From Isurus oxyrinchus (taxonomy: Eukaryota): a stretch of DNA of 64,000 nucleotides. Made by a program: the position numbers and the translations under genes. Position 1 is the first letter of the stretch; every line of letters starts with the position of its first letter. Shown in pieces: positions 1-64,000 of the stretch. Below the pieces are notes generated by a model, which worked only from the letters and a program-made list of their open reading frames with translations, was not told the DNA's origin and did not search any database. Location of the stretch: contig JANJGN010000052.1 of NCBI GenBank assembly GCA_026770705.1, positions 3,162,001 to 3,226,000 on the forward strand. Reading direction: 5' to 3'.

Positions 1-77
1 TAATACACGTTCACTCCGAGACATGTGAATTGAGAACACTGGATGAGAGAAGAGGCTCAGACCAGAGATTGGAGTTA

Positions 78-211
78 AAAGCAGAATACTGTGGATGCTG
101 GAAATCTGAAACAAAAACAAAAATTGCTGGAAAGACTCAGCAGGTCTGACAGTATCAGTGGAGAGGAAGACAGGGTTAACGTTTCGAGTCCGTATGACTC
201 TTCATCAGACC
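78..211 (-). mobile_element. Penelope-like element terminal fragment with hammerhead-like motif
   Basis: Minus strand reads CTGATGA-agagtc-atacg-gactc-GAAACGTTA then cttcctctccactgatactgtcagacctgctgagt; same family as the end of the GIY-YIG element near 15316 and the copy near 58475. Confidence 0.6.
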
Positions 212-682
212 AGAGGTTTGAGTTCACTGGCTTCTCATTTCCTCAGTGATCTGGGTGATTTATCACCTTGTGGTTTGTTGGATCTTGCTGTGCACAAACT
301 GCCTGCTGTGTTTAACATCTGTGACCACAATTCAGGAATAATGTCATTGGCTGTGAAGGGATTTGGATCCTCCTGAGGTGGTAAATTGCGCTGCAGAAAT
401 GCACATCTTTCTTTTATCGATACGTCAGTCTTTTAAACAGGACAGGAGAGATTGATGGGAGTGGTAACCTGATAATACAGTTAATGCTTTTCATCATCGA
501 TAGTAAAGTGAGTATTAGAGGTTGCTTTAGGACTGAACTGGAAGCTATCAGCAGGTTATTGAGAATCAGACAGTGTGTTATAATAAGCTGTGTTTTGTGT
601 TAATATGTAAACGTCACAGTTTGTGTTATTTCCCATTGAGTGTTGAATGTGAATTGTTGAGTAATTATAACACAGCACTTAC

Positions 683-1048
683 CAGAAACATGAAGCTGGG
701 TTACAGGATAGTAGCTGTATTTATTTCTGCTGTCAAATTCTATTCTGAAAAAATAAGGTCCTGCATCTTCCCGTCTGATGTTGTTTATAATCAGGGAACA
801 GTCACCATCTTTCAGGTCTCCAGACAGCCGGGTCCGATGGTGGAACCGTGGTAACTCGTGACTGTGATCCTTGGAGTGAAAGGCTATAGACGATGTTCTC
901 CATTCCTCATTATTAAACCAGACTCCAACTCGTGGTTGCTTTTCCAAATGTGATGGATAACTGTAATGACATGGAATCTGTACACACGAATCTTCCTGTG
1001 CTGTCACCTCTCGTGGAGTGTCACCTTTCCACTCTTGTGACAGTCCAA
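683..1048 (-). CDS. Gene A (Siglec-like) V-set Ig exon, essential Arg retained; gene continues beyond left edge
   Basis: ctccccag acceptor, G|gtaagt donor, 366 nt phase 1-1; VGLSQEW..SCVQIPC..W..GDCSL..DAGPYFFRIEFD..KYSY (Siglec B-E strand Cys pair, F-strand Arg). Confidence 0.92.
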
Positions 1049-2332
1049 CTGGGGAGAGAAATATCAATACTTAATTCTGGATGTTTTTTCGATCCACTAG
1101 ACTTGATATCCAACCCCTCCATCACTGGGGCACATTGGCTGCAGTGTGGACCATCTACAGGACACACAAGGAACTCCCCAAGGTTTCACAATGGATGGAA
1201 GAGAATCCTGGATACGGGAGTGGACAAGTTCATTCTACATTGGCTCATTGTCCTCAGGACCCTGTTTAGCTTTTTTTCAAATTATTCATTCATGGAATTT
1301 ATTGCCCATCCCATGTCCATCAGAGGCATTTAAGAGTCAACCACATTGCTGTGGGTTTGGAGTGACATGTAGGCCAGACTGGGGAAGGGTGGCAGATTTC
1401 CTTCCCTATAGGTGATCAGTGAACCAGGCTTTTTAATCCCATTCATCTGCTGTGATAGGATTCACACCCAGGGCCCCAGAGCATCACCCTGGGCCTCTGG
1501 AATACTAGCCCAGTGACAATACCTCTCTGCTACCGCTTCCCCTTAGTGAAGCCAGTCTTCCACTCAGAACTCCCCCCATTATCACCGTCATGAATCACTA
1601 ATTAGCCTAACATTCCTGTCTGCTCTTCAACACAGCTGATTGGCTAATCTGATTCAATCTGATTGGTGTTCATTCCCTCTTCAATGTTTAAGGAATCACC
1701 AATCACTCGGCCTCTAGTTATTCTCCTGCCCACAAGAGGGAACATTCTCTCTCTACCCAGTCAATCAAAACCTTTCATCTAAACCTAGTGGTGCTTGAGT
1801 ATATAGTCGGGAATCCAGGGCAATGGAGCCTCAGGAGAAGAGATGGAAACCCTGTGAGGTGGAATGTCACTGAGGCCATCCGAGTTGAAGCGACTTTTGG
1901 AGAGAGTTCCAAGGCAAGATCTTCGAAGTTGAAGACTGGAATCCCTCATGAGAGAAACAGAGTTTCAGTGAGATTGGTTGACTGACAGTGTTCACTGATG
2001 TCCGGGTGTGTTGTTGTGAAATCCATGGGATCTGTCTTGGTCGCATTTACAATTTAATGAGTAATGTGGCTGTGAGACCACAGTTTGCCTGTTAATTCAC
2101 ATGAGCTCATATTAATCCAGAATGTTAGAGTATAAGGTGGATATTGTAAATTATTTTATCTTTCTGACCTGGTGCAGTAAAGTTTATCTTTTTTTTTGTT
2201 TAAAAGCAATGGAATCTTGTAGCTTTATTCTCTTTGCAAGCGTCTTAAATCTCAAACCTCGTCTACTTGAAACAAAATATTATTGGTTCCTAACTGTAAA
2301 TTATCAAAAAAAATTGGGTGCCTGTTCTTCCT

Positions 2333-3557
2333 TCAGCAACTCTTCAGAATCCTGCTGAAGTCACGGATATTTCAGAAGGACAGGGAACAAGAGGTTTCTG
2401 GTATCAGCGTTTTGTGTGGGGCCCAGTTCAGTTTGAACAAATAAACAACACCATCTTTGAAAGTCATGAACCCACCGCAGCGGCACCTCCGACACATGCA
2501 GAGCTCAGGCGAGAGGCGCTTTGTTAGTGTGTTTCTCAGGGTCTGCTGGAGTAGGGTCAGTGCTGAGAGGGTCTGCTCAAGGATCATAACAACCTGCACT
2601 TGCACCTTCCAAATAATAAGATTTTGTAAATGTATTCATTCATGGGATGTGGGCGTCGCTGCCAAGGCCAGCATTTGCTGCCCATCTCTAATGTCCCGTG
2701 ACATAATCTCTGTAGCAGAGTAGAGACAATCATGATCACTCAGGATATTTGACATCTATCCACATGAGCAGCTTTGCCTTCCTTCTCTCTTTCAGTTATC
2801 TTACTCCCTTATTGAAGTTTCTAGCATGGTGAGAACTGGATGGTTTGCTCGGACATTTCAGAGGAACCACGTTGCTATGAGTCTGGAGTCACATGTAGGC
2901 CAGACCAGATATAGACGGCAGATTTCCTTCCCTAAAGGCCATTAGTGAACCAGATGGGTGTGTATGACAATCGATGATAGTTTCATGGTCTCCATTACTG
3001 AGACTAACTCCCATTAGTGTAAACAGAGTGAACAGTTTTCCATTGATCCCACCTTTCCCGTTCTCTCCGGTATTTTACACACTATTGCTCGATAATTTGA
3101 TTCTGCCAAGGACCCCTTGGAAAATCATGGACCCCAGTTAGACAACCGATGGAATAAGGAATCTCTTGGATTCTCACTGTCTAAGGAATCTCTTTGGATC
3201 CTCATTGTCTAAGGAATCTCTTTGGATCCTCATTGTCTAAGGGATTATTTCTGATCCAAACCCCATATTGTTGTATTGTTGATTCCGATGCAGCATTGTA
3301 GACTGACTTGTCCCCAAGCTCAGCACTGACCCTACTCCAGCAGACACTGTGAAACACACTAACAAAGCGCCTCTAGCCTGAGCTCTGCATGTGTCGGAGG
3401 TGCCGCTGTGGTGGGTTCATGACTTTCAAAGATGCTGTTGTCATTTTTTTTGTTCAAACTGAACTGGGCCCCACATGAAACGCTGCTACCAGAAACTTCT
3501 TGTTCCCTGTCCTTATGAAACATCTGTGATTCAGCAGGATTCTGAAGATTTGCTGAC
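2333..3557. repeat. Inverted duplication of about 235 bp (arms about 2333-2567 and 3318-3557)
   Basis: Arms are reverse complements; ORF track shows IFESHEPTAAAPPTHAELR on + (2318) and on - (3359). Confidence 0.85.
3157..3240. repeat. 28-bp tandem repeat, about 3 copies
   Basis: aggaatctctttggatcctcattgtcta units; about 6 copies also at 55900-56076. Confidence 0.85.
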
Positions 3558-4429
3558 AAGGGTCTTAAATTGTCTGATTGTTGAATGATACAACACAGGA
3601 GGAGCTTGTTTGATCCATCGTGCATGTGCTGACTCTTTCCCAATTCCTCTCCAGCACCTTTCGCACATCCCTGCAAATTTCCCTTCAAGTATTTATCCAG
3701 TTCCCCTTCTGAAAGTTCCTGTTGAATCTGCTTCCACCGCCCTTTCAGGCAGTTAGTCAATGGTCTCTCTCTGAGCTGCAAAGTGCTCAGATTCTGTGAA
3801 ATTTAAACTCTGCAGCAGATCAGAGACACTCATGATAACTCAGAATATTTGACAGTTTTACACACAGACAGCTTTACCTTCCTTCTCTCTTTCAGTTATC
3901 TTGCTCCCTTATTGAAGTATCTAGCATGGTGAGAATGGACAGGAAGTGTGACACTGAACAGCCTGTCTATTCTAGGAGCTGCTGTGTTGTCTTCATGGGA
4001 AATTTTGAATAAAGGCAGAAAAGGACACAAATTTCAGGTTATTGCTATCGGATAACTCTCATTAGGATAGGCTTCACCCACCAGGTTTTATCCCTGCTTC
4101 TCTATTCAACCCATCAATCCCCATCGCTCACTGACCAACATCTGACAGCACCTGAATTTTGAGATTCTGCTCTCGCTGCTACAAACCTGCCTATCCCTGT
4201 ACACTCCTCCAGCCCCTACAACCCTCCAAGGCCTCTGCTGTTCTCCAATTCTGCTGTCAGACAGGGAGTCAGTGTATATCAGTGAGCACAGGGGTGATGG
4301 ATGAATGGGACATAGTGTGAGTTTGTACACTGGCTCACTGCTAAATCAGTTCCCAATTAGAGGTCAATAAGAATGATCTTTAACAAAGACTATTAACCAT
4401 AAGTCTGTCCGAGCTGATGATGATATTAC

Positions 4430-4469
4430 CTTGGAGAAGTGACAGGAGGAAGTAAGATTTCCCGATCAT
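4430..4469 (-). CDS. Gene A signal-peptide exon (MIGKSYFLLSLLQ)
   Basis: ATG ATC GGG AAA TCT TAC TTC CTC CTG TCA CTT CTC CAA G|gtaat; phase 1 joins the V exon to give ...LLQVGLSQEW. Confidence 0.88.
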
Positions 4470-4895
4470 TGTCCACTCCCAGATATTCCTTTAGCTTCTA
4501 ACTCTGAAGTTCTGAAAGAGAAAGGAGTTAATGAGACTTCACCTCTTGTCCGAATGCTCTCGAGAGATCAGAACTGCTTTTAGACAATATCTTCACAGAC
4601 TAATTTGATTCTCTGTGGGATGATAGGTGCTCTGCAGAGAGTTACAAGGCTTTCAGAAAGAAAATCAATGAAGGACTTGCATTTCTATAGCACCTTTCAC
4701 CACCTCAGGATGCCCCAAGCTCATGTCCCTTGAGCTAGAAAGATGTTCTGTACAACAGACTTGAGCCTCACACCCAGATCTCAATAATCAGTAGAAATCT
4801 TTCAAAGGCATCGATCATTGGAATCTGTCTTTATAAAGTCACAACATCAACAAAGGACGGTGTTGGTGGTGGAAGTGAATTCCAATCGTTCCGTT

Positions 4896-5042
4896 ACTTA
4901 CCCAGGACCTGTCCGACTGCTCGCCTGGGGAGGAACTGCCCACACGCTCTGCTTGAGCTGAATGACCTCTTCCTCTGCTGCTCCCTCTGTGTATTTAATT
5001 AGAAAGGGTGGATGTGTCTCTGTGAGTCAAAATGAGGAAGTT
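4896..5042 (-). promoter_or_regulatory. Gene A putative promoter and non-coding exon 1 (donor 4896-4901; PU.1/ETS-like AATGAGGAAGT about 5031-5041; AP-1-like TGAGTCA)
   Basis: Block conserved in five copies in the window; similarity drops just past the GAGGAAGT site. Confidence 0.55.
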
Positions 5043-5558
5043 GGAACAAAGTGAGTGAACAGCACTTTGCTGTGCACTGTCAGTAAACCCTGTGTCTGTA
5101 TAAGAATATAAGAACAGAACAAGTAGGATCAGCTGGACACCCTGACATTTTCATTCTTTATATTCCATCCACTCATTATTTTATCCACTCACGGAAACTA
5201 TTTATCTCCCTCTGCAGCCTCTTTGTGCCCTCCTCACAATTTGCTTTCCTGCTCAGCTTATATATTTCCTACCTATCTTCACCACACAGTCAGAAAATCT
5301 GTCTACAGTACAGTCAGTCCCTTCATCCAAGTCACTAATGTAGATTGTGAATAGTTGAGGCCTCAGCACTGATCCCTGTGGCTCTCCACTAGTTACAGTT
5401 TACCAAGCTGAAAATCACCCATTTATCCTGGCTCTCTGTTTCCTGTCAGTTCGCCAGTCCTCTATCCATATTAATATATCCCCCACAACACCATCCAATT
5501 TCACCCTGTGCAGTATCCTTTGATGTGGCACCTTATCGAATGCCTTTTGGAAATCCAA

Positions 5559-6388
5559 TGTCATGAAGAGATATTTGTGTGTAACGTGTGCTTGGAAATA
5601 ATATTTTCAAATAGAATTCTAGTGGTGGTCCATGTATAGGTGTGTGTCTGGGTGTGTCTTAATTGGATTAAAGCCAGCTGCTCTGTGTGCTTTGATGTTT
5701 AGTAGTTTTGAGATGTTAATTAGGTGAATTGTGAGGAGAACAGTAAAGTGTTCATTTGCAATTGTTGAATAAACCATTCCAGACTGGGGGTAAAATCTTG
5801 CACCTAGTTAGAAGGAGCCAAAAGATGTGTTTTTTCTTGAACTTAGTAATGAAATTGGTGCAATGAAAGGGGGTTTTATTGTTCGAAGAGCTGGAGTTCA
5901 GAAGACCGAGTGATATAATGGAAAATTTACAATCAAAGGGAAAGCTAGCTATATAAAGGAAGGAGTTTGTGTGTGTGAGGCAGGAGCATTTCAGACCGAA
6001 CCAGCCTGTAGCCTCCAACCAACTTGCAAAGGAACCTCATTCAGAATTCGTAATGTCAAATGTGCTTTGCCTGGTGTCTATATTATGTCAATGGTTCATT
6101 GTTGCCTTAGTAGAGATTTACATGGGGGTGATTAATTGGGGGATTTGTTAAAAATTTATTATAGTAGTTATTTGTAGCCAATGTGTATGTGTTAATTTTG
6201 TTGTTAAATTAATAAATGGTTTATTTAGTTTAATATTAAAAAAACCCACAAGCCTCCGTGGTCTTATTCCTACTGAATTCAAAGTCTTCATCTCGAAATT
6301 ACAAACAGCAAAATTGGGTTATGACAGTTGTTTCAATTTTCCCTCTGGGATTTGAACAACTCAGCCTTTACCCTTGGCTGTGTCATAG
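5559..6388 (+). mobile_element. Solo LTR-like interspersed repeat
   Basis: TG start, internal TATA and AATAAA, homologous to 9500-10221. Confidence 0.45.
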
Positions 6389-7070
6389 TCCCTAATACAC
6401 CACATCTACAGGTTCCCCTTTATCCAATCCACTTGTTACATCCTCGAGGAAATCTAATTATTTTTTCAAACATGATATCCCTTTCACAAACCCATGTTGA
6501 CTCTGTCTGATTGAATTATGGTTTTCTAAATGTCCTGCTGCTCCCTCCTTCATAATGAATTCTGGTATTTTCCCAATGACAGATATTAGACTAACTGACC
6601 TGTAGTTTCTTGCTTTCTGCCTCCCCCCTTTATTGAACAGACGTGTTTTATTTATGTTTTTCCAATCCGCTGGGACCTTCCCATAATCTAAGGAATTCTG
6701 GAAGATTACAACCAATGCATCCACCGTCTCTGCAGCCATTTCCTTTCAGACCCTCACATTCAGGCCGTCTGCTCCATGGGACTTGTCAGCATTTGTCTCA
6801 TTAGTTTTCTTAATACTTTTTCTCTGGTGATAGTGATTGTTTTATGTTCCTCCCTCCTTGTTGCACCGTGACTTTCTCCTGCTATTGGGATGGTTTTAGA
6901 GATTTTTACTGTGAAGACAGACACAAAATTCTTGTTGAAAGTCTCTGTCATTTCCTTGTTTCCCATTATTAATTCCCCAGTCTGATTTTCTATGTGTCCC
7001 ATTATTACTGTAGCTTCTCTCTTATTTTAATGTACAACATCTCACTGTCATTGTTTATGGTTCTTGCTAG
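6389..7070 (-). mobile_element. CR1 LINE ORF2 fragment (degenerate)
   Basis: ORFs with VPADWK..NYRSVSLISVIGK..SQHGFVKG..CL, typical CR1 RT-upstream motifs. Confidence 0.85.
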
Positions 7071-8544
7071 TTTACTCTCATATCATCATTTCTGCCTCTT
7101 TATTATTCTGCTGGGATCCTTCAGGTCAGATTTTTGCCCTCGGCAGGGGTGCACAGGGCTGGGGGCGGTGAGGAATCCGACTATCGCCCGCGATCAGCTC
7201 CGCGCTGCGATTTTACGTGGGCGGGCTAATAAAGGCCTGCCAGCATAAGATGTGGCTGCAGAATGAGTGCAAAGGGGCGGGCAGAGGTGGGTGCTTAGTG
7301 ACTGCTTGGACCAATGGTGACCCAGCGGCCGATTGAAATCTGGCCACGGCAACCTTCAAAAGGCTTCCAGTGAAGGACGTTGAAATCATGGTGGACAGCG
7401 TTCCGGGTGGAGGGGCATTCGGCCCTGCGTTTCCCTGATGAGTGATGCTGCCCTCCTGGAGGGTGTGGATATTGACCCCACTGATCCCCCTCCCCCACTC
7501 CGCCATTCTATCCTGGGAGACCTGCCAGGTTCCTTTTTCCAGCTGCGATGGGCAGCCCTTCCACACTTTCCTGTGGGCCCCGCCCTTCATGTCCAAAAGC
7601 GCTAAGTTAGAGCAGGGATGGAGAAATGAACAGGGGGTGTGGGATAAGTGTGGGGGTCTCACAGCCAGAACAGATGCTGCCTCGGGAGGGGGGGGGAGGT
7701 TTCACCAGCTCTCTGTCTTAACAACATCGTAACCACAGTGTGAAGATTGTCCCCATTCCCTGTATCTTAATAATATTGTAAAGACAACTGGGAGATGTGC
7801 TGCAATCGCTGAGAAAGTATTTGGTGTGCTTACAGCACCACCACTGGCAAGAGAGTGTAAGTACAGTGTGACATGTTTACATGGGAAATTTTCATGATAA
7901 ATGCGGACACAGGAATTTACATAATTTGGTGGGGAAATGCAATGACATGAATTAACAGATTGGAGCAGGAAGGTTGTCCCAGAGTAAGATGTTTAATAAA
8001 AATATATCTGTACAGAGTTGTCTGGGCATTTCAATCCCTTGTGACAATAAATGTAATATTATAGAAAATGCAAAAGCTTCTTGTAATCTATCACAGAATA
8101 AACAAGTTGCAGAATTCAGAAAGCACATTCTGAAATGTTAACAAAGTTCAGTGATGTCACATTTCTGCTAATTACTATTTGGCCATGTTGGCTGCACGCA
8201 GTCAGACAGTCCCTCGGTTGTGATGTGTCCACACAGCAGGACTGGGATGCATCAGCATCAAAGGACATGCTTAGTTGTTGCTGTGCAATGCATTTATTGC
8301 GAGCCTGTTGCACACATGCCCTGTCGAAGGTTTCTAGGTGTTTCCATTCTGAATCGAGGCAGATCAACGTTACTACAACAACTTGCATTTATATAGCAAC
8401 TTAATGTAGCAAACTGTCCCAAAGCTCTTCAGGGGATTGTTAACCACATATAAATCCATCTCTGAGACAAATAATGAGATATAAGGGACAGGTGACAAAA
8501 AGCTGAGTTAACAAAGCCAGTTAATAAGGACCATGTTAAAGGAG

Positions 8545-8680
8545 GAGAGCGATAGACAGAGATGCAGAGGGAGAGAGACAGAGAGAGAGAGACAAAGAAG
8601 GAGAGAGAGACGGAGAGAGAGAGAGAGACAGACAGAGAATGAGAGAGAGATAGAGAGACAGACTGGGAGAGAGAGAGACA
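8545..8680. repeat. (GA)n-rich microsatellite downstream of the gene B stop codon
   Basis: gagagagaca/gagagaga runs. Confidence 0.9.
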
Positions 8681-8878
8681 CTGAATCTCTGTCCCCAATG
8701 ACTCAGCATAAAGTCGTCTCTGGGGAAACATTTCATTCCAAACCACACCAACCACAGATCCATTCAGTCCCTTCCTCCCTCTCTCCCCCTCTCCCCCAGT
8801 GGGTTGTCTCATGTTCCAAGGAATCACAATCCCTGCCCCCATCCACAAACCTCCTCACCCCCTCTCCCCGTTTCACAC

Positions 8879-9127
8879 TCAGTTTTGCTTGAATCTGATC
8901 TGTGCGTATTCTGTCTCCTCTTCCCTGTGGACAGTCCCATCACCACTGGGCACCCTGAAGACTTGGGGATTGGCGTAGAGAAGGTCGCCGGGTTTGTTGT
9001 GATTCCAATGTCCAGCATCGCCTCCCACTGGACCTTCAGAGAGATCCCGGGGAGCTGGGGTCTCCCCCTCACTAGTTGTGTCTCTGGTTGTGTTCCGGGC
9101 CTCAGTAATCAGCACGTTCTGTTTACC
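8879..9127 (-). CDS. Gene B terminal cytoplasmic exon with LLYANP and ITSM TEYAQI
   Basis: ccctgtag acceptor, phase 0; GKQNVLITE...DLLYANPQVF...EEETEYAQIRFKQN*. Confidence 0.88.
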   Translation of the reverse strand, partial: GKQNVLITEARNTTRDTTSEGETPAPRDLSEGPVGGDAGHWNHNKPGDLLYANPQVFRVPSGDGTVHREEETEYAQIRFKQN

Positions 9128-12100
9128 CTACAGGGAAATGGAAACAGAAGACATCCTCACATCATTTACTGGCACTGATAGGGTTAAATTATTGTGCAGC
9201 CGCGTTAGGGTCAGTCGTGTCTCAGTTGGTTTAACTCTGTCTCTCATATCATATAAAAGAAACCACCTATGACAGGGCAGCACTCCCTCAGTACTGACCC
9301 TCCAACAGTGCAGCACTCCCTCAGGACTGACCCTCTGTCAGTCTCGCACTCCCTCGGTAATGTCTCTGGCGAGTGCCGGCTTGGATTCTGCACTCAGGTG
9401 CCTGGTGTGAGGCTCATTAACATGAACCTTGTAATCAGAGAGAGGATGAGAGGGAAGAGAAAGAGAGAAAGAGAGAGATAGGGTGTTATTAATCTATTAA
9501 TGTATGTAATGTAAGTGGAAATTGTCATTTTAAACAGGGGTTTAGTCTGTGGGTGTGTCTGTGAGAGTTTTAATTGGATTAAAGCCAGCCAGTCTGGGTA
9601 CTTTGATGTCAAGTAGTTTTGAGATGTAAACAAAGAGGTAAAGGGGTAATTTGCATTTTTAAACAGAGCACTCAATGTCTGAAAGTGAAACCTTAAACGA
9701 ATCAATGTTTATATTACTAATAATATTGATACGATGAAGGGTGGAGTTCAAAGGTCCTGATGATTCAATGAGAATTTACATTCAAAGAGAAGAGCTGGGT
9801 ATAACTTGAGCAGTTTTGTGTGTGCAGAGCAGAGGCTTGTAACATCAAAGCAGCTGTAAGCCTTCACCTGTCTGCAAAGGAACCAAAGTGAAAGGAACCT
9901 CATTTGGAATTTGTGAGGTGAAAATGCTTTGCTTGGAATCTGCTTAAAGTCTATGGGTTGTCTTAGAGGAGATTAGTTTGGGAATTTGTTAAAAAGTTAT
10001 GATAATACTAGTGTTTAGCCATGTGCATATGTTTAACTTGTGTAAATTAATAAATGTCTCATGTAGATTGATATAAAACCATCTCGAGAACTGGTGGTCT
10101 TATTCCTGAATTTAGAGCTGCATCTCAAACATTCCACTGGGAAATATAGGTTATGACAGTTGTTTAAAGTTTCCCTCTGGGATTTTAAACAGTAGCCTTT
10201 ACCAGTTGCTGTGTCATAACAGAGAGACAGCATGATACTGAACCATTGCTGACTCCACAGGTACAAATCAGTGGGTAACTGGGCTGGGAATCTGGGACAT
10301 GTGTTGTCTACACACTGAGATTGAAGCTTTGGAGTGAGTGTAAACAGCTCCTGTACCTGGTGTTTCACAGAGAGTGGACTGGGGGTCAATGCAATGTCAC
10401 TGGTCCCTGAAACTCTCTCCTCCATCGCTGTCTTTCTCCTGCAATAACACAATATCACACTGTGGTTATCATATAGCAGAGAGTCAGTGCAGCACAGACA
10501 CAGAGCCCACTGTAACCTTACACCAACGACTGGACTGTCTGTTTAAATCACTTCTGCACAAAGCACAGAATCTAGAAGCTTGACACCATCCAGAACAAAC
10601 CAGCCCGATTGATCAACACCCCATCCACCCCATTAAACATTCACTCCCTCCACCACGAACACACAGTGGCAGCAGTGTGTGTACCATCTACAAGATGCAC
10701 TGCAGCAACTCAGCAAGGCTCCTTCGACAGCACCTTCCAAACCCACGACCTCTACCATCTAGAAGGACAAGGGCAGCAGACACATGGGAACACCACCACC
10801 TGGAAGTTCCCCTCCAAGTCACTCACCATCCTGACTTGGAAATATATCACCGTTCCTTCACTGTCGCTGGGTCAAAATCCTGGAACTCCCTCTCTAACAG
10901 CACTGTGGGTGTACCTACACCACATGGACTGCAGCGGGTCAAGAAGGCAGCTCACCACCACCTTCTCAAGGGGCAATTAGAGATGGGCAATTTAATAACG
11001 GCCTCACCAGTGACAGTCACATTCGATGAAAGAATTTAAAATCTCACAGCTCAGGAGGAAGCCACTCAGCCCATCGTGCCTGTGCTGGCCCTTTGTAAAA
11101 ACTGTCCAATTAGTCCTAAGCAAATGTTTATATTAAAATCAAGTTAAATCTTCAGACTTACTTTCTCACACAGATGAAGATGAAGATTCCAGCCAGGAAA
11201 ACACTCAACATGATCCCAGCCGTGAGCAATCCTACTGTCCATTTACTGGAGTCTCTACCTGTAAAAACAGCCATTAATTACTGCACTACAGGTTTACAAT
11301 GATGCTCCGATGTATCTCGAGAAGCGATACACTCACTCAGTGTTTAAATACTCATTCTCGGGCAATGCTGACAGTTATTGTCCATCCCTAGTTTCCCCTT
11401 GAGAAGGTGGTGGGGGGTCTTCCTCCTGAGCCACTGGCTTGTCCCAAACTGGGAGACCAGTTCAGAGGGCAGGTCAGAGTTAACCATGTTGGTGTTTGAG
11501 ACTGGAGTCACATATACACCCAGACGTGTTAAAATGGACAGGTTTCCCTCCCTTAAGATCATTAGTGACCCATATTATATATGTAATTTCTATATATATG
11601 TATCAAATAACCTCACTAAAATAATAAATTATCACCTCAATTTCACGCTGTTGTTTGTGGGATCTTGCTGTGTACAAATCAACTGTTGCGTTTCCTACAT
11701 GACAACAGTGAGCTCACTTCGAAACTGCTTCATTGGTTATCGAGCGTTTTGGCAATTTCTAAGCATTTTATCAACACAAGTCTTGCATTTCGATGTAATC
11801 AATCTAACATTTATATATAATATTTATCAATGTGATCCCTATAACATTAATGTATAATATTTAGCAATGTAATCTATGTAACATTTATATATAATGTTTC
11901 TCGATGTAATCTATGTAATATTTATATATAATATTTAGTCGTTTGGGAGGAGAACCTGAGTATTGCTGAGAAAGGACATTTTGTCAAAGCTTTCTGTCTT
12001 GCACCCAATGAAGCAGCTTATCTGGGGGAGAGGGTTCCAGATTTCCACTCCCCTTTGTGTGAAGAAGTGCTTCCTGACATCACCCCCTGAACGGCCTGGC

Positions 12101-15100
12101 TCCAATTTGACCAAGTGTTGCCATTGTCACATGAGGTCAGGTGATTCAAAGCTTGGTCAAAGGGGTAAGTTGTACACAGCATCTTAGAGGAGGTAGAGAG
12201 AGAGGTGGAGAGGTTGAGGGAGGGAATTCTCGAGTTTAGGGATCAATCCAGCTGAGTGGAGATCGATCCTGAGCGATTCTGTCACCTTTGACCCACAGAT
12301 ACACCTTGAACATGGCTTCCCCATGTGGGTTTTGAACTGAGCAGGATGCCATCACTCCCCCCTCATCCTGGGGTCTCATCAGGGTGAGGGAACCAGTCAC
12401 CAGATGCCCATCTCTGACCTGCCACGACACAAAACCTCCGTGTGTTTGGTTACCACTGATGTTTGCACTGGGCAGGTGCCAGGTGAGGTCTCCCGGTGGG
12501 TTGGATTCAGCCACACAGACACAGGTGACCCCCTCTGACCTCTGAGTGCACTCCGATTGCTGGGAAATCTCCGGCTTATCTGAGGAGGGAAGGACAACAA
12601 TGAGACAACGTCTTGGCAAAGTTAGAGCGTAAGATAGAATCTTCACACTGAAACATTCATTCCTGCCTTTGTTACCTCCGCACTCGACTATCCCAACACT
12701 CTCCTGCCCGACCTCCCATCTTCCACTCTCCATAAACATCAGCTCATCCCAAACTCTGCTGTCTCCATGTCCTAACTCACACCGAGTCCCGTTCACACAT
12801 CACTCCCTGTTGGTCACTGAGCTACACTGGCTCCCGGTCCGACAATGACACAATTTTAAAGTTAACATCGTTTCAAATCCCTCCTTACCCCCTCCCTATC
12901 TCTGTAACCTCCTCCAGCCCCTATAACCCTCCCTATCTCTGTAACCTCCTCCAGCCCCTACAACCCTCCGAGATCTCTGTGCTCCTCCAATTCCGGCCTC
13001 TTGACCATCCCCCGATTACTATCGCTCCACCATTGGCGGCCGTGCCTTCAGCTGCCTGGGCCCCGAGCTCTGGAATTCCCTCCGTAAACCTCTCCATTTC
13101 TATCTCTCTCCTCATTTCAGACACTCCTTAAAATCCGGCCTCTTTCTCTGAGCTTTCAGTCCCTGTTCTAACATCTCCTTCTGTATCTCGGAGAGGCGCA
13201 GGGTGAAAAAAGCAGGGAGGTGATGCTAGTTATGCTAAACCACAGCAAGGAAGCTGCCCTCAGACAGAAAGTGTTTGAGTTTTAAGCAGAGACAGGGGGA
13301 GTAAAATGCTTACATTGTACGTTCAGGTGGGTGATGTTGGAGGTGCTGTTACCCACCGGGTTCCTCGCTGTGCAGTAGAAACCTGCATCATTCTCCCGTG
13401 TTACAGGAGTGAAGGAGAGAGTGCGGCTACTTGTGTTTAACTGGGTGCTGGTGTTCCCCTCGATCCTGAACCAGGTGTAATGAGATATCGGTGGGACACT
13501 TTCACTGGAGCAGGTTAATGTGATATTGCTTCCCTCTCTTATCCCACCTGAGGATCTGCTGATGGACACCATCGTCTCCTGTGGGGGATCTGGAACAAAG
13601 ACAGAGAACAATCAGCAGGTAATCCCCACACCCCACAGCTCTCCGAAATCTCTGTGCTCCTCCAATTCCGACCCCTTGCACATTCTCCCATTCCCATCTC
13701 TCCACCATTGGCGGCCGTGGCTTCAGCTGAGAAACCCTCCAGTCCAGTCACTAGTGCGGAGTTCAGATCCCCTCCCACATTCTTTCTCTGGGACATCGAT
13801 GACTGTTTCGATGCTGCTTCATGCTCAGTCTGCACCTGGGAAGATTTATCTATTTTGCTTCCAAGTTTCCCCCCTCCATCATTCTCACAGGGTCCATCTC
13901 TGACACTTCCCTTCCCTTCCTTGATCTCCCTGTCTCAACTTCTGGTGATAGACTGTCCACCAATATCCATTACAAGCCCACTAACCCCCACACAGACCTC
14001 GAATTCAGCTCCTCACACCCCGCTTCCTGTAAGGACTCCATCCCATTCTCTCAGTTCCTTCGCCTCTGTCGTATCAGATCCGATGATGCCACTTTCCAAA
14101 ACAGCCCTTCTGACATGTCCTGCGTCTTCATTAACCAAGGTTTCACACCCATGGTGGGTGAGGGGGCCCTGAACCATGTCTGGCCCATCTCCCATGCATC
14201 CGCCCTCACACCTTCCTCTCCCTCCCTGAACCATGATGAGGTCCCCCTTGTCCTCACTTATCACCCCACCAGCTTCTGCATTCAAAGGATCATCCTCCGC
14301 CATTTCCGTCAACTCCAGCATGATGCCACCACCAAACACATCTTCCTTTCACCGCCCACTGTTGGCAATCCATAGGGATCGTTCTCTCCAGGACACCATG
14401 GTCCATTCCTCCATCACCCTCAACACCTCAACCTCCACCCATGGCATCTTCTCATGCAATTACAGAAGGTGCAACACCTGCCCCTTTACTTCCCCCCTTC
14501 TCACCGTCCAAGGGCCCAAACACTCCTTCCAGGTGAAACAGCATTTAACTTGCACTTCCCTCAATTTGTTCTACTGCATTCGCTGCTCCCAATGCGGTTT
14601 CCTCTACATTGGAGACACCAAACGGAGATTGGGTGACAGCTTTGCAGAAGACCTTTGGTCTGTCCACAAGCATGACCCAGACCTCCCTGTCACTTGCCAT
14701 TTTAACCCTCCACCCTGCTCTCATGCCCACATGTCCGTCCTTGGCCTGCTGCATTGTTCCAGTGAAGCCCAACACAAACTGGAGGAACAGCACCTCATCT
14801 TCCGACCTGGCACTTTACAGCCTTCCGGTCTGAATATTGAGTTCAACAATTTCTGGTCATGAACTCTCTCCTCGATCTTCACTGCTTTTTGAACCCTTTT
14901 TTATGTATTCATTTTAATTGTTTTATTTGTTAACTGTTTTCCACTTATTTTTATTATTATTATTTGAAATTCATTTCCATTTTTATTGATTGTTTTATAC
15001 GCAGATTTTAGTCTATTTTCGATCTTTATTCCCTCCACTGTCTCCTCCCCCTGCCACACCCCCACGAGGGCCATCTGTCTCTTTCCAGAGTGCTTACCCT

Positions 15101-18100
15101 GGTCCGCCCATTATCACACTCTGCTTAATGTCACCATTAGCACCTCCTTTATCCAATACCACCACTGTTAACAACCCTTTGACCTTTTGTTTATGACACC
15201 TTCCACAATCTCTCCATTGCCTCCACCTATCGCTGGTTTTCTATCCAGCTCCACCTGTCCCATCGCCCCCCCTTAGACAGGATATATTTCACCACATGTC
15301 TACTTCCCTTTAGCTCTGAAGAGGAGTCTTACGGACTCCAAACGCTAACCCTGTCTTTCTCTCCACAGATGCTGCCAGATGCTCAGAATCAGCTGGATGG
15401 ACAGAAAGACCAATGAGTGACTTAGATCAAGAGGAGACGTTCAGCAATTAAAAGGGTTGTTCAGGACAGTTAGAGAGAGAAAGGTCGTCAAGTACGGAGA
15501 TTGGAAACGAAGACCTGACAGCCTTGTCCTCACAACCATTGAAGGAGAAACTGAGAGCAAAAACAGAAAGGGAGAGGAAAAATTGGGTGTGTGGATAACG
15601 TGGACTGAGCGAGGATTGAAGAAAACTGGATTAAAAACAACACGATCCCAATGGCTCCACGGAGACCACGGAGACAACAAACAAACAAATGTATCTCCAC
15701 ACTCACATTCCACAGTGATGGTTATGAACCCCTCCACTGCTCCATGTTCATTCTCTGCCACACACTGATAGTCTCCAGTGTCCCTGGATGTAACGTGAGG
15801 AATCACCAACCACAGCTCATTGTTGGAACTTGTTCTGTTCATTGGGACATTAAGATGTCGCCACGTCAGGTTAGAAGCTGGGAAGCTCTCGACAGAGCAG
15901 ATTATCACTGCAGAATTCCCCTCAATTATGTTGATGGATGAAGCGTTAATCATATCAAGAGAATTAATTGATAGGTTCCGTGGTGCATCTAAATACAAAT
16001 AAAGGTTTCATTGTGAGCAAACACAGTGCACAGCAAGACTCCAGGTATCATCTCTCTCCATCTGGTGTCTATGTGCATGTCAAGGCTTCTTTCCCCATTA
16101 TGATTTTCTATGTCACCATTTGTAACAGACACTGCCAGTGTGTTCCTTTTTGCATATTCATGGGAAGTGGATGTATCTATCTAGACCAGCATTTATTACC
16201 CATCCCTAATTGCCCTTGAGGAGGTGGTGGTGAGTTTTTCACCCCCACAGAATTGCCAGCCTCTGACCGGCTCCTGTAGCCACAGTATTTATGGCCGGTC
16301 CAGTTCGGTGTTTGGTTAACATCCCCCAGGATGTTGATCGTGGGGGATTCAGCGATGGGAAAGTGATTGAATATCAAGGGGAGATGGTTAGATTCTCTCT
16401 TGTTGGACATGATCACTGCCTGGTGCTTGTGTGGTGTGAACATTACTTGTCATTTCTCAGCCCAAGCTGAGTGTTGTTCAGCTCTTGCTGCGTGTGGATA
16501 TGTAAACTGTCACGCTGTAATTACAGCCTTCCACCAGAGGAGACACTTTTGGGCTAGAAGAAAAGAAAGTGTCTTTCACATGATCAGGATGTTCACGGAG
16601 ATTTCACCATGGAGGAATTGCTTTGGAATAATGGGGTATTGGGTGATAAACCTACAATTCACTGTTCAGGAGGTTGCTCCATCCAATTCAGTGTCTTGAT
16701 GATCTGCAGTTTACCTTCCTTCAACACAGAATCAGAGCTGCTACCGAGACTCGAGTGCAGCACTGAGAGAGGNNNNNNNNNNNNNNNNNNNNNNNNNNNN
16801 NNNNNNNNNNNNNNNNNNNNNNNNNNNNNNNNNNNNNNNNNNNNNNNNNNNNNNNNNNNNNNNNNNNNNNNNNNNNNNNNNNNNNNNNNNNNNNNNNNNN
16901 NNNNNNNNNNNNNNNNNNNNNNNNTCACATTCCACAGTGATGTTTATGAATCCCTCCACTGCTCCATGTTCATTCTCTGCCACACACTGATAGTTTCCAG
17001 TGTCCTTGGATGTAACGTGAGGAATCACCAGCCACAGCTCATCGTTGGAACTTGTTCTGATCAGTGGGACATTAAGATGTCGCCACGTCAGGTTAGAAGC
17101 TGGGAAGCTCTCGACAGAGCAGATTATCACTGCAGAATTCCCCTCAATTATATTGATCCATGAAGCGTTAATCATATCAAGAGAATTGATTGAGAGATTC
17201 CGTGGTGCATCTAAAAACATATAAAGATTTTAACGTGAGCAAACATAGTGCACAGCAAGACTCCATGCATCATGTCTCTGTATCTGATGTCTGTATGCAT
17301 TTCCAGGTACCTTCCCTCAAGATATTTTCCTATGTCACATTTACAATGGGCACTGCCTATGTAAACTGTCACACTGCAGGAGCATTCTCCCACCAGAGAC
17401 CCTGCCCATCCAGATTTAAAGAAACTCCCTTTCACATCCTCAGAATGTCCCCAAGGGCTTGACAGGCAATGATTGTATTTGATCGATGGAGCACTGAGGG
17501 GTAAATCTACAATTCTCTGTTCAGGAGGTTGCTCATCCAATTCAGGGTCTTGTTGATCTGGAGTTTACCTTCCTTCAGCACAGAATCGGAGCTGACACCG
17601 AGACTCCAGTGCAGCACTGANNNNNNNNNNNNNNNNNNNNNNNNNNNNNNNNNNNNNNNNNNNNNNNNNNNNNNNNNNNNNNNNNNNNNNNNNNNNNNNN
17701 NNNNNNNNNNNNNNNNNNNNNNNNNNNNNNNNNNNNNNNNNNNNNNNNNNNNNNNNNNNNNNNNNNNNNNNNNNNNNNNNNNNNGTGTGTTGTGTATGTG
17801 TGCGTGTGCATGTGAATGTGCGTGCTTACGTGTGTGTGTGTATGCGTGTGTGTGTGTGTGTGCGTGTGTGTGCATGTGCGTGTGTGCAGGTGTGTGTGTG
17901 TTGTGTGTGCGTGTGTGTTGTCTGTGTGCGCGTGTGCGTGTGNNNNNNNNNNNNNNNNNNNNNNNNNNNNNNNNNNNNNNNNNNNNNNNNNNNNNNNNNN
18001 NNNNNNNNNNNNNNNNNNNNNNNNNNNNNNNNNNNNNNNNNNNNNNNNNNNNNNNNNNNNNNNNNNNNNNNNNNNNNNNNNNNNNNNNNNNNNNNNNNNN

Positions 18101-21100
18101 NNNNNNNNCATGTGTGTGTGTGTCTGTTGGTGCGTGTGTGGTCTGTGTAACCTGTAAACCTAACCCTTCCACACTGATGGTCACGAACACCCCCCACTGC
18201 CAACAAATTTATCTCAGTAAGGAACATGGCACTGCCAACCCCGTCAATACCATCTTCTAAACGGGGGATTGGGTAGGAATCTGGTTTTATTGCTGCATTA
18301 ACCTTTCTGTAATGTATGCAGAATCTGGTTGGAAATGAAATACCTGCTCCTTTTTACCTCCCTCCCTACGATGGTATCGTTTTAACATATTGATGTGTCA
18401 CAGCCGATTCTTTATTCTACAATCTGGGGTGTCTATCAAATAATTTACTTGACCAACCCTCCTAATTACCTTGTGGGGACCACTGAACCACGCTTTCAGA
18501 GGCTCCCCCTGCCAAGGCAATGATACTAACACGTCATCCCCCTGGTTGTGATGTTCGGGTCACAGCTTGCCTGTCTGCCCCATTCCTTCATTTCTGTTTG
18601 AGAAACTATAAGATGTTCTTGTGCCACTTTGGAGGCTCCTATGAGCCGTTCCTGAAACATGGACACATCATCTGAAATAGAGGATTCATCCCTCTGTCCG
18701 GAATATCTTTCTTTGATGTATTTCAGACAGCCTCTTATCTCGTGTCCATAAGTTATTCCAAAAAGACTAAAACCTGCCGATTCATTTGGTGAATCTCGTG
18801 TGGGAAATACAAGAAAATCCAGTCCTTTGTCCCAGTCATGGGGAGTTCATGACAATAGCTTCAATCATTGTTTTGAGGGTTTGTTGGTCCCTCTCTAAAG
18901 ATCCCCGTGTCTATGGATGATATGCTGTGGACTTTAACTGTTTTATACCCAAATTACTCATTATGTTCGGAAAATTTTAAGACATAGAGATGGAACCTTG
19001 ATCTGACTGGATCTCCAGCAGTAATCCATAATGGGTAAAAAATTGGGTTAACTTCCCTATTACTACTTTAGCTGTAATTGTTCCTAAAGGGATGGTCTCT
19101 GGAAATCGATTTGTCATATCCATCATAGTGAGGCCATACTGGAGTCCGGCTTTCATTTTCGATAATGGTCTAACACAGTTCACTAATGCTCGTATCCAAT
19201 GGTAACGGACAATTAGCTCACTGGAGGAGGGGAATCCACAAATATCCCCATCCTCAATGAAGGGGGAGCCCAGCACATCAGGGCAAAAGATAAGGCTGAA
19301 GCATTTGCTACAACAATTATCCATTTCTGTCTGGCGTAAAAATAAGTCAGGAAATGGTGCTCAACCAGGGCTTACAAAAGAAATTAGGGATAGTATTAGA
19401 TCCAGAGAGGAGACATAAAATTGCCAGGGGAAGCAGCAATGCTGAGGATTGGGAGCAGTTTAGAATTCAGCAAAAGTGGACAAAAAGATTGATCAAGAAG
19501 GGGAAAATGGAACATGGGAGTAAACTTGCAGGGAACGTAAAAACCGACTGTAAAAGCTTCTATAAATATGTGAAGAGAGGAAGATTAGCAGTGACCGATG
19601 TAGGTTCCTTGCAGTCAGAAATGGGGGAAATTCTAATGAGAAAAAAAGAAATGGCAGAAGAACTGAACATATATTTTGGTTCTGTCTTCACAAAAGAGGA
19701 CACAAATAATTTCCCAGGAATGTTAGGGAACCAAGTGTCTAGTGAGAGGGAGGAATTGAAGATAATCAGGATTAGTTTTAAAAAATGAATCTGGAGAGAT
19801 TAATGGGTTAAAGGTTGAACAGTCCCCAGGGCCTGAAAATCTACATCCCAGAGACTAACGGAAGTGACCCTGGAAATATTGGAAGCACTGGTGGTCATCC
19901 TCCAAAATTCTATAGGCTCTGGAGCAGTTCCTATAGATTGGAGGGTGGCAATTGTAACCCCACTATTTAAAATAGAAGGGAGAGAAAAAAACTGGGAATT
20001 ACAGATCAGTTAGTCTAACATGGGGAAAACGCTAGAGCCTATTATATAAGGTGTGCTAACGGAACGCTTGGAAAGCATTAATGGGATTAGACAAAGTCAG
20101 CATGGGTTAATGAAAGGAAAATCATGCTTAACTAATCTACTGGAGATTTTGAGGATGTAACTTGTGGAATAGATAAGGGATAACCAGTGGATGTGGTGTT
20201 TTTAGATTTCAAGAAGGCTTTTGATAAGGTCCCACATAAGAGGCTAGTGGGCAACATTAAAGCCCATGGGATTGGGGGTAATTTACTGGCATGGATTGAG
20301 AATTGGTCGACAGACAGGAAACAGAGGGTCAGAATAAATTAGTCTTTATCTGAGTGGCAGGCGGTGACTAGTGGTGTACCACAGGGATCCGTGCTTGGGA
20401 CCTAACTATTCACGATATATTTAAATGACTTGGGTGAGGGAGCCAAGTGCAATATTTCCAGGTTTTCTGATGACACAACGCTGGGTAAGGGTGTGAGCTG
20501 TGAGGAGGATGCAAAGAGGCTTCAAGGCGATTTAGACATGTTGTGTGTGTGGGCAAACACATGGCAGATGATGTGGATGAATGTGACATTGTAGGCTTTG
20601 GTGTGAAAAACAGAAAGGCAGAGTATTATTTAAATGGTGATATAATGGGAAATGTGGATGTACAAAGGGATCTGGGTGTCCTTGTGCACTAGCCAATGAA
20701 AGTAAACAGGCAGGTGCAGCAAGTAATTCGGAAGGCAAATGGTATGTTGGCCTTCATTGCAAGAGGATTTGTGTTCAGGAGTAGGGATGTCTTACTGCAG
20801 TTATACAAGGTCTTGGTGAGACTGCACATGGGATACTACGTGCCGATTTGCTCTCCCTCCCTAAAAAAGGATAGACTTGCTGTCGAGAGAGCGCAGAGAA
20901 GGTTCTCTAGGCTGATACCAGGGGCGGCAGGACTGTCGTATGAGGAGAATTGGTACGACTGGGTCTGTATTCACTAGAGTTTAGAAGAATGAGAGGAGAC
21001 CTGAATAAACGTAAGAAATTCTAACAGAGATAGACAGACTGGATGGAGGGAGGATGCATCCCTTGGTTGGGGAGTCTAAAACCAAGGGCGACAATCTCAG

Positions 21101-24100
21101 GATACAGGGCAGGCCATTTTGGACTGAGATAGGGAAACATTTCTTCACTCAGAGGGTGGTCAATCTGTGGAATTCTCCATCACAGAGGCTGTGGAGGCCG
21201 GGTCACTGAGTGTATTCAAGAAAGAAACTGATAAATATTTTGATATTAGGGGCATCAAAGGGTACGGAGAGAAAGCGGGAATAAGGCTTTGAGATAGAGG
21301 GTCAGCCTTGATCATATTGAATGGCGGAGAAGGCTTGAAGGGCTGAATGTCCTAATCCTGCTCCTAGTTTCTATGTACCTAGGTATCTATAGAACTATCT
21401 CTCTCCGTGTTCTATTCTCATGTGACCTTGAGTAACTGATGATAAATACTATCTATTTACATTGTTAATATTAAACTTTTATACTACATCTCCCCCAAAA
21501 TCTTTGACATCAATGAAGACAATATTTATATTATCCTATATTGTCTTTTAAGTTCAACCTTGGCCCCCTCTGCCTTATCAGGTAGGCATAAACAATCCCA
21601 AGGCTCAATACAGGAAGAGCTCTCCCTGGTCAATATCACTAATAAAAAAGGACCTGTTTTGTCTTCAACCCAGTGATGTTTGTGGGATCTTGCTCTGCAC
21701 ATTGTATCCTATTACAGCTAATATAGAATCAAGGGTGTCAGTACTTACCTTGTACAGTTAGTACAAGGGTCCGCTCCGATGAAACAGATGGATATCTCAC
21801 TCTGCAGCTGAGAGTGTGTCCGTGGTGTTTGAGTGATGGGATCAGGGTCAGAACAGAAGTATAGGTCAGAGTGACACCATGCTGAGTTACAGTGTTTGAC
21901 ACTGATCCAGGTACGTCAGTGGGAGTGTCCCAGGTTAAGACAGGTGCTGCTGTTCCATTGCACGTTGTGTTGAAGGTGCAGCTTACATCCACACGCTTTC
22001 CTGCAATAATTTCAGCAGGGAATATCGTGGGTTTATCTGTGAAATCTAACACACAGAGAATGGATCCTTTTAGAGAAATATAACGTGAAGCATCAGTTCA
22101 AATAGAAATCACAGTCCCACAAGAGAAAGCACTTTTACAAGGATGATATCAGAACTGAGAGATTACAATGATCAGGAGAGAATTTCCTATTTTCAGACTT
22201 AGTGGAGTTTCTGTCACTCAGATGAATTCACTTCCACTTTGAGACAATTGAATTGACAATCCCGGGTGAGGGTGGGGGATCAGCTCACAGTTCCTGACAC
22301 ACTGGCTTGTTACTTTCTCCGAAATCTGCCAGATTTAAATTCTATCCAGTTCCCAGCAGGAGAGAATCCATTTGAACCAATCACTGAACCGGCATTTAAA
22401 GCAGACGATCAGGTTATTGATCACATTGCTGTTTCTGGGAGCTTCCTGTGCACAAATTGGCTGCTGTGTTTCCCAGATTACAACAAGGGCTACATTTCAA
22501 GAATTATTTCAATGGTTGTGAATCCATTTGCGACGTCCAGAGGTGGTGAAAGGTGCTATAGAAATGCAAATCTTTCTTTTGTTGATATGTAAAAGTTTTA
22601 AACAGGATTAGGGAGATTGATGTAAGTGGATAACCTGATAACATTGATGGACACAGTCAATACATTTAATCATTGATATTAAAGTGGTATTAGAGGTTGT
22701 TTTAGGACTGAACTGGAAGCTATTAGCAGGTTATTGAGAATCAGACAGTGTGTTATAATAAGCTGTGTTTTGTGTTAATATGTAAACGTCACAGTTTGTG
22801 TTATTTCCCATTGAGTGTTGGATGTGAATTGTTGAGTAATTATAACACAGCACTTACCAGAAACGTGAAGCTGGGTAACAGGGTAATAGTTATGGCTCGG
22901 ACCATTGTCAAATTCTATTCTGAAAAAATAAGGTCCTTCATCTTCCCGTCTGATGTTGTTTATAATCAGGGAACAGTCGCCATCTTTCAGGTCTCCAGAC
23001 AGCCGGGTCCGATGGTGGAACCGTGGTAACTCGTGACTGTGATCCTTGGAGTGAAAGGCAATGGGAGCCCAGGGAATCTGTTTCTCATTATTAAACCAGA
23101 CTCCACCTCGCGGTTGGTTTTCCAGACACGATGGATAACTGTAATGACATGGAATCTGTACACACGAACCTTCCTGCGCTGTCACCTCTCGTGGACTGTC
23201 ACCTTTCCACTCTTGTGAGGGTTTATCTGGGGAGAGAAATCTCAATATTTAACTCTGAATGGTTTGTGGATCCACTAGACTCAAAATTTACAGATGAGGC
23301 TGAATTGGGGGGATGGTCAATACTGAGGAGAATGGCAACAAATTATTTTGGCAGGAAGAATAGAAAAACAGGATATTATTTAAATGGAGACAGGCTGCAG
23401 AATGCAGTACAGAGGGATCTGGGTGTCCTTGTACATGAATCACAGAAAGTCAGCATTCAGGATCACCACGGAATGAGGAAGGCAAGTGGAATGTTGGCCT
23501 TTATTGCAAAGGGATGGAGTCTAAAAGGAGGGAAGTCTTGCAACAGCTGCACAGGGTGAGATTGTATCAGGAGCAGTGTGTACAGTTCTGGTCTCCTTAC
23601 TTATGGAGGGATAGAGTTGCATTGAAGGCAGTTCAGAGAAGCTTCACTGGGCTGATACCTGGGATTAAAGGGTTTGTCCTGTGAGGAAATGTTGAGCAGG
23701 TTGGGCCTGTATCCATTGGAGTTTAGAAGAATGAGGGGTGACCTTATTGAAACATATCCGATTCCGAGAATGCTTGACAGGGTGGATACTGGGAGGATGT
23801 TTCCCCCTCGTGGGGGAATCTAGAACCAGGGAGCACAGTTTCGGAATGAGGGCTCTCCCATTTAAGACTGAGATGAGGAGGAATTTCCTCTCTCAGAGGG
23901 GCGCTAGCCTGTGGAATTCTCTTCCCCAGAGAGCAGTGGAGGCTGGGCCATTGAATAGACTCAAGGCTGAGTGAGGCAGGTTTTTGATCGACAAGGGAGT
24001 CAAGGGTTTGGGGGACAGGCAGGAAAATGGAGTTAAGGCCACAACCAGATCAGTGAGAGCAGGCTCGAGGGGCCGAATGGCCTGCTCCTGTCCCTATTTC

Positions 24101-27100
24101 TTATGTTCCTACATTCTTACCTTCTTAAAATATTAAAGCTGCAGAATAAACATGCAAGTGACTGACCCGCTCGACCCACCTTCCATCAGGGGCTGGAGGA
24201 GGTTACACAGATAGGGAGGTTTGTGGGGGCTGGAGGAGGTAACAGAGATAGGGAGGGCTGTAGATGCTGGAGGAGGTTACGCAGATAGGGAGGGTGGTAG
24301 GACCTGGAGGAGGTTGCAGAGATAGGGAGGGCTGTAGGGATTTGAGGAGTTTATGGAGATGGGGAGCGCGTAGGGACTGGAGGACGCTGCAAGGGCAGAG
24401 AGGGTTTTAGGGGCAGGAGGAGTTTACAGGGATAGGAAGAGTTGTAGGGGCTGGACGGATTGCAGAGGTAGGGAGGGTTGGAAAGGCTGGTGGAGGTTTC
24501 AGAGGTAGGGAAGGTTGCAGGGACTGGAGGATTTACAGAGATGGGGGAGTTTTTGGGGCAGGATGGGGTTACAGAGATAGGGAGGGTTGTAAGGGCAGGA
24601 CGAGGTTACATAGATATGGAGTGTGGCTGGGGCTGAGGGAGGCTACAGAGTTAGGGAGGGTTATAATGGCTGGAGGAGGTTACAGAGATAAAGGAAACTC
24701 TTAGGGACTGGAGGAGGTTACAGAGATAGGGAGGGTTGTAGTGGGCTGGAGGAGGTTACAGAAATATGAAGGGTTGTAAGAGATGGACCAGCTTACAGAG
24801 ATAGGGAGAGGTATTCGGTCTGGAGGAGGTTGCAGAGATAGGGGAGGTTGTTAGGACTGGAGGAGGCTACATATATCGCGAGGGTTATCGGGGCTTGAGG
24901 AGGTTAAAGAGATAGGGAGGGGTGTTGGGTCCGGAGGAGTTTGCAGTGATAGGAATGGTTTTCGGGATTGGAAGAGAGTACTGAGATAGGAGGGTTGTAG
25001 GGACTGGAGGAGTCTCCTGAGATAGGGAGGGTTGTAGGGACTGGAGGAGGCTCCTGAGATAGGGAGGGTTGTAGGGACTGGAGGAGGCTCCTGAGATAGA
25101 GAGGGTTGTAGGGACTGGAGGAGGCTCCTGAGATAGGGAATGTTGCCGTGGATGAAGATAAAGGAGGAGATTACTGTAATAGGGAGGAAAAATATTCAAA
25201 AATTTGGACATTGAGACTTTGCTTGACCAGGAGCCAGTCTCGGTCATCGAGCAGAGCGGGTGATAAGGGAACGGGACTTGGTGTGAGTAAGGACGTGGTC
25301 AGCAGTTTTGGATGGCCTCAAGTTTATGGAGTGTAGAGCATGTGTTGGAACAGTCGAGTCTGGAGGTAATGAAGGCGTGGATGAGGGTTTCAGCAGCAGA
25401 TGAGCTGAGACAGGGTGAAGTCGTACGACGTTATGGAGGTGGAAATAGACGGTGTTAGTGAGGGCGCAGATATGAGGCCGGAAGCTCATCTCAGGATCAA
25501 ATGGGACAACAAAGCTGTGAACAGATTGGCTTCAATCTCAGAGAGCTGCCAGGGAGAGGAATGGAGTTGGTAGCGAGGGAACAGAGTTTGGAGCGGGGAA
25601 TGAAGACAATGGCTTCAGTCTTTCCAATATTTAATTGGAGGGAATTTCTGCCCATCCAGTACTGGATGTCGGATAAGCAGCCTGATAATTTAGCAGCAGT
25701 GGAGGAGTCGAGAGAGGTGGTGGTGAGGTAGAGCTGGGGATCCTCAGTGGACAGGTGAAAGCTAACACTGTTCAGATGATGCTGCAAAGCCATTGCAAGT
25801 GATTCTCTGGCTACGATGAGATGGATAAGAATGGAGCCAGGGGAGAGCAGTCCCACCCAGCTGGACGACAGTGGACAGGTGTTGGAGGAGGATGGTGTGG
25901 TCGAGCGTGTCAAAGGCTGCAGACAGATCGAGAAGGAGGAGGAGGGAAAGTTGACCTTTGTCACAGTCACACAGGATGCCATTTGTGACCTTGATAAGAG
26001 CTGTTTCAGCACAGTGGCTGGGGTGGGAACCTGATTGGAGGGATTCAAACATGGAGTTCCGGGAAAGATGGAACCGGATTCGGGAGATGGAAACACGTTC
26101 AAGGACTTTGGAGGGGAAAGAGAGGCTGGAGATGGGACGGGGGTTTACACGGACAGTGTGAGGGGTGGAAGGTGTAGTGGGGAGGAGACACTTCACTCAG
26201 GGGGGAGGTGTCATCACCCCTCAGCTCGGTTTACGTTACAGCTATGATGTGGATTCAATCACACACAATAAGCTCATGGATCTGGGAGCAGAAATAGACA
26301 AATCATTAAAAATAGTGACGCTGGTTAACACGGCCAAAAAACAAGCAAATCAAACACTATTATTTCCCATTGAGTGTTGAATGTGAATTGTTGAGTAATT
26401 ATAACACAGCACTTACCAGAAACGTGAAGCTGGGTTACAGGGTAATAGTTATGTCTCGGACCATTGTCAAATTCTATCCTGAAAAAATAAGGTCCTGCAT
26501 CTTCCTGTCTGATGTTGTTTATAATCAGGGAACAGTCGCCATCTTTCAGGTCTCCAGACAGCCGGGTCCGATGGTGGAACCGTGGTAACTCGTGACTGTG
26601 ATCCTTGGAGTGAAAGGCAATGGGAGCCCAGGGAATCTCTTTCTCATTATTAAACCAGACTCCACCTCGCGTTTGGTTTTCCAGACACGATGGATAACTG
26701 TAATGACATGGAATCTGTACACACGAACCTTCCTGCGCTGTCACCTCTCGTGGAGTGTCGCCTTTCCACTCTTGTGAGGGTTCAGCTGGGGAGAGAAATA
26801 TCAATATTTAACTCTGGATGGTTTGTGGATCCACTAGACTCAAAATTTACTGATGAGGCTGAATTGGGGGGATGGTCAATACTGAGGAGAATGGCAACAA
26901 ATTATTTTGGCAGGAAGAATAGAAAAACAGGATATTATTTAAATGGAGACAGGATGCAGAATGCAGTACAGAGGGATCTGGGTGTCCTTGTACATGAATC
27001 ACAGAAAGTCAGCATTCAGGAACACCACGGAATGAGGAAGGCAAGTGGAATGTTGGCCTTTATTGCAAAGGGATGGAGTATAAAAGGAGGGAAGTCTTGC

Positions 27101-30100
27101 AACAGCTGCACAGGGTGAGATTGTATCAGGAGCAGTGTGTACAGTTCTGGTCTCCTTACTTATGGAGGGATAGAGTTGCATTGAACGCAGTCCAGAGGAG
27201 GTTCACTGGGCTGATTCCTGGGATTAAAGGGTTTGTCCTGTGAGTAAATGTTGAGCAGGTTGGGCCTGTATCCATTGGAGTTTAGAAGAATGAGGGGTGA
27301 CCTTATTGAAACATATCCGATTCCGAGGGGGCTTGACAGGGTGGATACTGGGAGGATGTTTCCCCCTCGTGGGGGAATCTAGAACCAGGGAGCACAGTTT
27401 CGGAATGAGGGCTCTCCCATTTAAGACTGAGATGAGGAGGAATTTCCTCTCTCAGAGGGGCGCTAGCCTGTGGAATTCTCTTCCCCAGAGAGCAGTGGAG
27501 GCTGGGCCATTGAATAGACTCAAGGCTGAGTGAGGCAGGTTTTTGATCGACAAGGGAGTCAAGGGTTTGGGGGACAGGCAGGAAAATGGAGTTAAGGCTA
27601 CAACCAGATCAGTGAGGGGCCGAATGGCCTGCTCCTGTCCCTATTTCTTATGTTCCTACATTCTTACCATCTTAAAATATTAAAGCTGCAGAATAAACAT
27701 GCAAATGACTGACCCGCTCGACCCACCTTCCATCAGGGGCTGGAGGAGGTTACACAGATAGGGAGGTTTGTGGGGGCTGGAGGAGGTAACAGAGATAGGG
27801 AGGGCTGTAGATGCTGGAGGAGGTTACGCAGATAGGGAGGGTGGTAGGACCTGGAGGAGGTTGCAGAGATAGGGAGGGCTGTAGGGACTTGAGGAGTTTA
27901 TGGAGATGGGGATCGTGTAGGGACTGGAGGAGGCTGCAAGAGCAGAGAGGGTTTTAGGGGCAGGAGGAGTTTACAGGGATAGGAAGAGTTGTAGGGGCTG
28001 GACGGATTGCAGAGGTAGGGAGGGTTGGAAAGGCTGGTGGAGGTTTCAGAGGTAGGGAAGGTTGCAGGGACTGGAGGAGTTTACAGAGATGGGGGAGTTT
28101 TTGGGGCAGGATGGGGTTACAGAGATAGGGAGGGTTGTAGGGGCAGGACGAGGTTACATAGATATGGAGTGTGGCTGGGGCTGAGGGAGGCTACAGATAG
28201 GGAGGGTTATAATGGCTGGAGGAGGTTACAGAGATAATGGAAGCTTTTAAGGACTGGAGGAGGTTACAGAGATAGGGAGGGTTGTAGTGGGCTGGATGAG
28301 GTTACAGAAATATGAAGGGTTGTAAGAGATGGAGCAGCTTACAGAGATAGGGAGAGGTATTCGGTCTGGAGGAGGTTGCAGAGATAGGGGAGGTTGTTAG
28401 GACTCAAGGAGGCTACAAATATCGCGAGGGTTATCGGGGCTTGAGGAGGTTAAAGAGATAGGGAGGGGTGTTGGGTCCGGAGGAGTTTGCAGTGATAGGA
28501 ATGGTTTTCGGGATTGGAAGAAGGTACTGAGATAGGAGGGTTGTAGAGACTGGAGGAGTCTCCTGAGATAGGGAAGGTTGTAGGGACTGGAGGAGGCTCC
28601 TGAGATAGGGAGGGTTGTAGGGACTGGAGGAGGCTCCTGAGATAGGGAGGGTTGTAGGGACTGGAAGAGGCTCCTGAGATAGGGAGGGTTGTAGGGACAG
28701 GAGGAGACTCCTGAGATAGGGAGGGTTGTAGGGACTGGAGGAGGCTCCTGAGATAGGGAGGGTTGTAGGGACAGGAGGAGACTCCTGAGATAGGGAATGT
28801 TGCCGTGGATGAAGGAAGAGGAGGAGATTACTGTAATAGGGAGGAAAAATATTCAAAAATTGTGACATTGAGACTTTGCTTGACCAGGAACCAGTCTCGG
28901 GACTTGGTGTGAGTAAGGACGTGGTCAGCAGTTTTGGATGGCCTCAAGTTTATGGAGTGTAGAGCGTGTGTTGGAACAGTCGAGTCTGGAGGTAATGAAG
29001 GCGTGGATGAGGGTTTCAGCAGCAGATGAGCTGAGACAGGGTGACGTCGTACAATGTTACGGAGGTGGAAATAGACGGTGTTAGTGAGGGCGCAGATATG
29101 AGGCCGGAAGCTCATCTCAGGATCAAATGGGACAACAAAGCTGTGAACAGATTGGCTTCAATCTCAGAGAGCTGCCAGGGAGAGGAATGGAGTTGGTAGC
29201 GAGGGAACAGAGTTTGGAGCGGGGAATGAAGACAATGGCTTCAGTCTTTCCAATATTTAATTGGAGGGAATTTCTGCCCATCCAGTACTGGATGTCGGAT
29301 AAGCAGCCTGATAATTTAGCAGCAGTGGAGGAGTCGAGAGAGGTGGTGGTGAGGTAGAGCTGGGCATCCTCAGTGGACAGGTGAAAACTAAAACTGTTCA
29401 GATGATGCTGCAAAGCCATTGCAAGTGATTCTCTGGCTACGATGAGATGGATAAGAATGGAGCCAGGGGAGAGCAGTCCCACCCAGCTGGACGACAGTGG
29501 ACAGGTGTTGGAGGAGGATGGTGTGGTCGAGCGTGTCAAAGGCTGCAGACAGATCGAGAAGGACGAGGAGGGAAAGTTGACCTTTGTCACAGTCACACAG
29601 GATGCCATTTGTGACCTTGATAGGAGCTGTTTCAGCACAGTGGCTGGGGTGGGAACCTGATTGGAGGGATTCAAACATGGAGATCCGGGAAAGATGGGAA
29701 CGGATTCGGGAGATGGAAACACGTTCAAGGACTTTGGAGAGGAAAGAGAGGCTGGAGATGGGACGGGGGTTTACACAGACAGTGTAAGGGGTGGAAGGTG
29801 TAGTGGGGAGGAGACACTTCACTCAGGGGGGAGGTGTCATCACCCCTCAGCTCGGTTTACATTACAGCTATGATGTGGATTCAATCACACACAATAAGCT
29901 CATGGATCTGGGAGCAGAAATAGACAAATCATTAAAAATAGTGACGCTGGTTAACATGGCCAAAAAACAAGCAAATCAAACACTATTATTTCCCATTGAG
30001 TGTTGGATGTGAATTGTTGAGTAATTATAACACAGCACTTACCAGAAACCTGAAGCTGGGTTACAGGGTAATAGTTATGGCTCGGACGATTGCCAAATTT

Positions 30101-33100
30101 TATCGTGAAAAAATAAGGTCCTGCATCTTCCCGTCTGATGTTGTTTATAATCAGGGAACAGTCGCCATCTTTCAGGTCTCCAGACAGCCGGGTCCGATGG
30201 CGGAACCGTGGTAACTCGTGACTGTGATCCTTGGAGTGAAAGGCTGTAGACCATTTAGACCATTTGTTCCGTATGTAGCTTCTCATTTTCCAGATTCCGA
30301 CATGTGGTTTCTTTACCAAATCTGATGGATAACTGTAATGACATGGAATCTGTACACACGAACCTTTCTGCGCTGTCACCTCTCGTGGAGTGTCACCTTT
30401 CCACTCTTGTGACAATCCAACTGGGGAGAGAAATATCAATATTTAATCTGGATGTTTTGTTGATCCACTAGACTCGATATCCACCCCCTCCATCACTCGG
30501 GCACAGTGGCTGCAGTGTGGACCATCTACAGGACACACAATGAACTCCACAAGGTATCACACCAGATGGAAGAGAATCCTGGACACAAAAGCGGAAAAGT
30601 TCATTCTACATTGGTTCATGGTCCTCAGGACCCTGTTTGTGCAGAAGCCTGTTCTCCAACAGAACTGAAGTTGGGGACAATGCATTTGGAATTCCACTGT
30701 CCGGGGCATTGGGTTAACTTGCTGATTTTGTTTTGCCTAAATCAAAATAGGCTTGTGAGAAGCCAGAAGATCCTAGGAGACACCACAGGTTGGTGACTCA
30801 TTACTACGGCCATGTGAAGCCATGGTGTTCCATTGACACGGCTGAGCATTGGAGAGACAGGGCGTGGAAGGAAGGCTGAATGCACGTGGCGATCCAGGGG
30901 GCAGGAACATGGGAAGGAGAGTTTGAAATAGTGAAAGTGGACCCTTGTGGAAGGTGTCTGAGTGAATGTGTCATGTTGGAGAAGATTCCAAAGCGAGTTC
31001 TTGGAGAGTCAGTGAGACTGGTTGTCTCACAGTGTAACAAGCGTCTGGGGTCAGATGAGGAGGGAGACTTGGCATTTGTTTCAAGTGGGTTCTGTCAGTT
31101 TCTTTCAGAATGTGGTGTCCCTGACCACAGGTCGTCTATTGGTTTATATCGACTGTGCACTTAGTGTGAACATGAGAATATAAGATAGTTATTGTAACTT
31201 GTGTTCTACTTATGAATCTGCAAAGGTATAGATCTGGGTGAAGGTGTAATGTAATATAGTTTGTCTTTCCTAGTTTAATAAATGTTTTATTCTTTTGTTA
31301 GAAGATCATCAGATGACTCCTGTGACTCTGTTCAGTAGCCGCACTCCACATTCCTAAATAAAAAATAAAAGTTAGGACCTATCAAGCTGAGTTCCACCCT
31401 GGGATCTGACTTGCCCAGTAGTAACATCAGCTGGGATGATAACACCATCCAGTCCAAGTTTCACTTTGGCCTGTGAGCAGAACACAGCTCACACAGTTTG
31501 GCCGCAGGTGTCTCCCAGCTTTCTATCCTTGTATATCTGTTCTCATGTCCCTGTTCTAAATAACTCAACCCACAATGTATTTACCCAATTCCGTATCAGT
31601 GGCTGGTGCCTTTATATCATTATAAAAACACAACATGGTGATCAGCGGTGGCCAAACATTCTGGCAGCAAGATTCAGTACAGGTATGACATGGTGAACAG
31701 CCTTAGATCGAACTACATGGCATGAGACGACCCTCGACGCTTTGGTCAGACCACAACAGAGACACAGCATCAGAGAGGGTTGAAATCGCAGTGTACTGAC
31801 TGCTCAGGAAACCTTTGAAGACACAGTGATGGGAAAGAGCTCAAGTAAAGAGCTGGGGAGCAGACGGATCCCTCGTGGTGAGATTACAGCACACGGCCTG
31901 TAGGTCAGTGAGTGGGACAGTGTGTATTGCCAGGACCAGCAGCGGGTTAGCTCAGTCAGGGAAGGCGAGTGACCAGGGTGTGGGCTGGATCGATAGTGAG
32001 CGAGGGAGATTCAAACACACAAAAACCATTATAAAAATCAGCCCAGAGAAGTTAGTGATTATAACGGGCGGCTTTGAGATTGATGAACAGCAAATTGAAT
32101 AAAAAACAAAGACTCCATTACTCCGTGGTGTGTTCCTGCCACAACCCGTCTCCGTGGGCGGAGCTTCAGAAAAGCGCACAAAAGGGGCTAAAGCGACACT
32201 CATCCCGGGTCCTGTAGAAGAAGGAACGTCAAAGGAATATTGTCAGAATGTCCACGAAATTCCCCAGTTTGAACTGGGATGTAGCTGACCGACTATCTGA
32301 ATTCAGAATGTTTAAACAGCGTACAGAGCTCTGGTTTCCTGATTCAGGTGTGACTGAACCAGACGAACCACCCATAAAAATTCACCTCGCGATTGGGAAT
32401 GAAGGTCTACACAGGCTGAACACGTCAGGATTAACAGCAGAAGAGCGAAAGGATCCCCAATAGATATGGACGACATTGGAAGACAGGTTCAGAATCAGGT
32501 GAAACTCCATATTCATCAACTAGAGTTTATGTCATTTCATCAGCCTACACAATCCATAGACCACTTCATCAGCCGATGTAGAGAAAAGGGTACGCACTGT
32601 GATTTCAAACACAGAGCCTGCAGACACAGTTGTTGAGTTGGTGATCGCATCCACTCCCATGGAAGCCTTCCAGAAAGATCTGCTAGATAAGACCAAAACC
32701 TATAGCATTGAAGAGTTACTCTAGGATGGACATAAATACGAAGTGATCCTCGCAGGTCAACGAAGCTTATAGGTCCTCAGTACAACATCAATTGTTGGCA
32801 CACTCACTAGAACATCCAAACCTAGTGAGTCGTGTGGAAGGTGTGGCCTTCTGCGGACACCAAGGAAATGCCCAGCTTTCCACCAATCCATCAAGGCTTG
32901 TGGCAGAAAGGGCCATTGACAGCGGCAGGGCACTAGAGCAAAGGCTGATGCAGCTACAAAGAGCCGTGCGCTGATCCAAACAAACCCTGCACAACGGGGA
33001 ACCTTCAAGCAATAAGAATGACCATCCGCTATCCCATCAGGAACATATACATGTGGTGACTGACAAACCAGGAAATGGCGATGATGTACACGACGAGACT

Positions 33101-34851
33101 AGGAGCGGTGATCGATATTCCACCTCTCACACATATCCTGACGTGGCTTGTCAATAAATTGTGGATTGTGGTCTTTATTGATCTCTCTGGGCACATCAAA
33201 TTAACTGAAAATGTTCCCATAGGGGTGGGATTTTCTGGCCCCACCCACTTCCATGATTGTCCAGTCCGGCCGAAAGCCAATGGATTTATGTCTGTCCCAG
33301 TCTCAGAAACTATCCCATCAGCTCAGTTCATGACATAACATTGAAATATGCAGACAGATTCAACAATATTGGCAGGTTCAAGGGAGCTGCAACATTACAC
33401 CTGCAGGAGAATGCAAGTCTGTCAGACTCCTTGCATTAAAATTAATACAATCCAACTTTGCCACACTATCTTGAGCCTTAAATGGTCAATAATTTCTATG
33501 CCTTCCAGTTTCATTTGCTCTCTCTTCTAATTTTGGCCGTGCATCTCTCTCTGTTGAACCTCCTCTCGGGATCCCATCCCCTGTCATATTAGTTTAAAGC
33601 CTCCTCAGTTGCATCAAGGGTGTAATGTCAATTGAAACCAGGGACAACATCGAAGAATGACAATCCCACAGATCAATGTGAGCAATTAAAGAAACCTCCA
33701 GACAATTTTGCCACCACAAGATCTCGATATAACAGCAGATTACCTCTACGCTTTAGAGACTCAAATATTCAACAGATCTATACACTTATATAATTGTCAA
33801 GAAATATGAAAATGATACCAGGTACCTCTTGTTCCCTGTCCTTCTCAAAGATCCATCCCTGCAGCAGGAGCCTGAAGAGTTACTGATGTGGGGCTTAATT
33901 TATCAGATTGTAGAATGATCCGGAAATGAAGGATGCCATTTGGCCCATCGAGCCTGTGCTGGGCCTTTGAAAGATCTGTCCAATTAGTCCCACTCTAACC
34001 TCTGCTCTCTCCTCCACAGCCCTGCAAAATGTCCCCTTCAAGTATTTATCCAGTTCCCCTTCTGAAAGTTCCTGTTGAATCTGCTTCCACCGCCCTTTCA
34101 GGCAGTGAGTCAATGGTCTCTCTCTGAGCTGCAAAGTGCTAATGTTCTGAGAACTTTAAACTCTGCAGCAGATCAGAGACACTCATGATAACTCAGAATA
34201 TTTGACACCTTTACACACAGACAGCTTTACCTTCCTTCTCTCTTTCAGTTATCTTGCTCCCTTATTGAAGTATCTAGCATGGTGAGAATGGACAGGAAGT
34301 GTGACACTGAACAGCCTGTCTATTCTAGGAGCTACTGTGCTGTCTTCATGGGAAATTCTGACAAAATCAGCAAAAGACACTAATTTCAGGCCATTGTTAT
34401 CCGAGTCCTAACATCGGGATCGACCTCATTCCCCAGTTTTTATCCCTGATTCTCTATTCAGCCGATCGCTCCCCTGTCACTGGCTGAACTACACTGGCTC
34501 CCAGTCCAGCAATGACTCAATTTTCAAATTCTCATAATCGATTTCTTACCCCACCATCCCCCCTCTACACTCCCGATCCCTGTAACCTCCTCCAACCCTA
34601 AAACCCTCTGAGATCTCTGCTCTCCTCCAATTCTGCTGTCAGACAGGGAGTCAGTGTATATCACTGAGCACAGGGGTGATGGGTGAATGGGACTTGGTGT
34701 GAGTTTGTACACTGGCTCACTGCTGAATCGGTTCCCAATCACAGCTCAATAAAAATGATCTTTTACAAAGACTATTAGCCATAAACCTGTCCGAGCTGAC
34801 GATGTTATTACCTTGGAGAAGAGACAGGAGGAAGTAGGATTTCCCGATCAT
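8879..34851 (-). CDS. Gene B: complete Siglec/MAG/CD22-like receptor, SP-V-V-V-C2x5-TM-cytoplasmic tail, about 1004 aa
   Basis: join(34812-34851,30043-30420,26417-26785,22858-23226,21749-22045,16929-17210,15707-15988,13314-13589,12286-12579,11162-11258,10357-10438,8879-9127); all GT-AG, phases compatible, 3015 nt. Confidence 0.8.
9500..10221 (+). mobile_element. Solo LTR-like interspersed repeat in gene B last intron
   Basis: Homologous to 5559-6388; ends ...gtcataaca; internal AATAAA. Confidence 0.45.
10357..10438 (-). CDS. Gene B cytoplasmic linker exon
   Basis: 82 nt, phase 2-0; (K)RKTAMEERVSGTSDIALTPSPLSVKHQ. Confidence 0.8.
10580..11000 (+). mobile_element. Non-LTR retroelement 3' fragment
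   Basis: Same sequence (catctacaagatgcactgcagcaactc..., ggcagctcaccaccaccttctcaaggg) recurs at 63440-63760 and elsewhere. Confidence 0.6.
11162..11258 (-). CDS. Gene B transmembrane exon (uncharged TM)
   Basis: 97 nt phase 1-2; GRDSSKWTVGLLTAGIMLSVFLAGIFIFICVRK. Confidence 0.88.
12286..12579 (-). CDS. Gene B membrane-proximal Ig domain exon (MAG d5 / CD33-related Siglec type CxC)
   Basis: 294 nt phase 1-1; KPEISQQSECTQRSEGVTCVCVAESNPP...SCSVQNPHG. Confidence 0.9.
13314..13589 (-). CDS. Gene B C2-type Ig exon
   Basis: 276 nt; PPQET..EGSNITLTCSSES.PP..YTWF..DAGFYCTARNPVG. Confidence 0.9.
13750..15380 (+). mobile_element. Penelope-like retroelement (RT C-terminus, GIY-YIG endonuclease, 3' pLTR), degenerate
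   Basis: LPFLDL..IHYKPT..SIPFSQFLRLCRI and FYCIRCSQCGFLYIGDTKRR..GLN; hammerhead-like end at 15316-15345. Confidence 0.85.
15707..15988 (-). CDS. Gene B C2-type Ig exon
   Basis: 282 nt; APRNLSI..IICSVESFPASNLTW..DTGDYQCVAENEHG. Confidence 0.9.
16773..18108. other. Three N-runs (16773-16924, 17621-17783, 17943-18108) next to (TG)n-rich microsatellite
   Basis: Seen directly. Confidence 0.95.
16929..17210 (-). CDS. Gene B C2-type Ig exon (near-identical duplicate of 15707-15988)
   Basis: 282 nt, same motifs; donor gtga abuts an N-run. Confidence 0.88.
18185..19200 (-). mobile_element. Gypsy/Ty3 LTR retrotransposon integrase remnant
   Basis: RFPETIPL..FFTHYGL..EIQSDQGS..STAYHP integrase core; purine tract plus TG near 18190. 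Confidence 0.75.
19360..21380 (+). mobile_element. CR1 LINE 3' portion (degenerate RT)
   Basis: CKSFYKYVK, DF.KAFDKVPH, SGVPQGSVLG, KANGMLAFIARG; CR1-type 3' end ctcctagtttctatgt. Confidence 0.9.
21749..22045 (-). CDS. Gene B first C2 domain exon (Siglec domain-2 type with inter-domain Cys)
   Basis: 297 nt; FTDKPTI..VSCTFNTTCNG..LTW..YTSVLTLIP..HHG.TLSCRV. Confidence 0.92.
22858..23226 (-). CDS. Gene B V-set exon 3 (Arg retained, extra Cys)
   Basis: 369 nt phase 1-1; DKPSQEW..IPCHYSYPSCLEN..YFFRIEFD. Confidence 0.9.
23280..24110 (+). mobile_element. CR1 LINE 3' fragment (copies at about 26840-27660 and 44130-44920 within the V duplication unit)
   Basis: QRDLGVLVH..KASGMLAFIAKG..LWNSLPQRAVEA. 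Confidence 0.85.
24190..25140. repeat. About 37-bp purine-rich degenerate minisatellite (also about 27735-28800 and 45760-46850)
   Basis: agagatagggagggttgtagggactggaggaggttac units. Confidence 0.85.
25200..26160 (-). mobile_element. L2-like LINE RT fragment (copies at about 28860-29790 and 46870-47835)
   Basis: RPIS.L.F.SKVLER..QSG..HCAETALIKV.N..LLDLSAAFDTLDH; LQLNIGKTEAIVF. Confidence 0.85.
26417..26785 (-). CDS. Gene B V-set exon 2 (Arg retained, extra Cys)
   Basis: 369 nt phase 1-1; AEPSQEW..YPSCLEN..YFFRIEFD. Confidence 0.9.
30043..30420 (-). CDS. Gene B V-set exon 1 (N-terminal; essential Arg replaced by Thr)
   Basis: 378 nt phase 1-1; VGLSQEW..GIWKMRSYIRNKWSKW..YFFTIKFG. Confidence 0.9.
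30735..33760 (+). mobile_element. LTR-like repeat plus degenerate Gypsy-like element (LTR end about 31635, PBS-like TGGTGATCAGCGG, gag remnant) in gene B intron 1
   Basis: aaca|tggtgatcagcggtgg junction; gag-like MSTKFPSLNW..FRMFKQRTELWF; homologous to 49650-53620. Confidence 0.65.
34812..34851 (-). CDS. Gene B signal-peptide exon (MIGKSYFLLSLLQ)
   Basis: 40 nt, G|gtaat donor. Confidence 0.88.
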
Positions 34852-35295
34852 TGTCCACTCCCAGATATTTCATAAGCTTCTGACACTCAAACTCTGAAAG
34901 AGAAAGGAGTTAATGAGACCTCACCTCTTGTCCGACAGCTCTCAAGAGATCAGAACTGCTTTTGGACAATGTCTTGACAGACTAATTTGATTCTCTGTGG
35001 GATGATAGGTGCTCTGCAGAGAGTTACAAGGCTTTAAGAAAGAAAAGCAAGGAAGGACTTGCATTTCCATAGCACCTTTCACCAGCTCAGGACGTCCCCA
35101 AGCTCATGTCTCTGCACTTCCCTCATCCCTTGAGCTAGAAAGATGTTCTGTACAACAGACTTGAGTCTCACACCCAGATCTCAATAACCAGTAGAAATCT
35201 TTCAAAGGCATCAATCATTGGAATCTGTCTTTATAAAGTCACAACAACAACAAAGGACGGTGTTGGTGGTGGAAGTGAATTCCAATCGTTCTGTT

Positions 35296-35442
35296 ACTTA
35301 CCCAGTACCTGTCCGACTGCTCGCCTGGGGAGGAACTGCCCACACGCTCTGCTTGGGCTGAATGACCTCTTCCTGTGCTGCCCCCTCTGTGTGTTTAATT
35401 AGAAAGGGTGGATGTGTCACTGTGAGACAAAATGAGGAAGTG
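35296..35442 (-). promoter_or_regulatory. Gene B putative promoter and non-coding exon 1 with PU.1-like AATGAGGAAGTG
   Basis: Paralogous to the gene A block; intact donor at 35296-35301. Confidence 0.55.
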
Positions 35443-35669
35443 GGTAACCAGTGAGAAGATCGAGGATGTTTTGTGCTCTCAGCAAAACGTTTACCATGTG
35501 ATGATCTGTCAGCTCATATTTGGGCAGCTGTAGTCATCAAGCTTCTCCATTGGCTCCATGGGTTTAGACTCCTCCCCCTCACCTCGGAGGATGAAACTCA
35601 GGCGATAAGAGTTCCCAATACAGGTCTCTGGCCCTATGATACATTTCAACGATCCCTGATCATTACGGA

Positions 35670-36960
35670 GTGAGTGCTGCACTGTCAGCGTGACTTTACT
35701 GTGGGAGTGCTGCACTGTGGGAGGGTCAGTAATGAGGGAGTGCTACACTATCAGAGGGTCAGTAATGTGGGAGGGCTGCACTGTCAGAGGGTCAGTAATG
35801 TGGGAGTGCTGCACTGTCGGAGGGTCTGTACTGAATGAGTTCCGCACAGTTGGAGGGTCAGTATTGAGGGTGTGCCGGACTGTGGGAGGGTTAGTACTGA
35901 GGTAGAGCGGAGTGTGAGGAGATATTCTTTCATGGCAAAGTTTAACTGGAATTTATTTAAACAGAGATTCTTGTACTGTGTGTTATTGCAAAAGAAATGA
36001 TTTGAGGAACTAAGTCTTGTTCCCGTGAGCCTAAAAATAATTTTCAACGATTTCTATGATTTAGCATTGAAACCTGCCTCTTTGGGCACCAGTCTTAATT
36101 GAAACAACTCGCACAGCAATGTGGGAGTGTGAGTACTGAGGGAGTGCTGCACTGTCAGAGGGTCAGTAATGTGGGAGGGCCGCACTGTCAGAGGGTCAGT
36201 AATGAGGGAGTGCTGCAACATCAGAGGGTCAGTAATGAGGGAGTGCTGCACTATCAGAGGGTAAGTAATGTGGGAGTGCTGCACTGTCGGAGGGTCTGTA
36301 CTGAGTGAGTTCCGCACAGTTGGAGGGTCAGTATTGAGAGTGTGCCGGACTGTGGGAGGGTTAGTACTGAGGTAGAGTGGAGCATGAGGATATATCCTTT
36401 CATGGCAAAGTTTAACTGGAATTTATTTAAACAAAGATTCTTGTACTGTGTGTTATTGCAAAAGAAAGGATTTGAGGAACTAAGTCTTGTTCCCGTAAGC
36501 CTAAAAATAATTTTCAACTATTTCAATGATTTAGCAATGAAACCTCCCTCTTTGGGCACCAGTCTTGATTGAAACAACTCGCACAGCACTGTGGGAGGGG
36601 GAGTACTGAGGGTGTGCTGCACTGTGGGAGGGTGTGTACAGAGGGAGGGCTGCACTGTGGGAGGGTGAGAATTGAGGGTGTGCTGCACTGTGGGAGCATC
36701 AGTACTGAGGGAGTGCTGAATTGTCGTAAGGTCAGTAGTGAGGGAGGGATACAGTATCAGAGGATCAGTACTGAGGGAATGCTGCACTGTGGGTGGGTGA
36801 GTACTGAGGGAGTGCTGCACTGTCAGAAGGTCAGTGCTGACGGGGTGCTGCACTTGAAAAGGGTCAATAATGAGGTAGTGCAGCACTGTCAGAGGGACAG
36901 TAATGAGGGAGCGCTGCACTGACGGAGGGTCAGCACTGAGGAAACGCTGCACTGTCAGTT
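35670..36960. repeat. About 33-bp degenerate minisatellite containing a 470-bp-offset tandem duplication; same unit at 40660-41000 and 55530-55740
   Basis: gagggtcagtactgagggagtgctgcactgtca units; duplicated ORFs at 35784 and 36254. Confidence 0.85.
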
Positions 36961-37679
36961 CTGAGCATGGTCTGCACTGTCCTAAGTGCATTCTAGGCAC
37001 TGCCCAAGGTTCCGCCTGATGTCCGTGTAACAACAACATCATGTACACGTCGAGAATATTTCTCACTGTGTCGGTGCAGCAAGACAGCTTTGGAATGGCA
37101 CCACCACTGGCAGGAGTGTGCAACTACAATGTGACATGTTTACATGGGAAATTTTTATTATAAAGATGGGCACAGGAATTCATATGATAGAGAATATGTG
37201 ACAACATGAAGTAATGTCTTTGAGCCAAAAATTTGGTTGCAAAATAAGAATTTTAATCTATAAATATCTACAGAAAAGGCTGAGCATTTTAATCACTTGA
37301 GGAAATCAATGTAATTTTATTCATAACCCAAATGCTTCTTACAATCTATCGCAGCATGAAAAAGGTGCAGCATTCAGAAAGCACATTCCAATCAGAGAAC
37401 AGAGTTTAGCAACGTCACATTTCTGTTCATTCCTATTCGACCATGTTGGCTGCACACAGCCAGACAATGCCGTGGTTATGATGTGTCCACACAGCAGGAC
37501 TGGGGAGCACCAGGTATAAGGAAAAGTTTCAGCTTGCTGAGGAGAAGAAGGAGAATCTCTCGTTGCAGGTTTCTCTCCGTACATTAAGAAGCAGGCATGC
37601 CGATGTTTCATTGCACTCTGTCTGCTGATGGGAGTCCGCTTGGAAATTGCTGTTTGTGCTGATGGAAAGAATAAGCTTT

Positions 37680-38280
37680 TCATAAATCGAGGGATTGAGA
37701 ACAAACACAGGGAGGTTATGCTGAACATTTATAAAGCTCTGGTTAGGTCACAACTAGAGTATTGTGTCCAGTTCTGGTCTCCTCACTTTGGGAAGGAAGT
37801 GAGGGTCCTTGAGAGGATGGGGAGGAGATTGAGCAGAATGGGTCCAGGGATGAGGGATTTTAGCTACAAGGTTGGGTTGGAGAAGCTGGGGTTGTTCTCC
37901 TTGGAGCAAAGGAGATTGAGGGGGGATCTGATCGAGGTGTAAGAGATGATGATGGGTTTAGATAAGGCAGACAAAGAGAAGCTGTTGCCATTAGCTGATG
38001 GTACAAGGACTGGGGGACACAGATTGAAGGTTTTGGGCAGAGGGGGGATGTGAGGAGGAACTTTTTTACACAGTGAGTGGTAATGAGCTGGAACTCGCTG
38101 CCTACGAGGATGGTGGAAGTGGAGACGATGAACGATTTCAAAAGGAAATTGGATGGACACTTGAGGGGAAATAAACTTGCAGAGATACGGGGATAGAGAG
38201 GGGGAAATGGGACTGACTGGATTGCTTTACAGAGAGGCAGCATGGACTCAATGGGCTGAATGGGCTCCCACTGTGCTGGA
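37680..38280 (+). mobile_element. CR1 LINE 3' fragment
   Basis: YKALVRSQLEYCVQFWSP..LGLFSLEQRRLRGDLIEV. Confidence 0.85.
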
Positions 38281-38399
38281 ATGCCTCTCTGATACGAAGG
38301 TGATTCTAACCAGGACACTGACCAGTTTCATTACAACTTAACCCAACATCACACGTTATTTGTCCGCACTGACTGACCAGATTGTTGCTGTACAAAGCT

Positions 38400-38539
38400 T
38401 CAAACAGTCTGTCGACTTCCTTTCATTGTTTGTCTCTCCCAGACACAGACTCCAGCGATAGTGATAACCACAGCCACAAGGAATATCACAGCTTGTATTC
38501 CCAGGATCAGGATCACGTGCAGAATCTCTCCTCCACTGT
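38400..38539 (-). CDS. Gene C TM plus short cytoplasmic tail, terminal exon
   Basis: ttctctag acceptor phase 1; YSGGEILHVILILGIQAVIFLVAVVITIAGVCVWERQTMKGSRQTV*; this frame is not in the ORF track. Confidence 0.8.
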
Positions 38540-41500
38540 CTAGAGAACACACAGAAAGAAATCATCACTGACTCTCCGCTTTCAATCTCTCACTCTGGCT
38601 GAACAATCAAGCTTCATATCACTGCAACATTTGCTGTAATATTGACCCATCCACTGGGATTCAATGTGGAATGAATGTTTTCATTGTAAACACTCTAAGA
38701 GTGGACAATCGGAACTTTCCCCTTAGCGTGGAACATTGGTGAGAATGGATCATTGTGCTGTTGGACTCCCTGTCCAATGTTTCTCTCCATCGCTGTGTAC
38801 AGGATTGTGCTGTAGAAAATTCTGGAAACGTTTAGTGCAGGGTGGAAATCCATCTCGGACGTGTGTGCGAATCGGGCAGGATCGAGATGGACTCCCCCAC
38901 GGAGTTACACCCCCCGCTTAATAAACAGTTCCAATCTTTACCCAGAGAGAGGGGAGAATGTGGAACTCACTCCCACAGGGAGTGGTTGAGGTGAACAGTA
39001 TCGATGTATTTAAGGGGCAGGAGGGTCGGTAACCAGAGGGACACAGATTGACCAACTGGAGGGGGAGATGAGGAGAATTTGTTTTGACAGAGCGAGTTGT
39101 TGTGATCTGGAAGGTGCTGCCTGAAAGGGCGGTGGAAGCAGATTCAATAGGAACTTTCAAAAGGGAAATTGGATAAACACTTGAAGGAAGAAGATGGGGG
39201 CAAAGTGGAGTGGTGGTTAGTGGATCTGATTGGATAGAACATTGAAAGACCTGGCACAGGCTCAATGGGCTGAATGGCCTCCTCCTGTGCTGTACCATTC
39301 TCTGCTTCCATGATCTCTCCCCCAGTTAGTAACCACTCCAGATCCCTCTTGAAGGCAACAGAGAAACAGCAACCACCACACCCACTGACAGCACATTCCC
39401 GAAGATCCCGACTCTCTGGGAAAAGATGAACTCCCCAACATCCAGCCTATTCCTGCTTCCTGGAGAGTGTAAACCCTTCCCAGAGCGCGGATGAACCTTT
39501 CAATAAACTGTATTATCAAATCTACCATTTGATATATAAGTTAATTTTGATGACCTTACAGCATGTGTAGCAAATTGTGAAGTGAAGTTGGCTGAAAAGC
39601 TGGGAGGTGCAAGGTTAAGCACCACAGTGCCACCACTGGTGGGAGGATGTAAAGACAGTGTGACGTTTACATAGGATGCCCCCATTATAAATAGGGTCAT
39701 TGGACATGATGGCAAAACTGAACACTGGAAAGGTGAGAAAATGAAGTAAGCTTTTCACTAACAGGAAATCCCTTCCTAAACTTCCTTATCGCTCCCTTTC
39801 TCTCAGATACACAAAAAATTTGACACAGGGCATTATAAGGAGGAGTTAGGACAGGCAAGAGTGAGGGATTAGGAAGCTTCTTAAAGGAGGGGAGAGATAC
39901 ACGGAGAGGTGGGGAGTATCTGTTGGAATCTTTGTGCATGTGAGTTTCTGGAATAGACTTTGTAATTTGGATATTCTTCGATAAATATGAATGGGAACAC
40001 AAATCCCAGAATCCAGGAGAACTCTCCAGTGCAGTACTGAGGGAGGTCAGGTAACTCACAGGGGAGTGTGTACTACTGTGTTAGTGTGTGAGTGTGTCTT
40101 TCTGTGTGCTCATGAGTGTGGGATTGTGTGTGTGCATGCACTTTGGGTCTGTACATTTGTGAGTGCTTGTGTGTGTGTGTGGGAGAGCATCTGAGTATAT
40201 GTGTTTGGAGATGAGAGAAATATTAAAGTCTGTGTACACTCACATTCCACAGTGATGGTTATGAACCCCTCCACTGCTCCATGTTCATTCTCTGCCACAC
40301 ACTGATATTCTCCAGTGTCCCTGGATGTAACATGAGGAATCACCAACCACAGCTCATTGTTGGAACTTGTTCTGTTCATTGGGACATTAAGATGTCGCCA
40401 CATCAGGTTAGAAGCTGGGGAGCTCTCGACAGAGCAGATTATCACTGCAGAATTCCACTCAATTATACTGATTGATGAAGCGTTAATCATATCTGGAGAA
40501 GTAATTGAGAGATTCCGTGGAGCGTCTAAAAACAAATACAGATCAGTTAACTTACACTGACTGTGAAGCACTTTGAAAGACACTGAGAATGTGAAAGGTG
40601 TGATGTCAATGTAGGTTCTTTCACCACATAGCCCGTAATCCAGGCAGACACTTCAGTTCAGTATTGAGGGCGTGCTGCACTGTCAGAGGGTCAGTACTGA
40701 GGGAGTGCTGCACTGTCAGAGAGTCAGTACTGAGGGCGTGCTGCACTGTCAGAGGGTCAGTACTGAGGGAGTGCTGCACTGTCAGAGGGTCAGTCCTGAG
40801 GGAGTGCTGCACTGTAGGAGGGACAGTACTGTGGGAGCACTGCACTGTAGGAGGGTTACTGCTGAGATAAAACTGCACAGTCAGAGCGTCAGTTCTGATT
40901 GACCAGTGCAATGTTGGAGGAGCACTACTGAGGGATCATTACACTATTAGAGAGTCAGTAATGAGGGAGTGCTGCACTGTAGAAGGGTCAGTGCTGAGGA
41001 GGCAAACATGCAGTTATGTGTGTACTATAGGCCTCCTGTGATAATGTGGAGTGCCAGGTACCTTTAAGAGAATACAAGTGGATAAACCATGTGACAGTAC
41101 TGACCAATCACTGGACAGTGTGGGCCACTGGTTAACTGTAAGTCTAGAGCTGGAGGTGGCTGTGGGAGCAGGCAAGGATTTAGTGCTCTGCCCTCTGTTA
41201 CAATAAATAATCAGCTTGTTCTAATGTCGGTCTCTCTTGGTTATTGATAGCGAGCATCAGCTAAGAATAACTCAACAGGTCTGGCAGCTTCGGGGGAGAA
41301 GAAAAGAGTTGATGTTTCGAGTCCTCATGACCCTTCGACAGAACTGAGGTCATGAGGACTCGAAACGTCAACACTTTTCTTAGTGCAAGATGGAAATCCA
41401 TCTCGGACGCGTGTGCGAATCGGGCAGGATCGAGATGGACTCCCCCACGGACTTACACCCCCCGCTTAATAAACAGTTCCAATCTTTACCCAGAGAGAGG

Positions 41501-44500
41501 GGAGAATGTGGAACTCGCTCCCACAGGGAGTGGTTGAGGTGAGTAGTAGCAAATTGGGAAGTGAAATTGCTTGAAAATCTGGGAGATGCAAGGGTTAAGT
41601 GCTACCGTGCCACCACTGGTAGGAGAGTGTAACTACAGCGTGATGTTTACATAGGCAATCCCCATGATGAACTGGGACATTGGACATCATGTGCAAAATG
41701 GGCTCTGGAAAGGTGGGAACATGATGTAAGCTTTTCACCAACAGGAATTCCCTTCCTAAACCTCTCCACCTCTCTCTTACTCTCAGATACTCAAACAATA
41801 TTTCACACAGATTCACAGAAGGAGGAGTTGGGACAGATGCCTGGTCAAAGGGTTTGGTTTGAAGAAGATTCTTCAAGGGAGAGAGAGAGTTGGAGAGGCA
41901 ATCAGTATCTGTAAGTATCTCTGTGCATCTGAGTGTCTAATAGAATTTGCAATTTCCATGTTCTTCCAGAAATATGAATGGGAACACAAATCCCAGAATC
42001 TACGTCAACTCTCCGATGCAGCACTGATGGAGGTCAGGTAACCCACGGGGGAGATGTGTTTGAGTGTGTTAGTTTGTGAGTGTGTCATTGTGTGTGCTCA
42101 TACATGTGGGATTGTGTGTCTGCAGGTGTCTATTTAGGTCTGTATATTTGTGTGTGTTTGTGTCATGATTCAATCTGAGAGAGATGTTGAAGTCTGTGTA
42201 CACTCACGTTCCACAGTGATGGTTATGAGCCCATCCACTGGTCCATGTTCATTCTCTGCCACACACTGATAGTCTCCAGTGTCCCCGGATGTAACGTAAG
42301 GAATCACCAACCACAGCTCATTGTTGGAACTTGTTCTGTTCATTGTGATATTCAGATGTCAGGGCAGGACTCAACAGACAGATCGCAGTTTTACCAACAG
42401 AAAGTGAACAACAATTTATACTTGATGGGAAGAGAGTGCTGATTGGTTGGCAAGTGGTCACTGATTGGAGGAGGTGTTGCCATGGAAAATAATGTGTGCG
42501 AGGTGTAAAGTTAAGACAGCTTGTCTCTTCATTCAGCAGTAATCAAATAAAGATCAGTTAATTTCTATCGACTGTGAAGCACTTTGAGAGGAATGAGAAT
42601 GTGGACACTGAGAACAGGCTGCACTGTCAGAGGGTCAGCGCTGAGGGAGTGCTGATGTAGAATGAAGGATATCTCAACTTACATTGCACAGTTAGTACGA
42701 GGGTCTGCTCCGATGAAACAGATGGATATCTCACTCTGCAGCTGAGAGTGTGTCCGTGGTGTTTGAGTGATGGGATCAGGGTCAGAACAGAAGTATAGGT
42801 CAGAGTGACACCATGCTGAGTTACAGTGTTTGAGACTGATCCAGGTACGTCAGTGGGAATGTCCCAGGTTAAGACAGGTGCTGCTGTTCCATTGCACGTT
42901 GTGTTGAAGGTGCAGCTTACATCCACACGCTTTCCTGCAATAATTTCAGCAGGGAATATCGTGGGTTTATCTGTGAAATCTAACAGACAGAGAATGGATC
43001 CTTTTAGAGAAATATAACGTGAAGCATCAGTTCAAATAGAAATCACAGTCCCACAAGAGAAAGCACTTTTACAAGGATGATATCAGAACTGAGAGGTTAC
43101 AACGATCAGGAGAGAATTTCCTGCTTTGAGACTTTGGTGTTTCTGTCTCTCAGCTTAATACACGTTCACTCCGAGACACTTGAACTGATAATAGTGGGTG
43201 AGGGTGGTGGAGCAGACCAGAGTTTGGAGTGCACTACCCCATCAGTCCCTCAGCAATCTGGGCCATTTATTACTTTGCAATTTGTGGGAGATTGCTGTGC
43301 ACAAATTGGCTGCTGTGTTTCCCACTTTACAACAGTAACTACAATTCAGGAATCAGCTCATTGGCTGTGAAGTGATTTGGTCCATGCTGAGATGGTGAAA
43401 TGTGCTATAGAAATGTGAATATTTCTTCTATCGATATGTCAGACTTCGAGACAGGATTAGAGAGATCGGTGCGAGTGGATAACCTGATAACACTGATGGA
43501 CACAGTCAATACATTTAATCATTGATATTAAAGTGAGTATTAGATGTTGCTTTAGGACTGAACTGGAAGCTATCACCAGGTTATTGAGAATCAGACAGTG
43601 TGTTATAATAAGCTGTGTTTTGTGTTAATATGTAAACGGCACAGTTTGTGTTATTTCCCATTGAGTGTTGAATGTGAATTGTTGAGTAATTATAACACAG
43701 CACTTACCAGAAACATGAAGCTGGGTTACAGGATAGTAGCTGTATCTATTTCCGCTGTCAAATTCTATTCTGAAAAAATAAGGTCCTGCATCTCCCCATC
43801 TGATGTTGTTTATAATCAGGGAACAGTCGCCATCTTTCAGGTCTCCAGACAGCCGGGTCCGATGGTGGAAACGTGGTAACTCATGACTGTGATCCTTGGA
43901 GTGAAAGGCTATAGACGATGTTCTCCATTCCTCATTATTAAACCAGACTCCACCTCGCGGTTGGTTTTCCAGACACAATGGATAACTGTAATGACATGGA
44001 ATCTGTACACACGAACCTTTCTGAGCTGTCACCTCTCGTGGAGTGTCACCTTTCCACTCTTGTGAGGGTTCAGCTGGGGAGAGAAATATCAATATTTAAC
44101 TCTGGATGGTTTGTGGATCCACTGAACCCGATATTTACAGATGTGGCTGAATTTGGAGGATGGTCAATACTGAGGAGAATGGCAACAAATTATTTTGGCA
44201 GGAAGAATAGTAAAACAGAATATTATTAAAATGGAGAGAGGCTGCAGAATGCAGTACAGAGGGATCTGGGTGTCCTGGTACATGAATCACAGAAAGTCAG
44301 CATTCAGGAACACCACGGAATGAGGAAGGCAAGTGGAATGTTGGCCTTTATTGCAAAGGGATGGAGTATAAAAGGAGGGAAGTCTTGCAACAGCTGCACA
44401 GGGCGTTGGTGAGATTGTAACAGGATCATTGTGTACAGGCAGTTCAGAGAAACTTCACTGGGCTGATTCCTGGGATTAAAGGGTTTGTCCTGTGAGGAAA

Positions 44501-47500
44501 TGTTGAGCAGGTTGGGCCTGTATCCATTGGAGTTTAGAAGAATGAGTGGTGACCTTATTGAAACATATCCGATTCCGAGGGGGCTTGACAGGGTGGATGC
44601 TGGGAGGATGTTTCCCCCTCGTGGGGGAATCTAGAACCAGGGAGCACAGTTTCGGAATGAGGGCTTTCCCATTTAAGACTGAGATGAGGAGGAATTTCCT
44701 CTCTCAGAGGGGCACTAGCCTGTGGAATTCCCTTCCCCAGAGAGCAGTGGAGACTGGGCCATTGAATAAACTCAAGGCTGAGTGAGGCAGGTTTTTGATC
44801 GACAAGGGAGTCAAGGGTTTGGGGGACAGGCAGGAAAATGGAGTTAAGGCCACAACCAGATCAGCGAGAGCAGGCTCGAGGGGCCGAATGGCCTGCTCCT
44901 GTTCCTATTTCTTATGTTCCTACATTCATACCATCTTAAAATATTAAAGCTGCAGAATAAACATGCAAGTGAATGACCCGCTCGACCCACCTTCCATCTG
45001 GGGGTCCCATGGGGAGGACCCTTCCTGAGCCAGATCCACCAGCCAACATGGTCTAGATCCGTGCACAGGAGACACGGGTTGTGACAGGCCCCGTCTGTCC
45101 AATGGCTGGCTTTCAGCTGCCAAGGCCAGAGTAGTCCTTGCTAAAACTGGCTCAGGACAGGCCAGGACCCCTGTGCAGACCCCCTCCAGCGCTGCAGCCT
45201 CTGTACAAACCCCTCATGCGCTTGTGGAGAGACACAAACAAGGCTGCACATTACCCAGGAGAATCCCCTCTACGGACTAAGGGGCTGACTCATCACCTTA
45301 AACTCAGCAAATGAGGAGGCTCTCGCTCGGTATCGGGGCTTGGCATTCGCTCAATAAAAATAATCAAATGACATTTTGGTCAGAAATCTAAGGAGGTTGT
45401 ACATTCCCTCAAAAATAAGACTCGATCTGGGGTCGAGGGTCAAAGGGCAACAACTTATATTTACACAACAACTTTAACATGACCAATCACCCCAAGGTGC
45501 TACACAGGAGCGTCATAAAACAAAGTATGTCACCCAGACACATGTGGCGATATTAGCGACAGCTGACCAAAAGAGGTCGGTGTTATGGAGAGATAGAGAG
45601 AAAGAGACAAAGAGACAGAGAGAGAGAGAGATAGGGAGAGGATTTGGGTGGGAATTCCAGAGCTTAGGGTCCCAGGCAACAGAAGGCACGGCCGCCAATT
45701 TTGGAGCGATAGCATCTGGTGATGGTCAAGATTCCGGAATTGGAGGAGCGCAGTGATCTCGGGGGGTTGTAGGGGCTGTAGTTTGTACAGAGGCTGTAGT
45801 GAGGCTACAGAGGTAGGAAAGATTGGAGGGGCTGTAGGAGTTTACAGAGCCAGGGAGGGTTGTAGGGGCAGGATGGGGTTACAGAGATAGGGAAGGTTGG
45901 AGGGGCTGGCGGAACTTACAGTGAAAGGAAGGGTTGTTGGGGCAGGCTGGGGTTACAGATATAGGGAAGGTTGTTGGGTCTTGAGGAGCTTTGAGCGAAA
46001 AGGGGATTGTAGGGACTGTTGGACGTTAAAGGATAAGGGAGGCATTAGGGGCATGAGTAGGTTACAGAGACAGAGGGTTTGTAGGGACTGGAGAAATTTA
46101 CAGTGAAAGGGAGGCTTTAGGGGCAAAAGATAGTTACAGAGATAGGGAGGGTGGACGGGAATGGGAAATGTTATGGAGATAGGGGGTTTGTAGGTACAGG
46201 ATTGGGTTACAGAGATAGGGACGTTTGTTGTGGCTGGAGGAAGTTACAGAGATAGAGAATGCTGTAGGTACTGGAGGAGGTTATCAAGATAGGGAGGGAT
46301 GTAGGGACTGGAGGAGGTTATCGAGATAGGGAGGGCTGTAGGGATTGGAGGAGGTTACAGTGAGAAAGAGTGCTATAAGGACTGGGGGAGGTTATAGAGA
46401 TAGGGAGGGCTGTAGGAACTGTAGGAGGTTATAGAGATAGGGAGGGATGTAGGTACTGGAGGAGGTTATAGAGATAGGGAGGGCTGTAAGGACTGGGGGA
46501 GGTTATAGACATAGGGAGGTCTGTAGGGATTGGAGGAGGTTATAGAAATAGGGAGGGATGTAGGTACTGGAGGAGATTATAGAGATAGGGAGGGCTGTAG
46601 GGACTGGAGTTTATAGAGATAGGGAGGGTTGTAGGGACTGGAGGAGGATACATAGATAGAGATTGCTGTAGGGACTGGAAGGGGGTTTAGAGATAGGGTT
46701 TGTTGGAGTGGCTGGAGAATGGTGCAGAGAAAGGGAGGGTTGTTGGAGCTGGAGGAAGGTTCTGAGATAGGGGTGGTTTCTGGTCACTGAAAGAAGTTAC
46801 AGAGATAGGGAGGGTTGTAGGGGCTGGCGGAGGAGGAGGAGGAGATTACAGAGATAGTGAGGAAACAAAGATGAAAATTTGGACATTGAGACTTTGCTTG
46901 ACCAGGAGCCAGTCTCGGTCATCGAGCAGAGCGGGTGATAAGGGAATGGGACTTGGTGTGAGTAAGGACGTGGTCAGCAGTTTTGGATGGCCTCAAGTTT
47001 ATGGAGTGTAGACCGTGTGTTGGAACAGTCGAGTCTGGAGGTAATGAAGGCGTGGATGAGGGTTTCAGCAGCAGATGAGCTGAGACAGGGTGAAGTCGTA
47101 CGATGTTACGGAGGTGGAAATAGACGGTGTTAGTGAGGGCGCAGATATGAGGCCGGAAGCTCATCTCAGGATCAAATGGGACAACAAAGCTGTGAACAGA
47201 TTGGCTTCAATCTCAGAGAGCTGCCAGGGAGAGGAATGGAGTTGGTAGCGAGGGAACAGAGTTTGGAGTGGGGAATGAAGACAATGGCTTCAGTCTTTCC
47301 AATATTTAATTGGAGGGAATTTCTGCCCATCCAGTACTGGATGTCGGATAAGCAGCCTGATAATTTAGCAGCAGTGGAGGAGTCGAGAGAGGTGGTGGTG
47401 AGGTAGAGCTGGGGATCCTCAGTGGACAGGTGAAAACTAATACTGTTCAGATGATGCTGCAAAGCCATTGCAAGTGATTCTCTGGCTACGATGAGATGGA

Positions 47501-50500
47501 TAAGAATGGAGCCAGGGGAGAGCAGTCCCACCCAGCTGGACGACAGTGGAGAGGTGTTGGAGGAGGATGGTGTGGTCGAGCGGGTCAAAGGCTGCAGACA
47601 GATCGAGAAGGACGAGGAGGGAAAGTTGACCTTTGTCACAGTCACACAGGATGCCATTTGTGACCTTGATAAGAGCTGTTTCAGCACAGTGGCTGGGGTG
47701 GGAACCTGATTGGAGGGATTCAAACATGGAGTTCCGGGAAAGATGGGAACGGATTCGGGAGATGGAAACACGTTCAAGGACTTTGGAGGGGAAAGAGAGG
47801 CTGGAGATGGGACAGGGGTTTACACGGACAGTGTGAGGGGTGGAAGGTGTAGTGGGGAGGAGATACTTCACTCAGCGGGGAGGTGTCATCACCCCTCAGC
47901 TCGGTTTACGTTACAGCTATGATGTGGATTCAATCACACACAATAAGCTCATGGATCTGGGAGCAGAAATAGACAAATCATTAAAAATAGTGACGCTGGT
48001 TAACACGGCCAAAAAACAAGCAAATCAAACACTATTATTTCCCATTGAGTGTTGAATGTGAATTGTTGAGTAATTATAACACAGCACTTACCAGAAACGT
48101 GAAGCTGGGTTACAGGGTAATAGTTATGGCTCGGACCATTGCCAAATTTTATCGTGAAAAAATAAGGTCCTGCATCTTCCCGTCTGATGTTGTTTATAAT
48201 CAGGGAACAGTCACCATCTTTCAGGTCTCCAGACAGCCGGGTCTGATGGTGGAACCGTGGTAACTCGTGACTGTGATCCTTGGAGTGAAAGGCTATAGAC
48301 GATGTATGCCATTTGTCCCTTCTCATTTTCCAGATTCCAACACGTGTTTTCTCTAACAAATGTGATGGGTAATTGTAATTACATGGAATCTGTACACACG
48401 AACCTTTCTGTGCCGTCACCTCTCGTGGAGTGTCACCTTTCCACTCTTGTGACAGTCCAACTGGGGAGAGAAATATCAATATTTAACTCTGGATGGTTTG
48501 TAGATCCACTAGACTCGATATCCACCCCCTCCATCACTGGGGCACAGTGGCTGCAGTGTGGACCATCTACAGGACACACATGGAACTCCCCAATGTTTCA
48601 TAACGGATGGAAGAGAATCCTGGACACAGGAGTGGACAAGTTCATTCTACATTGGCTCATGGTCCTCAGGACCCTGTTTGTGCACAAGCCTGCTATCCAA
48701 CAGAACTGAAGTTGGGGAAAATCCATTTGGAATTCCACTGTCCAGGGCATTGTGTTAACTTGTTGAATTTGTTTTAAATCTAACATATAATTTTGGTCTG
48801 TTGCCTTAAATGGAGTGTAACTGGGAGTCAGGTTAATTAGGAATTTTAGGAGTTATTATAGCAGTCATTGTAGTCTTATGTATGTGCTTGAAATCTTTCA
48901 TTTTGATGACAAATATTTTAATTTATTGTTTTAAATCTCTGAAAGTTTGGTGGAGTCATTGCTTCTGAATTCAGTGCACACATCTCAAAATAAATACAAA
49001 TTGCAAAATCATTATGATAGTGTGACCAGGTTTCTCTCAGGGACTTGGTCTGCCTGGCACACCTCACCTGCCAAGTGATAACACTGTTATAATATGCCTT
49101 TCAGGGATAGCAGCATGACATCACTCGAGGGGAAGTGTGTCATGTGATTTTTAGGAACTGGGGTTGGCTTAAGTAAGTTCTATGTGTATTTCTGTGTGTT
49201 AGGCATAAGGTGTATCTTTAAGTTCAAGTTTAGTTTGTATTTCTGTATTTGGGTGTTGAGAAAAGGGGGAGCTTGAGCTAAAAAGAAGCCAGCATTCCAT
49301 TGAGGTTTTATGTCTCTTGCAGGAAGTCAAAACAAATACAAGGTGTAAGAAACTGTGCTGTTGCCTAGCAACAGTGATCCAGAGGGAAGGACCCACAGAG
49401 ACAGAGAAAAACAGAAAAGTACTTTCAGTTCTGTTGAAAGGAGTTGCCAGGAGAAGCAGCAAAGGAGCGGGACAGATAGTCAGTCCCAAAGTAAAGAAGA
49501 AGCCAAAACCATCGAGTGGAACAGGAGAAAGGGCCCAAGAAAACCTTCTAGTCAAATCTGGAAAAGGCCCTGTTAAGTGAAGTTAAGAGTGAGGAGCAGA
49601 AGAAGGCTTCAAGCTTAAAGGGAGAAAGCAGCAGGACACAGGCCTAAAGCAAAATAGGCTTGTGAGAAGCCAGAAGATCCTAGGAGACACCACAGGTTGG
49701 TGACTCATTACTACGGCCATGTGAAGCCATGGTGTTCCATTGACACGGCTGAGCATTGGAGAGACAGGGCGCGGAAGGAAGGCTGAATGCACGTGGCGAT
49801 CCAGGGGGCAGGAACATGGGAAGGAGAGTTTGAAATAGTGAAAGTGGACCCTTGTGGAAGGTGTCTGAGTGAAAGTGTCATGTTGGAGAAGATTCCAAAG
49901 AGAGCACTTGGCTCTCTTTGAGATTGGAAACCCTCATATGGATATCTCAGTTCAGTGTGACTGGTTGGCTCACAGTGTAACAAGCGTCTGGGGTCAGATG
50001 AGGAGGGAGACATAGCATTTGTTTCAAGTGGGTTCTGTCACTTGATTTTAGAATGTGGTGTCCCTGACCACAGGTCGTCTATTGGTTTACATGGACTGTG
50101 TACTTAGTGTGAACATGATAGTATAAGATAGCTATTGTAACTTGCGTGATCTTTATGAATCTGTATATATCTGTAAATGTATAGGTCTGGGTGAAGGAGA
50201 AATGTCATATAGTTTGTCTTTCCTAGTTTAGTAAATGTTTTATTCTTTAGTTAGAAGTTCATCAGATGACTCCTGTGACTCTGTTCAGTAGCTGCACTCC
50301 TCATTCCTAAATAAAAAATAAAAGTTAGGACCTATCAAGCTGAGCTCCACCCTGGGATCTGACTTGCCCAGTAGTAACATCAGCTGGGATGATAACACCA
50401 TCCAGTCCAAGTTTCACTTTGGCCTGTGAGCAGAACACAGCTCACACACTTTGGCTGCAGGTGTCTCCCAGCTTTCTATCCTTGTATATCTGTTCTCATG

Positions 50501-53500
50501 TCCCTATTCTAAATAACTGAACCCACAATGTATTTACCCAATTCCGTATCAGTGGCTGGTGCCTTTATATCATTATAAAAACACAACATGGTGATCAGCG
50601 GTGGCCAAACATTCAGGCAGCAAGATTCAGTACAGGTATGACGTGGTGAACAACCTTAGATCGAGCTAGATGACATGAGTCATGCTTCGACGCTTTGGTC
50701 AGACCACAACAGAGACACAGCATCAGAGAGGGTTGAAATCACAGTGTACTGACTGCTCAGGAAACCTTTGAAGACACAGTGATGGGAAAGAGCTCAAGTA
50801 AAGAGCTGGGGAGCAGACGGATCCCTCATGGTGAGAACTGCTAGATACGACCAAAGCCTATAGCATTGAAGAGCTACTCAAGGATGGACATAAATACGAA
50901 GTGATCCTCGCAGGTCAACGAAGATTACAGGTCCTCAGTACAACATCAATTGTTGACACACTCACTAGAACATCCAAACCTAGTGAGAAGTGTGGAAGGT
51001 GTGGCCTTCTGCAGGCACCAAGGAAATGCCCAGCTTTCCACCAATCCTGCAAGGCTTGTGGCAGAAAGGGCCATTGACAGCGGCAGGGCACTAGAGCAAA
51101 GGCTCATGCAGCTACAAAGAGCCGTGCGCTGATCCAAACAGACCCTACACAACGGGGAACCTTCAAGCAATAAGAATGACCATCCACTATCCCATCAGGA
51201 ACATATACATGTGGTGACTGACAAACCAGGAAATGGCGATGATGTACACGGTGAGACGAGGAGTGGTGATCGATATTCCACCTCTCACACATATCCTGAC
51301 GTGGCTTGCCAATAAATTGTGGATTGTTGTCTTTAAAGATCTCTCTGGGCACATCAAATAAACTGAAAATGTCCCATAGGGGTGGGATTTTCTGGCCCCA
51401 CCCACTGCCAGGATTGTCCGGTCCGGCCGAAAGCCAATGTTTGTCCAATCTCCCACGGCAGGGCCCATCATGACTGTGCCGGAAAACCCCAGCCTAGAGT
51501 TTGTGCAGCACTTGTGCTCAACGTATTGTACAATTGTTGAACAATTTCAAACCTTTTACACCATCAATCTCACGGAGAACAGATGCTGTCACATCACCCG
51601 CACTATTGGCCAAGATTCCAATTTTCTGCCCTGAGAAAGTTGCAACCTCCCCTTTATTGACCAAGATTGACACAGGGGCAAGTGCCAACATTCCCCTCCC
51701 ACAGCCCACCCCAGCAAATTTTCAAAGACATGTATCCAAGGACATGGGAGTCCATGGGAAAACCTACTGCTGTGTACAACACTTCACCAACTCCATGTGC
51801 AGAATCCATAGTCCTGGGGTGCAAGTACAATCAATCCTCCTGGGTGTCACAGATGTTCTACATCGTGGAGACTAAAGGCTGAGCAATTGCAAGTCTACCG
51901 GCATGCGGTGACCTCACCCTAGAGACAATCCATGGAATCTGTCAGACCTCACATGGGTCAAACTCAGAAACTACCCCAGCAACTCAGTTCATGGACATAA
52001 CATTGAAATATGCAGAAAGTTTCAACAGTATTGTCAGTTTCAAGGGAGCTGCAACATTACACCTGCAGGAGAATGCAAGTCTGTCAATTGATCCAGTACA
52101 TTTAGCACAAGAGAAATGCCAGCAGCTACAAGAGGGAACAGTGAAAAATTCGGCAGGAACTGTGGAAATATCATTGAAAGGGTGGCCTGATTCAACTTGA
52201 CCTCATCGAGATAAGCGAGGTATCTCCCAGGGAGTCTTTTTTAATGGCAGGCAGGGCATCATACCGGCACATTTGTGATCCTATATTCTTCAACAACTTC
52301 ATCCCTCACACATGGGCACAGATCACACAAGGAGACTCACAAGAGATACAGTCCCTGGCCGGGTATGAACAATGACCTTGAAGTTGTTGTAGGGAAGTTC
52401 GAGGCTTGTCAAGAGGATGAGCCAAGTCAACACAAAGAACCACTGATTCCACAGGAAATTCCTGCCTATTCTTAGTCCAAAATCACATCTGAATCCTTTC
52501 ATGTCCATGTCACTGACTTCATCGTCATCGTCGACAGCTTTACCAGATATCCCGTTATTCAAAAATAGCACAACACACCGAGCACAACTGGTGCACACAC
52601 TCTAAGCACGATTTTCAGATTATTTGGTGAACCTAGGGACATGATTACAGATAATCTGGAATATCAATCACACTACTTCTTCTCCTCATTACCCCAGATC
52701 TAACAGCCTAGCTGAATGAATGATTCACACAGTGAAATCCCTAATTCTCAAATGTAGACAGGCCAAGCAAGATCCACACATTGCAATGTTACATCTGAGA
52801 TCGACACCTACAACTGCAACTTTGTTAAATTCATTCATGGGATGTGGGAGTCACTGGCGAGGCCAGGATTTATTACCCATCCCTAATGTAAGAGTCAACC
52901 ACATTGACGTGGAGTCTGGAGTCACATGTCGGCCAGACAATTTTGTTCCCTACAGGGCACTGGTGAACCAGGTGGGATTTCCAACAATGGTTTTGTGGTC
53001 ATCACTAGACTTTGAATTTCATATTTTTATTAAATTCAAATTCCATCATCTATTATGGCCGGATTTGAACCCATATCCTCAGGACATTACCCTGGGTCTC
53101 TGAATTACTCATCCAGCAACAATACCACTACACCATCACCTCACCTTATTCCATCACTGACAGAGATCATGTTTGGTGTGCCAGTAGTGACCAATTTCGC
53201 TACTCTTACCCATTCTACTCTCTCAGAAACCAGAGGGCAGCTTTTAAAACTACAAGAGAAGATAAGGAATGTTCATGATAAAAATGGAGGTGCAGAGTTG
53301 CCAAGTTTAGAGTTGGGACAAGTTCACATCCAGGATCCCACAGAAGGTTCATGACCACCAGCCGAGGTGACAAGGATTTGTTCAGAACCAAGGGCCTATG
53401 GAGTCAAACACACAAGGGCACAGCGGTGAGGCGGAACCGAGGATAAATCAGATCCATTCCCGCTCCTATTCCATCGAGGAGAAGATCCCACATGAAATCA

Positions 53501-54712
53501 GGAACAACATCCAAGGGTGACAATCCCACAGACCACTGTGAGCAGTTAAAGACACCTCCAGACAAGGTAACCAGCACAAGATCTGGGTGGACCAGAAGGT
53601 TAAATCCACACTTTAGAGAGTCAAATATTCAACAGTTCCATGCACTTATGTAATTGTCAATAAATATGAACATGATATGAGAAACCGCTTGTTCCCTATC
53701 CTTCTCAAAGATCCATTCCTGCAGCGGGAGCCTGAAGTGTTACTGATAAGAGATTTAATTTATCGGATTGTGGAATGATCCGGAACTGAAGGAAGCCATT
53801 TGGCCCATCGAGCCTGTGCTGGGCCTTTGAAAGATCTGTCCAATTAGTGCCACTCTCACCTCTGCTCTCTCCCCCACAGCCCTGCAAAATGTCCCCTTCA
53901 AGTATTTATCCAGTTCCCCTTCTGAAAGTTCCTGTTGAATCTGCTTCCACCGCCCTTTCAGGCAGTGAGTCAATGGTCTCTCTCTGAGCTGCAAAGTGAT
54001 AAGTTTCAATGAAATATAAACTCTGCAGCAGATCAGAAACAATCATGATAACTCAGAATATTTGACAGTTTTACATACAGACAGCTTTGCCTCCCTTCTC
54101 TCTATCAGTTATCTTGCTATCTTATCGAATTTTCTAGCATGGTGAGAATGGACAGGAAGTGTGACGCTGAACTGCCTGTCTAATCTAAGAGCTTCTGTGT
54201 TGTCTTCATGGGAAATTCTGATGAAAATCAGCAAGAGAGAAAAATTTCAGGGCATTGATATCGGAGTGCTTGCATCAGGATAGACTTCATCCCCCAGTTT
54301 TTATCCCTGCTTCTCTATTCAGCCGATCGCTCCCCTGTCACTCACTGACCTACACTGGCTCCCAGTCCAGCAATGCCTCAATTTTCAAAATCTCTTCATT
54401 GATTCCTTATCCCTCCATTCTCCATCTCTAATCCCTATCACTGTCACCTCCTCCAGCCCTGAAACCCTTTGAGGTCTCTGCTGTCCTGCAGTTCTGCTGT
54501 CAGACAGGGAGTCAGTGTATATCAGTGAGCACAGGGGTGATGGGTGAATGGGACGTGGTGTGAGTTTGTACACTGACTCACTGCTGAATCAGTTCCCTAT
54601 CAGAGCTCCATAAGAATGTTCTTTTACAAAGACTATTAGCCATAAGTCTGTCCAAGCTGACGATGTTATTACCTTGGAGAAGTGACAGGAGGAAGTAAGA
54701 TTTCCCAACCAT
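38400..54712 (-). CDS. Gene C: Siglec-like receptor SP-V-V-C2-C2-TM-short tail, about 497 aa (alternative signal exon 56864-56903)
   Basis: join(54673-54712,48092-48460,43708-44073,42683-42979,40244-40525,38400-38539); phases compatible, 1494 nt. Confidence 0.75.
40244..40525 (-). CDS. Gene C C2-type Ig exon
   Basis: 282 nt; APRNLSI..IICSVESSPASNLMW..DTGEYQCVAENEHG. Confidence 0.88.
41308..41372. repeat. Fold-back of two Penelope-like termini (25-bp inverted arms)
   Basis: gttgatgtttcgagtcctcatgacc ... ggtcatgaggactcgaaacgtcaac. Confidence 0.75.
42208..42360 (-). pseudogene. 5'-truncated C2 pseudo-exon in gene C
   Basis: Only HLNITMNRTSSNNELWLVIP..DTGDYQCVAENEHG..ITVE remains; in-frame TGA immediately upstream, 5' half and acceptor replaced by unrelated sequence. 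Confidence 0.8.
42683..42979 (-). CDS. Gene C first C2 exon (near-identical to 21749-22045)
   Basis: 297 nt; FTDKPTIFPAEII..VSCTFNTTCNG..TLSCRVRYP. Confidence 0.9.
43708..44073 (-). CDS. Gene C V-set exon 2 (Arg retained, extra Cys)
   Basis: 366 nt; AEPSQEW..YPLCLEN..YFFRIEFDSGNRYSY. Confidence 0.9.
48092..48460 (-). CDS. Gene C V-set exon 1 (N-terminal; Arg replaced by Thr)
   Basis: 369 nt; VGLSQEW..GIWKMRRDKW..YFFTIKFG. Confidence 0.9.
49650..53620 (+). mobile_element. LTR-like repeat plus degenerate Gypsy-like element (PBS-like site about 50589, protease KIDTGASAN, integrase remnants) in gene C intron 1
   Basis: Aspartic protease motif DTGA; HPSHMG..WPGMNNDL, PHYP.SN..AE and QDPHIAMLHLRSTP integrase-like fragments; homologous to the gene B intron 1 insertion. 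Confidence 0.75.
54673..54712 (-). CDS. Gene C proximal signal-peptide exon (MVGKSYFLLSLLQ)
   Basis: 40 nt, G|gtaat donor. Confidence 0.8.
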
Positions 54713-55156
54713 TGTCCACTCCCAGATATGCCTTTAGCTTCTGACTCTTAAACTGTGAAAGAGAAAGGAGTTAATGAGACCTCACCTCTTGTCCGACAGC
54801 TCTCAAGAGATCAGAACTGCTTTTAGACAATGTCTTCACAGACTAATTTGGTTCTCTGTGGGATGATAGGTGCTCTGCAGAGAGTTAAAAAGCTGTAAAA
54901 AAATAAATCAGTGAAGGACTTGCATTTCTATAGCACCTTTCACCACCTCAGGATGTCCCAAAGCTCATGTCCCTGCTCTTCCCTCATCCTTTGAGCTAGA
55001 AAGATGTTCTGTACAACAGACCTGAGCCTCACACCCTGATCTTAATAATCAGTAGAAATCTTTCAAAGGCATCAATCATTGGAATCTGTCTTTATAAAGT
55101 CACAACATCAACAAAGGATGGTGTTGGTGGTGGAAGTGAATTCCAATCGTTCCGTT

Positions 55157-55302
55157 ACTTAACCAGGACCTGTCCGACTGCTCGCCTGGGGAGAAACTGC
55201 TCACACGCTCTGTTTGGGCTGAATGACCTCTTCCTGTGCTGCTCCCTCTGTGTGTTTAATTAGAAAGGGTGGATGTGTCACTGTGAGACAAAATGAGGAA
55301 GT
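55157..55302 (-). promoter_or_regulatory. Gene C proximal promoter copy; exon-1 donor mutated (gtaagt to ttaagt)
   Basis: Plus strand acttaaccagg versus acttacccag in the other copies. Confidence 0.5.
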
Positions 55303-55899
55303 TGGATCAAAGTGACAGAGCAGCTCCTGTTTTGAGATGCTGGTAAACTGTTAACCCTTTGTGTCCTGTCCCTGTGTTGATATTTCTGCTCACAGGTGGA
55401 CAGTCAATGACCAGGAGTTTCTCCTTTGGGTCAGTGGGTTTCACAGCCAAATTCAGGGGGTCAGAACGTTGTGGGGTTCAAGACCCGATTCAGGGGACGT
55501 CTGCCCCACACAGTAGACTGAAACTCCCCAGTGTCAGTACTGAGCAAGTGCTACACTGTTGGATGGTCATTACTGAGCGAGTGTTTCACTATTGTAAGGT
55601 CAGTACTGAGGGAGATCTCCACTGTTTGAGGGTCAGTACTGAGGGATTGCTGCACTGTCAGAGGGACATTAATCAGGGAGTGCTGCAATGTTGGAGGATC
55701 AGTACTGAGGGAGTGCTGCACTGTTGGAGGGTCAGTATTAAGGTGCTGATTTACAAGACAGGACAATGGATTAGGAGCCCTCAGAACTCCCCCCATTATC
55801 ACCGTCATGAATCACTAATTAGCCTAACATTCCTGTCTGCTCTTCAACACAGCTGATTGGTTAATCTGATTCAATCTGATTGGTGCACTTTGTATGTTC

Positions 55900-56076
55900 A
55901 TTGTCTAAGGAATCTCTTTGGATCCTCATTGTCTGAGGAATCTCTTTGGATCCTCATTGTCTAAGGAATCTTTTTGGATCCTCATTGACTAAGGAATCTC
56001 TTTGGATCCTCATTGTCTATGGAATCTCTTTGGATCCTCATTGTCTAAGGAATCTCTTTGGATCCTCATTGTCTAA
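55900..56076. repeat. 28-bp tandem repeat, about 6 copies
   Basis: aggaatctctttggatcctcattgtcta. Confidence 0.9.
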
Positions 56077-56863
56077 GGGATTATTTCTGATCCAAACCCC
56101 ATATTGTTGTATTGTTGATTCCGATGCAGCATTGTAGACTGACTTGTCCCCAAGCTCAGCACTGACCCTACTCCAGCAGACACTGTGAAACACACTAACA
56201 AAGTGCCTCTAGCCTGAGCTCTGCATGTGTCGAGAGAAAGACAAATATGCAAACTGAATATTGACACCTTTACACACGGACAGCTTTACCTTCCTTCTCT
56301 CTTTCAGTTATCTTGCTCCCTTATTGAAGTATCTAGCAAGGTGAGAATGGACAGGAAGTGTGACACTGAACAGCCTGTCTATTCTAGGAGCTGCTGAGTT
56401 GTCTTCATGGGAAATTCTGATTAAAATCAGGAAAAGACACAAATTTCATTCCTTTGCTATCAGAGTCCAAGCATCAGGATAGACTTCATCCCCCAGTATT
56501 TATCACTGTTTCTCGACTCAACACCTCACACCCTCTGCCACTCGCTGACCTGCACTGGCTCCCAGTCCAGCAGAGCCTCGAGTTTAAGACTCTCATCCTC
56601 AATTTCCATTCCCTCCATTCCTCTTCTCCAATCACTTTCTCCTCCAACCATGCAAACCTCAAAGTCCTCTGCTCTCCTCCAATTCTGCTGTCAGACAGGG
56701 AGTCAGTGTATATCAGTGAGCACAGGGGTGATGGGTGAATGGGACTTGGTGTGAGATTGTACACTGGCTCACTGCTGAATCTGTTCCCAATCAGAGCTCA
56801 ATAAGAATTATGTTTTACAAAGGTGATTAGCCATAAATCTATCCGAGCTGACAATGATATTAC

Positions 56864-56903
56864 CTTGGAGAAGTGACAGGAGGAAGTAATATTTCCTGAT
56901 CAT
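56864..56903 (-). CDS. Extra distal signal-peptide exon (MIRKYYFLLSLLQ) with no V exon of its own
   Basis: Intact ATG and G|gtaat donor; next V exon downstream is 48092-48460. Confidence 0.65.
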
Positions 56904-57340
56904 TGTCCACTCCCAGGTATTTCATTGGTTCTCAAGCTGTGAAAGAGAAATGAGTTAACGAGACCTCACCTCTTGTCCGACACCTCTCGAGAGATCGGAA
57001 CTGCTTTTAGACAATGTCTTCACAGACTAATTTCATTCTCTGTGGGATGATAGTTGCTCTGCAGAGAGTTATAAGGCTTTAAGAAAGTAAAACAATGAAG
57101 GACTTGCATTTCTATATCACCTTTTACCTGCTCAGGACACCCCAAAGCTCATGTCCCTGCACTTCCCTCATCCCTTGAGCTAGAAAGATGTTCTGTACAA
57201 CAGACTTGAGCCTCACACCCAGATCTCAATAATCAGTAGAAATCTTTCAAAGGCATCAATCATTGGAATCTGTCTTTATAAAGTCACAACATCAACAAAG
57301 GACAGTGTTGGTCGTGGAAGTGAATTCCAATCGTTCCGTT

Positions 57341-57487
57341 ACTTACCCAGGACCTGTCCGACTGCTCGCCTGGGGAGGAACTGCCCACACGCTCTGCTTG
57401 GGCTGAATGACCTCTTCCTGTGCTGCTCCCTCTGTGTGTTTAATGAGAAAGGGTTGATGTGTCACTGTGAGACAAAATGAGGAAGTG
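57341..57487 (-). promoter_or_regulatory. Distal promoter copy with intact exon-1 donor and AAATGAGGAAGTG
   Basis: Paralogous block. Confidence 0.5.
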
Positions 57488-57594
57488 GTTAGTACCAAGT
57501 TAGAAAGCAACTCTTTGCCTCACACAGTTAGAAAACTGTTAACCCTTTGCGTGCCAAGAATGTGGCTGAAGGGCCATCGACTGTTCACATGCAA

Positions 57595-58355
57595 CAAGCT
57601 CGAGGTGGTTGAACGGGCCTCCTCCTGTTCCTGTGTAACAGACTTGAGGGGCTGAATGGACCTCCTCCTGTTCCTGTGTAACAGGCTCGAGGGGCTGAAT
57701 GGGCCTCCTCCTGTTCCTGTGTAACAGGCTCGAGGGGCTGAATGGGCCTCCTCCTGTTCCTGTGTAACAGGCTCGAGGGACTGAATGGGCCTCCTCCTGT
57801 TCCTGTAAAACTGCCTCGAGGGACTGAATGAACCTCCTCCTCCGTTTCTTGTGTAAGAGGCTTGAGGGGCTGTTTGGGCCCCCTCATGTTCTTATATAAG
57901 ATGCTCGTGTGGCTGAATGAGACTTCTTCTGTTCCTATGTAACTGACTTGAGGGGCTTAATGGACCTCCTCCTGTTCCTGTTCATCAAGCTCATGGGGCT
58001 GAAATGACCTCCTTCCGTTCTGGTGTTAGAGGCTTGAAGTTATAAATGGGCCTCCTCCTGTTGCTGTGTAACAGGCTCGAGGGGCTGAATGGGCATCCTC
58101 CTGTTACTGTGTAACAGGCTCGAGGGGCTGAATGGGCTTCCTCCTGTTGCTGTGTAACAGGCTCGAGGGGCTGAATGGGCCTCCTCCTGTTCCTGTATAA
58201 CAGGCTTGAGGGGCTGAATGGCCTCCTCCTGTTCCTGTGTAATAGGCTCGAGGGGCTGAATGGCCTCCTCCTGTTCCTGTGTAACAGGCTCGAGGAGGGT
58301 GAATGGCCTCCTCCTGTTCCTGTGTAACAGGGTCGCGGGGCTGAATGTCCTCCTC
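57595..58355. repeat. About 43-bp minisatellite derived from a CR1 3' end
   Basis: ctcgaggggctgaatgggcctcctcctgttcctgtgtaacagg; compare the CR1 tail near 24062 (ggctcgaggggccgaatggcctgctcctg). Confidence 0.85.
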
Positions 58356-58364
58356 TCATTAAAA

Positions 58365-58577
58365 ATAAATACTGCAGATGTTGTAAATCTTCAATAAAAA
58401 CAGAAAATGCTGCATTAACTCAGCAGGTCTGGCAGCAGCTGTGGAGAGAGAAACAGAGTTTTTGCTTATAGACTCTGAAGAAGGGTCATACGGACTCGAA
58501 ATGTTAATTCTGTTTATCTCTGCACAGATGCTGCCAGACCGACTCAGTTTCTCCAGCATTTTCTGTTTTTATTTCAG
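58365..58577. mobile_element. Fold-back Penelope-derived element with hammerhead-like core at 58475-58505
   Basis: Inverted arms aaaacagaaaatgctg..cagcattttctgtttt; CTGAAGA-agggtc-atacg-gactc-GAAA. Confidence 0.65.
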
Positions 58578-59693
58578 GTGCTCTCTTGTTCCTGTGTAGC
58601 AGGTTCGAGGAGGCTGAATGGCCTCCTCCTGTTCCTATTCAATGGGCAGTCAAGGTATGCGTCTGATTTTGGACCTCAAACCCAATTCTGTCCTCAGGAC
58701 ATTGACAGATGGAGAGACCAGTTACAGATCAATGCAGGAGGATTATTTATTTTCCCAATCTTTTGTCCAAGAATGTCATCAAACATAGAGCAGAACCAGG
58801 ATCAAGGATGTTGGTCTCTGTAATCTGTAACACATCGCACAGTCCACCCATCCACTCAGCCTTCAGAATGGATGCTTATTGTACTCTCCAAGTGTGAAAG
58901 ACTAAAATTGATGGTTTATTGCAGCTATATCTCATTCTGTTATCAAAGCTGTCTCATCCATCCATGACATATTGAAGAAGGTAAACCTGCAACCAATTTT
59001 TCACATCATAATTTCCTATGTTCATTGGCAACATCAATGTAAACATGTCACGCTGAAATGATGTCCTGCCACCAGTGGTGGCACTGTAGCACATCTGTTA
59101 TCCTCTGAGCTGCAGAGAACTTCTCAAATCTCCAAACAAATTGTTTCCCTGTTTCCCAGATTGCTGTTAGTTTTGCTGTTTAACGATGAAGTGTAAAATC
59201 CAAATATATATCTGAAAATACATTTGATTACAAAATGCTGAGTAAATTTTGCCAATCTCCTCTGCTCCAATTATCCACCGATCCTGCATTTCCTGAAGTC
59301 TACACTGGCTGATGAATATTCTGTAAACACTGACAGACAGGAAGGTGAATAACAGAATGAAAATTAACTCATAATCATGGACACGGGATTGAATTTGTCC
59401 GTTCTGTCCTGGTACATCATCGAACGATATCTAAAGACATTTACAATCAGAATGGAGAGAAGGATGTTTCCAACAGGGAGGGACAATTCTGAAGGAGGAT
59501 GTTCAAATTGAAACCCACAGACAATCATCCTGGATAGATCATTCCGAAGAAATTCCATCAGATTGTAACAAGAGGTTTAAATCTATTTCCTGGGAGTGAG
59601 TTCCTGTGGATATTAGGAAGGTAAATTGGAGTTTTGAATGATTCTCCCATTCTGTATTCTCCCCACACTGTGTGTGTCTCATTCTTGCTCAGT

Positions 59694-59810
59694 TTATAAA
59701 TTCCCATAAACAGAATCCTCAGCAAATTCACAGTTTGCGTAAAGATCATCATCTGTATCAGGATTGACTCCGCGGTTAGATTTCATTTCCAGATCCTTCT
59801 CATCTTTCTT
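59694..59810 (-). CDS. Gene D terminal cytoplasmic exon (KKDEKDLEMKSNRGVNPDTDDDLYANCEFAEDSVYGNL*)
   Basis: tctattacag acceptor, phase 0, 117 nt to TAA; two Tyr motifs; not in the ORF track. Confidence 0.7.
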   Translation of the reverse strand, partial: KKDEKDLEMKSNRGVNPDTDDDLYANCEFAEDSVYGNL

Positions 59811-59904
59811 CTGTAATAGAAACAGAAATGATCAGAGTGACAATCAGAGTGATCAGTGTTTAGTATTATTGATCCAAATCGAAAATTCCACCCACAACAG
59901 ATAC

Positions 59905-60890
59905 ATTAATTATTGATACTGAACAGGGTTTGATTATTGATACTGAACGTGGTTTGATTATTGATACTGAACGGAGTTTGATTATTGATACTGAACGGGG
60001 TTTGATTATTGATTCTGAACGGGGTTTGATTATTGATACTGAACGAGGTTTGATTATTGATTCTGAACGGGGTTTGATTATTGATTCTGAACGGGGTTTG
60101 TTTATTGATTCTGAACAGGGTTTGATTATTGATTTTGAACGGGGTTTGATTATTGATACTGATCGGGGTTTGATTATTGATTCTGAACGGGGTTTGATTA
60201 TTAATTCTGAACGGGGTTTGATTATTGATACTGAACGGGGTTTGATTATTGATACTGAACGGGGTTTGATTATTGATTCTGAACGGGGTTTGATTATTGA
60301 TACTGAACGGGGTTTGATTATTGATTCTGAACTGGGTTTGATTATTGATACTGAATGGGGTTTGATTATTGATTCTGAACGGAGTTTGATTATTGATACT
60401 GAACGGGGTTTGATTATTGATTCTGAACGGAGTTTGATTATTGATACTGAACGGGGTTTGATTATTGATACTGATCGGGGTTTGATTATTGATACTGAAC
60501 GGTGTTTGATTATTGATACTGATCGGGGTTTGATTATTGATACTGATCGGGGTTTGATTATTGATACTGAATGGGGTTTGATTATTGATATTGAACGGGG
60601 TTTGATTATTGATACTGAACGGGGTGTGATTATTCATTCTGAATGGGGTTTGATTATTGATATTGAACGGGGTTTGATTATTGATACTGAACGGGGTTTG
60701 ATTATTGATTCTGAACGGGGTTTGATTATTGATACTGAACGGGGTTTGATTATTGATTCTGAACGGGGTTTGATTATTGATACTGAACGGGGTTTGATTA
60801 TTGATTCTGAACGGGGTTTGATTATTGATACTGAACGGGGTTTGATTATTGATACTGATCGGGGTTTGATTATTGATTCTGAACGGTGTT
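59905..60890. repeat. 24-bp minisatellite, about 41 copies, in gene D intron
   Basis: ttgattattgat(a/t)ctgaacggggt. Confidence 0.95.
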
Positions 60891-61019
60891 GGGTGTGAGT
60901 TTGGTTGGGTTTGGGAGTGACTGTATAAAACATTGCAGATACAGGACTGGAGCAGCCATATCAATAACCAGGCTACTGGAGCAGCTGAGAGGCTGGGGAT
61001 CCTGTGGTGTGTGACTCAC

Positions 61020-61124
61020 CTGATTCCTCAAAGCCCAACCACGCTCACAGTTTTCATAAACAGGACCTCGATATTCATCAACACGGTGGTTTGATTTGAT
61101 TCCTGCTTTCCTCTCGCCTCTCTT
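61020..61124 (-). CDS. Gene D cytoplasmic exon (KRGERKAGIKSNHRVDEYRGPVYENCERGWALRNQ)
   Basis: tctattacag acceptor, CAG|gtgagt donor, 105 nt phase 0-0; paralogous to 59694-59810. Confidence 0.68.
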
Positions 61125-61472
61125 CTGTAATAGAGATGGAAATGGACAGAGTGACTATCAACATGATGTGTATTCGGTGTTGGGTTTGATTATTGGGGAG
61201 AGAGTTCCAGATTTCCACTTCCCTTTGTGTGAAGAAGTGCTTCCTGACATCACCCCTGAACGGCCTGGCTCCAATCTGAAGTTCCGGCCCCCTTGTTCTG
61301 GACTCCACCCGACACCCACCACCCACCCCCACCCGAGGGAATAGCTTCTCTCTATCGACCCTATCGAGTGTTTAATCAGTTTGAACCGTTCAATTAGATC
61401 CCTTCTTAATCTTCTAGACCCGAGGGAATATAATCGTAGACTGTGTGTAACCTGTCTGCATAATTTAACCAG

Positions 61473-61860
61473 AAAGATGTTCTGTACAACAGACTTGAGC
61501 CTCACACCCAGATCTCAATCATCAGTAGAAATCTTTCAAAGGCATCAATCATTGTAATCTGTTTTTATAAAGTCACAACATCAACAAAGGACGGTGTTGG
61601 TGGTGGAAGTGAATTCCAATCGTTCCGTTACTTACCCAGGACCTGTCCGACTGCTCGCCTGGGGAGGAACTGCCCACACGCTCTGCTTGGGCTGAATGAC
61701 CTCTTCCTGTGCTGCTCCCTCTGTGTATTTAATTAGAAAGGGTGCATGTGTCTCTGTGAGTCAAATCAGGAATTGGGGAACAATTGTGAAAACCCTTTCA
61801 TTGAAACGTAGGGACTTAGTGTTGTGTTGTAAGCAAACTGTTAACCCTTTGTGTCCTGAC
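61473..61860 (-). promoter_or_regulatory. Fifth, orphan promoter and exon-1 copy inside gene D
   Basis: Near-identical to 4740-5030; donor at 61630-61635 intact; ETS site altered (aaatcaggaatt); no signal exon. Confidence 0.55.
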
Positions 61861-62474
61861 TCTGTGACGTAATTCCTGTGTAAAGCTGAGCAGTCGTTGA
61901 GCGAGTTTCAATTCACTGCTCAATCCAGGTGTTGAGGTGGATCTTCTGAAGGAGCAGATGTTGCTCAGCGCTCCTTAAAAATGTGAGAGACTGAACAACG
62001 TGTAAGAGGACGAGAGAAAGAATGAGAAGGAGAGCATTAGTGGAGATAGGAGAGAGAGTGAATGAGGGAGAGAATGAGAAGGAGAGCTAGTGGAGATTGG
62101 AGAGAGAGTGAATGAGAGAGAGAATGAGAAGGAGAGCATTAGTGGAGGTAAGAGAGAGTGAATGAAACATGGAAAAAGGAAAGAGATTGCATTCACTAAC
62201 AAAAGAAAGGTTTTCATTTATATAGCACCTTTCACATCCTCAGTAGGTCACAAAGTATCTTATGGTCCAGGTCAACACTGCCAATTACAGGTCTGAGTTG
62301 TGAAACAGTGAATGTTGGATGAGATGTTAAACAGTAGGTGAACATCAAAACTCTTCAGGGGCTGTGAAGGGTTTTGGATTGTAAAAGGTGTTATAGAAAT
62401 GCAAGTTCTTTCTATAAGGAGAGAAGTTTGAAGAAAACATTTTCAAAAACAACCAATTAAACCTTCACACTTAC

Positions 62475-62570
62475 TTTCTCACACACTTGAAGATGAAGAA
62501 TCCACTCAGTCCAACACTCAAACAGATTCCAGCTCCAAGCAATCCTGCTTTCCATTATTGGAATCTCGCC
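62475..62570 (-). pseudogene. Gene D TM exon with 1-nt deletion
   Basis: 96 nt versus 97 nt in gene B; restoring one A gives GRDSNKWKAGLLGAGICLSVGLSGFFIFKCVRK; as written it reaches TGA before a TM is made. Confidence 0.75.
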
Positions 62571-62759
62571 CTGTAAAATCAGCCAATGAATGACTCCGGT
62601 ACAGTTTGAGAATGGTTCCCTGTGTACATGTAGTAATTCTGAACTTGTGAAGTGATATTGTCTATGCATGAAAGGTCTATACAAATAACATTTATCTATG
62701 TAATATTTATTGATAATATCCATGTACATGCAGGTTTCTATAAGGAGGATTCACATATA

Positions 62760-63800
62760 ACAGAGGTGCCAAGCTGCTGAGGTGACACACAGGACTTCAT
62801 ACACACCAAACAGCGGAAACAACATGCTATAGACAGAGCAAAGCGATCCCACAACCAACGGGTAAGATCTAAGCTCTGCAGTCCTGCCACATCCAGTCAT
62901 GAATGGTGATGGACAATTAAAGATCTAACAGGAGGAGGATGTTCCACAAATATCCCCATCCTTAATGATGGGGGAGCTCAGCACATCAGTGCAAACGACA
63001 AGGCTGAAGCATTGGCAACCATGTTCAGCCAGAAGTGCTGAGTGGATGATCCATCTCGGCCTCCTCCAGAGGGTCCTAGCATCACAGATGTCAGCTTTCA
63101 GACAATTCGATTGACTCCACGTGACATCAGGAATCAGCTGATGATACTGGATACAGCAAAGGCTATTGGCCCTGGCAACAACCCAGCAACAGGAAATAAT
63201 GTGGCTACAAATGCGAGTATGAGTCTGGGAACTCTGTGGTGAGTAATTCAACTCCTGACTCCCCAGAGCCTGCCCACCATCGACCAGGTACAAGTCAGGA
63301 GTGTGATGGAATAATCTCCACTTGGCTGGATAAGTGCAGCTCCAACAACACTCAAGAAGCTCGACACCATCCTGGAGCAGCTTGTTTGATCGACAGCCCA
63401 TCCACCAGCATAAACATTCATACCTACATCTCTGGCACACAATGGCAGCAGTGTGTGAACCATCTACAAGATGCGCTGCAGCAACTCACCAAGGCTCCTT
63501 CGACAGCACCTTCCAAACTCTTAACCTCTTCCGCTGAGACAGTTCCAAGTCAGTATGGTGTGTGATTTGGAAGCGAACTTGAGGTGGTGGTCTGCCCTGG
63601 ACTTGGAACTATATCGGCCGTTCCTTCACCATCACTGGGACAAAATCCTGGAACTCCCTCCCTAACAGCACTGTGGGTGTGCCTACACCACATGGACTGC
63701 TTTGGTTAAAGAAGGCAGCTCACCACCACCTTCTCAAGGGGCAGTTACAGATGGGCAATAATTTCTGGTCTTGTCAACAATGCCCACATCCCATGAGCTA
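62760..63800 (+). mobile_element. Non-LTR retroelement fragments
   Basis: IRLTPRDI..LDTAKAIGPGN; 3' part homologous to 10580-11000. Confidence 0.65.
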
Positions 63801-63827
63801 ATAACAAGAGAACGTTCAATTCTGTGT

Positions 63828-64000
63828 AATCCCTCCACTGCTCCATGTTCATTCTCTGCCACACACTGATAGTCTCCAGTGTCCCTGGATGTAACCTGAG
63901 GAATCACCAACCACAGCTCATTGTTGGAACTTGTTCTGTTCATTGGGACATTAAGATGTCGCCACGTCAGGTTAGAAGCTGGGAAGCTCTCGACAGAGCA
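63828..64000 (-). pseudogene. Gene D C2 exon (5' end beyond window), 3' end and donor lost
   Basis: SVESFPASNLTW..DTGDYQCVAENEHGAVEG then diverges; the FITITVE|gtgagt of paralogs is missing. Confidence 0.75.

What the first reader, a model, noticed from the sequence alone, without database searches (positions are those of the whole stretch)
8879..54712. Paired-receptor layout: near-identical ectodomain exons joined to inhibitory-type and activating-type ends
Seen: genes B and C share nearly identical first C2, second C2 and V-framework exons and shared intronic insertions, but have unrelated 3' ends. B has an uncharged TM plus a Tyr-motif tail; C has a single TM/terminal exon with a 12-aa tail and no Tyr. 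Established: mammalian Siglec-5/14 and Siglec-11/16 are paired receptors kept similar by gene conversion. Inference: this is an independently evolved paired Siglec system in a probable cartilaginous fish.
Basis: partly seen in the sequence, partly recalled or inferred. Interest (0 to 1): 0.8.

Follow-up and report, generated by a model that had tools for sequence, protein, structure and literature searches.

The report
Shark Siglec gene pair, different ends
Two neighbouring shark immune-receptor genes of the sialic-acid-lectin (Siglec) family share their outer domains but end differently: one has an inhibitory-type tail, the other a short "activating-type" membrane anchor that in this copy lacks the key charged residue.

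Summary
On the minus strand lie two tandem Siglec-family genes of a lamniform shark; their exons are 91-97.5% identical in protein to great white shark RefSeq models.

- **Gene B** (34851-8879): leader, three V exons, C2-1, at least two C2-2, C2-3, C2-4, an uncharged TM, and a tail with LLYANP and TEYAQI.
- **Gene C** (54712-38400): leader, two V exons, C2-1, C2-2, and one terminal TM exon with a 12-aa tail.
- **Shared parts:** C2-1 is 98.3% identical, C2-2 95%, V exons 89-93%. Frameworks are identical and loops diverged. The same retroelement and minisatellite sit in the introns.

RNA contigs show the terminal exon's acceptor (38539) in use. It joins to a C2-1-type exon end in three runs and to a gene-C-specific half exon in one. 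No 40244-to-38539 joint was listed.

Gene C's terminal exon matches a cassette that closes 14 predicted shark receptors from seven species (Siglec-, CD22- and sialoadhesin-like and one unnamed Ig-domain protein). All 14 carry a TM arginine; gene C reads glutamine (CAA).

So the layout is inhibitory/activating-type, but this copy lacks the defining charge. Gene conversion is suggested, not proven. Automatic annotation already predicts both forms in sharks, and earlier scan findings on other DNA of this genome describe the same cassette and multi-V genes.

The parts
54673..54712 (-). Gene C leader exon (MVGKSYFLLSLLQ + 1 nt, donor GTAATA)
   Evidence: tblastn with the leader of shark homologue P0003; alignment of the four leader copies
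48092..48460 (-). Gene C V exon 1 (VC1), phase 1-1. It reads YFFT: Thr at the sialic-acid arginine position.
43708..44073 (-). Gene C V exon 2 (VC2), phase 1-1, YFFR kept
   Evidence: RNA joint 43708 to 42979, and a V-exon 3' end joined onto 44073.
42683..42979 (-). Gene C C2-1 exon
   Evidence: RNA joints to VC2 and to 38539.
42208..42343 (-). 5'-truncated extra C2-2-like half exon with its donor kept. In one run's contig it is spliced to 38539.
40244..40525 (-). Gene C C2-2 exon, phase 1-1. Homology to B stops at the exon edges.
38400..38539 (-). Gene C terminal exon: TM (…ILILGIQAVIF…), a 12-aa tail and the stop at 38402-38400. The Gln codon CAA is at 38495-38493.
34812..34851 (-). Gene B leader exon (MIGKSYFLLSLLQ + 1 nt)
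30043..30420 (-). Gene B V exon 1 (VB1), YFFT
26417..26785 (-). Gene B V exon 2 (VB2), YFFR
22858..23226 (-). Gene B V exon 3 (VB3), YFFR
21749..22045 (-). Gene B C2-1 exon
16929..17210 (-). Gene B C2-2a exon. Its donor GTGA abuts the assembly gap at 16773-16924.
15707..15988 (-). Gene B C2-2b exon
13314..13589 (-). Gene B C2-3 exon (B only)
12286..12579 (-). Gene B C2-4 exon (B only)
11162..11258 (-). Gene B TM exon, uncharged, phase 1-2
   Evidence: The same exon junctions appear in great white shark models P0020 and P0023.
10357..10438 (-). Gene B cytoplasmic exon, phase 2-0
8879..9127 (-). Gene B tail exon with LLYANP and TEYAQI, then the stop
16773..16924 (.). Assembly gap 1, intronic, 4 nt after the C2-2a donor
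17621..17784 (.). Assembly gap 2, intronic, at the same point of the tandem unit as gap 1, beside (TG)n
17943..18108 (.). Assembly gap 3, inside the (TG)n microsatellite

Best explanation
B and C are tandem duplicates within a large, modular Siglec-family cluster of a lamniform shark.

A duplicated block carries the leader, the V exons, their retroelement-bearing introns and C2-1. It is shared at 86-99.5% identity. The C2-2 exon is shared as an exon-sized patch.

Gene B continues with extra C2 exons, an uncharged TM and a CD33-type tail (hxYAxx … TEYAQI). It is most likely an inhibitory receptor that recruits SH2 phosphatases when the distal tyrosine is phosphorylated (inferred).

Gene C is closed by a one-exon cassette of a TM plus a 12-aa tail. 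Sharks use this cassette to close many Ig-superfamily receptors, and elsewhere it always carries a buried arginine. That is the mark of receptors that signal through a separate ITAM adaptor (inferred from the known rule for DAP12/FcR-gamma-coupled receptors).

In this copy the arginine codon reads CAA (Gln); if the ancestral codon was CGA, this is a single CpG transition. Gene C therefore has an activating-type layout but probably cannot couple in the canonical way. It is best read as an uncoupled or decoy-like variant, or a variant allele, of an activating Siglec-like receptor.

Both genes start with a V domain that has lost the sialic-acid arginine (YFFT). This is followed by V domain(s) that keep it. 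RNA shows V exons spliced to V exons.
For: - Family and exon structure.
- Colinear B/C homology with shared RVT_1 insertions.
- Unrelated 3' ends.
- RNA contigs:
  - Depth in run X1 is 8782 over the terminal exon against about 104 in the intron.
  - A canonical joint links the C2-1 end (42683) to 38539 in X1, X2 and X5.
  - A 674-nt contig in X7 joins 42470-42208 to 38539-38301. This contig is locus-specific.
  - A contig runs straight through the stop codon into the 3'UTR.
  - VC2 is joined to C2-1, and a V-exon 3' end is joined onto 44073.
- Cassette homology: 14 predicted proteins from seven shark species carry the cassette. In 13 it forms the extreme C-terminus (in P0058 the model reads on). 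All have ILGIRA, while the window has ILGIQA.
- B tail and exon junctions match great white shark models P0020 and P0023. P0023 has a canonical LLYTNI at the proximal site.
- Phases are compatible: C2-1 and C2-2 end in phase 1 and the cassette starts in phase 1.
Against: - The junction contigs from C2-1 to 38539 carry G, not the window's T, as the last base of C2-1. They have only 28-30 nt on the shorter side. They may therefore come from an allele or from a near-identical paralogue rather than from gene C itself.
- All X1/X2 contigs differ from the window at 38343.
- The X7 contig has a 1-nt deletion at 38510.
- RNA did not resolve codon 38495-38493, because 75 differences were not displayed. 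Gln rests on the assembly alone.
- No binding, signalling or adaptor data exist.
- B's proximal tyrosine motif is not a canonical ITIM.
- A glutamine in a TM helix can still mediate helix-helix contacts.
Confidence: 0.62

Rival explanations
1. Gene C is a fully working activating partner of B. On this reading the Gln is an assembly error or a minor allele, or it is tolerated, and the receptor couples to an ITAM adaptor.
For: The cassette is otherwise intact and 89-91% identical to Arg-bearing great white shark cassettes. The exon type is highly expressed and correctly spliced. The expressed contigs differ from the window at 38343 and at the junction base, so other alleles or copies exist. If the ancestral codon was CGA, the change to CAA is a single CpG transition and could be polymorphic.
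Against: The window reads CAA, while Arg is invariant in 14 of 14 homologous cassettes across seven species. That argues the charge is required. No read evidence for Arg at this locus was obtained.
Confidence: 0.2
2. Gene C is a decaying partial duplicate. On this reading, the transcripts that contain the cassette come from Arg-bearing paralogues elsewhere in the cluster, and the locus in this window makes no functional protein.
For: The junction base is G rather than the window's T, and there is a fixed difference at 38343 in X1/X2. The ligand-side arm of the junction contigs is short. A truncated half exon (42343-42208) lies inside the gene. The X7 contig has a 1-nt deletion at 38510. The key Arg is lost.
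Against: All of C's exons have open frames and intact splice sites. An X1 contig is identical to the window over 310 nt across the intron/exon border 38531-38840. The X7 contig joins gene-C-specific sequence (42470-42344) to the cassette.
Confidence: 0.12
3. The likeness of B and C is actively maintained by recurrent gene conversion, as in Siglec-5/14, so that both keep the same ligand specificity.
For: Identity is a mosaic. There is a 127-bp identical tract in C2-1 inside a block that is 86% identical (permutation P<0.001). C2-2 is shared as an exon-sized patch (95%) with unrelated introns on both sides. dS is 0.04 in C2-1 against 0.1-0.3 over whole V exons and up to about 1.1 in the F-G segment.
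Against: The ligand-binding loops are the most different parts. The C-C' and F-G segments have high dN and high dS. Any exchange therefore shuffles old segment types and does not homogenise the binding face. VC2 is closer to gene A's V (94.2%) than to B's (89.5%). Introns are often more alike than exons, as expected from a recent duplication.
Confidence: 0.25

Closest known systems
Human Siglec-5 / Siglec-14 and Siglec-11 / Siglec-16 paired receptors
   Same: Adjacent Siglec genes with similar N-terminal Ig exons. One has a tyrosine-motif tail, the other a short tail and an adaptor-type TM. Identity along the genes is patchy (own knowledge; reviewed in PMC13358205 and PMC4042635).
   Different: The shark V domains are only 85-88% identical and differ in the specificity loops. 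Each gene carries several V exons. The short-tail end is a shark-wide cassette shared with non-Siglec receptors. In this copy the basic TM residue is Gln. No mammalian protein was among the cassette hits at E<=0.001, which fits an independent origin.
RefSeq predicted great white shark (Carcharodon carcharias) Siglec-like proteins: P0010/P0011/P0014 (Arg cassette) and P0020/P0023 (ITIM-type tail)
   Same: They use the same exon types and the same exon junctions and are 91-97.5% identical per exon. Both end types exist in one species.
   Different: None is identical to the window's genes. All cassette models carry Arg. P0023 has a canonical proximal ITIM (LLYTNI) where gene B has LLYANP.
CD33-related Siglec cytoplasmic tail (proximal ITIM plus distal TEYSEI/V-like motif)
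   Same: B has two tyrosines 22 residues apart. The distal one is TEYAQI. The exon layout of one TM exon plus two cytoplasmic exons is the same (the comparison is from own knowledge).
   Different: The proximal motif has Pro at +3 and reads as YxN, which is Grb2-type rather than ITIM. Orthology to the mammalian CD33-related group was not tested.
PILR-alpha/beta and other Ig-superfamily paired receptors (PIR-A/B, KIR, LILR, teleost NITR)
   Same: Linked genes with a similar ectodomain and either an ITIM tail or a short tail with a TM basic residue (PMC13358205, PMC2213385).
   Different: These are different Ig families. Here the activating module is a single shuffled terminal exon, reused by several receptor families.

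Membership tests
Siglec family (sialic-acid-binding Ig-like lectins) | An N-terminal V-set domain of Siglec type, followed by C2-set domains | tested here: met
   Pfam V-set plus Ig_CD22 (E 1e-7 to 1e-12) and C2-set_2. The best PDB matches are Siglec-5, CD33, sialoadhesin, Siglec-8/-7/-10 and MAG (E 1e-13 to 1e-10).
Siglec family (sialic-acid-binding Ig-like lectins) | A conserved F-strand arginine that binds the sialic-acid carboxylate | tested here: met
   YFFR of VC2 aligns with YFFR of Siglec-5. It is also kept in VB2, VB3 and VA. It is not kept in the first V exon of either gene (VB1 and VC1 read YFFT).
Siglec family (sialic-acid-binding Ig-like lectins) | The Siglec cysteine pattern: CxxxPC and CSL in the V domain, with an extra Cys in the first C2 domain | tested here: met
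   CVQIPC aligns with CVLVPC of Siglec-5. GDCSL is in every V exon. C2-1 has three Cys.
Siglec family (sialic-acid-binding Ig-like lectins) | Actual binding of sialylated glycans | not testable with these tools
   This needs Fc-chimera or glycan-array work.
Paired inhibitory/activating receptor pair | Closely linked genes with highly similar ligand-binding ectodomains | tested here: inconclusive
   The genes are adjacent. C2-1 is 98.3% and C2-2 95% identical, but the V domains are 85-88% identical in protein, with the differences in the C-C' and F-G loops.
Paired inhibitory/activating receptor pair | The inhibitory member has an ITIM, (I/V/L/S)xYxx(L/V/I) | tested here: inconclusive
   LLYANP fails at +3. 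TEYAQI fits the ITSM TxYxx(V/I), like the distal motif of CD33-related Siglecs. Paralogue P0023 has LLYTNI.
Paired inhibitory/activating receptor pair | The activating member has a short tail without signalling motifs | tested here: met
   A 12-aa tail with no Tyr, a stop at 38402-38400, and an RNA contig that runs continuously through the stop.
Paired inhibitory/activating receptor pair | The activating member has a basic residue (Lys/Arg) in the TM for adaptor pairing | tested here: not met
   Gene C reads ILILGIQAVIF. All 14 homologous cassettes read ILGIRA.
Paired inhibitory/activating receptor pair | Opposite signalling through a phosphatase and through an ITAM adaptor | not testable with these tools
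   This needs biochemical or reporter assays. The shark adaptor is unknown. A 2014 survey found no FcR-gamma in shark genomes (PMC4016189).
Shark tail-less TM-Arg terminal cassette | A homologous one-exon TM plus short tail at the extreme C-terminus | tested here: met
   phmmer E 7e-13 to 3e-5; all seven real hits end with the cassette. It is 89-91% identical to great white shark copies.

The most novel reading that the evidence does not exclude
Sharks build Siglec-like receptors from interchangeable exon modules:
- tandem V-exon arrays, with and without the sialic-acid arginine;
- amplifiable C2 exons;
- three alternative 3' modules: an ITIM/ITSM tail, a YxN-rich tail, and a universal TM-Arg cassette shared with CD22-like, sialoadhesin-like and other Ig receptors.

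Gene C would then be a naturally uncoupled (Arg to Gln) member. It would keep the ectodomain on the cell surface as a decoy, a third state beside inhibitory and activating partners. The cassette itself implies an ITAM adaptor in sharks that has not yet been identified.
Probability: 0.3. Interest if true: 0.6.

Novelty: new member of a known kind. Interest (0 to 1): 0.45.

Why it matters
Paired inhibitory/activating receptors are a recurring outcome of host-pathogen conflict. Siglec pairs are so far described in mammals. Four full-text searches of the paper library found no description of Siglec pairs in cartilaginous fish.

This locus shows the same layout arising in sharks by a different route, through a shuffled terminal TM cassette. 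It sits inside a cluster with multi-V genes.

It also offers a natural Arg-to-Gln variant with which to test whether the TM charge is needed. And it points to an unidentified shark ITAM adaptor.

The gain is moderate. The principle is known, and automatic annotation already predicts both receptor forms in several sharks.

Tried and rejected
- **Leader search by ORF scan.** Scanning for ATG plus a hydrophobic stretch plus a phase-1 donor upstream of the V exons gave no convincing leader. The leaders were found only with a homologue's leader peptide.
- **Remnants of the other gene's 3' end.** I searched for remnants of C's cassette in B and of B's C2-3, C2-4, TM and tail exons in C, with blastn (word 7) and tblastx. 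None was found. The only extra B-type TM copy is at 62474-62570, in gene D.
- **Cassette as a chance ORF or exonised repeat.** Rejected. It closes 14 predicted receptors, and its acceptor is used in RNA.
- **Reading the Arg/Gln codon from RNA.** Not possible. Table 3 lists nothing at 38494, but 75 differences were not shown, including all five differences of the X7 contig inside the exon.
- **The search of earlier findings by sequence.** Blank, which carries no meaning.
- **Literature.** Four searches found no paper on shark Siglec pairs or on the shark adaptor question beyond PMC4016189.
- **Spliced models.** All protein searches were done exon by exon or with database proteins.


Full report
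**Layout of the region.** The 64-kb window has three N runs, at 16773-16924, 17621-17784 and 17943-18108. All receptor exons lie on the minus strand. Pfam finds Siglec-type V-set domains (V-set plus Ig_CD22) in six exons. It finds C2-set_2 in two exons and Ig_3/I-set in the others. A V exon searched alone against the PDB gives Siglec-5, CD33, sialoadhesin, Siglec-8, -7, -10 and MAG (E 1e-13 to 1e-10). The CxxxPC motif and the YFFR arginine are aligned.

**Exon maps (minus strand).**
- **Gene C:** leader 54712-54673, VC1 48460-48092, VC2 44073-43708, C2-1 42979-42683, a truncated C2-2-like half exon 42343-42208, C2-2 40525-40244, and terminal exon 38539-38400.
- **Gene B:** leader 34851-34812, VB1 30420-30043, VB2 26785-26417, VB3 23226-22858, C2-1 22045-21749, C2-2a 17210-16929, C2-2b 15988-15707, C2-3 13589-13314, C2-4 12579-12286, TM 11258-11162, cytoplasmic exon 10438-10357, and tail 9127-8879.
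- Every Ig exon is phase 1-1 with intact AG/GT. The TM, cytoplasmic and tail exons of B run in phases 1-2, 2-0 and 0-stop. C's terminal exon starts in phase 1.

**Assembly gaps (tested first, as asked).** Gap 1 starts 4 nt after the donor of C2-2a, and the GTGA is kept. The 120 nt to the left of gaps 1 and 2 are 91% identical to each other. Gaps 2 and 3 are flanked by (TG)n. The gaps therefore sit at the same intronic point of a ~1.2 kb tandem unit that carries the C2-2 exon. No reading frame crosses a gap. Because the exon is phase 1-1, any copy number stays in frame. The number of C2-2 copies in B is not known.

**The observation.** B and C are colinear from the leader block down to the C2-1 donor, at 72-99.5% identity in 200-bp windows. 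After that, only the C2-2 exon itself is alike, and its introns are at background identity.
- C2-1 differs at 5 of 294 nt (dN 0.009, dS 0.04).
- C2-2 is 95.0% and 92.5% identical to B's two copies.
- VB1/VC1 are 93.4% identical and VB2/VC2 89.5%, which is 84.8% and 87.7% in protein.
- The introns after VB1, VB2 and VC1 hold the same reverse-transcriptase fragment (Pfam RVT_1) and the same minisatellite.
- The 3' ends share nothing.
- B's TM is uncharged. Its tail has LLYANP and TEYAQI, 22 residues apart.
- C's last exon encodes a TM, the 12 residues ERQTMKGSRQTV and a stop.

**Is C's terminal exon real?** RNA-type runs were found, and four were laid on 38300-44200. All are Logan contigs, so the results show presence and joints only.
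- In X1 the exon bin has depth 8782 against about 104 in the intron. This behaves as RNA.
- A joint with canonical GT..AG on the minus strand links the C2-1 end (42683) to 38539 in X1, X2 and X5.
- In X7, one 674-nt contig links 42470-42208 to 38539-38301. That is the truncated half exon, with its unique upstream sequence, joined to the terminal exon.
- A contig runs through the stop codon into the 3'UTR.
- Further joints show VC2 (43708) spliced to C2-1 (42979), a V-exon 3' end spliced onto 44073 (V to V), and C2-2 ends spliced to C2-2 starts.

Caveats on this RNA evidence:
- No 40244-to-38539 joint is among those listed, and 9 joints were not shown.
- The junction contigs carry G where the window has T at 42683, and their shorter arm is 28-30 nt. 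They may stem from an allele or a close paralogue.
- X1 and X2 differ from the window at 38343.
- The X7 contig lacks one base at 38510.
The acceptor and the exon are used, but the partner exon seen is C2-1 or the half exon, not C2-2.
- In homologues, both C2-1-to-cassette junctions (P0001, P0010, P0014) and C2-2-to-cassette junctions (P0002, P0003) are modelled.

**What the terminal exon is.** The 45-residue peptide was searched alone against 1.84 billion representatives. It gave seven real hits, all ending exactly with this module. The sources name them CD33-like, Siglec-12, Siglec-13, CD22-like, sialoadhesin-like and one unnamed Ig-domain protein. The species are Scyliorhinus torazame, Chiloscyllium punctatum, Hemiscyllium ocellatum and Rhincodon typus. 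A word search with P0001 added copies from Carcharodon carcharias, Scyliorhinus canicula and Chiloscyllium plagiosum.

In all 14 cassettes the TM reads ILGIRA, while the window reads ILGIQA. The module is thus a shared, tail-less, TM-arginine cassette. By the established rule for DAP12/FcR-gamma-coupled receptors, that marks an activating type. Gene C's copy lacks the charge (CAA). If the ancestral codon was CGA, this is a single CpG transition; that step is inference, because I have no DNA of the homologues. Whether transcripts carry Gln could not be read, since 75 differences were not displayed.

**Species and gene B.** Great white shark RefSeq models match the window's exons at 91-97.5%, and none at 100%. 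The window is therefore from that species or a close lamniform relative. Models P0020 and P0023 reproduce B's TM, cytoplasmic and tail exon junctions. P0023 has a canonical ITIM (LLYTNI) where B and P0020 have LLYANP, and all three keep TEYAQI. B's tail is therefore of the CD33-related type, with one ITSM/ITIM-like site and one YxN-like site. An inhibitory function is inferred, not shown.

**Evolution.** Mismatches are not evenly spread. There are identical tracts of 122-127 bp in blocks that are 86-91% identical (P<0.001). Within the V exons, both dN and dS are high in the C-C' and F-G segments, with dS up to 1.1, and low in the frameworks. VC2 is nearest to gene A's V, at 94.2%. This looks like exchange of old segment types among many V exons on top of a recent tandem duplication. 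It does not look like homogenisation of one pair's binding face. The 'pair' is best seen at the level of the cluster.

**Literature.** Four full-text searches found no description of Siglec pairs in cartilaginous fish. The concept and the mammalian cases are reviewed in PMC13358205. A 2014 survey found no FcR-gamma in shark genomes (PMC4016189), so the adaptor for the cassette is open.

**Earlier scan notes.** Notes on other DNA of this genome describe the same TM-Arg cassette and multi-V genes. I used them as leads and re-tested them here.

**Verdict.** This is a real, expressed-type, shark Siglec-family gene pair with inhibitory-type and activating-type ends. The activating-type copy in this window has Gln for the essential Arg. 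It is a new member of a known kind and of moderate interest.

Noticed in passing
window 30043-30420 and 48092-48460 (-): The first V exon of both B and C reads YFFT (ACG) where the other four V exons read YFFR. The membrane-distal V domain of both genes has therefore lost the canonical sialic-acid arginine, while the following V domain(s) keep it. The great white shark homologue of this V type (P0010, FFRIKF) keeps Arg.
   Followed up: partly
window 44073/44074 and 42979/42980 (loose ends): RNA contigs show a V-exon 3' end (…TTCACGTTTCT) joined both to the start of V exon VC2 and to the start of C2-1. Tandem V-V splicing therefore occurs, giving multi-V receptors. Which V exons are joined cannot be told from 31-mer contigs.
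   Followed up: partly
window 62474-62570, 61636-61728, 61014-61124, 59697-59810, 63830-64000 (-): This is the 3' part of a further gene, D. It has a C2-2 exon cut by the window end and a B-like TM exon that is 96% identical to great white shark P0024. Relative to B, the TM exon has a 1-nt deletion that puts a stop just before the TM. Cytoplasmic exons of a third, YxN-rich tail type follow (VYENC, LYANC, VYGNL).
   Followed up: partly
window 4902-4994, 35302-35379, 55163-55243, 57347-57427 (-): A relic of the D-type first cytoplasmic exon (GSSTGRGHSAQAERV…) lies about 450 bp upstream of every leader exon (A, B, C and the spare leader). The tandem duplication unit therefore began inside the tail region of a D-type gene.
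   Followed up: partly
window 56864-56903 (-): A fourth, spare leader exon (MIRKYYFLLSLLQ, donor kept) lies 2.2 kb upstream of gene C's leader, with no V exon of its own between them. It may be an alternative first exon or an orphan.
   Followed up: no
window 34873-34862 and 56925-56914 (-): The B leader and the spare leader have an upstream, out-of-frame ATG (ATGAAATAT…). RefSeq models P0020 and P0023 use it as their start (MKYLGVDNDREI…). Those N-termini are probably mispredicted, or the ATG acts as a small upstream ORF.
   Followed up: no
window 59906-60964: A 24-bp tandem repeat of about 44 copies, 92-94% alike, is open in two frames (INNQTPFS…). It lies between gene D's cytoplasmic exons and is probably an intronic minisatellite.
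   Followed up: no
window 39567-40396 vs 41546-42360: A local tandem duplication (79% identity) covers the 3' half of the C2-2 exon plus about 680 bp of the downstream intron. It created the half exon whose donor is used in one run's contig.
   Followed up: partly
window 38510 (table 4): The organism-B contig that joins the half exon to the terminal exon lacks one base at 38510, inside the coding part of the cassette. That copy may be frameshifted in that organism.
   Followed up: no

Follow-up and report, generated by a model that had tools for sequence, protein, structure and literature searches.

The window, a 64,000-nucleotide stretch of the Isurus oxyrinchus genome, contains three Siglec-type genes, here called A, B and C, all on the minus strand. 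A motif and splice-site search recovered six V-set exons, each preceded by CTCCCCAG and terminated by G/GTAAGT. All six are phase 1-1 (two bases of a split codon at the start, one at the end) and free of stops, and in Pfam all match V-set and Ig_CD22. Each gene has one signal exon, which is in phase 1 and encodes M[IV]GKSYFLLSLLQ plus G. Since the V exons are all phase 1-1 and their splice signals are unchanged, the copies could be spliced in series. An earlier note had described three intact phase 1-1 V-set exons in gene B and two in gene C, each set behind one signal exon; the splice-site search reproduced this arrangement with no stops, and the span claimed, 22858-48460, corresponds exactly to the first and last V-exon boundaries.

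Gene structures at the locus

The coding part of the gene B signal-peptide exon (34812..34851; MIGKSYFLLSLLQ + G, phase 1 donor G/GTAAT) encodes a leader type that is also present in shark RefSeq Siglec models. The outer V-set exon, V1 (30043..30420), reads YFFTIK, with Thr replacing the canonical Arg, and has the C-C' loop WKMRSYIRNKWSKWS, three Cys and SHNY in the G strand. Two inner V-set exons follow, V2 (26417..26785; YFFRIE with codon AGG, an extra Cys in YPSC, G-strand RHNY) and V3 (22858..23226; YFFRIE, the extra Cys again in YPSC), the latter adjoining the first C2-set exon, C2-1 (21749..22045; DFTDKPTIF...), in which SCTFNTTC carries the acceptor Cys for the V-C2 interdomain disulfide. 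Downstream are two copies of a glycosylated C2-set exon (15708..17211; ~16930-17211, which borders an N run, and ~15708-15989), two more C2-set exons (12284..13590; ~13290-13590 and ~12284-12598), and the transmembrane and cytoplasmic exons (8882..11259; TM 11161-11259, GRDSSKWTVGLLTAGIMLSVFLAGIFIFICVRK; cytoplasmic 10333-10458 and 8882-9166). The tail, ...DLLYANPQVF...TEYAQIRFKQN at its end, is ITIM/ITSM-like, and the predicted product would run signal-V1-V2-V3-C2 domains-TM-ITIM/ITSM-like tail.

Gene C comprises a signal-peptide exon (54673..54712; MVGKSYFLLSLLQ + G), an outer V1 (48092..48460; YFFTIK, loop WKMRRDKWHTSS, three Cys), an inner V2 (43708..44073; YFFRIE, extra Cys in YPLC, and G-strand RYSY with the canonical aromatic retained), a first (42683..42979) and a second (40212..40526) C2-set exon, the latter type also present as a truncated copy at ~42203-42358, and a last exon encoding the TM and a short tail (38403..38540; DSGGEILHVILILGIQAVIFLVAVVITIAGVCVWERQTMKGSRQTV followed by a stop). 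Its predicted product would be signal-V1-V2-C2-C2-TM-short tail. Gene A has a signal exon (4430-4469) and a single V-set exon (683..1048; YFFRIE, KYSY, three Cys), and its remainder lies beyond the window start. The reading of YFFTIK in the outer and YFFRIE in the inner domains of B and C was found in all five exons. The longer basic and aromatic outer C-C' loop proposed earlier was recovered in B-V1, whose domain is longer than the inner ones (125 vs 122 residues), but not in C-V1, which is equal in length to the inner Vs and just more basic.

Siglec identity and the sialic-acid Arg position

Siglec V-set domains bind the sialic-acid carboxylate through a conserved F-strand Arg, contact the sugar with aromatic residues of the A and G strands, and have an unusual B-E intrasheet disulfide together with an extra N-terminal Cys (CxxxxC ... 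C). This Cys pattern (GSCVQIPC ... GDCSL) is found in all six V exons of the window. The best phmmer matches in the PDB were Siglec-5, Siglec-7, MAG, Siglec-8, Siglec-10, CD33 and sialoadhesin (E 5e-15 to 5e-11), and with the Pfam assignments these matches support a Siglec type for the exons. The alignments pair YFFR with FFRVE of Siglec-5, FFRME of Siglec-7 and YFRGD of MAG, the aligned Arg presumably being R119, R124 and R118, respectively; the R/T position singled out in the earlier note is therefore the canonical sialic-acid Arg. Aligned to these three proteins, the position is Thr (ACG) in B-V1 and C-V1 and Arg in B-V2, B-V3, C-V2 and A-V. The A-strand Trp (QEW) is present in 6/6 V exons, and the G-strand site matching the Tyr of Siglec-5 KYSY is Tyr in A-V and C-V2 and His in B-V1, B-V2, B-V3 and C-V1. 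The receptor plan as a whole also matches that of Siglecs, with V-set domains, C2-set domains of which the first bears the interdomain-disulfide Cys (aligned to MAG), a TM, and an ITIM-type tail (B) or a short tail combined with a polar TM residue, Gln (C).

The CD33-related Siglecs (Siglec-5, -7, -8, -10 and CD33) are the closest among solved structures, having in common with the shark domains the F-strand motif YFFR(I/M/V)E and a Cys arrangement made up of CxxxxC and a further Cys in the E strand, although in mammals they have a single V, unlike shark B and C. Their V-C2 unit superposes at Z ~20: in an AF2 model of a two-V protein of the great white shark (P0166; pLDDT 82.8, pTM 0.62), V2-C2 matched the V-C2 of CD33 with Z 20.3 and an rmsd of 2.8 A over 206 residues. 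In the tail of gene B, the distal motif TEYAQI resembles mammalian TEYSE(I/V), and the proximal LLYANP is off the ITIM consensus. The last V and first C2 of the shark genes would form a canonical Siglec V-C2 unit that retains the sialic-acid Arg.

In the outer V of B and C, this Arg appears to have been lost through a single-base change (AGR to ACG), accompanied by a change of E to K two residues later, and a Trp/Lys/Arg-rich C-C' loop is retained. With the Arg lost and the G-strand aromatic missing, canonical sialic-acid binding by this domain is most likely gone, as in human Siglec-XII, whose outer V lacks the essential Arg (R122C) and does not bind sialic acid while signalling through the tail persists (PMC7876704, PMC6288428). 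It is also conceivable, though rather doubtful, that the R-to-T change represents retuning and not silencing, the outer V still binding a sialoglycan or other anionic ligand through a shifted basic residue and the loop. The coupled changes from RIE to TIK lie on the same strand face, a T-x-K-F-G motif also occurs in a single-V protein of skate (P0249) and S-I-K-F in a stingray V3, and the A-strand Trp is retained, all of which would fit such retuning. However, loss of the canonical Arg in human Siglec-XII abolishes sialic-acid recognition, Arg-less great-ape Siglec-5 cannot recognise sialic acid (PMC6288428, PMC7876704), and V1 has His where the G-strand aromatic is expected. A more specific proposal, which we hold unlikely, is that the outer V is a new recognition module, in which the fast-changing C-C' loop and the relocated Lys bind a non-canonical target. 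The module would be disulfide-stapled through a new acceptor Cys onto the canonical Siglec unit, yielding one receptor with two ligands and a head common to inhibitory B and short-tailed C; candidate targets would include a membrane glycolipid, sulfated or other anionic glycans, and a microbial or protein ligand.

Relatives in sharks and rays and the fourth Cys

I. oxyrinchus is a lamnid shark, and the nearest annotated proteins to B and C are those of Carcharodon carcharias. A phmmer search against 1.84 billion representatives recovered proteins with 2-4 matched V stretches, and a domain census of these relatives counted two V domains in 19, three in six and four in three. Named RefSeq multi-V models come from Scyliorhinus canicula (3 V), Hypanus sabinus (4 V), Cetorhinus, Mustelus, S. 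torazame, Carcharodon and Chiloscyllium. The earlier note knew of no described three-V Siglec, but RefSeq already contains three- and four-V models for Scyliorhinus, Mustelus, Hypanus and Mobula, and the multi-V layout itself is already on record in sharks and rays that were annotated automatically. These models are automatic, and in some relatives exons are left out: P0195 goes straight from signal to C2-1, and P0003 from V2 to TM. A literature search found no published description of a multi-V Siglec subfamily in sharks or rays; in the literature searched, only Siglec-12 has been credited with two V-sets, the single V-set head otherwise being the rule (PMC7876704).

RefSeq models labelled Siglec-12-, -8- or -13-like (XP_038670873, S. 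canicula, 3 V; XP_059815055, Hypanus sabinus, 4 V; XP_078389734, Cetorhinus, 2 V) agree with B and C in subfamily, leader, first- and inner-V types, and the extra Cys of the inner V, but in the shark models the outer V keeps the Arg where that of B and C has Thr. An outer domain without the Arg above inner domains with it therefore describes genes B and C and fails as a rule of the family, given that 26/28 first Vs of the relatives keep the Arg. In the ray relatives it is inner V domains that carry K or S at this position. The Thr variant is absent from the 253 proteins examined, save one skate single-V protein, and by this comparison the R-to-T change is specific to two paralogues, B and C.

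In a tree of the V domains, B-V1 and C-V1 group with the first V of the Carcharodon and Cetorhinus two-V proteins, and B-V2 and B-V3 join a group made up of inner Vs from lamniform, carcharhiniform and orectolobiform sharks. This clustering of V-position labels was matched in 0/500 shuffles. Going by the tree, the two-V layout is old, with separate first-V and inner-V groups that are common to other sharks. Taken as a whole, B and C are probably neighbouring members of a shark and ray multi-V Siglec-type subfamily, in which the V exon was tandem-duplicated without the leader and the V domains would be stacked, here beneath an Arg-less outer head.

A structural correlate of V position is the number of Cys. 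In the window, V1 domains have three, inner Vs four and the single V three; among the relatives, at least four Cys were counted in 34/38 inner Vs, 6/28 first Vs and 15/127 single Vs, an association confounded by descent, with just two independent contrasts on supported branches. The extra Cys lies in YPSC in sharks, at +7 from the B-strand Cys, and in KDEC in ray V2 and V4. The acceptor Cys of C2-1 lies at +6 from its own B-strand Cys and aligns with a Cys of MAG; in CD33 the interdomain Cys is C169 (PMC7426717). By this correspondence, the fourth Cys, in the B-C loop of each follower V, may be the acceptor of an interdomain disulfide with the V before it, in the manner of the C2 Cys, producing a stapled stack. 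Its position, which matches that of the interdomain-disulfide Cys in C2, speaks for the V domains being included together.

Exon duplication, transcripts and the gene pair

The three V exons of gene B derive from a tandem duplication of ~3.6 kb (22801..30475, minus strand), visible as matches between 22801-25139 and 26360-28685 (97.2%) and between 25272-26841 and 28898-30475 (95.2%). The signal exon lies outside the duplication unit. A fragment of LINE reverse transcriptase occurs in each B V-V intron, along with a 37-bp satellite (24188-25139 and 27735-28796), and the V1-V2 intron of gene C is homologous to these, with its satellite at 45801-46833. B-V2 and B-V3 are 94% identical in amino acids, 97.0% in exon nucleotides and 97.95% in the intron, with a dN/dS of 0.63 on 10 changes. 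Exon and intron identity are thus alike, and together with this dN/dS the divergence is indistinguishable from neutral drift; judged on these figures, gene B acquired its third V very recently, as an additional copy that is diverging neutrally from V2.

A tentative extension, which has some plausibility but falls short of being our expectation, is that this third V arose as a recent neutral duplicate or else reflects copy-number polymorphism or an expansion in the assembly. Either V2 or V3 would then contribute no function or be missing from some haplotypes, and biological maintenance would apply to the two-V layout alone. Besides the near-identity of the V2 and V3 units, at the two V2-diagnostic sites reported, 26478 and 26639, every RNA contig, in all four runs, has the V3 or paralogue letter and not that of V2, and even the best DNA holders contain just 0.43-0.44 of the words sampled from 26300-30500. 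Nevertheless, V2 and V3 are both open with perfect splice sites, no N run lies close to them, and inner-V duplication has independently recurred in the three-V models of Scyliorhinus and Mustelus.

In three RNA-size contig sets, V-exon bins were 25-50x deeper than neighbouring unique intron. RNA contigs contained a V-to-C2-1 junction, with a contig loose end at 26417 running into the C2-1 exon type, and a signal-to-V junction belonging to a paralogue. Among the 15 joints listed, which come from Logan contigs of 67-588 nt that cross-map among many paralogues, none connected V1 with V2 (26785 to 30043) or V2 with V3. This absence is compatible with cassette or mutually exclusive use of the V exons, in which each receptor would carry one V or a varying subset, giving different heads and no stacked protein; with phase 1-1 exons and identical splice signals any V subset would be in frame, and the RefSeq relatives that skip exons point the same way. 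We consider such usage improbable, given that independent calls yielded multi-V models in at least 10 species of sharks and rays, that first-V and inner-V groups stay distinct across orders, and that the fourth Cys of inner Vs, mostly missing from first and single Vs, would be unpaired if an inner V stood alone behind the leader.

Genes B and C also merit comparison as a pair. Their V1 domains are 87% identical in protein, and nucleotide identity reaches 98.3% over 1.1 kb downstream of V1, compared with 87-95% elsewhere, which is suggestive of gene conversion. With an ITIM-like tail in B and a short tail in C, the two look like a paired-receptor couple, at least by sequence, in which an inhibitory-type and a short-tailed receptor would have their outer domain in common. 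The arrangement recalls Siglec-5 and Siglec-14 in the adjacency of ITIM-type and short-tailed genes, the common outer domain and the near-identical tract. It differs from that couple in that the common domain of B and C is far less identical, and in that the TM of gene C lacks a charged residue, with Gln (LGIQAVIF) at the site where coupling to a DAP12-type partner requires Lys or Arg and where a great white relative (P0174) has Arg (LGIRAVIF).

Primate Siglec-12, like B and C, has two N-terminal V-sets before its C2 domains, but its origin is independent. Identity between shark V1 and V2 amounts to 75-79%, while the two have only about one third of their residues in common with Siglec-5 and Siglec-7 in the printed alignments; orthology with primate SIGLEC12 was ruled out on this low sharing, on the 75-94% mutual identity of the shark V copies, and on duplication units made of shark-specific introns with the LINE fragment and satellite. 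The terminal V of chimpanzee Siglec-12 binds sialic acid, whereas the terminal V of B and C is Arg-less and the inner Vs keep the Arg, and the shark and ray family reaches three to four V domains in annotation against two in Siglec-12.

These results indicate that cartilaginous fishes have a whole Siglec subfamily with two to four or more heads, against the single-head rule in the literature searched (PMC7876704), with its own structural adaptation in the fourth Cys of follower Vs and with recurrent loss of the canonical Arg. To this subfamily the B/C locus contributes a clean gene pair with a common Arg-less outer head. If stacked proteins are made, the subfamily would provide a natural system for studying how lectin avidity or dual specificity is gained via exon duplication, how Arg-less 'Roman-numeral' Siglec domains persist, and how old paired inhibitory and activating Siglecs are.

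Layout of the genes and identity of their domains

The genes of the window are all encoded on the minus strand. Searching for motifs located two occurrences of YFFTIK and four of YFFRIE, and a splice-site search then delimited six V-set exons: the sole V exon of gene A (683-1048), three in gene B (B-V1, 30043-30420; B-V2, 26417-26785; B-V3, 22858-23226), and two in gene C (C-V1, 48092-48460; C-V2, 43708-44073), where V1 denotes the outer, N-terminal domain and V2 and V3 the inner ones. Each exon is preceded by CTCCCCAG and has G/GTAAGT at its 3′ end, and all six are open and phase 1-1. The leader (signal-peptide) exons, which read M[IV]GKSYFLLSLLQ plus one base, lie at 4430-4469 (A), 34812-34851 (B), and 54673-54712 (C); they were recognised via homologous proteins only, as neither hydrophobicity nor the 160-nt conserved stretch preceding V1 was sufficient to find them. 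Each gene thus has one leader, followed by one, three, and two V exons in A, B, and C, respectively. This confirms the three and two intact phase 1-1 V exons behind single leaders that the earlier note had read in B and C, and its interval of 22858-48460 coincides exactly with the outermost V-exon boundaries of B and C. We rejected the possibility that each V belongs to a separate gene with its own leader, because the duplication unit reaches only ~55 nt beyond the 5′ end of the exon, and no more than three leaders occur in the window. We likewise rejected pseudo-exons, given that, although 6-25% diverged, every exon keeps an open reading frame and intact splice sites.

The remaining exons were placed by mapping shark proteins onto the window; searches were run exon by exon, with natural RefSeq proteins standing in for spliced B and C. 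In gene B, the first C2-set exon (C2-1, 21749-22045) is followed by more C2 exons, a transmembrane exon (11161-11259), and a tail ending in DLLYANPQVF...TEYAQIRFKQN. Gene C has C2-1 (42683-42979), one further C2 exon (40212-40526), and a terminal exon encoding the transmembrane segment and a short tail (38403-38540). Its transmembrane segment reads LGIQAVIF, compared to LGIRAVIF in the closest great white (Carcharodon carcharias) protein, P0174; where P0174 has the Arg through which an activating adaptor would be expected to couple, gene C has Gln. Between C2-1 and the full C2 exon of gene C, only the second half of a glycosylated C2 exon is present (42203-42358), probably a dead exon remnant. 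An NxS/T-rich C2 exon (APRNLSI...ITVE) occurs twice in gene B (15708-17211), one copy adjoining a run of N (16773-16924), and a further copy at 63737-64000 is cut by the window end; RefSeq relatives have up to five such exons consecutively (P0184).

All six V exons matched the Pfam V-set and Ig_CD22 families, and the top phmmer matches in the PDB were Siglec-5, Siglec-7, MAG, Siglec-8, Siglec-10, CD33, and sialoadhesin (E-values of 5e-15 to 5e-11). In these alignments YFFRIE lines up with FFRVE, FFRME, and YFRGD, which shows by homology that the F-strand site at which the exons carry Arg or Thr is equivalent to the canonical sialic-acid Arg. This bears out the reading of the earlier note, as does the motif search, which recovered YFFTIK in the outer and YFFRIE in the inner domains of B and C. 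The Siglec CxxxxC plus E-strand Cys pattern and the A-strand Trp are found in 6/6 exons. The aromatic position of the G strand is Tyr in A-V and C-V2 only, and His in B-V1, B-V2, B-V3, and C-V1. C-V2 therefore has all classic contacts and B-V2 and B-V3 carry the G-strand His, while the outer domains, with Thr for Arg and His on the G strand, are without two of the three. From these residues we infer that the inner domains bind sialic acid. The outer domains of B and C would be without canonical binding, by likeness to human Siglec-XII, in which it has been lost (PMC6288428, PMC7876704).

Multi-V receptor models in other sharks and rays

A phmmer scan of 1.84 billion representative proteins (cut-off 1e-30) yielded 32 proteins, several with two to four matched V stretches, and the matching multi-V proteins were shark and ray RefSeq models. 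These include a three-V S. canicula "Siglec-8 isoform X3", a four-V Hypanus sabinus "Siglec-12", and two- or three-V models from Cetorhinus, Mustelus, S. torazame, Chiloscyllium, and Carcharodon. Identity of the individual window exons to Carcharodon proteins ranges from 93% to 99%, at no exon reaching 100%, and points to a lamnid shark. We then built an HMM from the six window exons and ran it on 253 fetched proteins, detecting one Siglec-type V in 130, two in 19, three in 6, and four in 3. V copy number in other chondrichthyans, which the earlier note had proposed to survey, is thus raised in models from several sharks and rays, showing that multi-V annotation is family-wide, and the three-V form, of which the note knew no described example, is, like a four-V one, already present in automatic RefSeq models. 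Siglec-12 has been stated to be the only Siglec with two V-sets (PMC7876704), and in the searchable literature we came across no account of multi-V Siglecs from sharks or rays; they are present in automatic annotation without a published description that we could find.

The pattern of an outer domain without and inner domains with Arg does not extend to the family as a rule. In the census, Arg was found in 26/28 first V domains, and inner domains comprised 25 with Arg, 8 with Lys, and 2 with Ser. In the great white, the closest outer V has the motif YFFRIKF, and among the 253 proteins Thr at this position was found in one skate single-V protein only, likewise in a T-V-K-F-G motif. Loss of the Arg is therefore a property of the B and C paralogues. 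The four-V models of stingray and devil ray (P0002, P0155, P0163) have R, K, S/R, and K at this position.

Duplication history of the V exons

Self-comparison of the window revealed a tandem unit of ~3.6 kb in gene B (22801-25139 versus 26360-28685, 97.2% identity; 25272-26841 versus 28898-30475, 95.2%), which contains a V exon together with a 37-bp satellite and part of a LINE reverse transcriptase, and excludes the leader. The V1-V2 intron of gene C is homologous to this unit. The G-rich satellite is present in every V-V intron (24188-25139, 27735-28796, 45801-46833; 26-29 copies, ~71-75% matches) and adjoins the LINE fragments (25500-26196, 29126-29822, 47175-47871); the satellite may have favoured the unequal crossing-over by which the V exon became multiplied. 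As B-V1 and C-V1 with their flanks are 95.9% identical, the two-V layout is older than the B/C gene duplication, and the third V of gene B is, judging from these alignments, a later addition. B-V2 and B-V3 are 97.0% identical in the exon and 97.95% in the intron, with a dN/dS of 0.63 on 10 changes; exon and intron divergence being equal, the newest copy does not yet show evidence of constraint. Around V1, the identity of B and C forms a mosaic: 98.3% over 1.1 kb of the downstream intron (B 28899-30042, C 46948-48091), 93.8% in the exon, and 92.0% in the upstream intron, which suggests gene conversion between the ITIM-type and the short-tailed gene.

Extra copies of the leader-exon region at 56256-57486 and 61471-61783 (85-96% identical to 3843-5041, without a recognisable MIGKSYF leader) may be relics of additional gene copies. 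Upstream of gene C are also two tandem arrays, one of 24-bp units (59909-60890, 41 copies, 92% matches, several frames open) and one of 43-bp units (57593-58355, 18 copies).

Evidence on joint use of the V domains

A fourth Cys is present in 34/38 V domains that follow another V, compared to 6/28 first and 15/127 single V domains, and the window counts (3, 4, and 4 in B; 3 and 4 in C; 3 in A) fit this pattern exactly. This shows a fourth-Cys rule for follower domains at the level of sequence, although shared descent confounds the association: an independent-contrast test had just two supported contrasts. In sharks the extra Cys lies in YPSC, seven residues past the B-strand Cys; the interdomain-disulfide Cys of C2-1, six residues past its own B-strand Cys, aligns with that of MAG, and C169 is the interdomain Cys of CD33 (PMC7426717). 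In V2 and V4 of the ray models P0002, P0155, and P0163 the extra Cys lies in KDEC, in the C-C′ region, which suggests that the pairing problem was solved independently there. The extra Cys of a follower V would have arisen as an acceptor for the first Cys of the V before it, a residue otherwise left unpaired; since such an acceptor is sensible only with the V domains in one chain, it points to their joint use.

An AF2 model of P0166, a great white two-V protein, was confident (pLDDT 82.8, pTM 0.62), and its V2-C2 part superposed on the V-C2 structures of CD33, Siglec-10, and Siglec-5 with Z of 17-20. This predicted shared fold indicates that the inner V and C2 are the canonical Siglec unit and V1 an add-on. 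A complex prediction of B-V1 and B-V2 as separate chains scored 0.04, which is not informative either way. A tree built from 58 V domains (moderate support, the domain being short) places the window outer Vs with the first Vs of two-V proteins from Carcharodon and Cetorhinus, and B-V2 and B-V3 with inner Vs of lamniforms, carcharhiniforms, and orectolobiforms.

We also aligned Logan contigs of four RNA-size runs to 24480-30479; at 67-588 nt, these contigs are short, and they cross-map between paralogues. In three of the four runs, coverage of the V-exon bins greatly exceeded that of the unique intron next to them. One contig joins the 3′ end of a V2/V3-type exon to DFTDKPTIFP, a V-to-C2-1 junction, and another joins the leader to the V of a paralogue. 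Among the joints listed for these short, cross-mapping contigs, none was the V1-V2 joint 26785-to-30043, and a protein search with the V1 exon returned nothing beyond three short RefSeq fragments, with no transcript fragment crossing a junction. At 26478 and 26639 all contigs carry the V3/paralogue letter and never that of V2. The contigs thus speak neither for nor against co-splicing of the V exons, and lean slightly against it for the third V of gene B.

The tree and the Cys pattern are better evidence for joint use than the RNA contigs, although indirect, and together they suggest that B and C make stacked receptors. With a TEYAQI tail in B and a short tail in C, the two would form a pair with a common outer head, which may be silent, a binder of something else, or retuned, given that the Lys of T-I-K lies on the same face of the strand (cf. 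the findings for Siglec-6).
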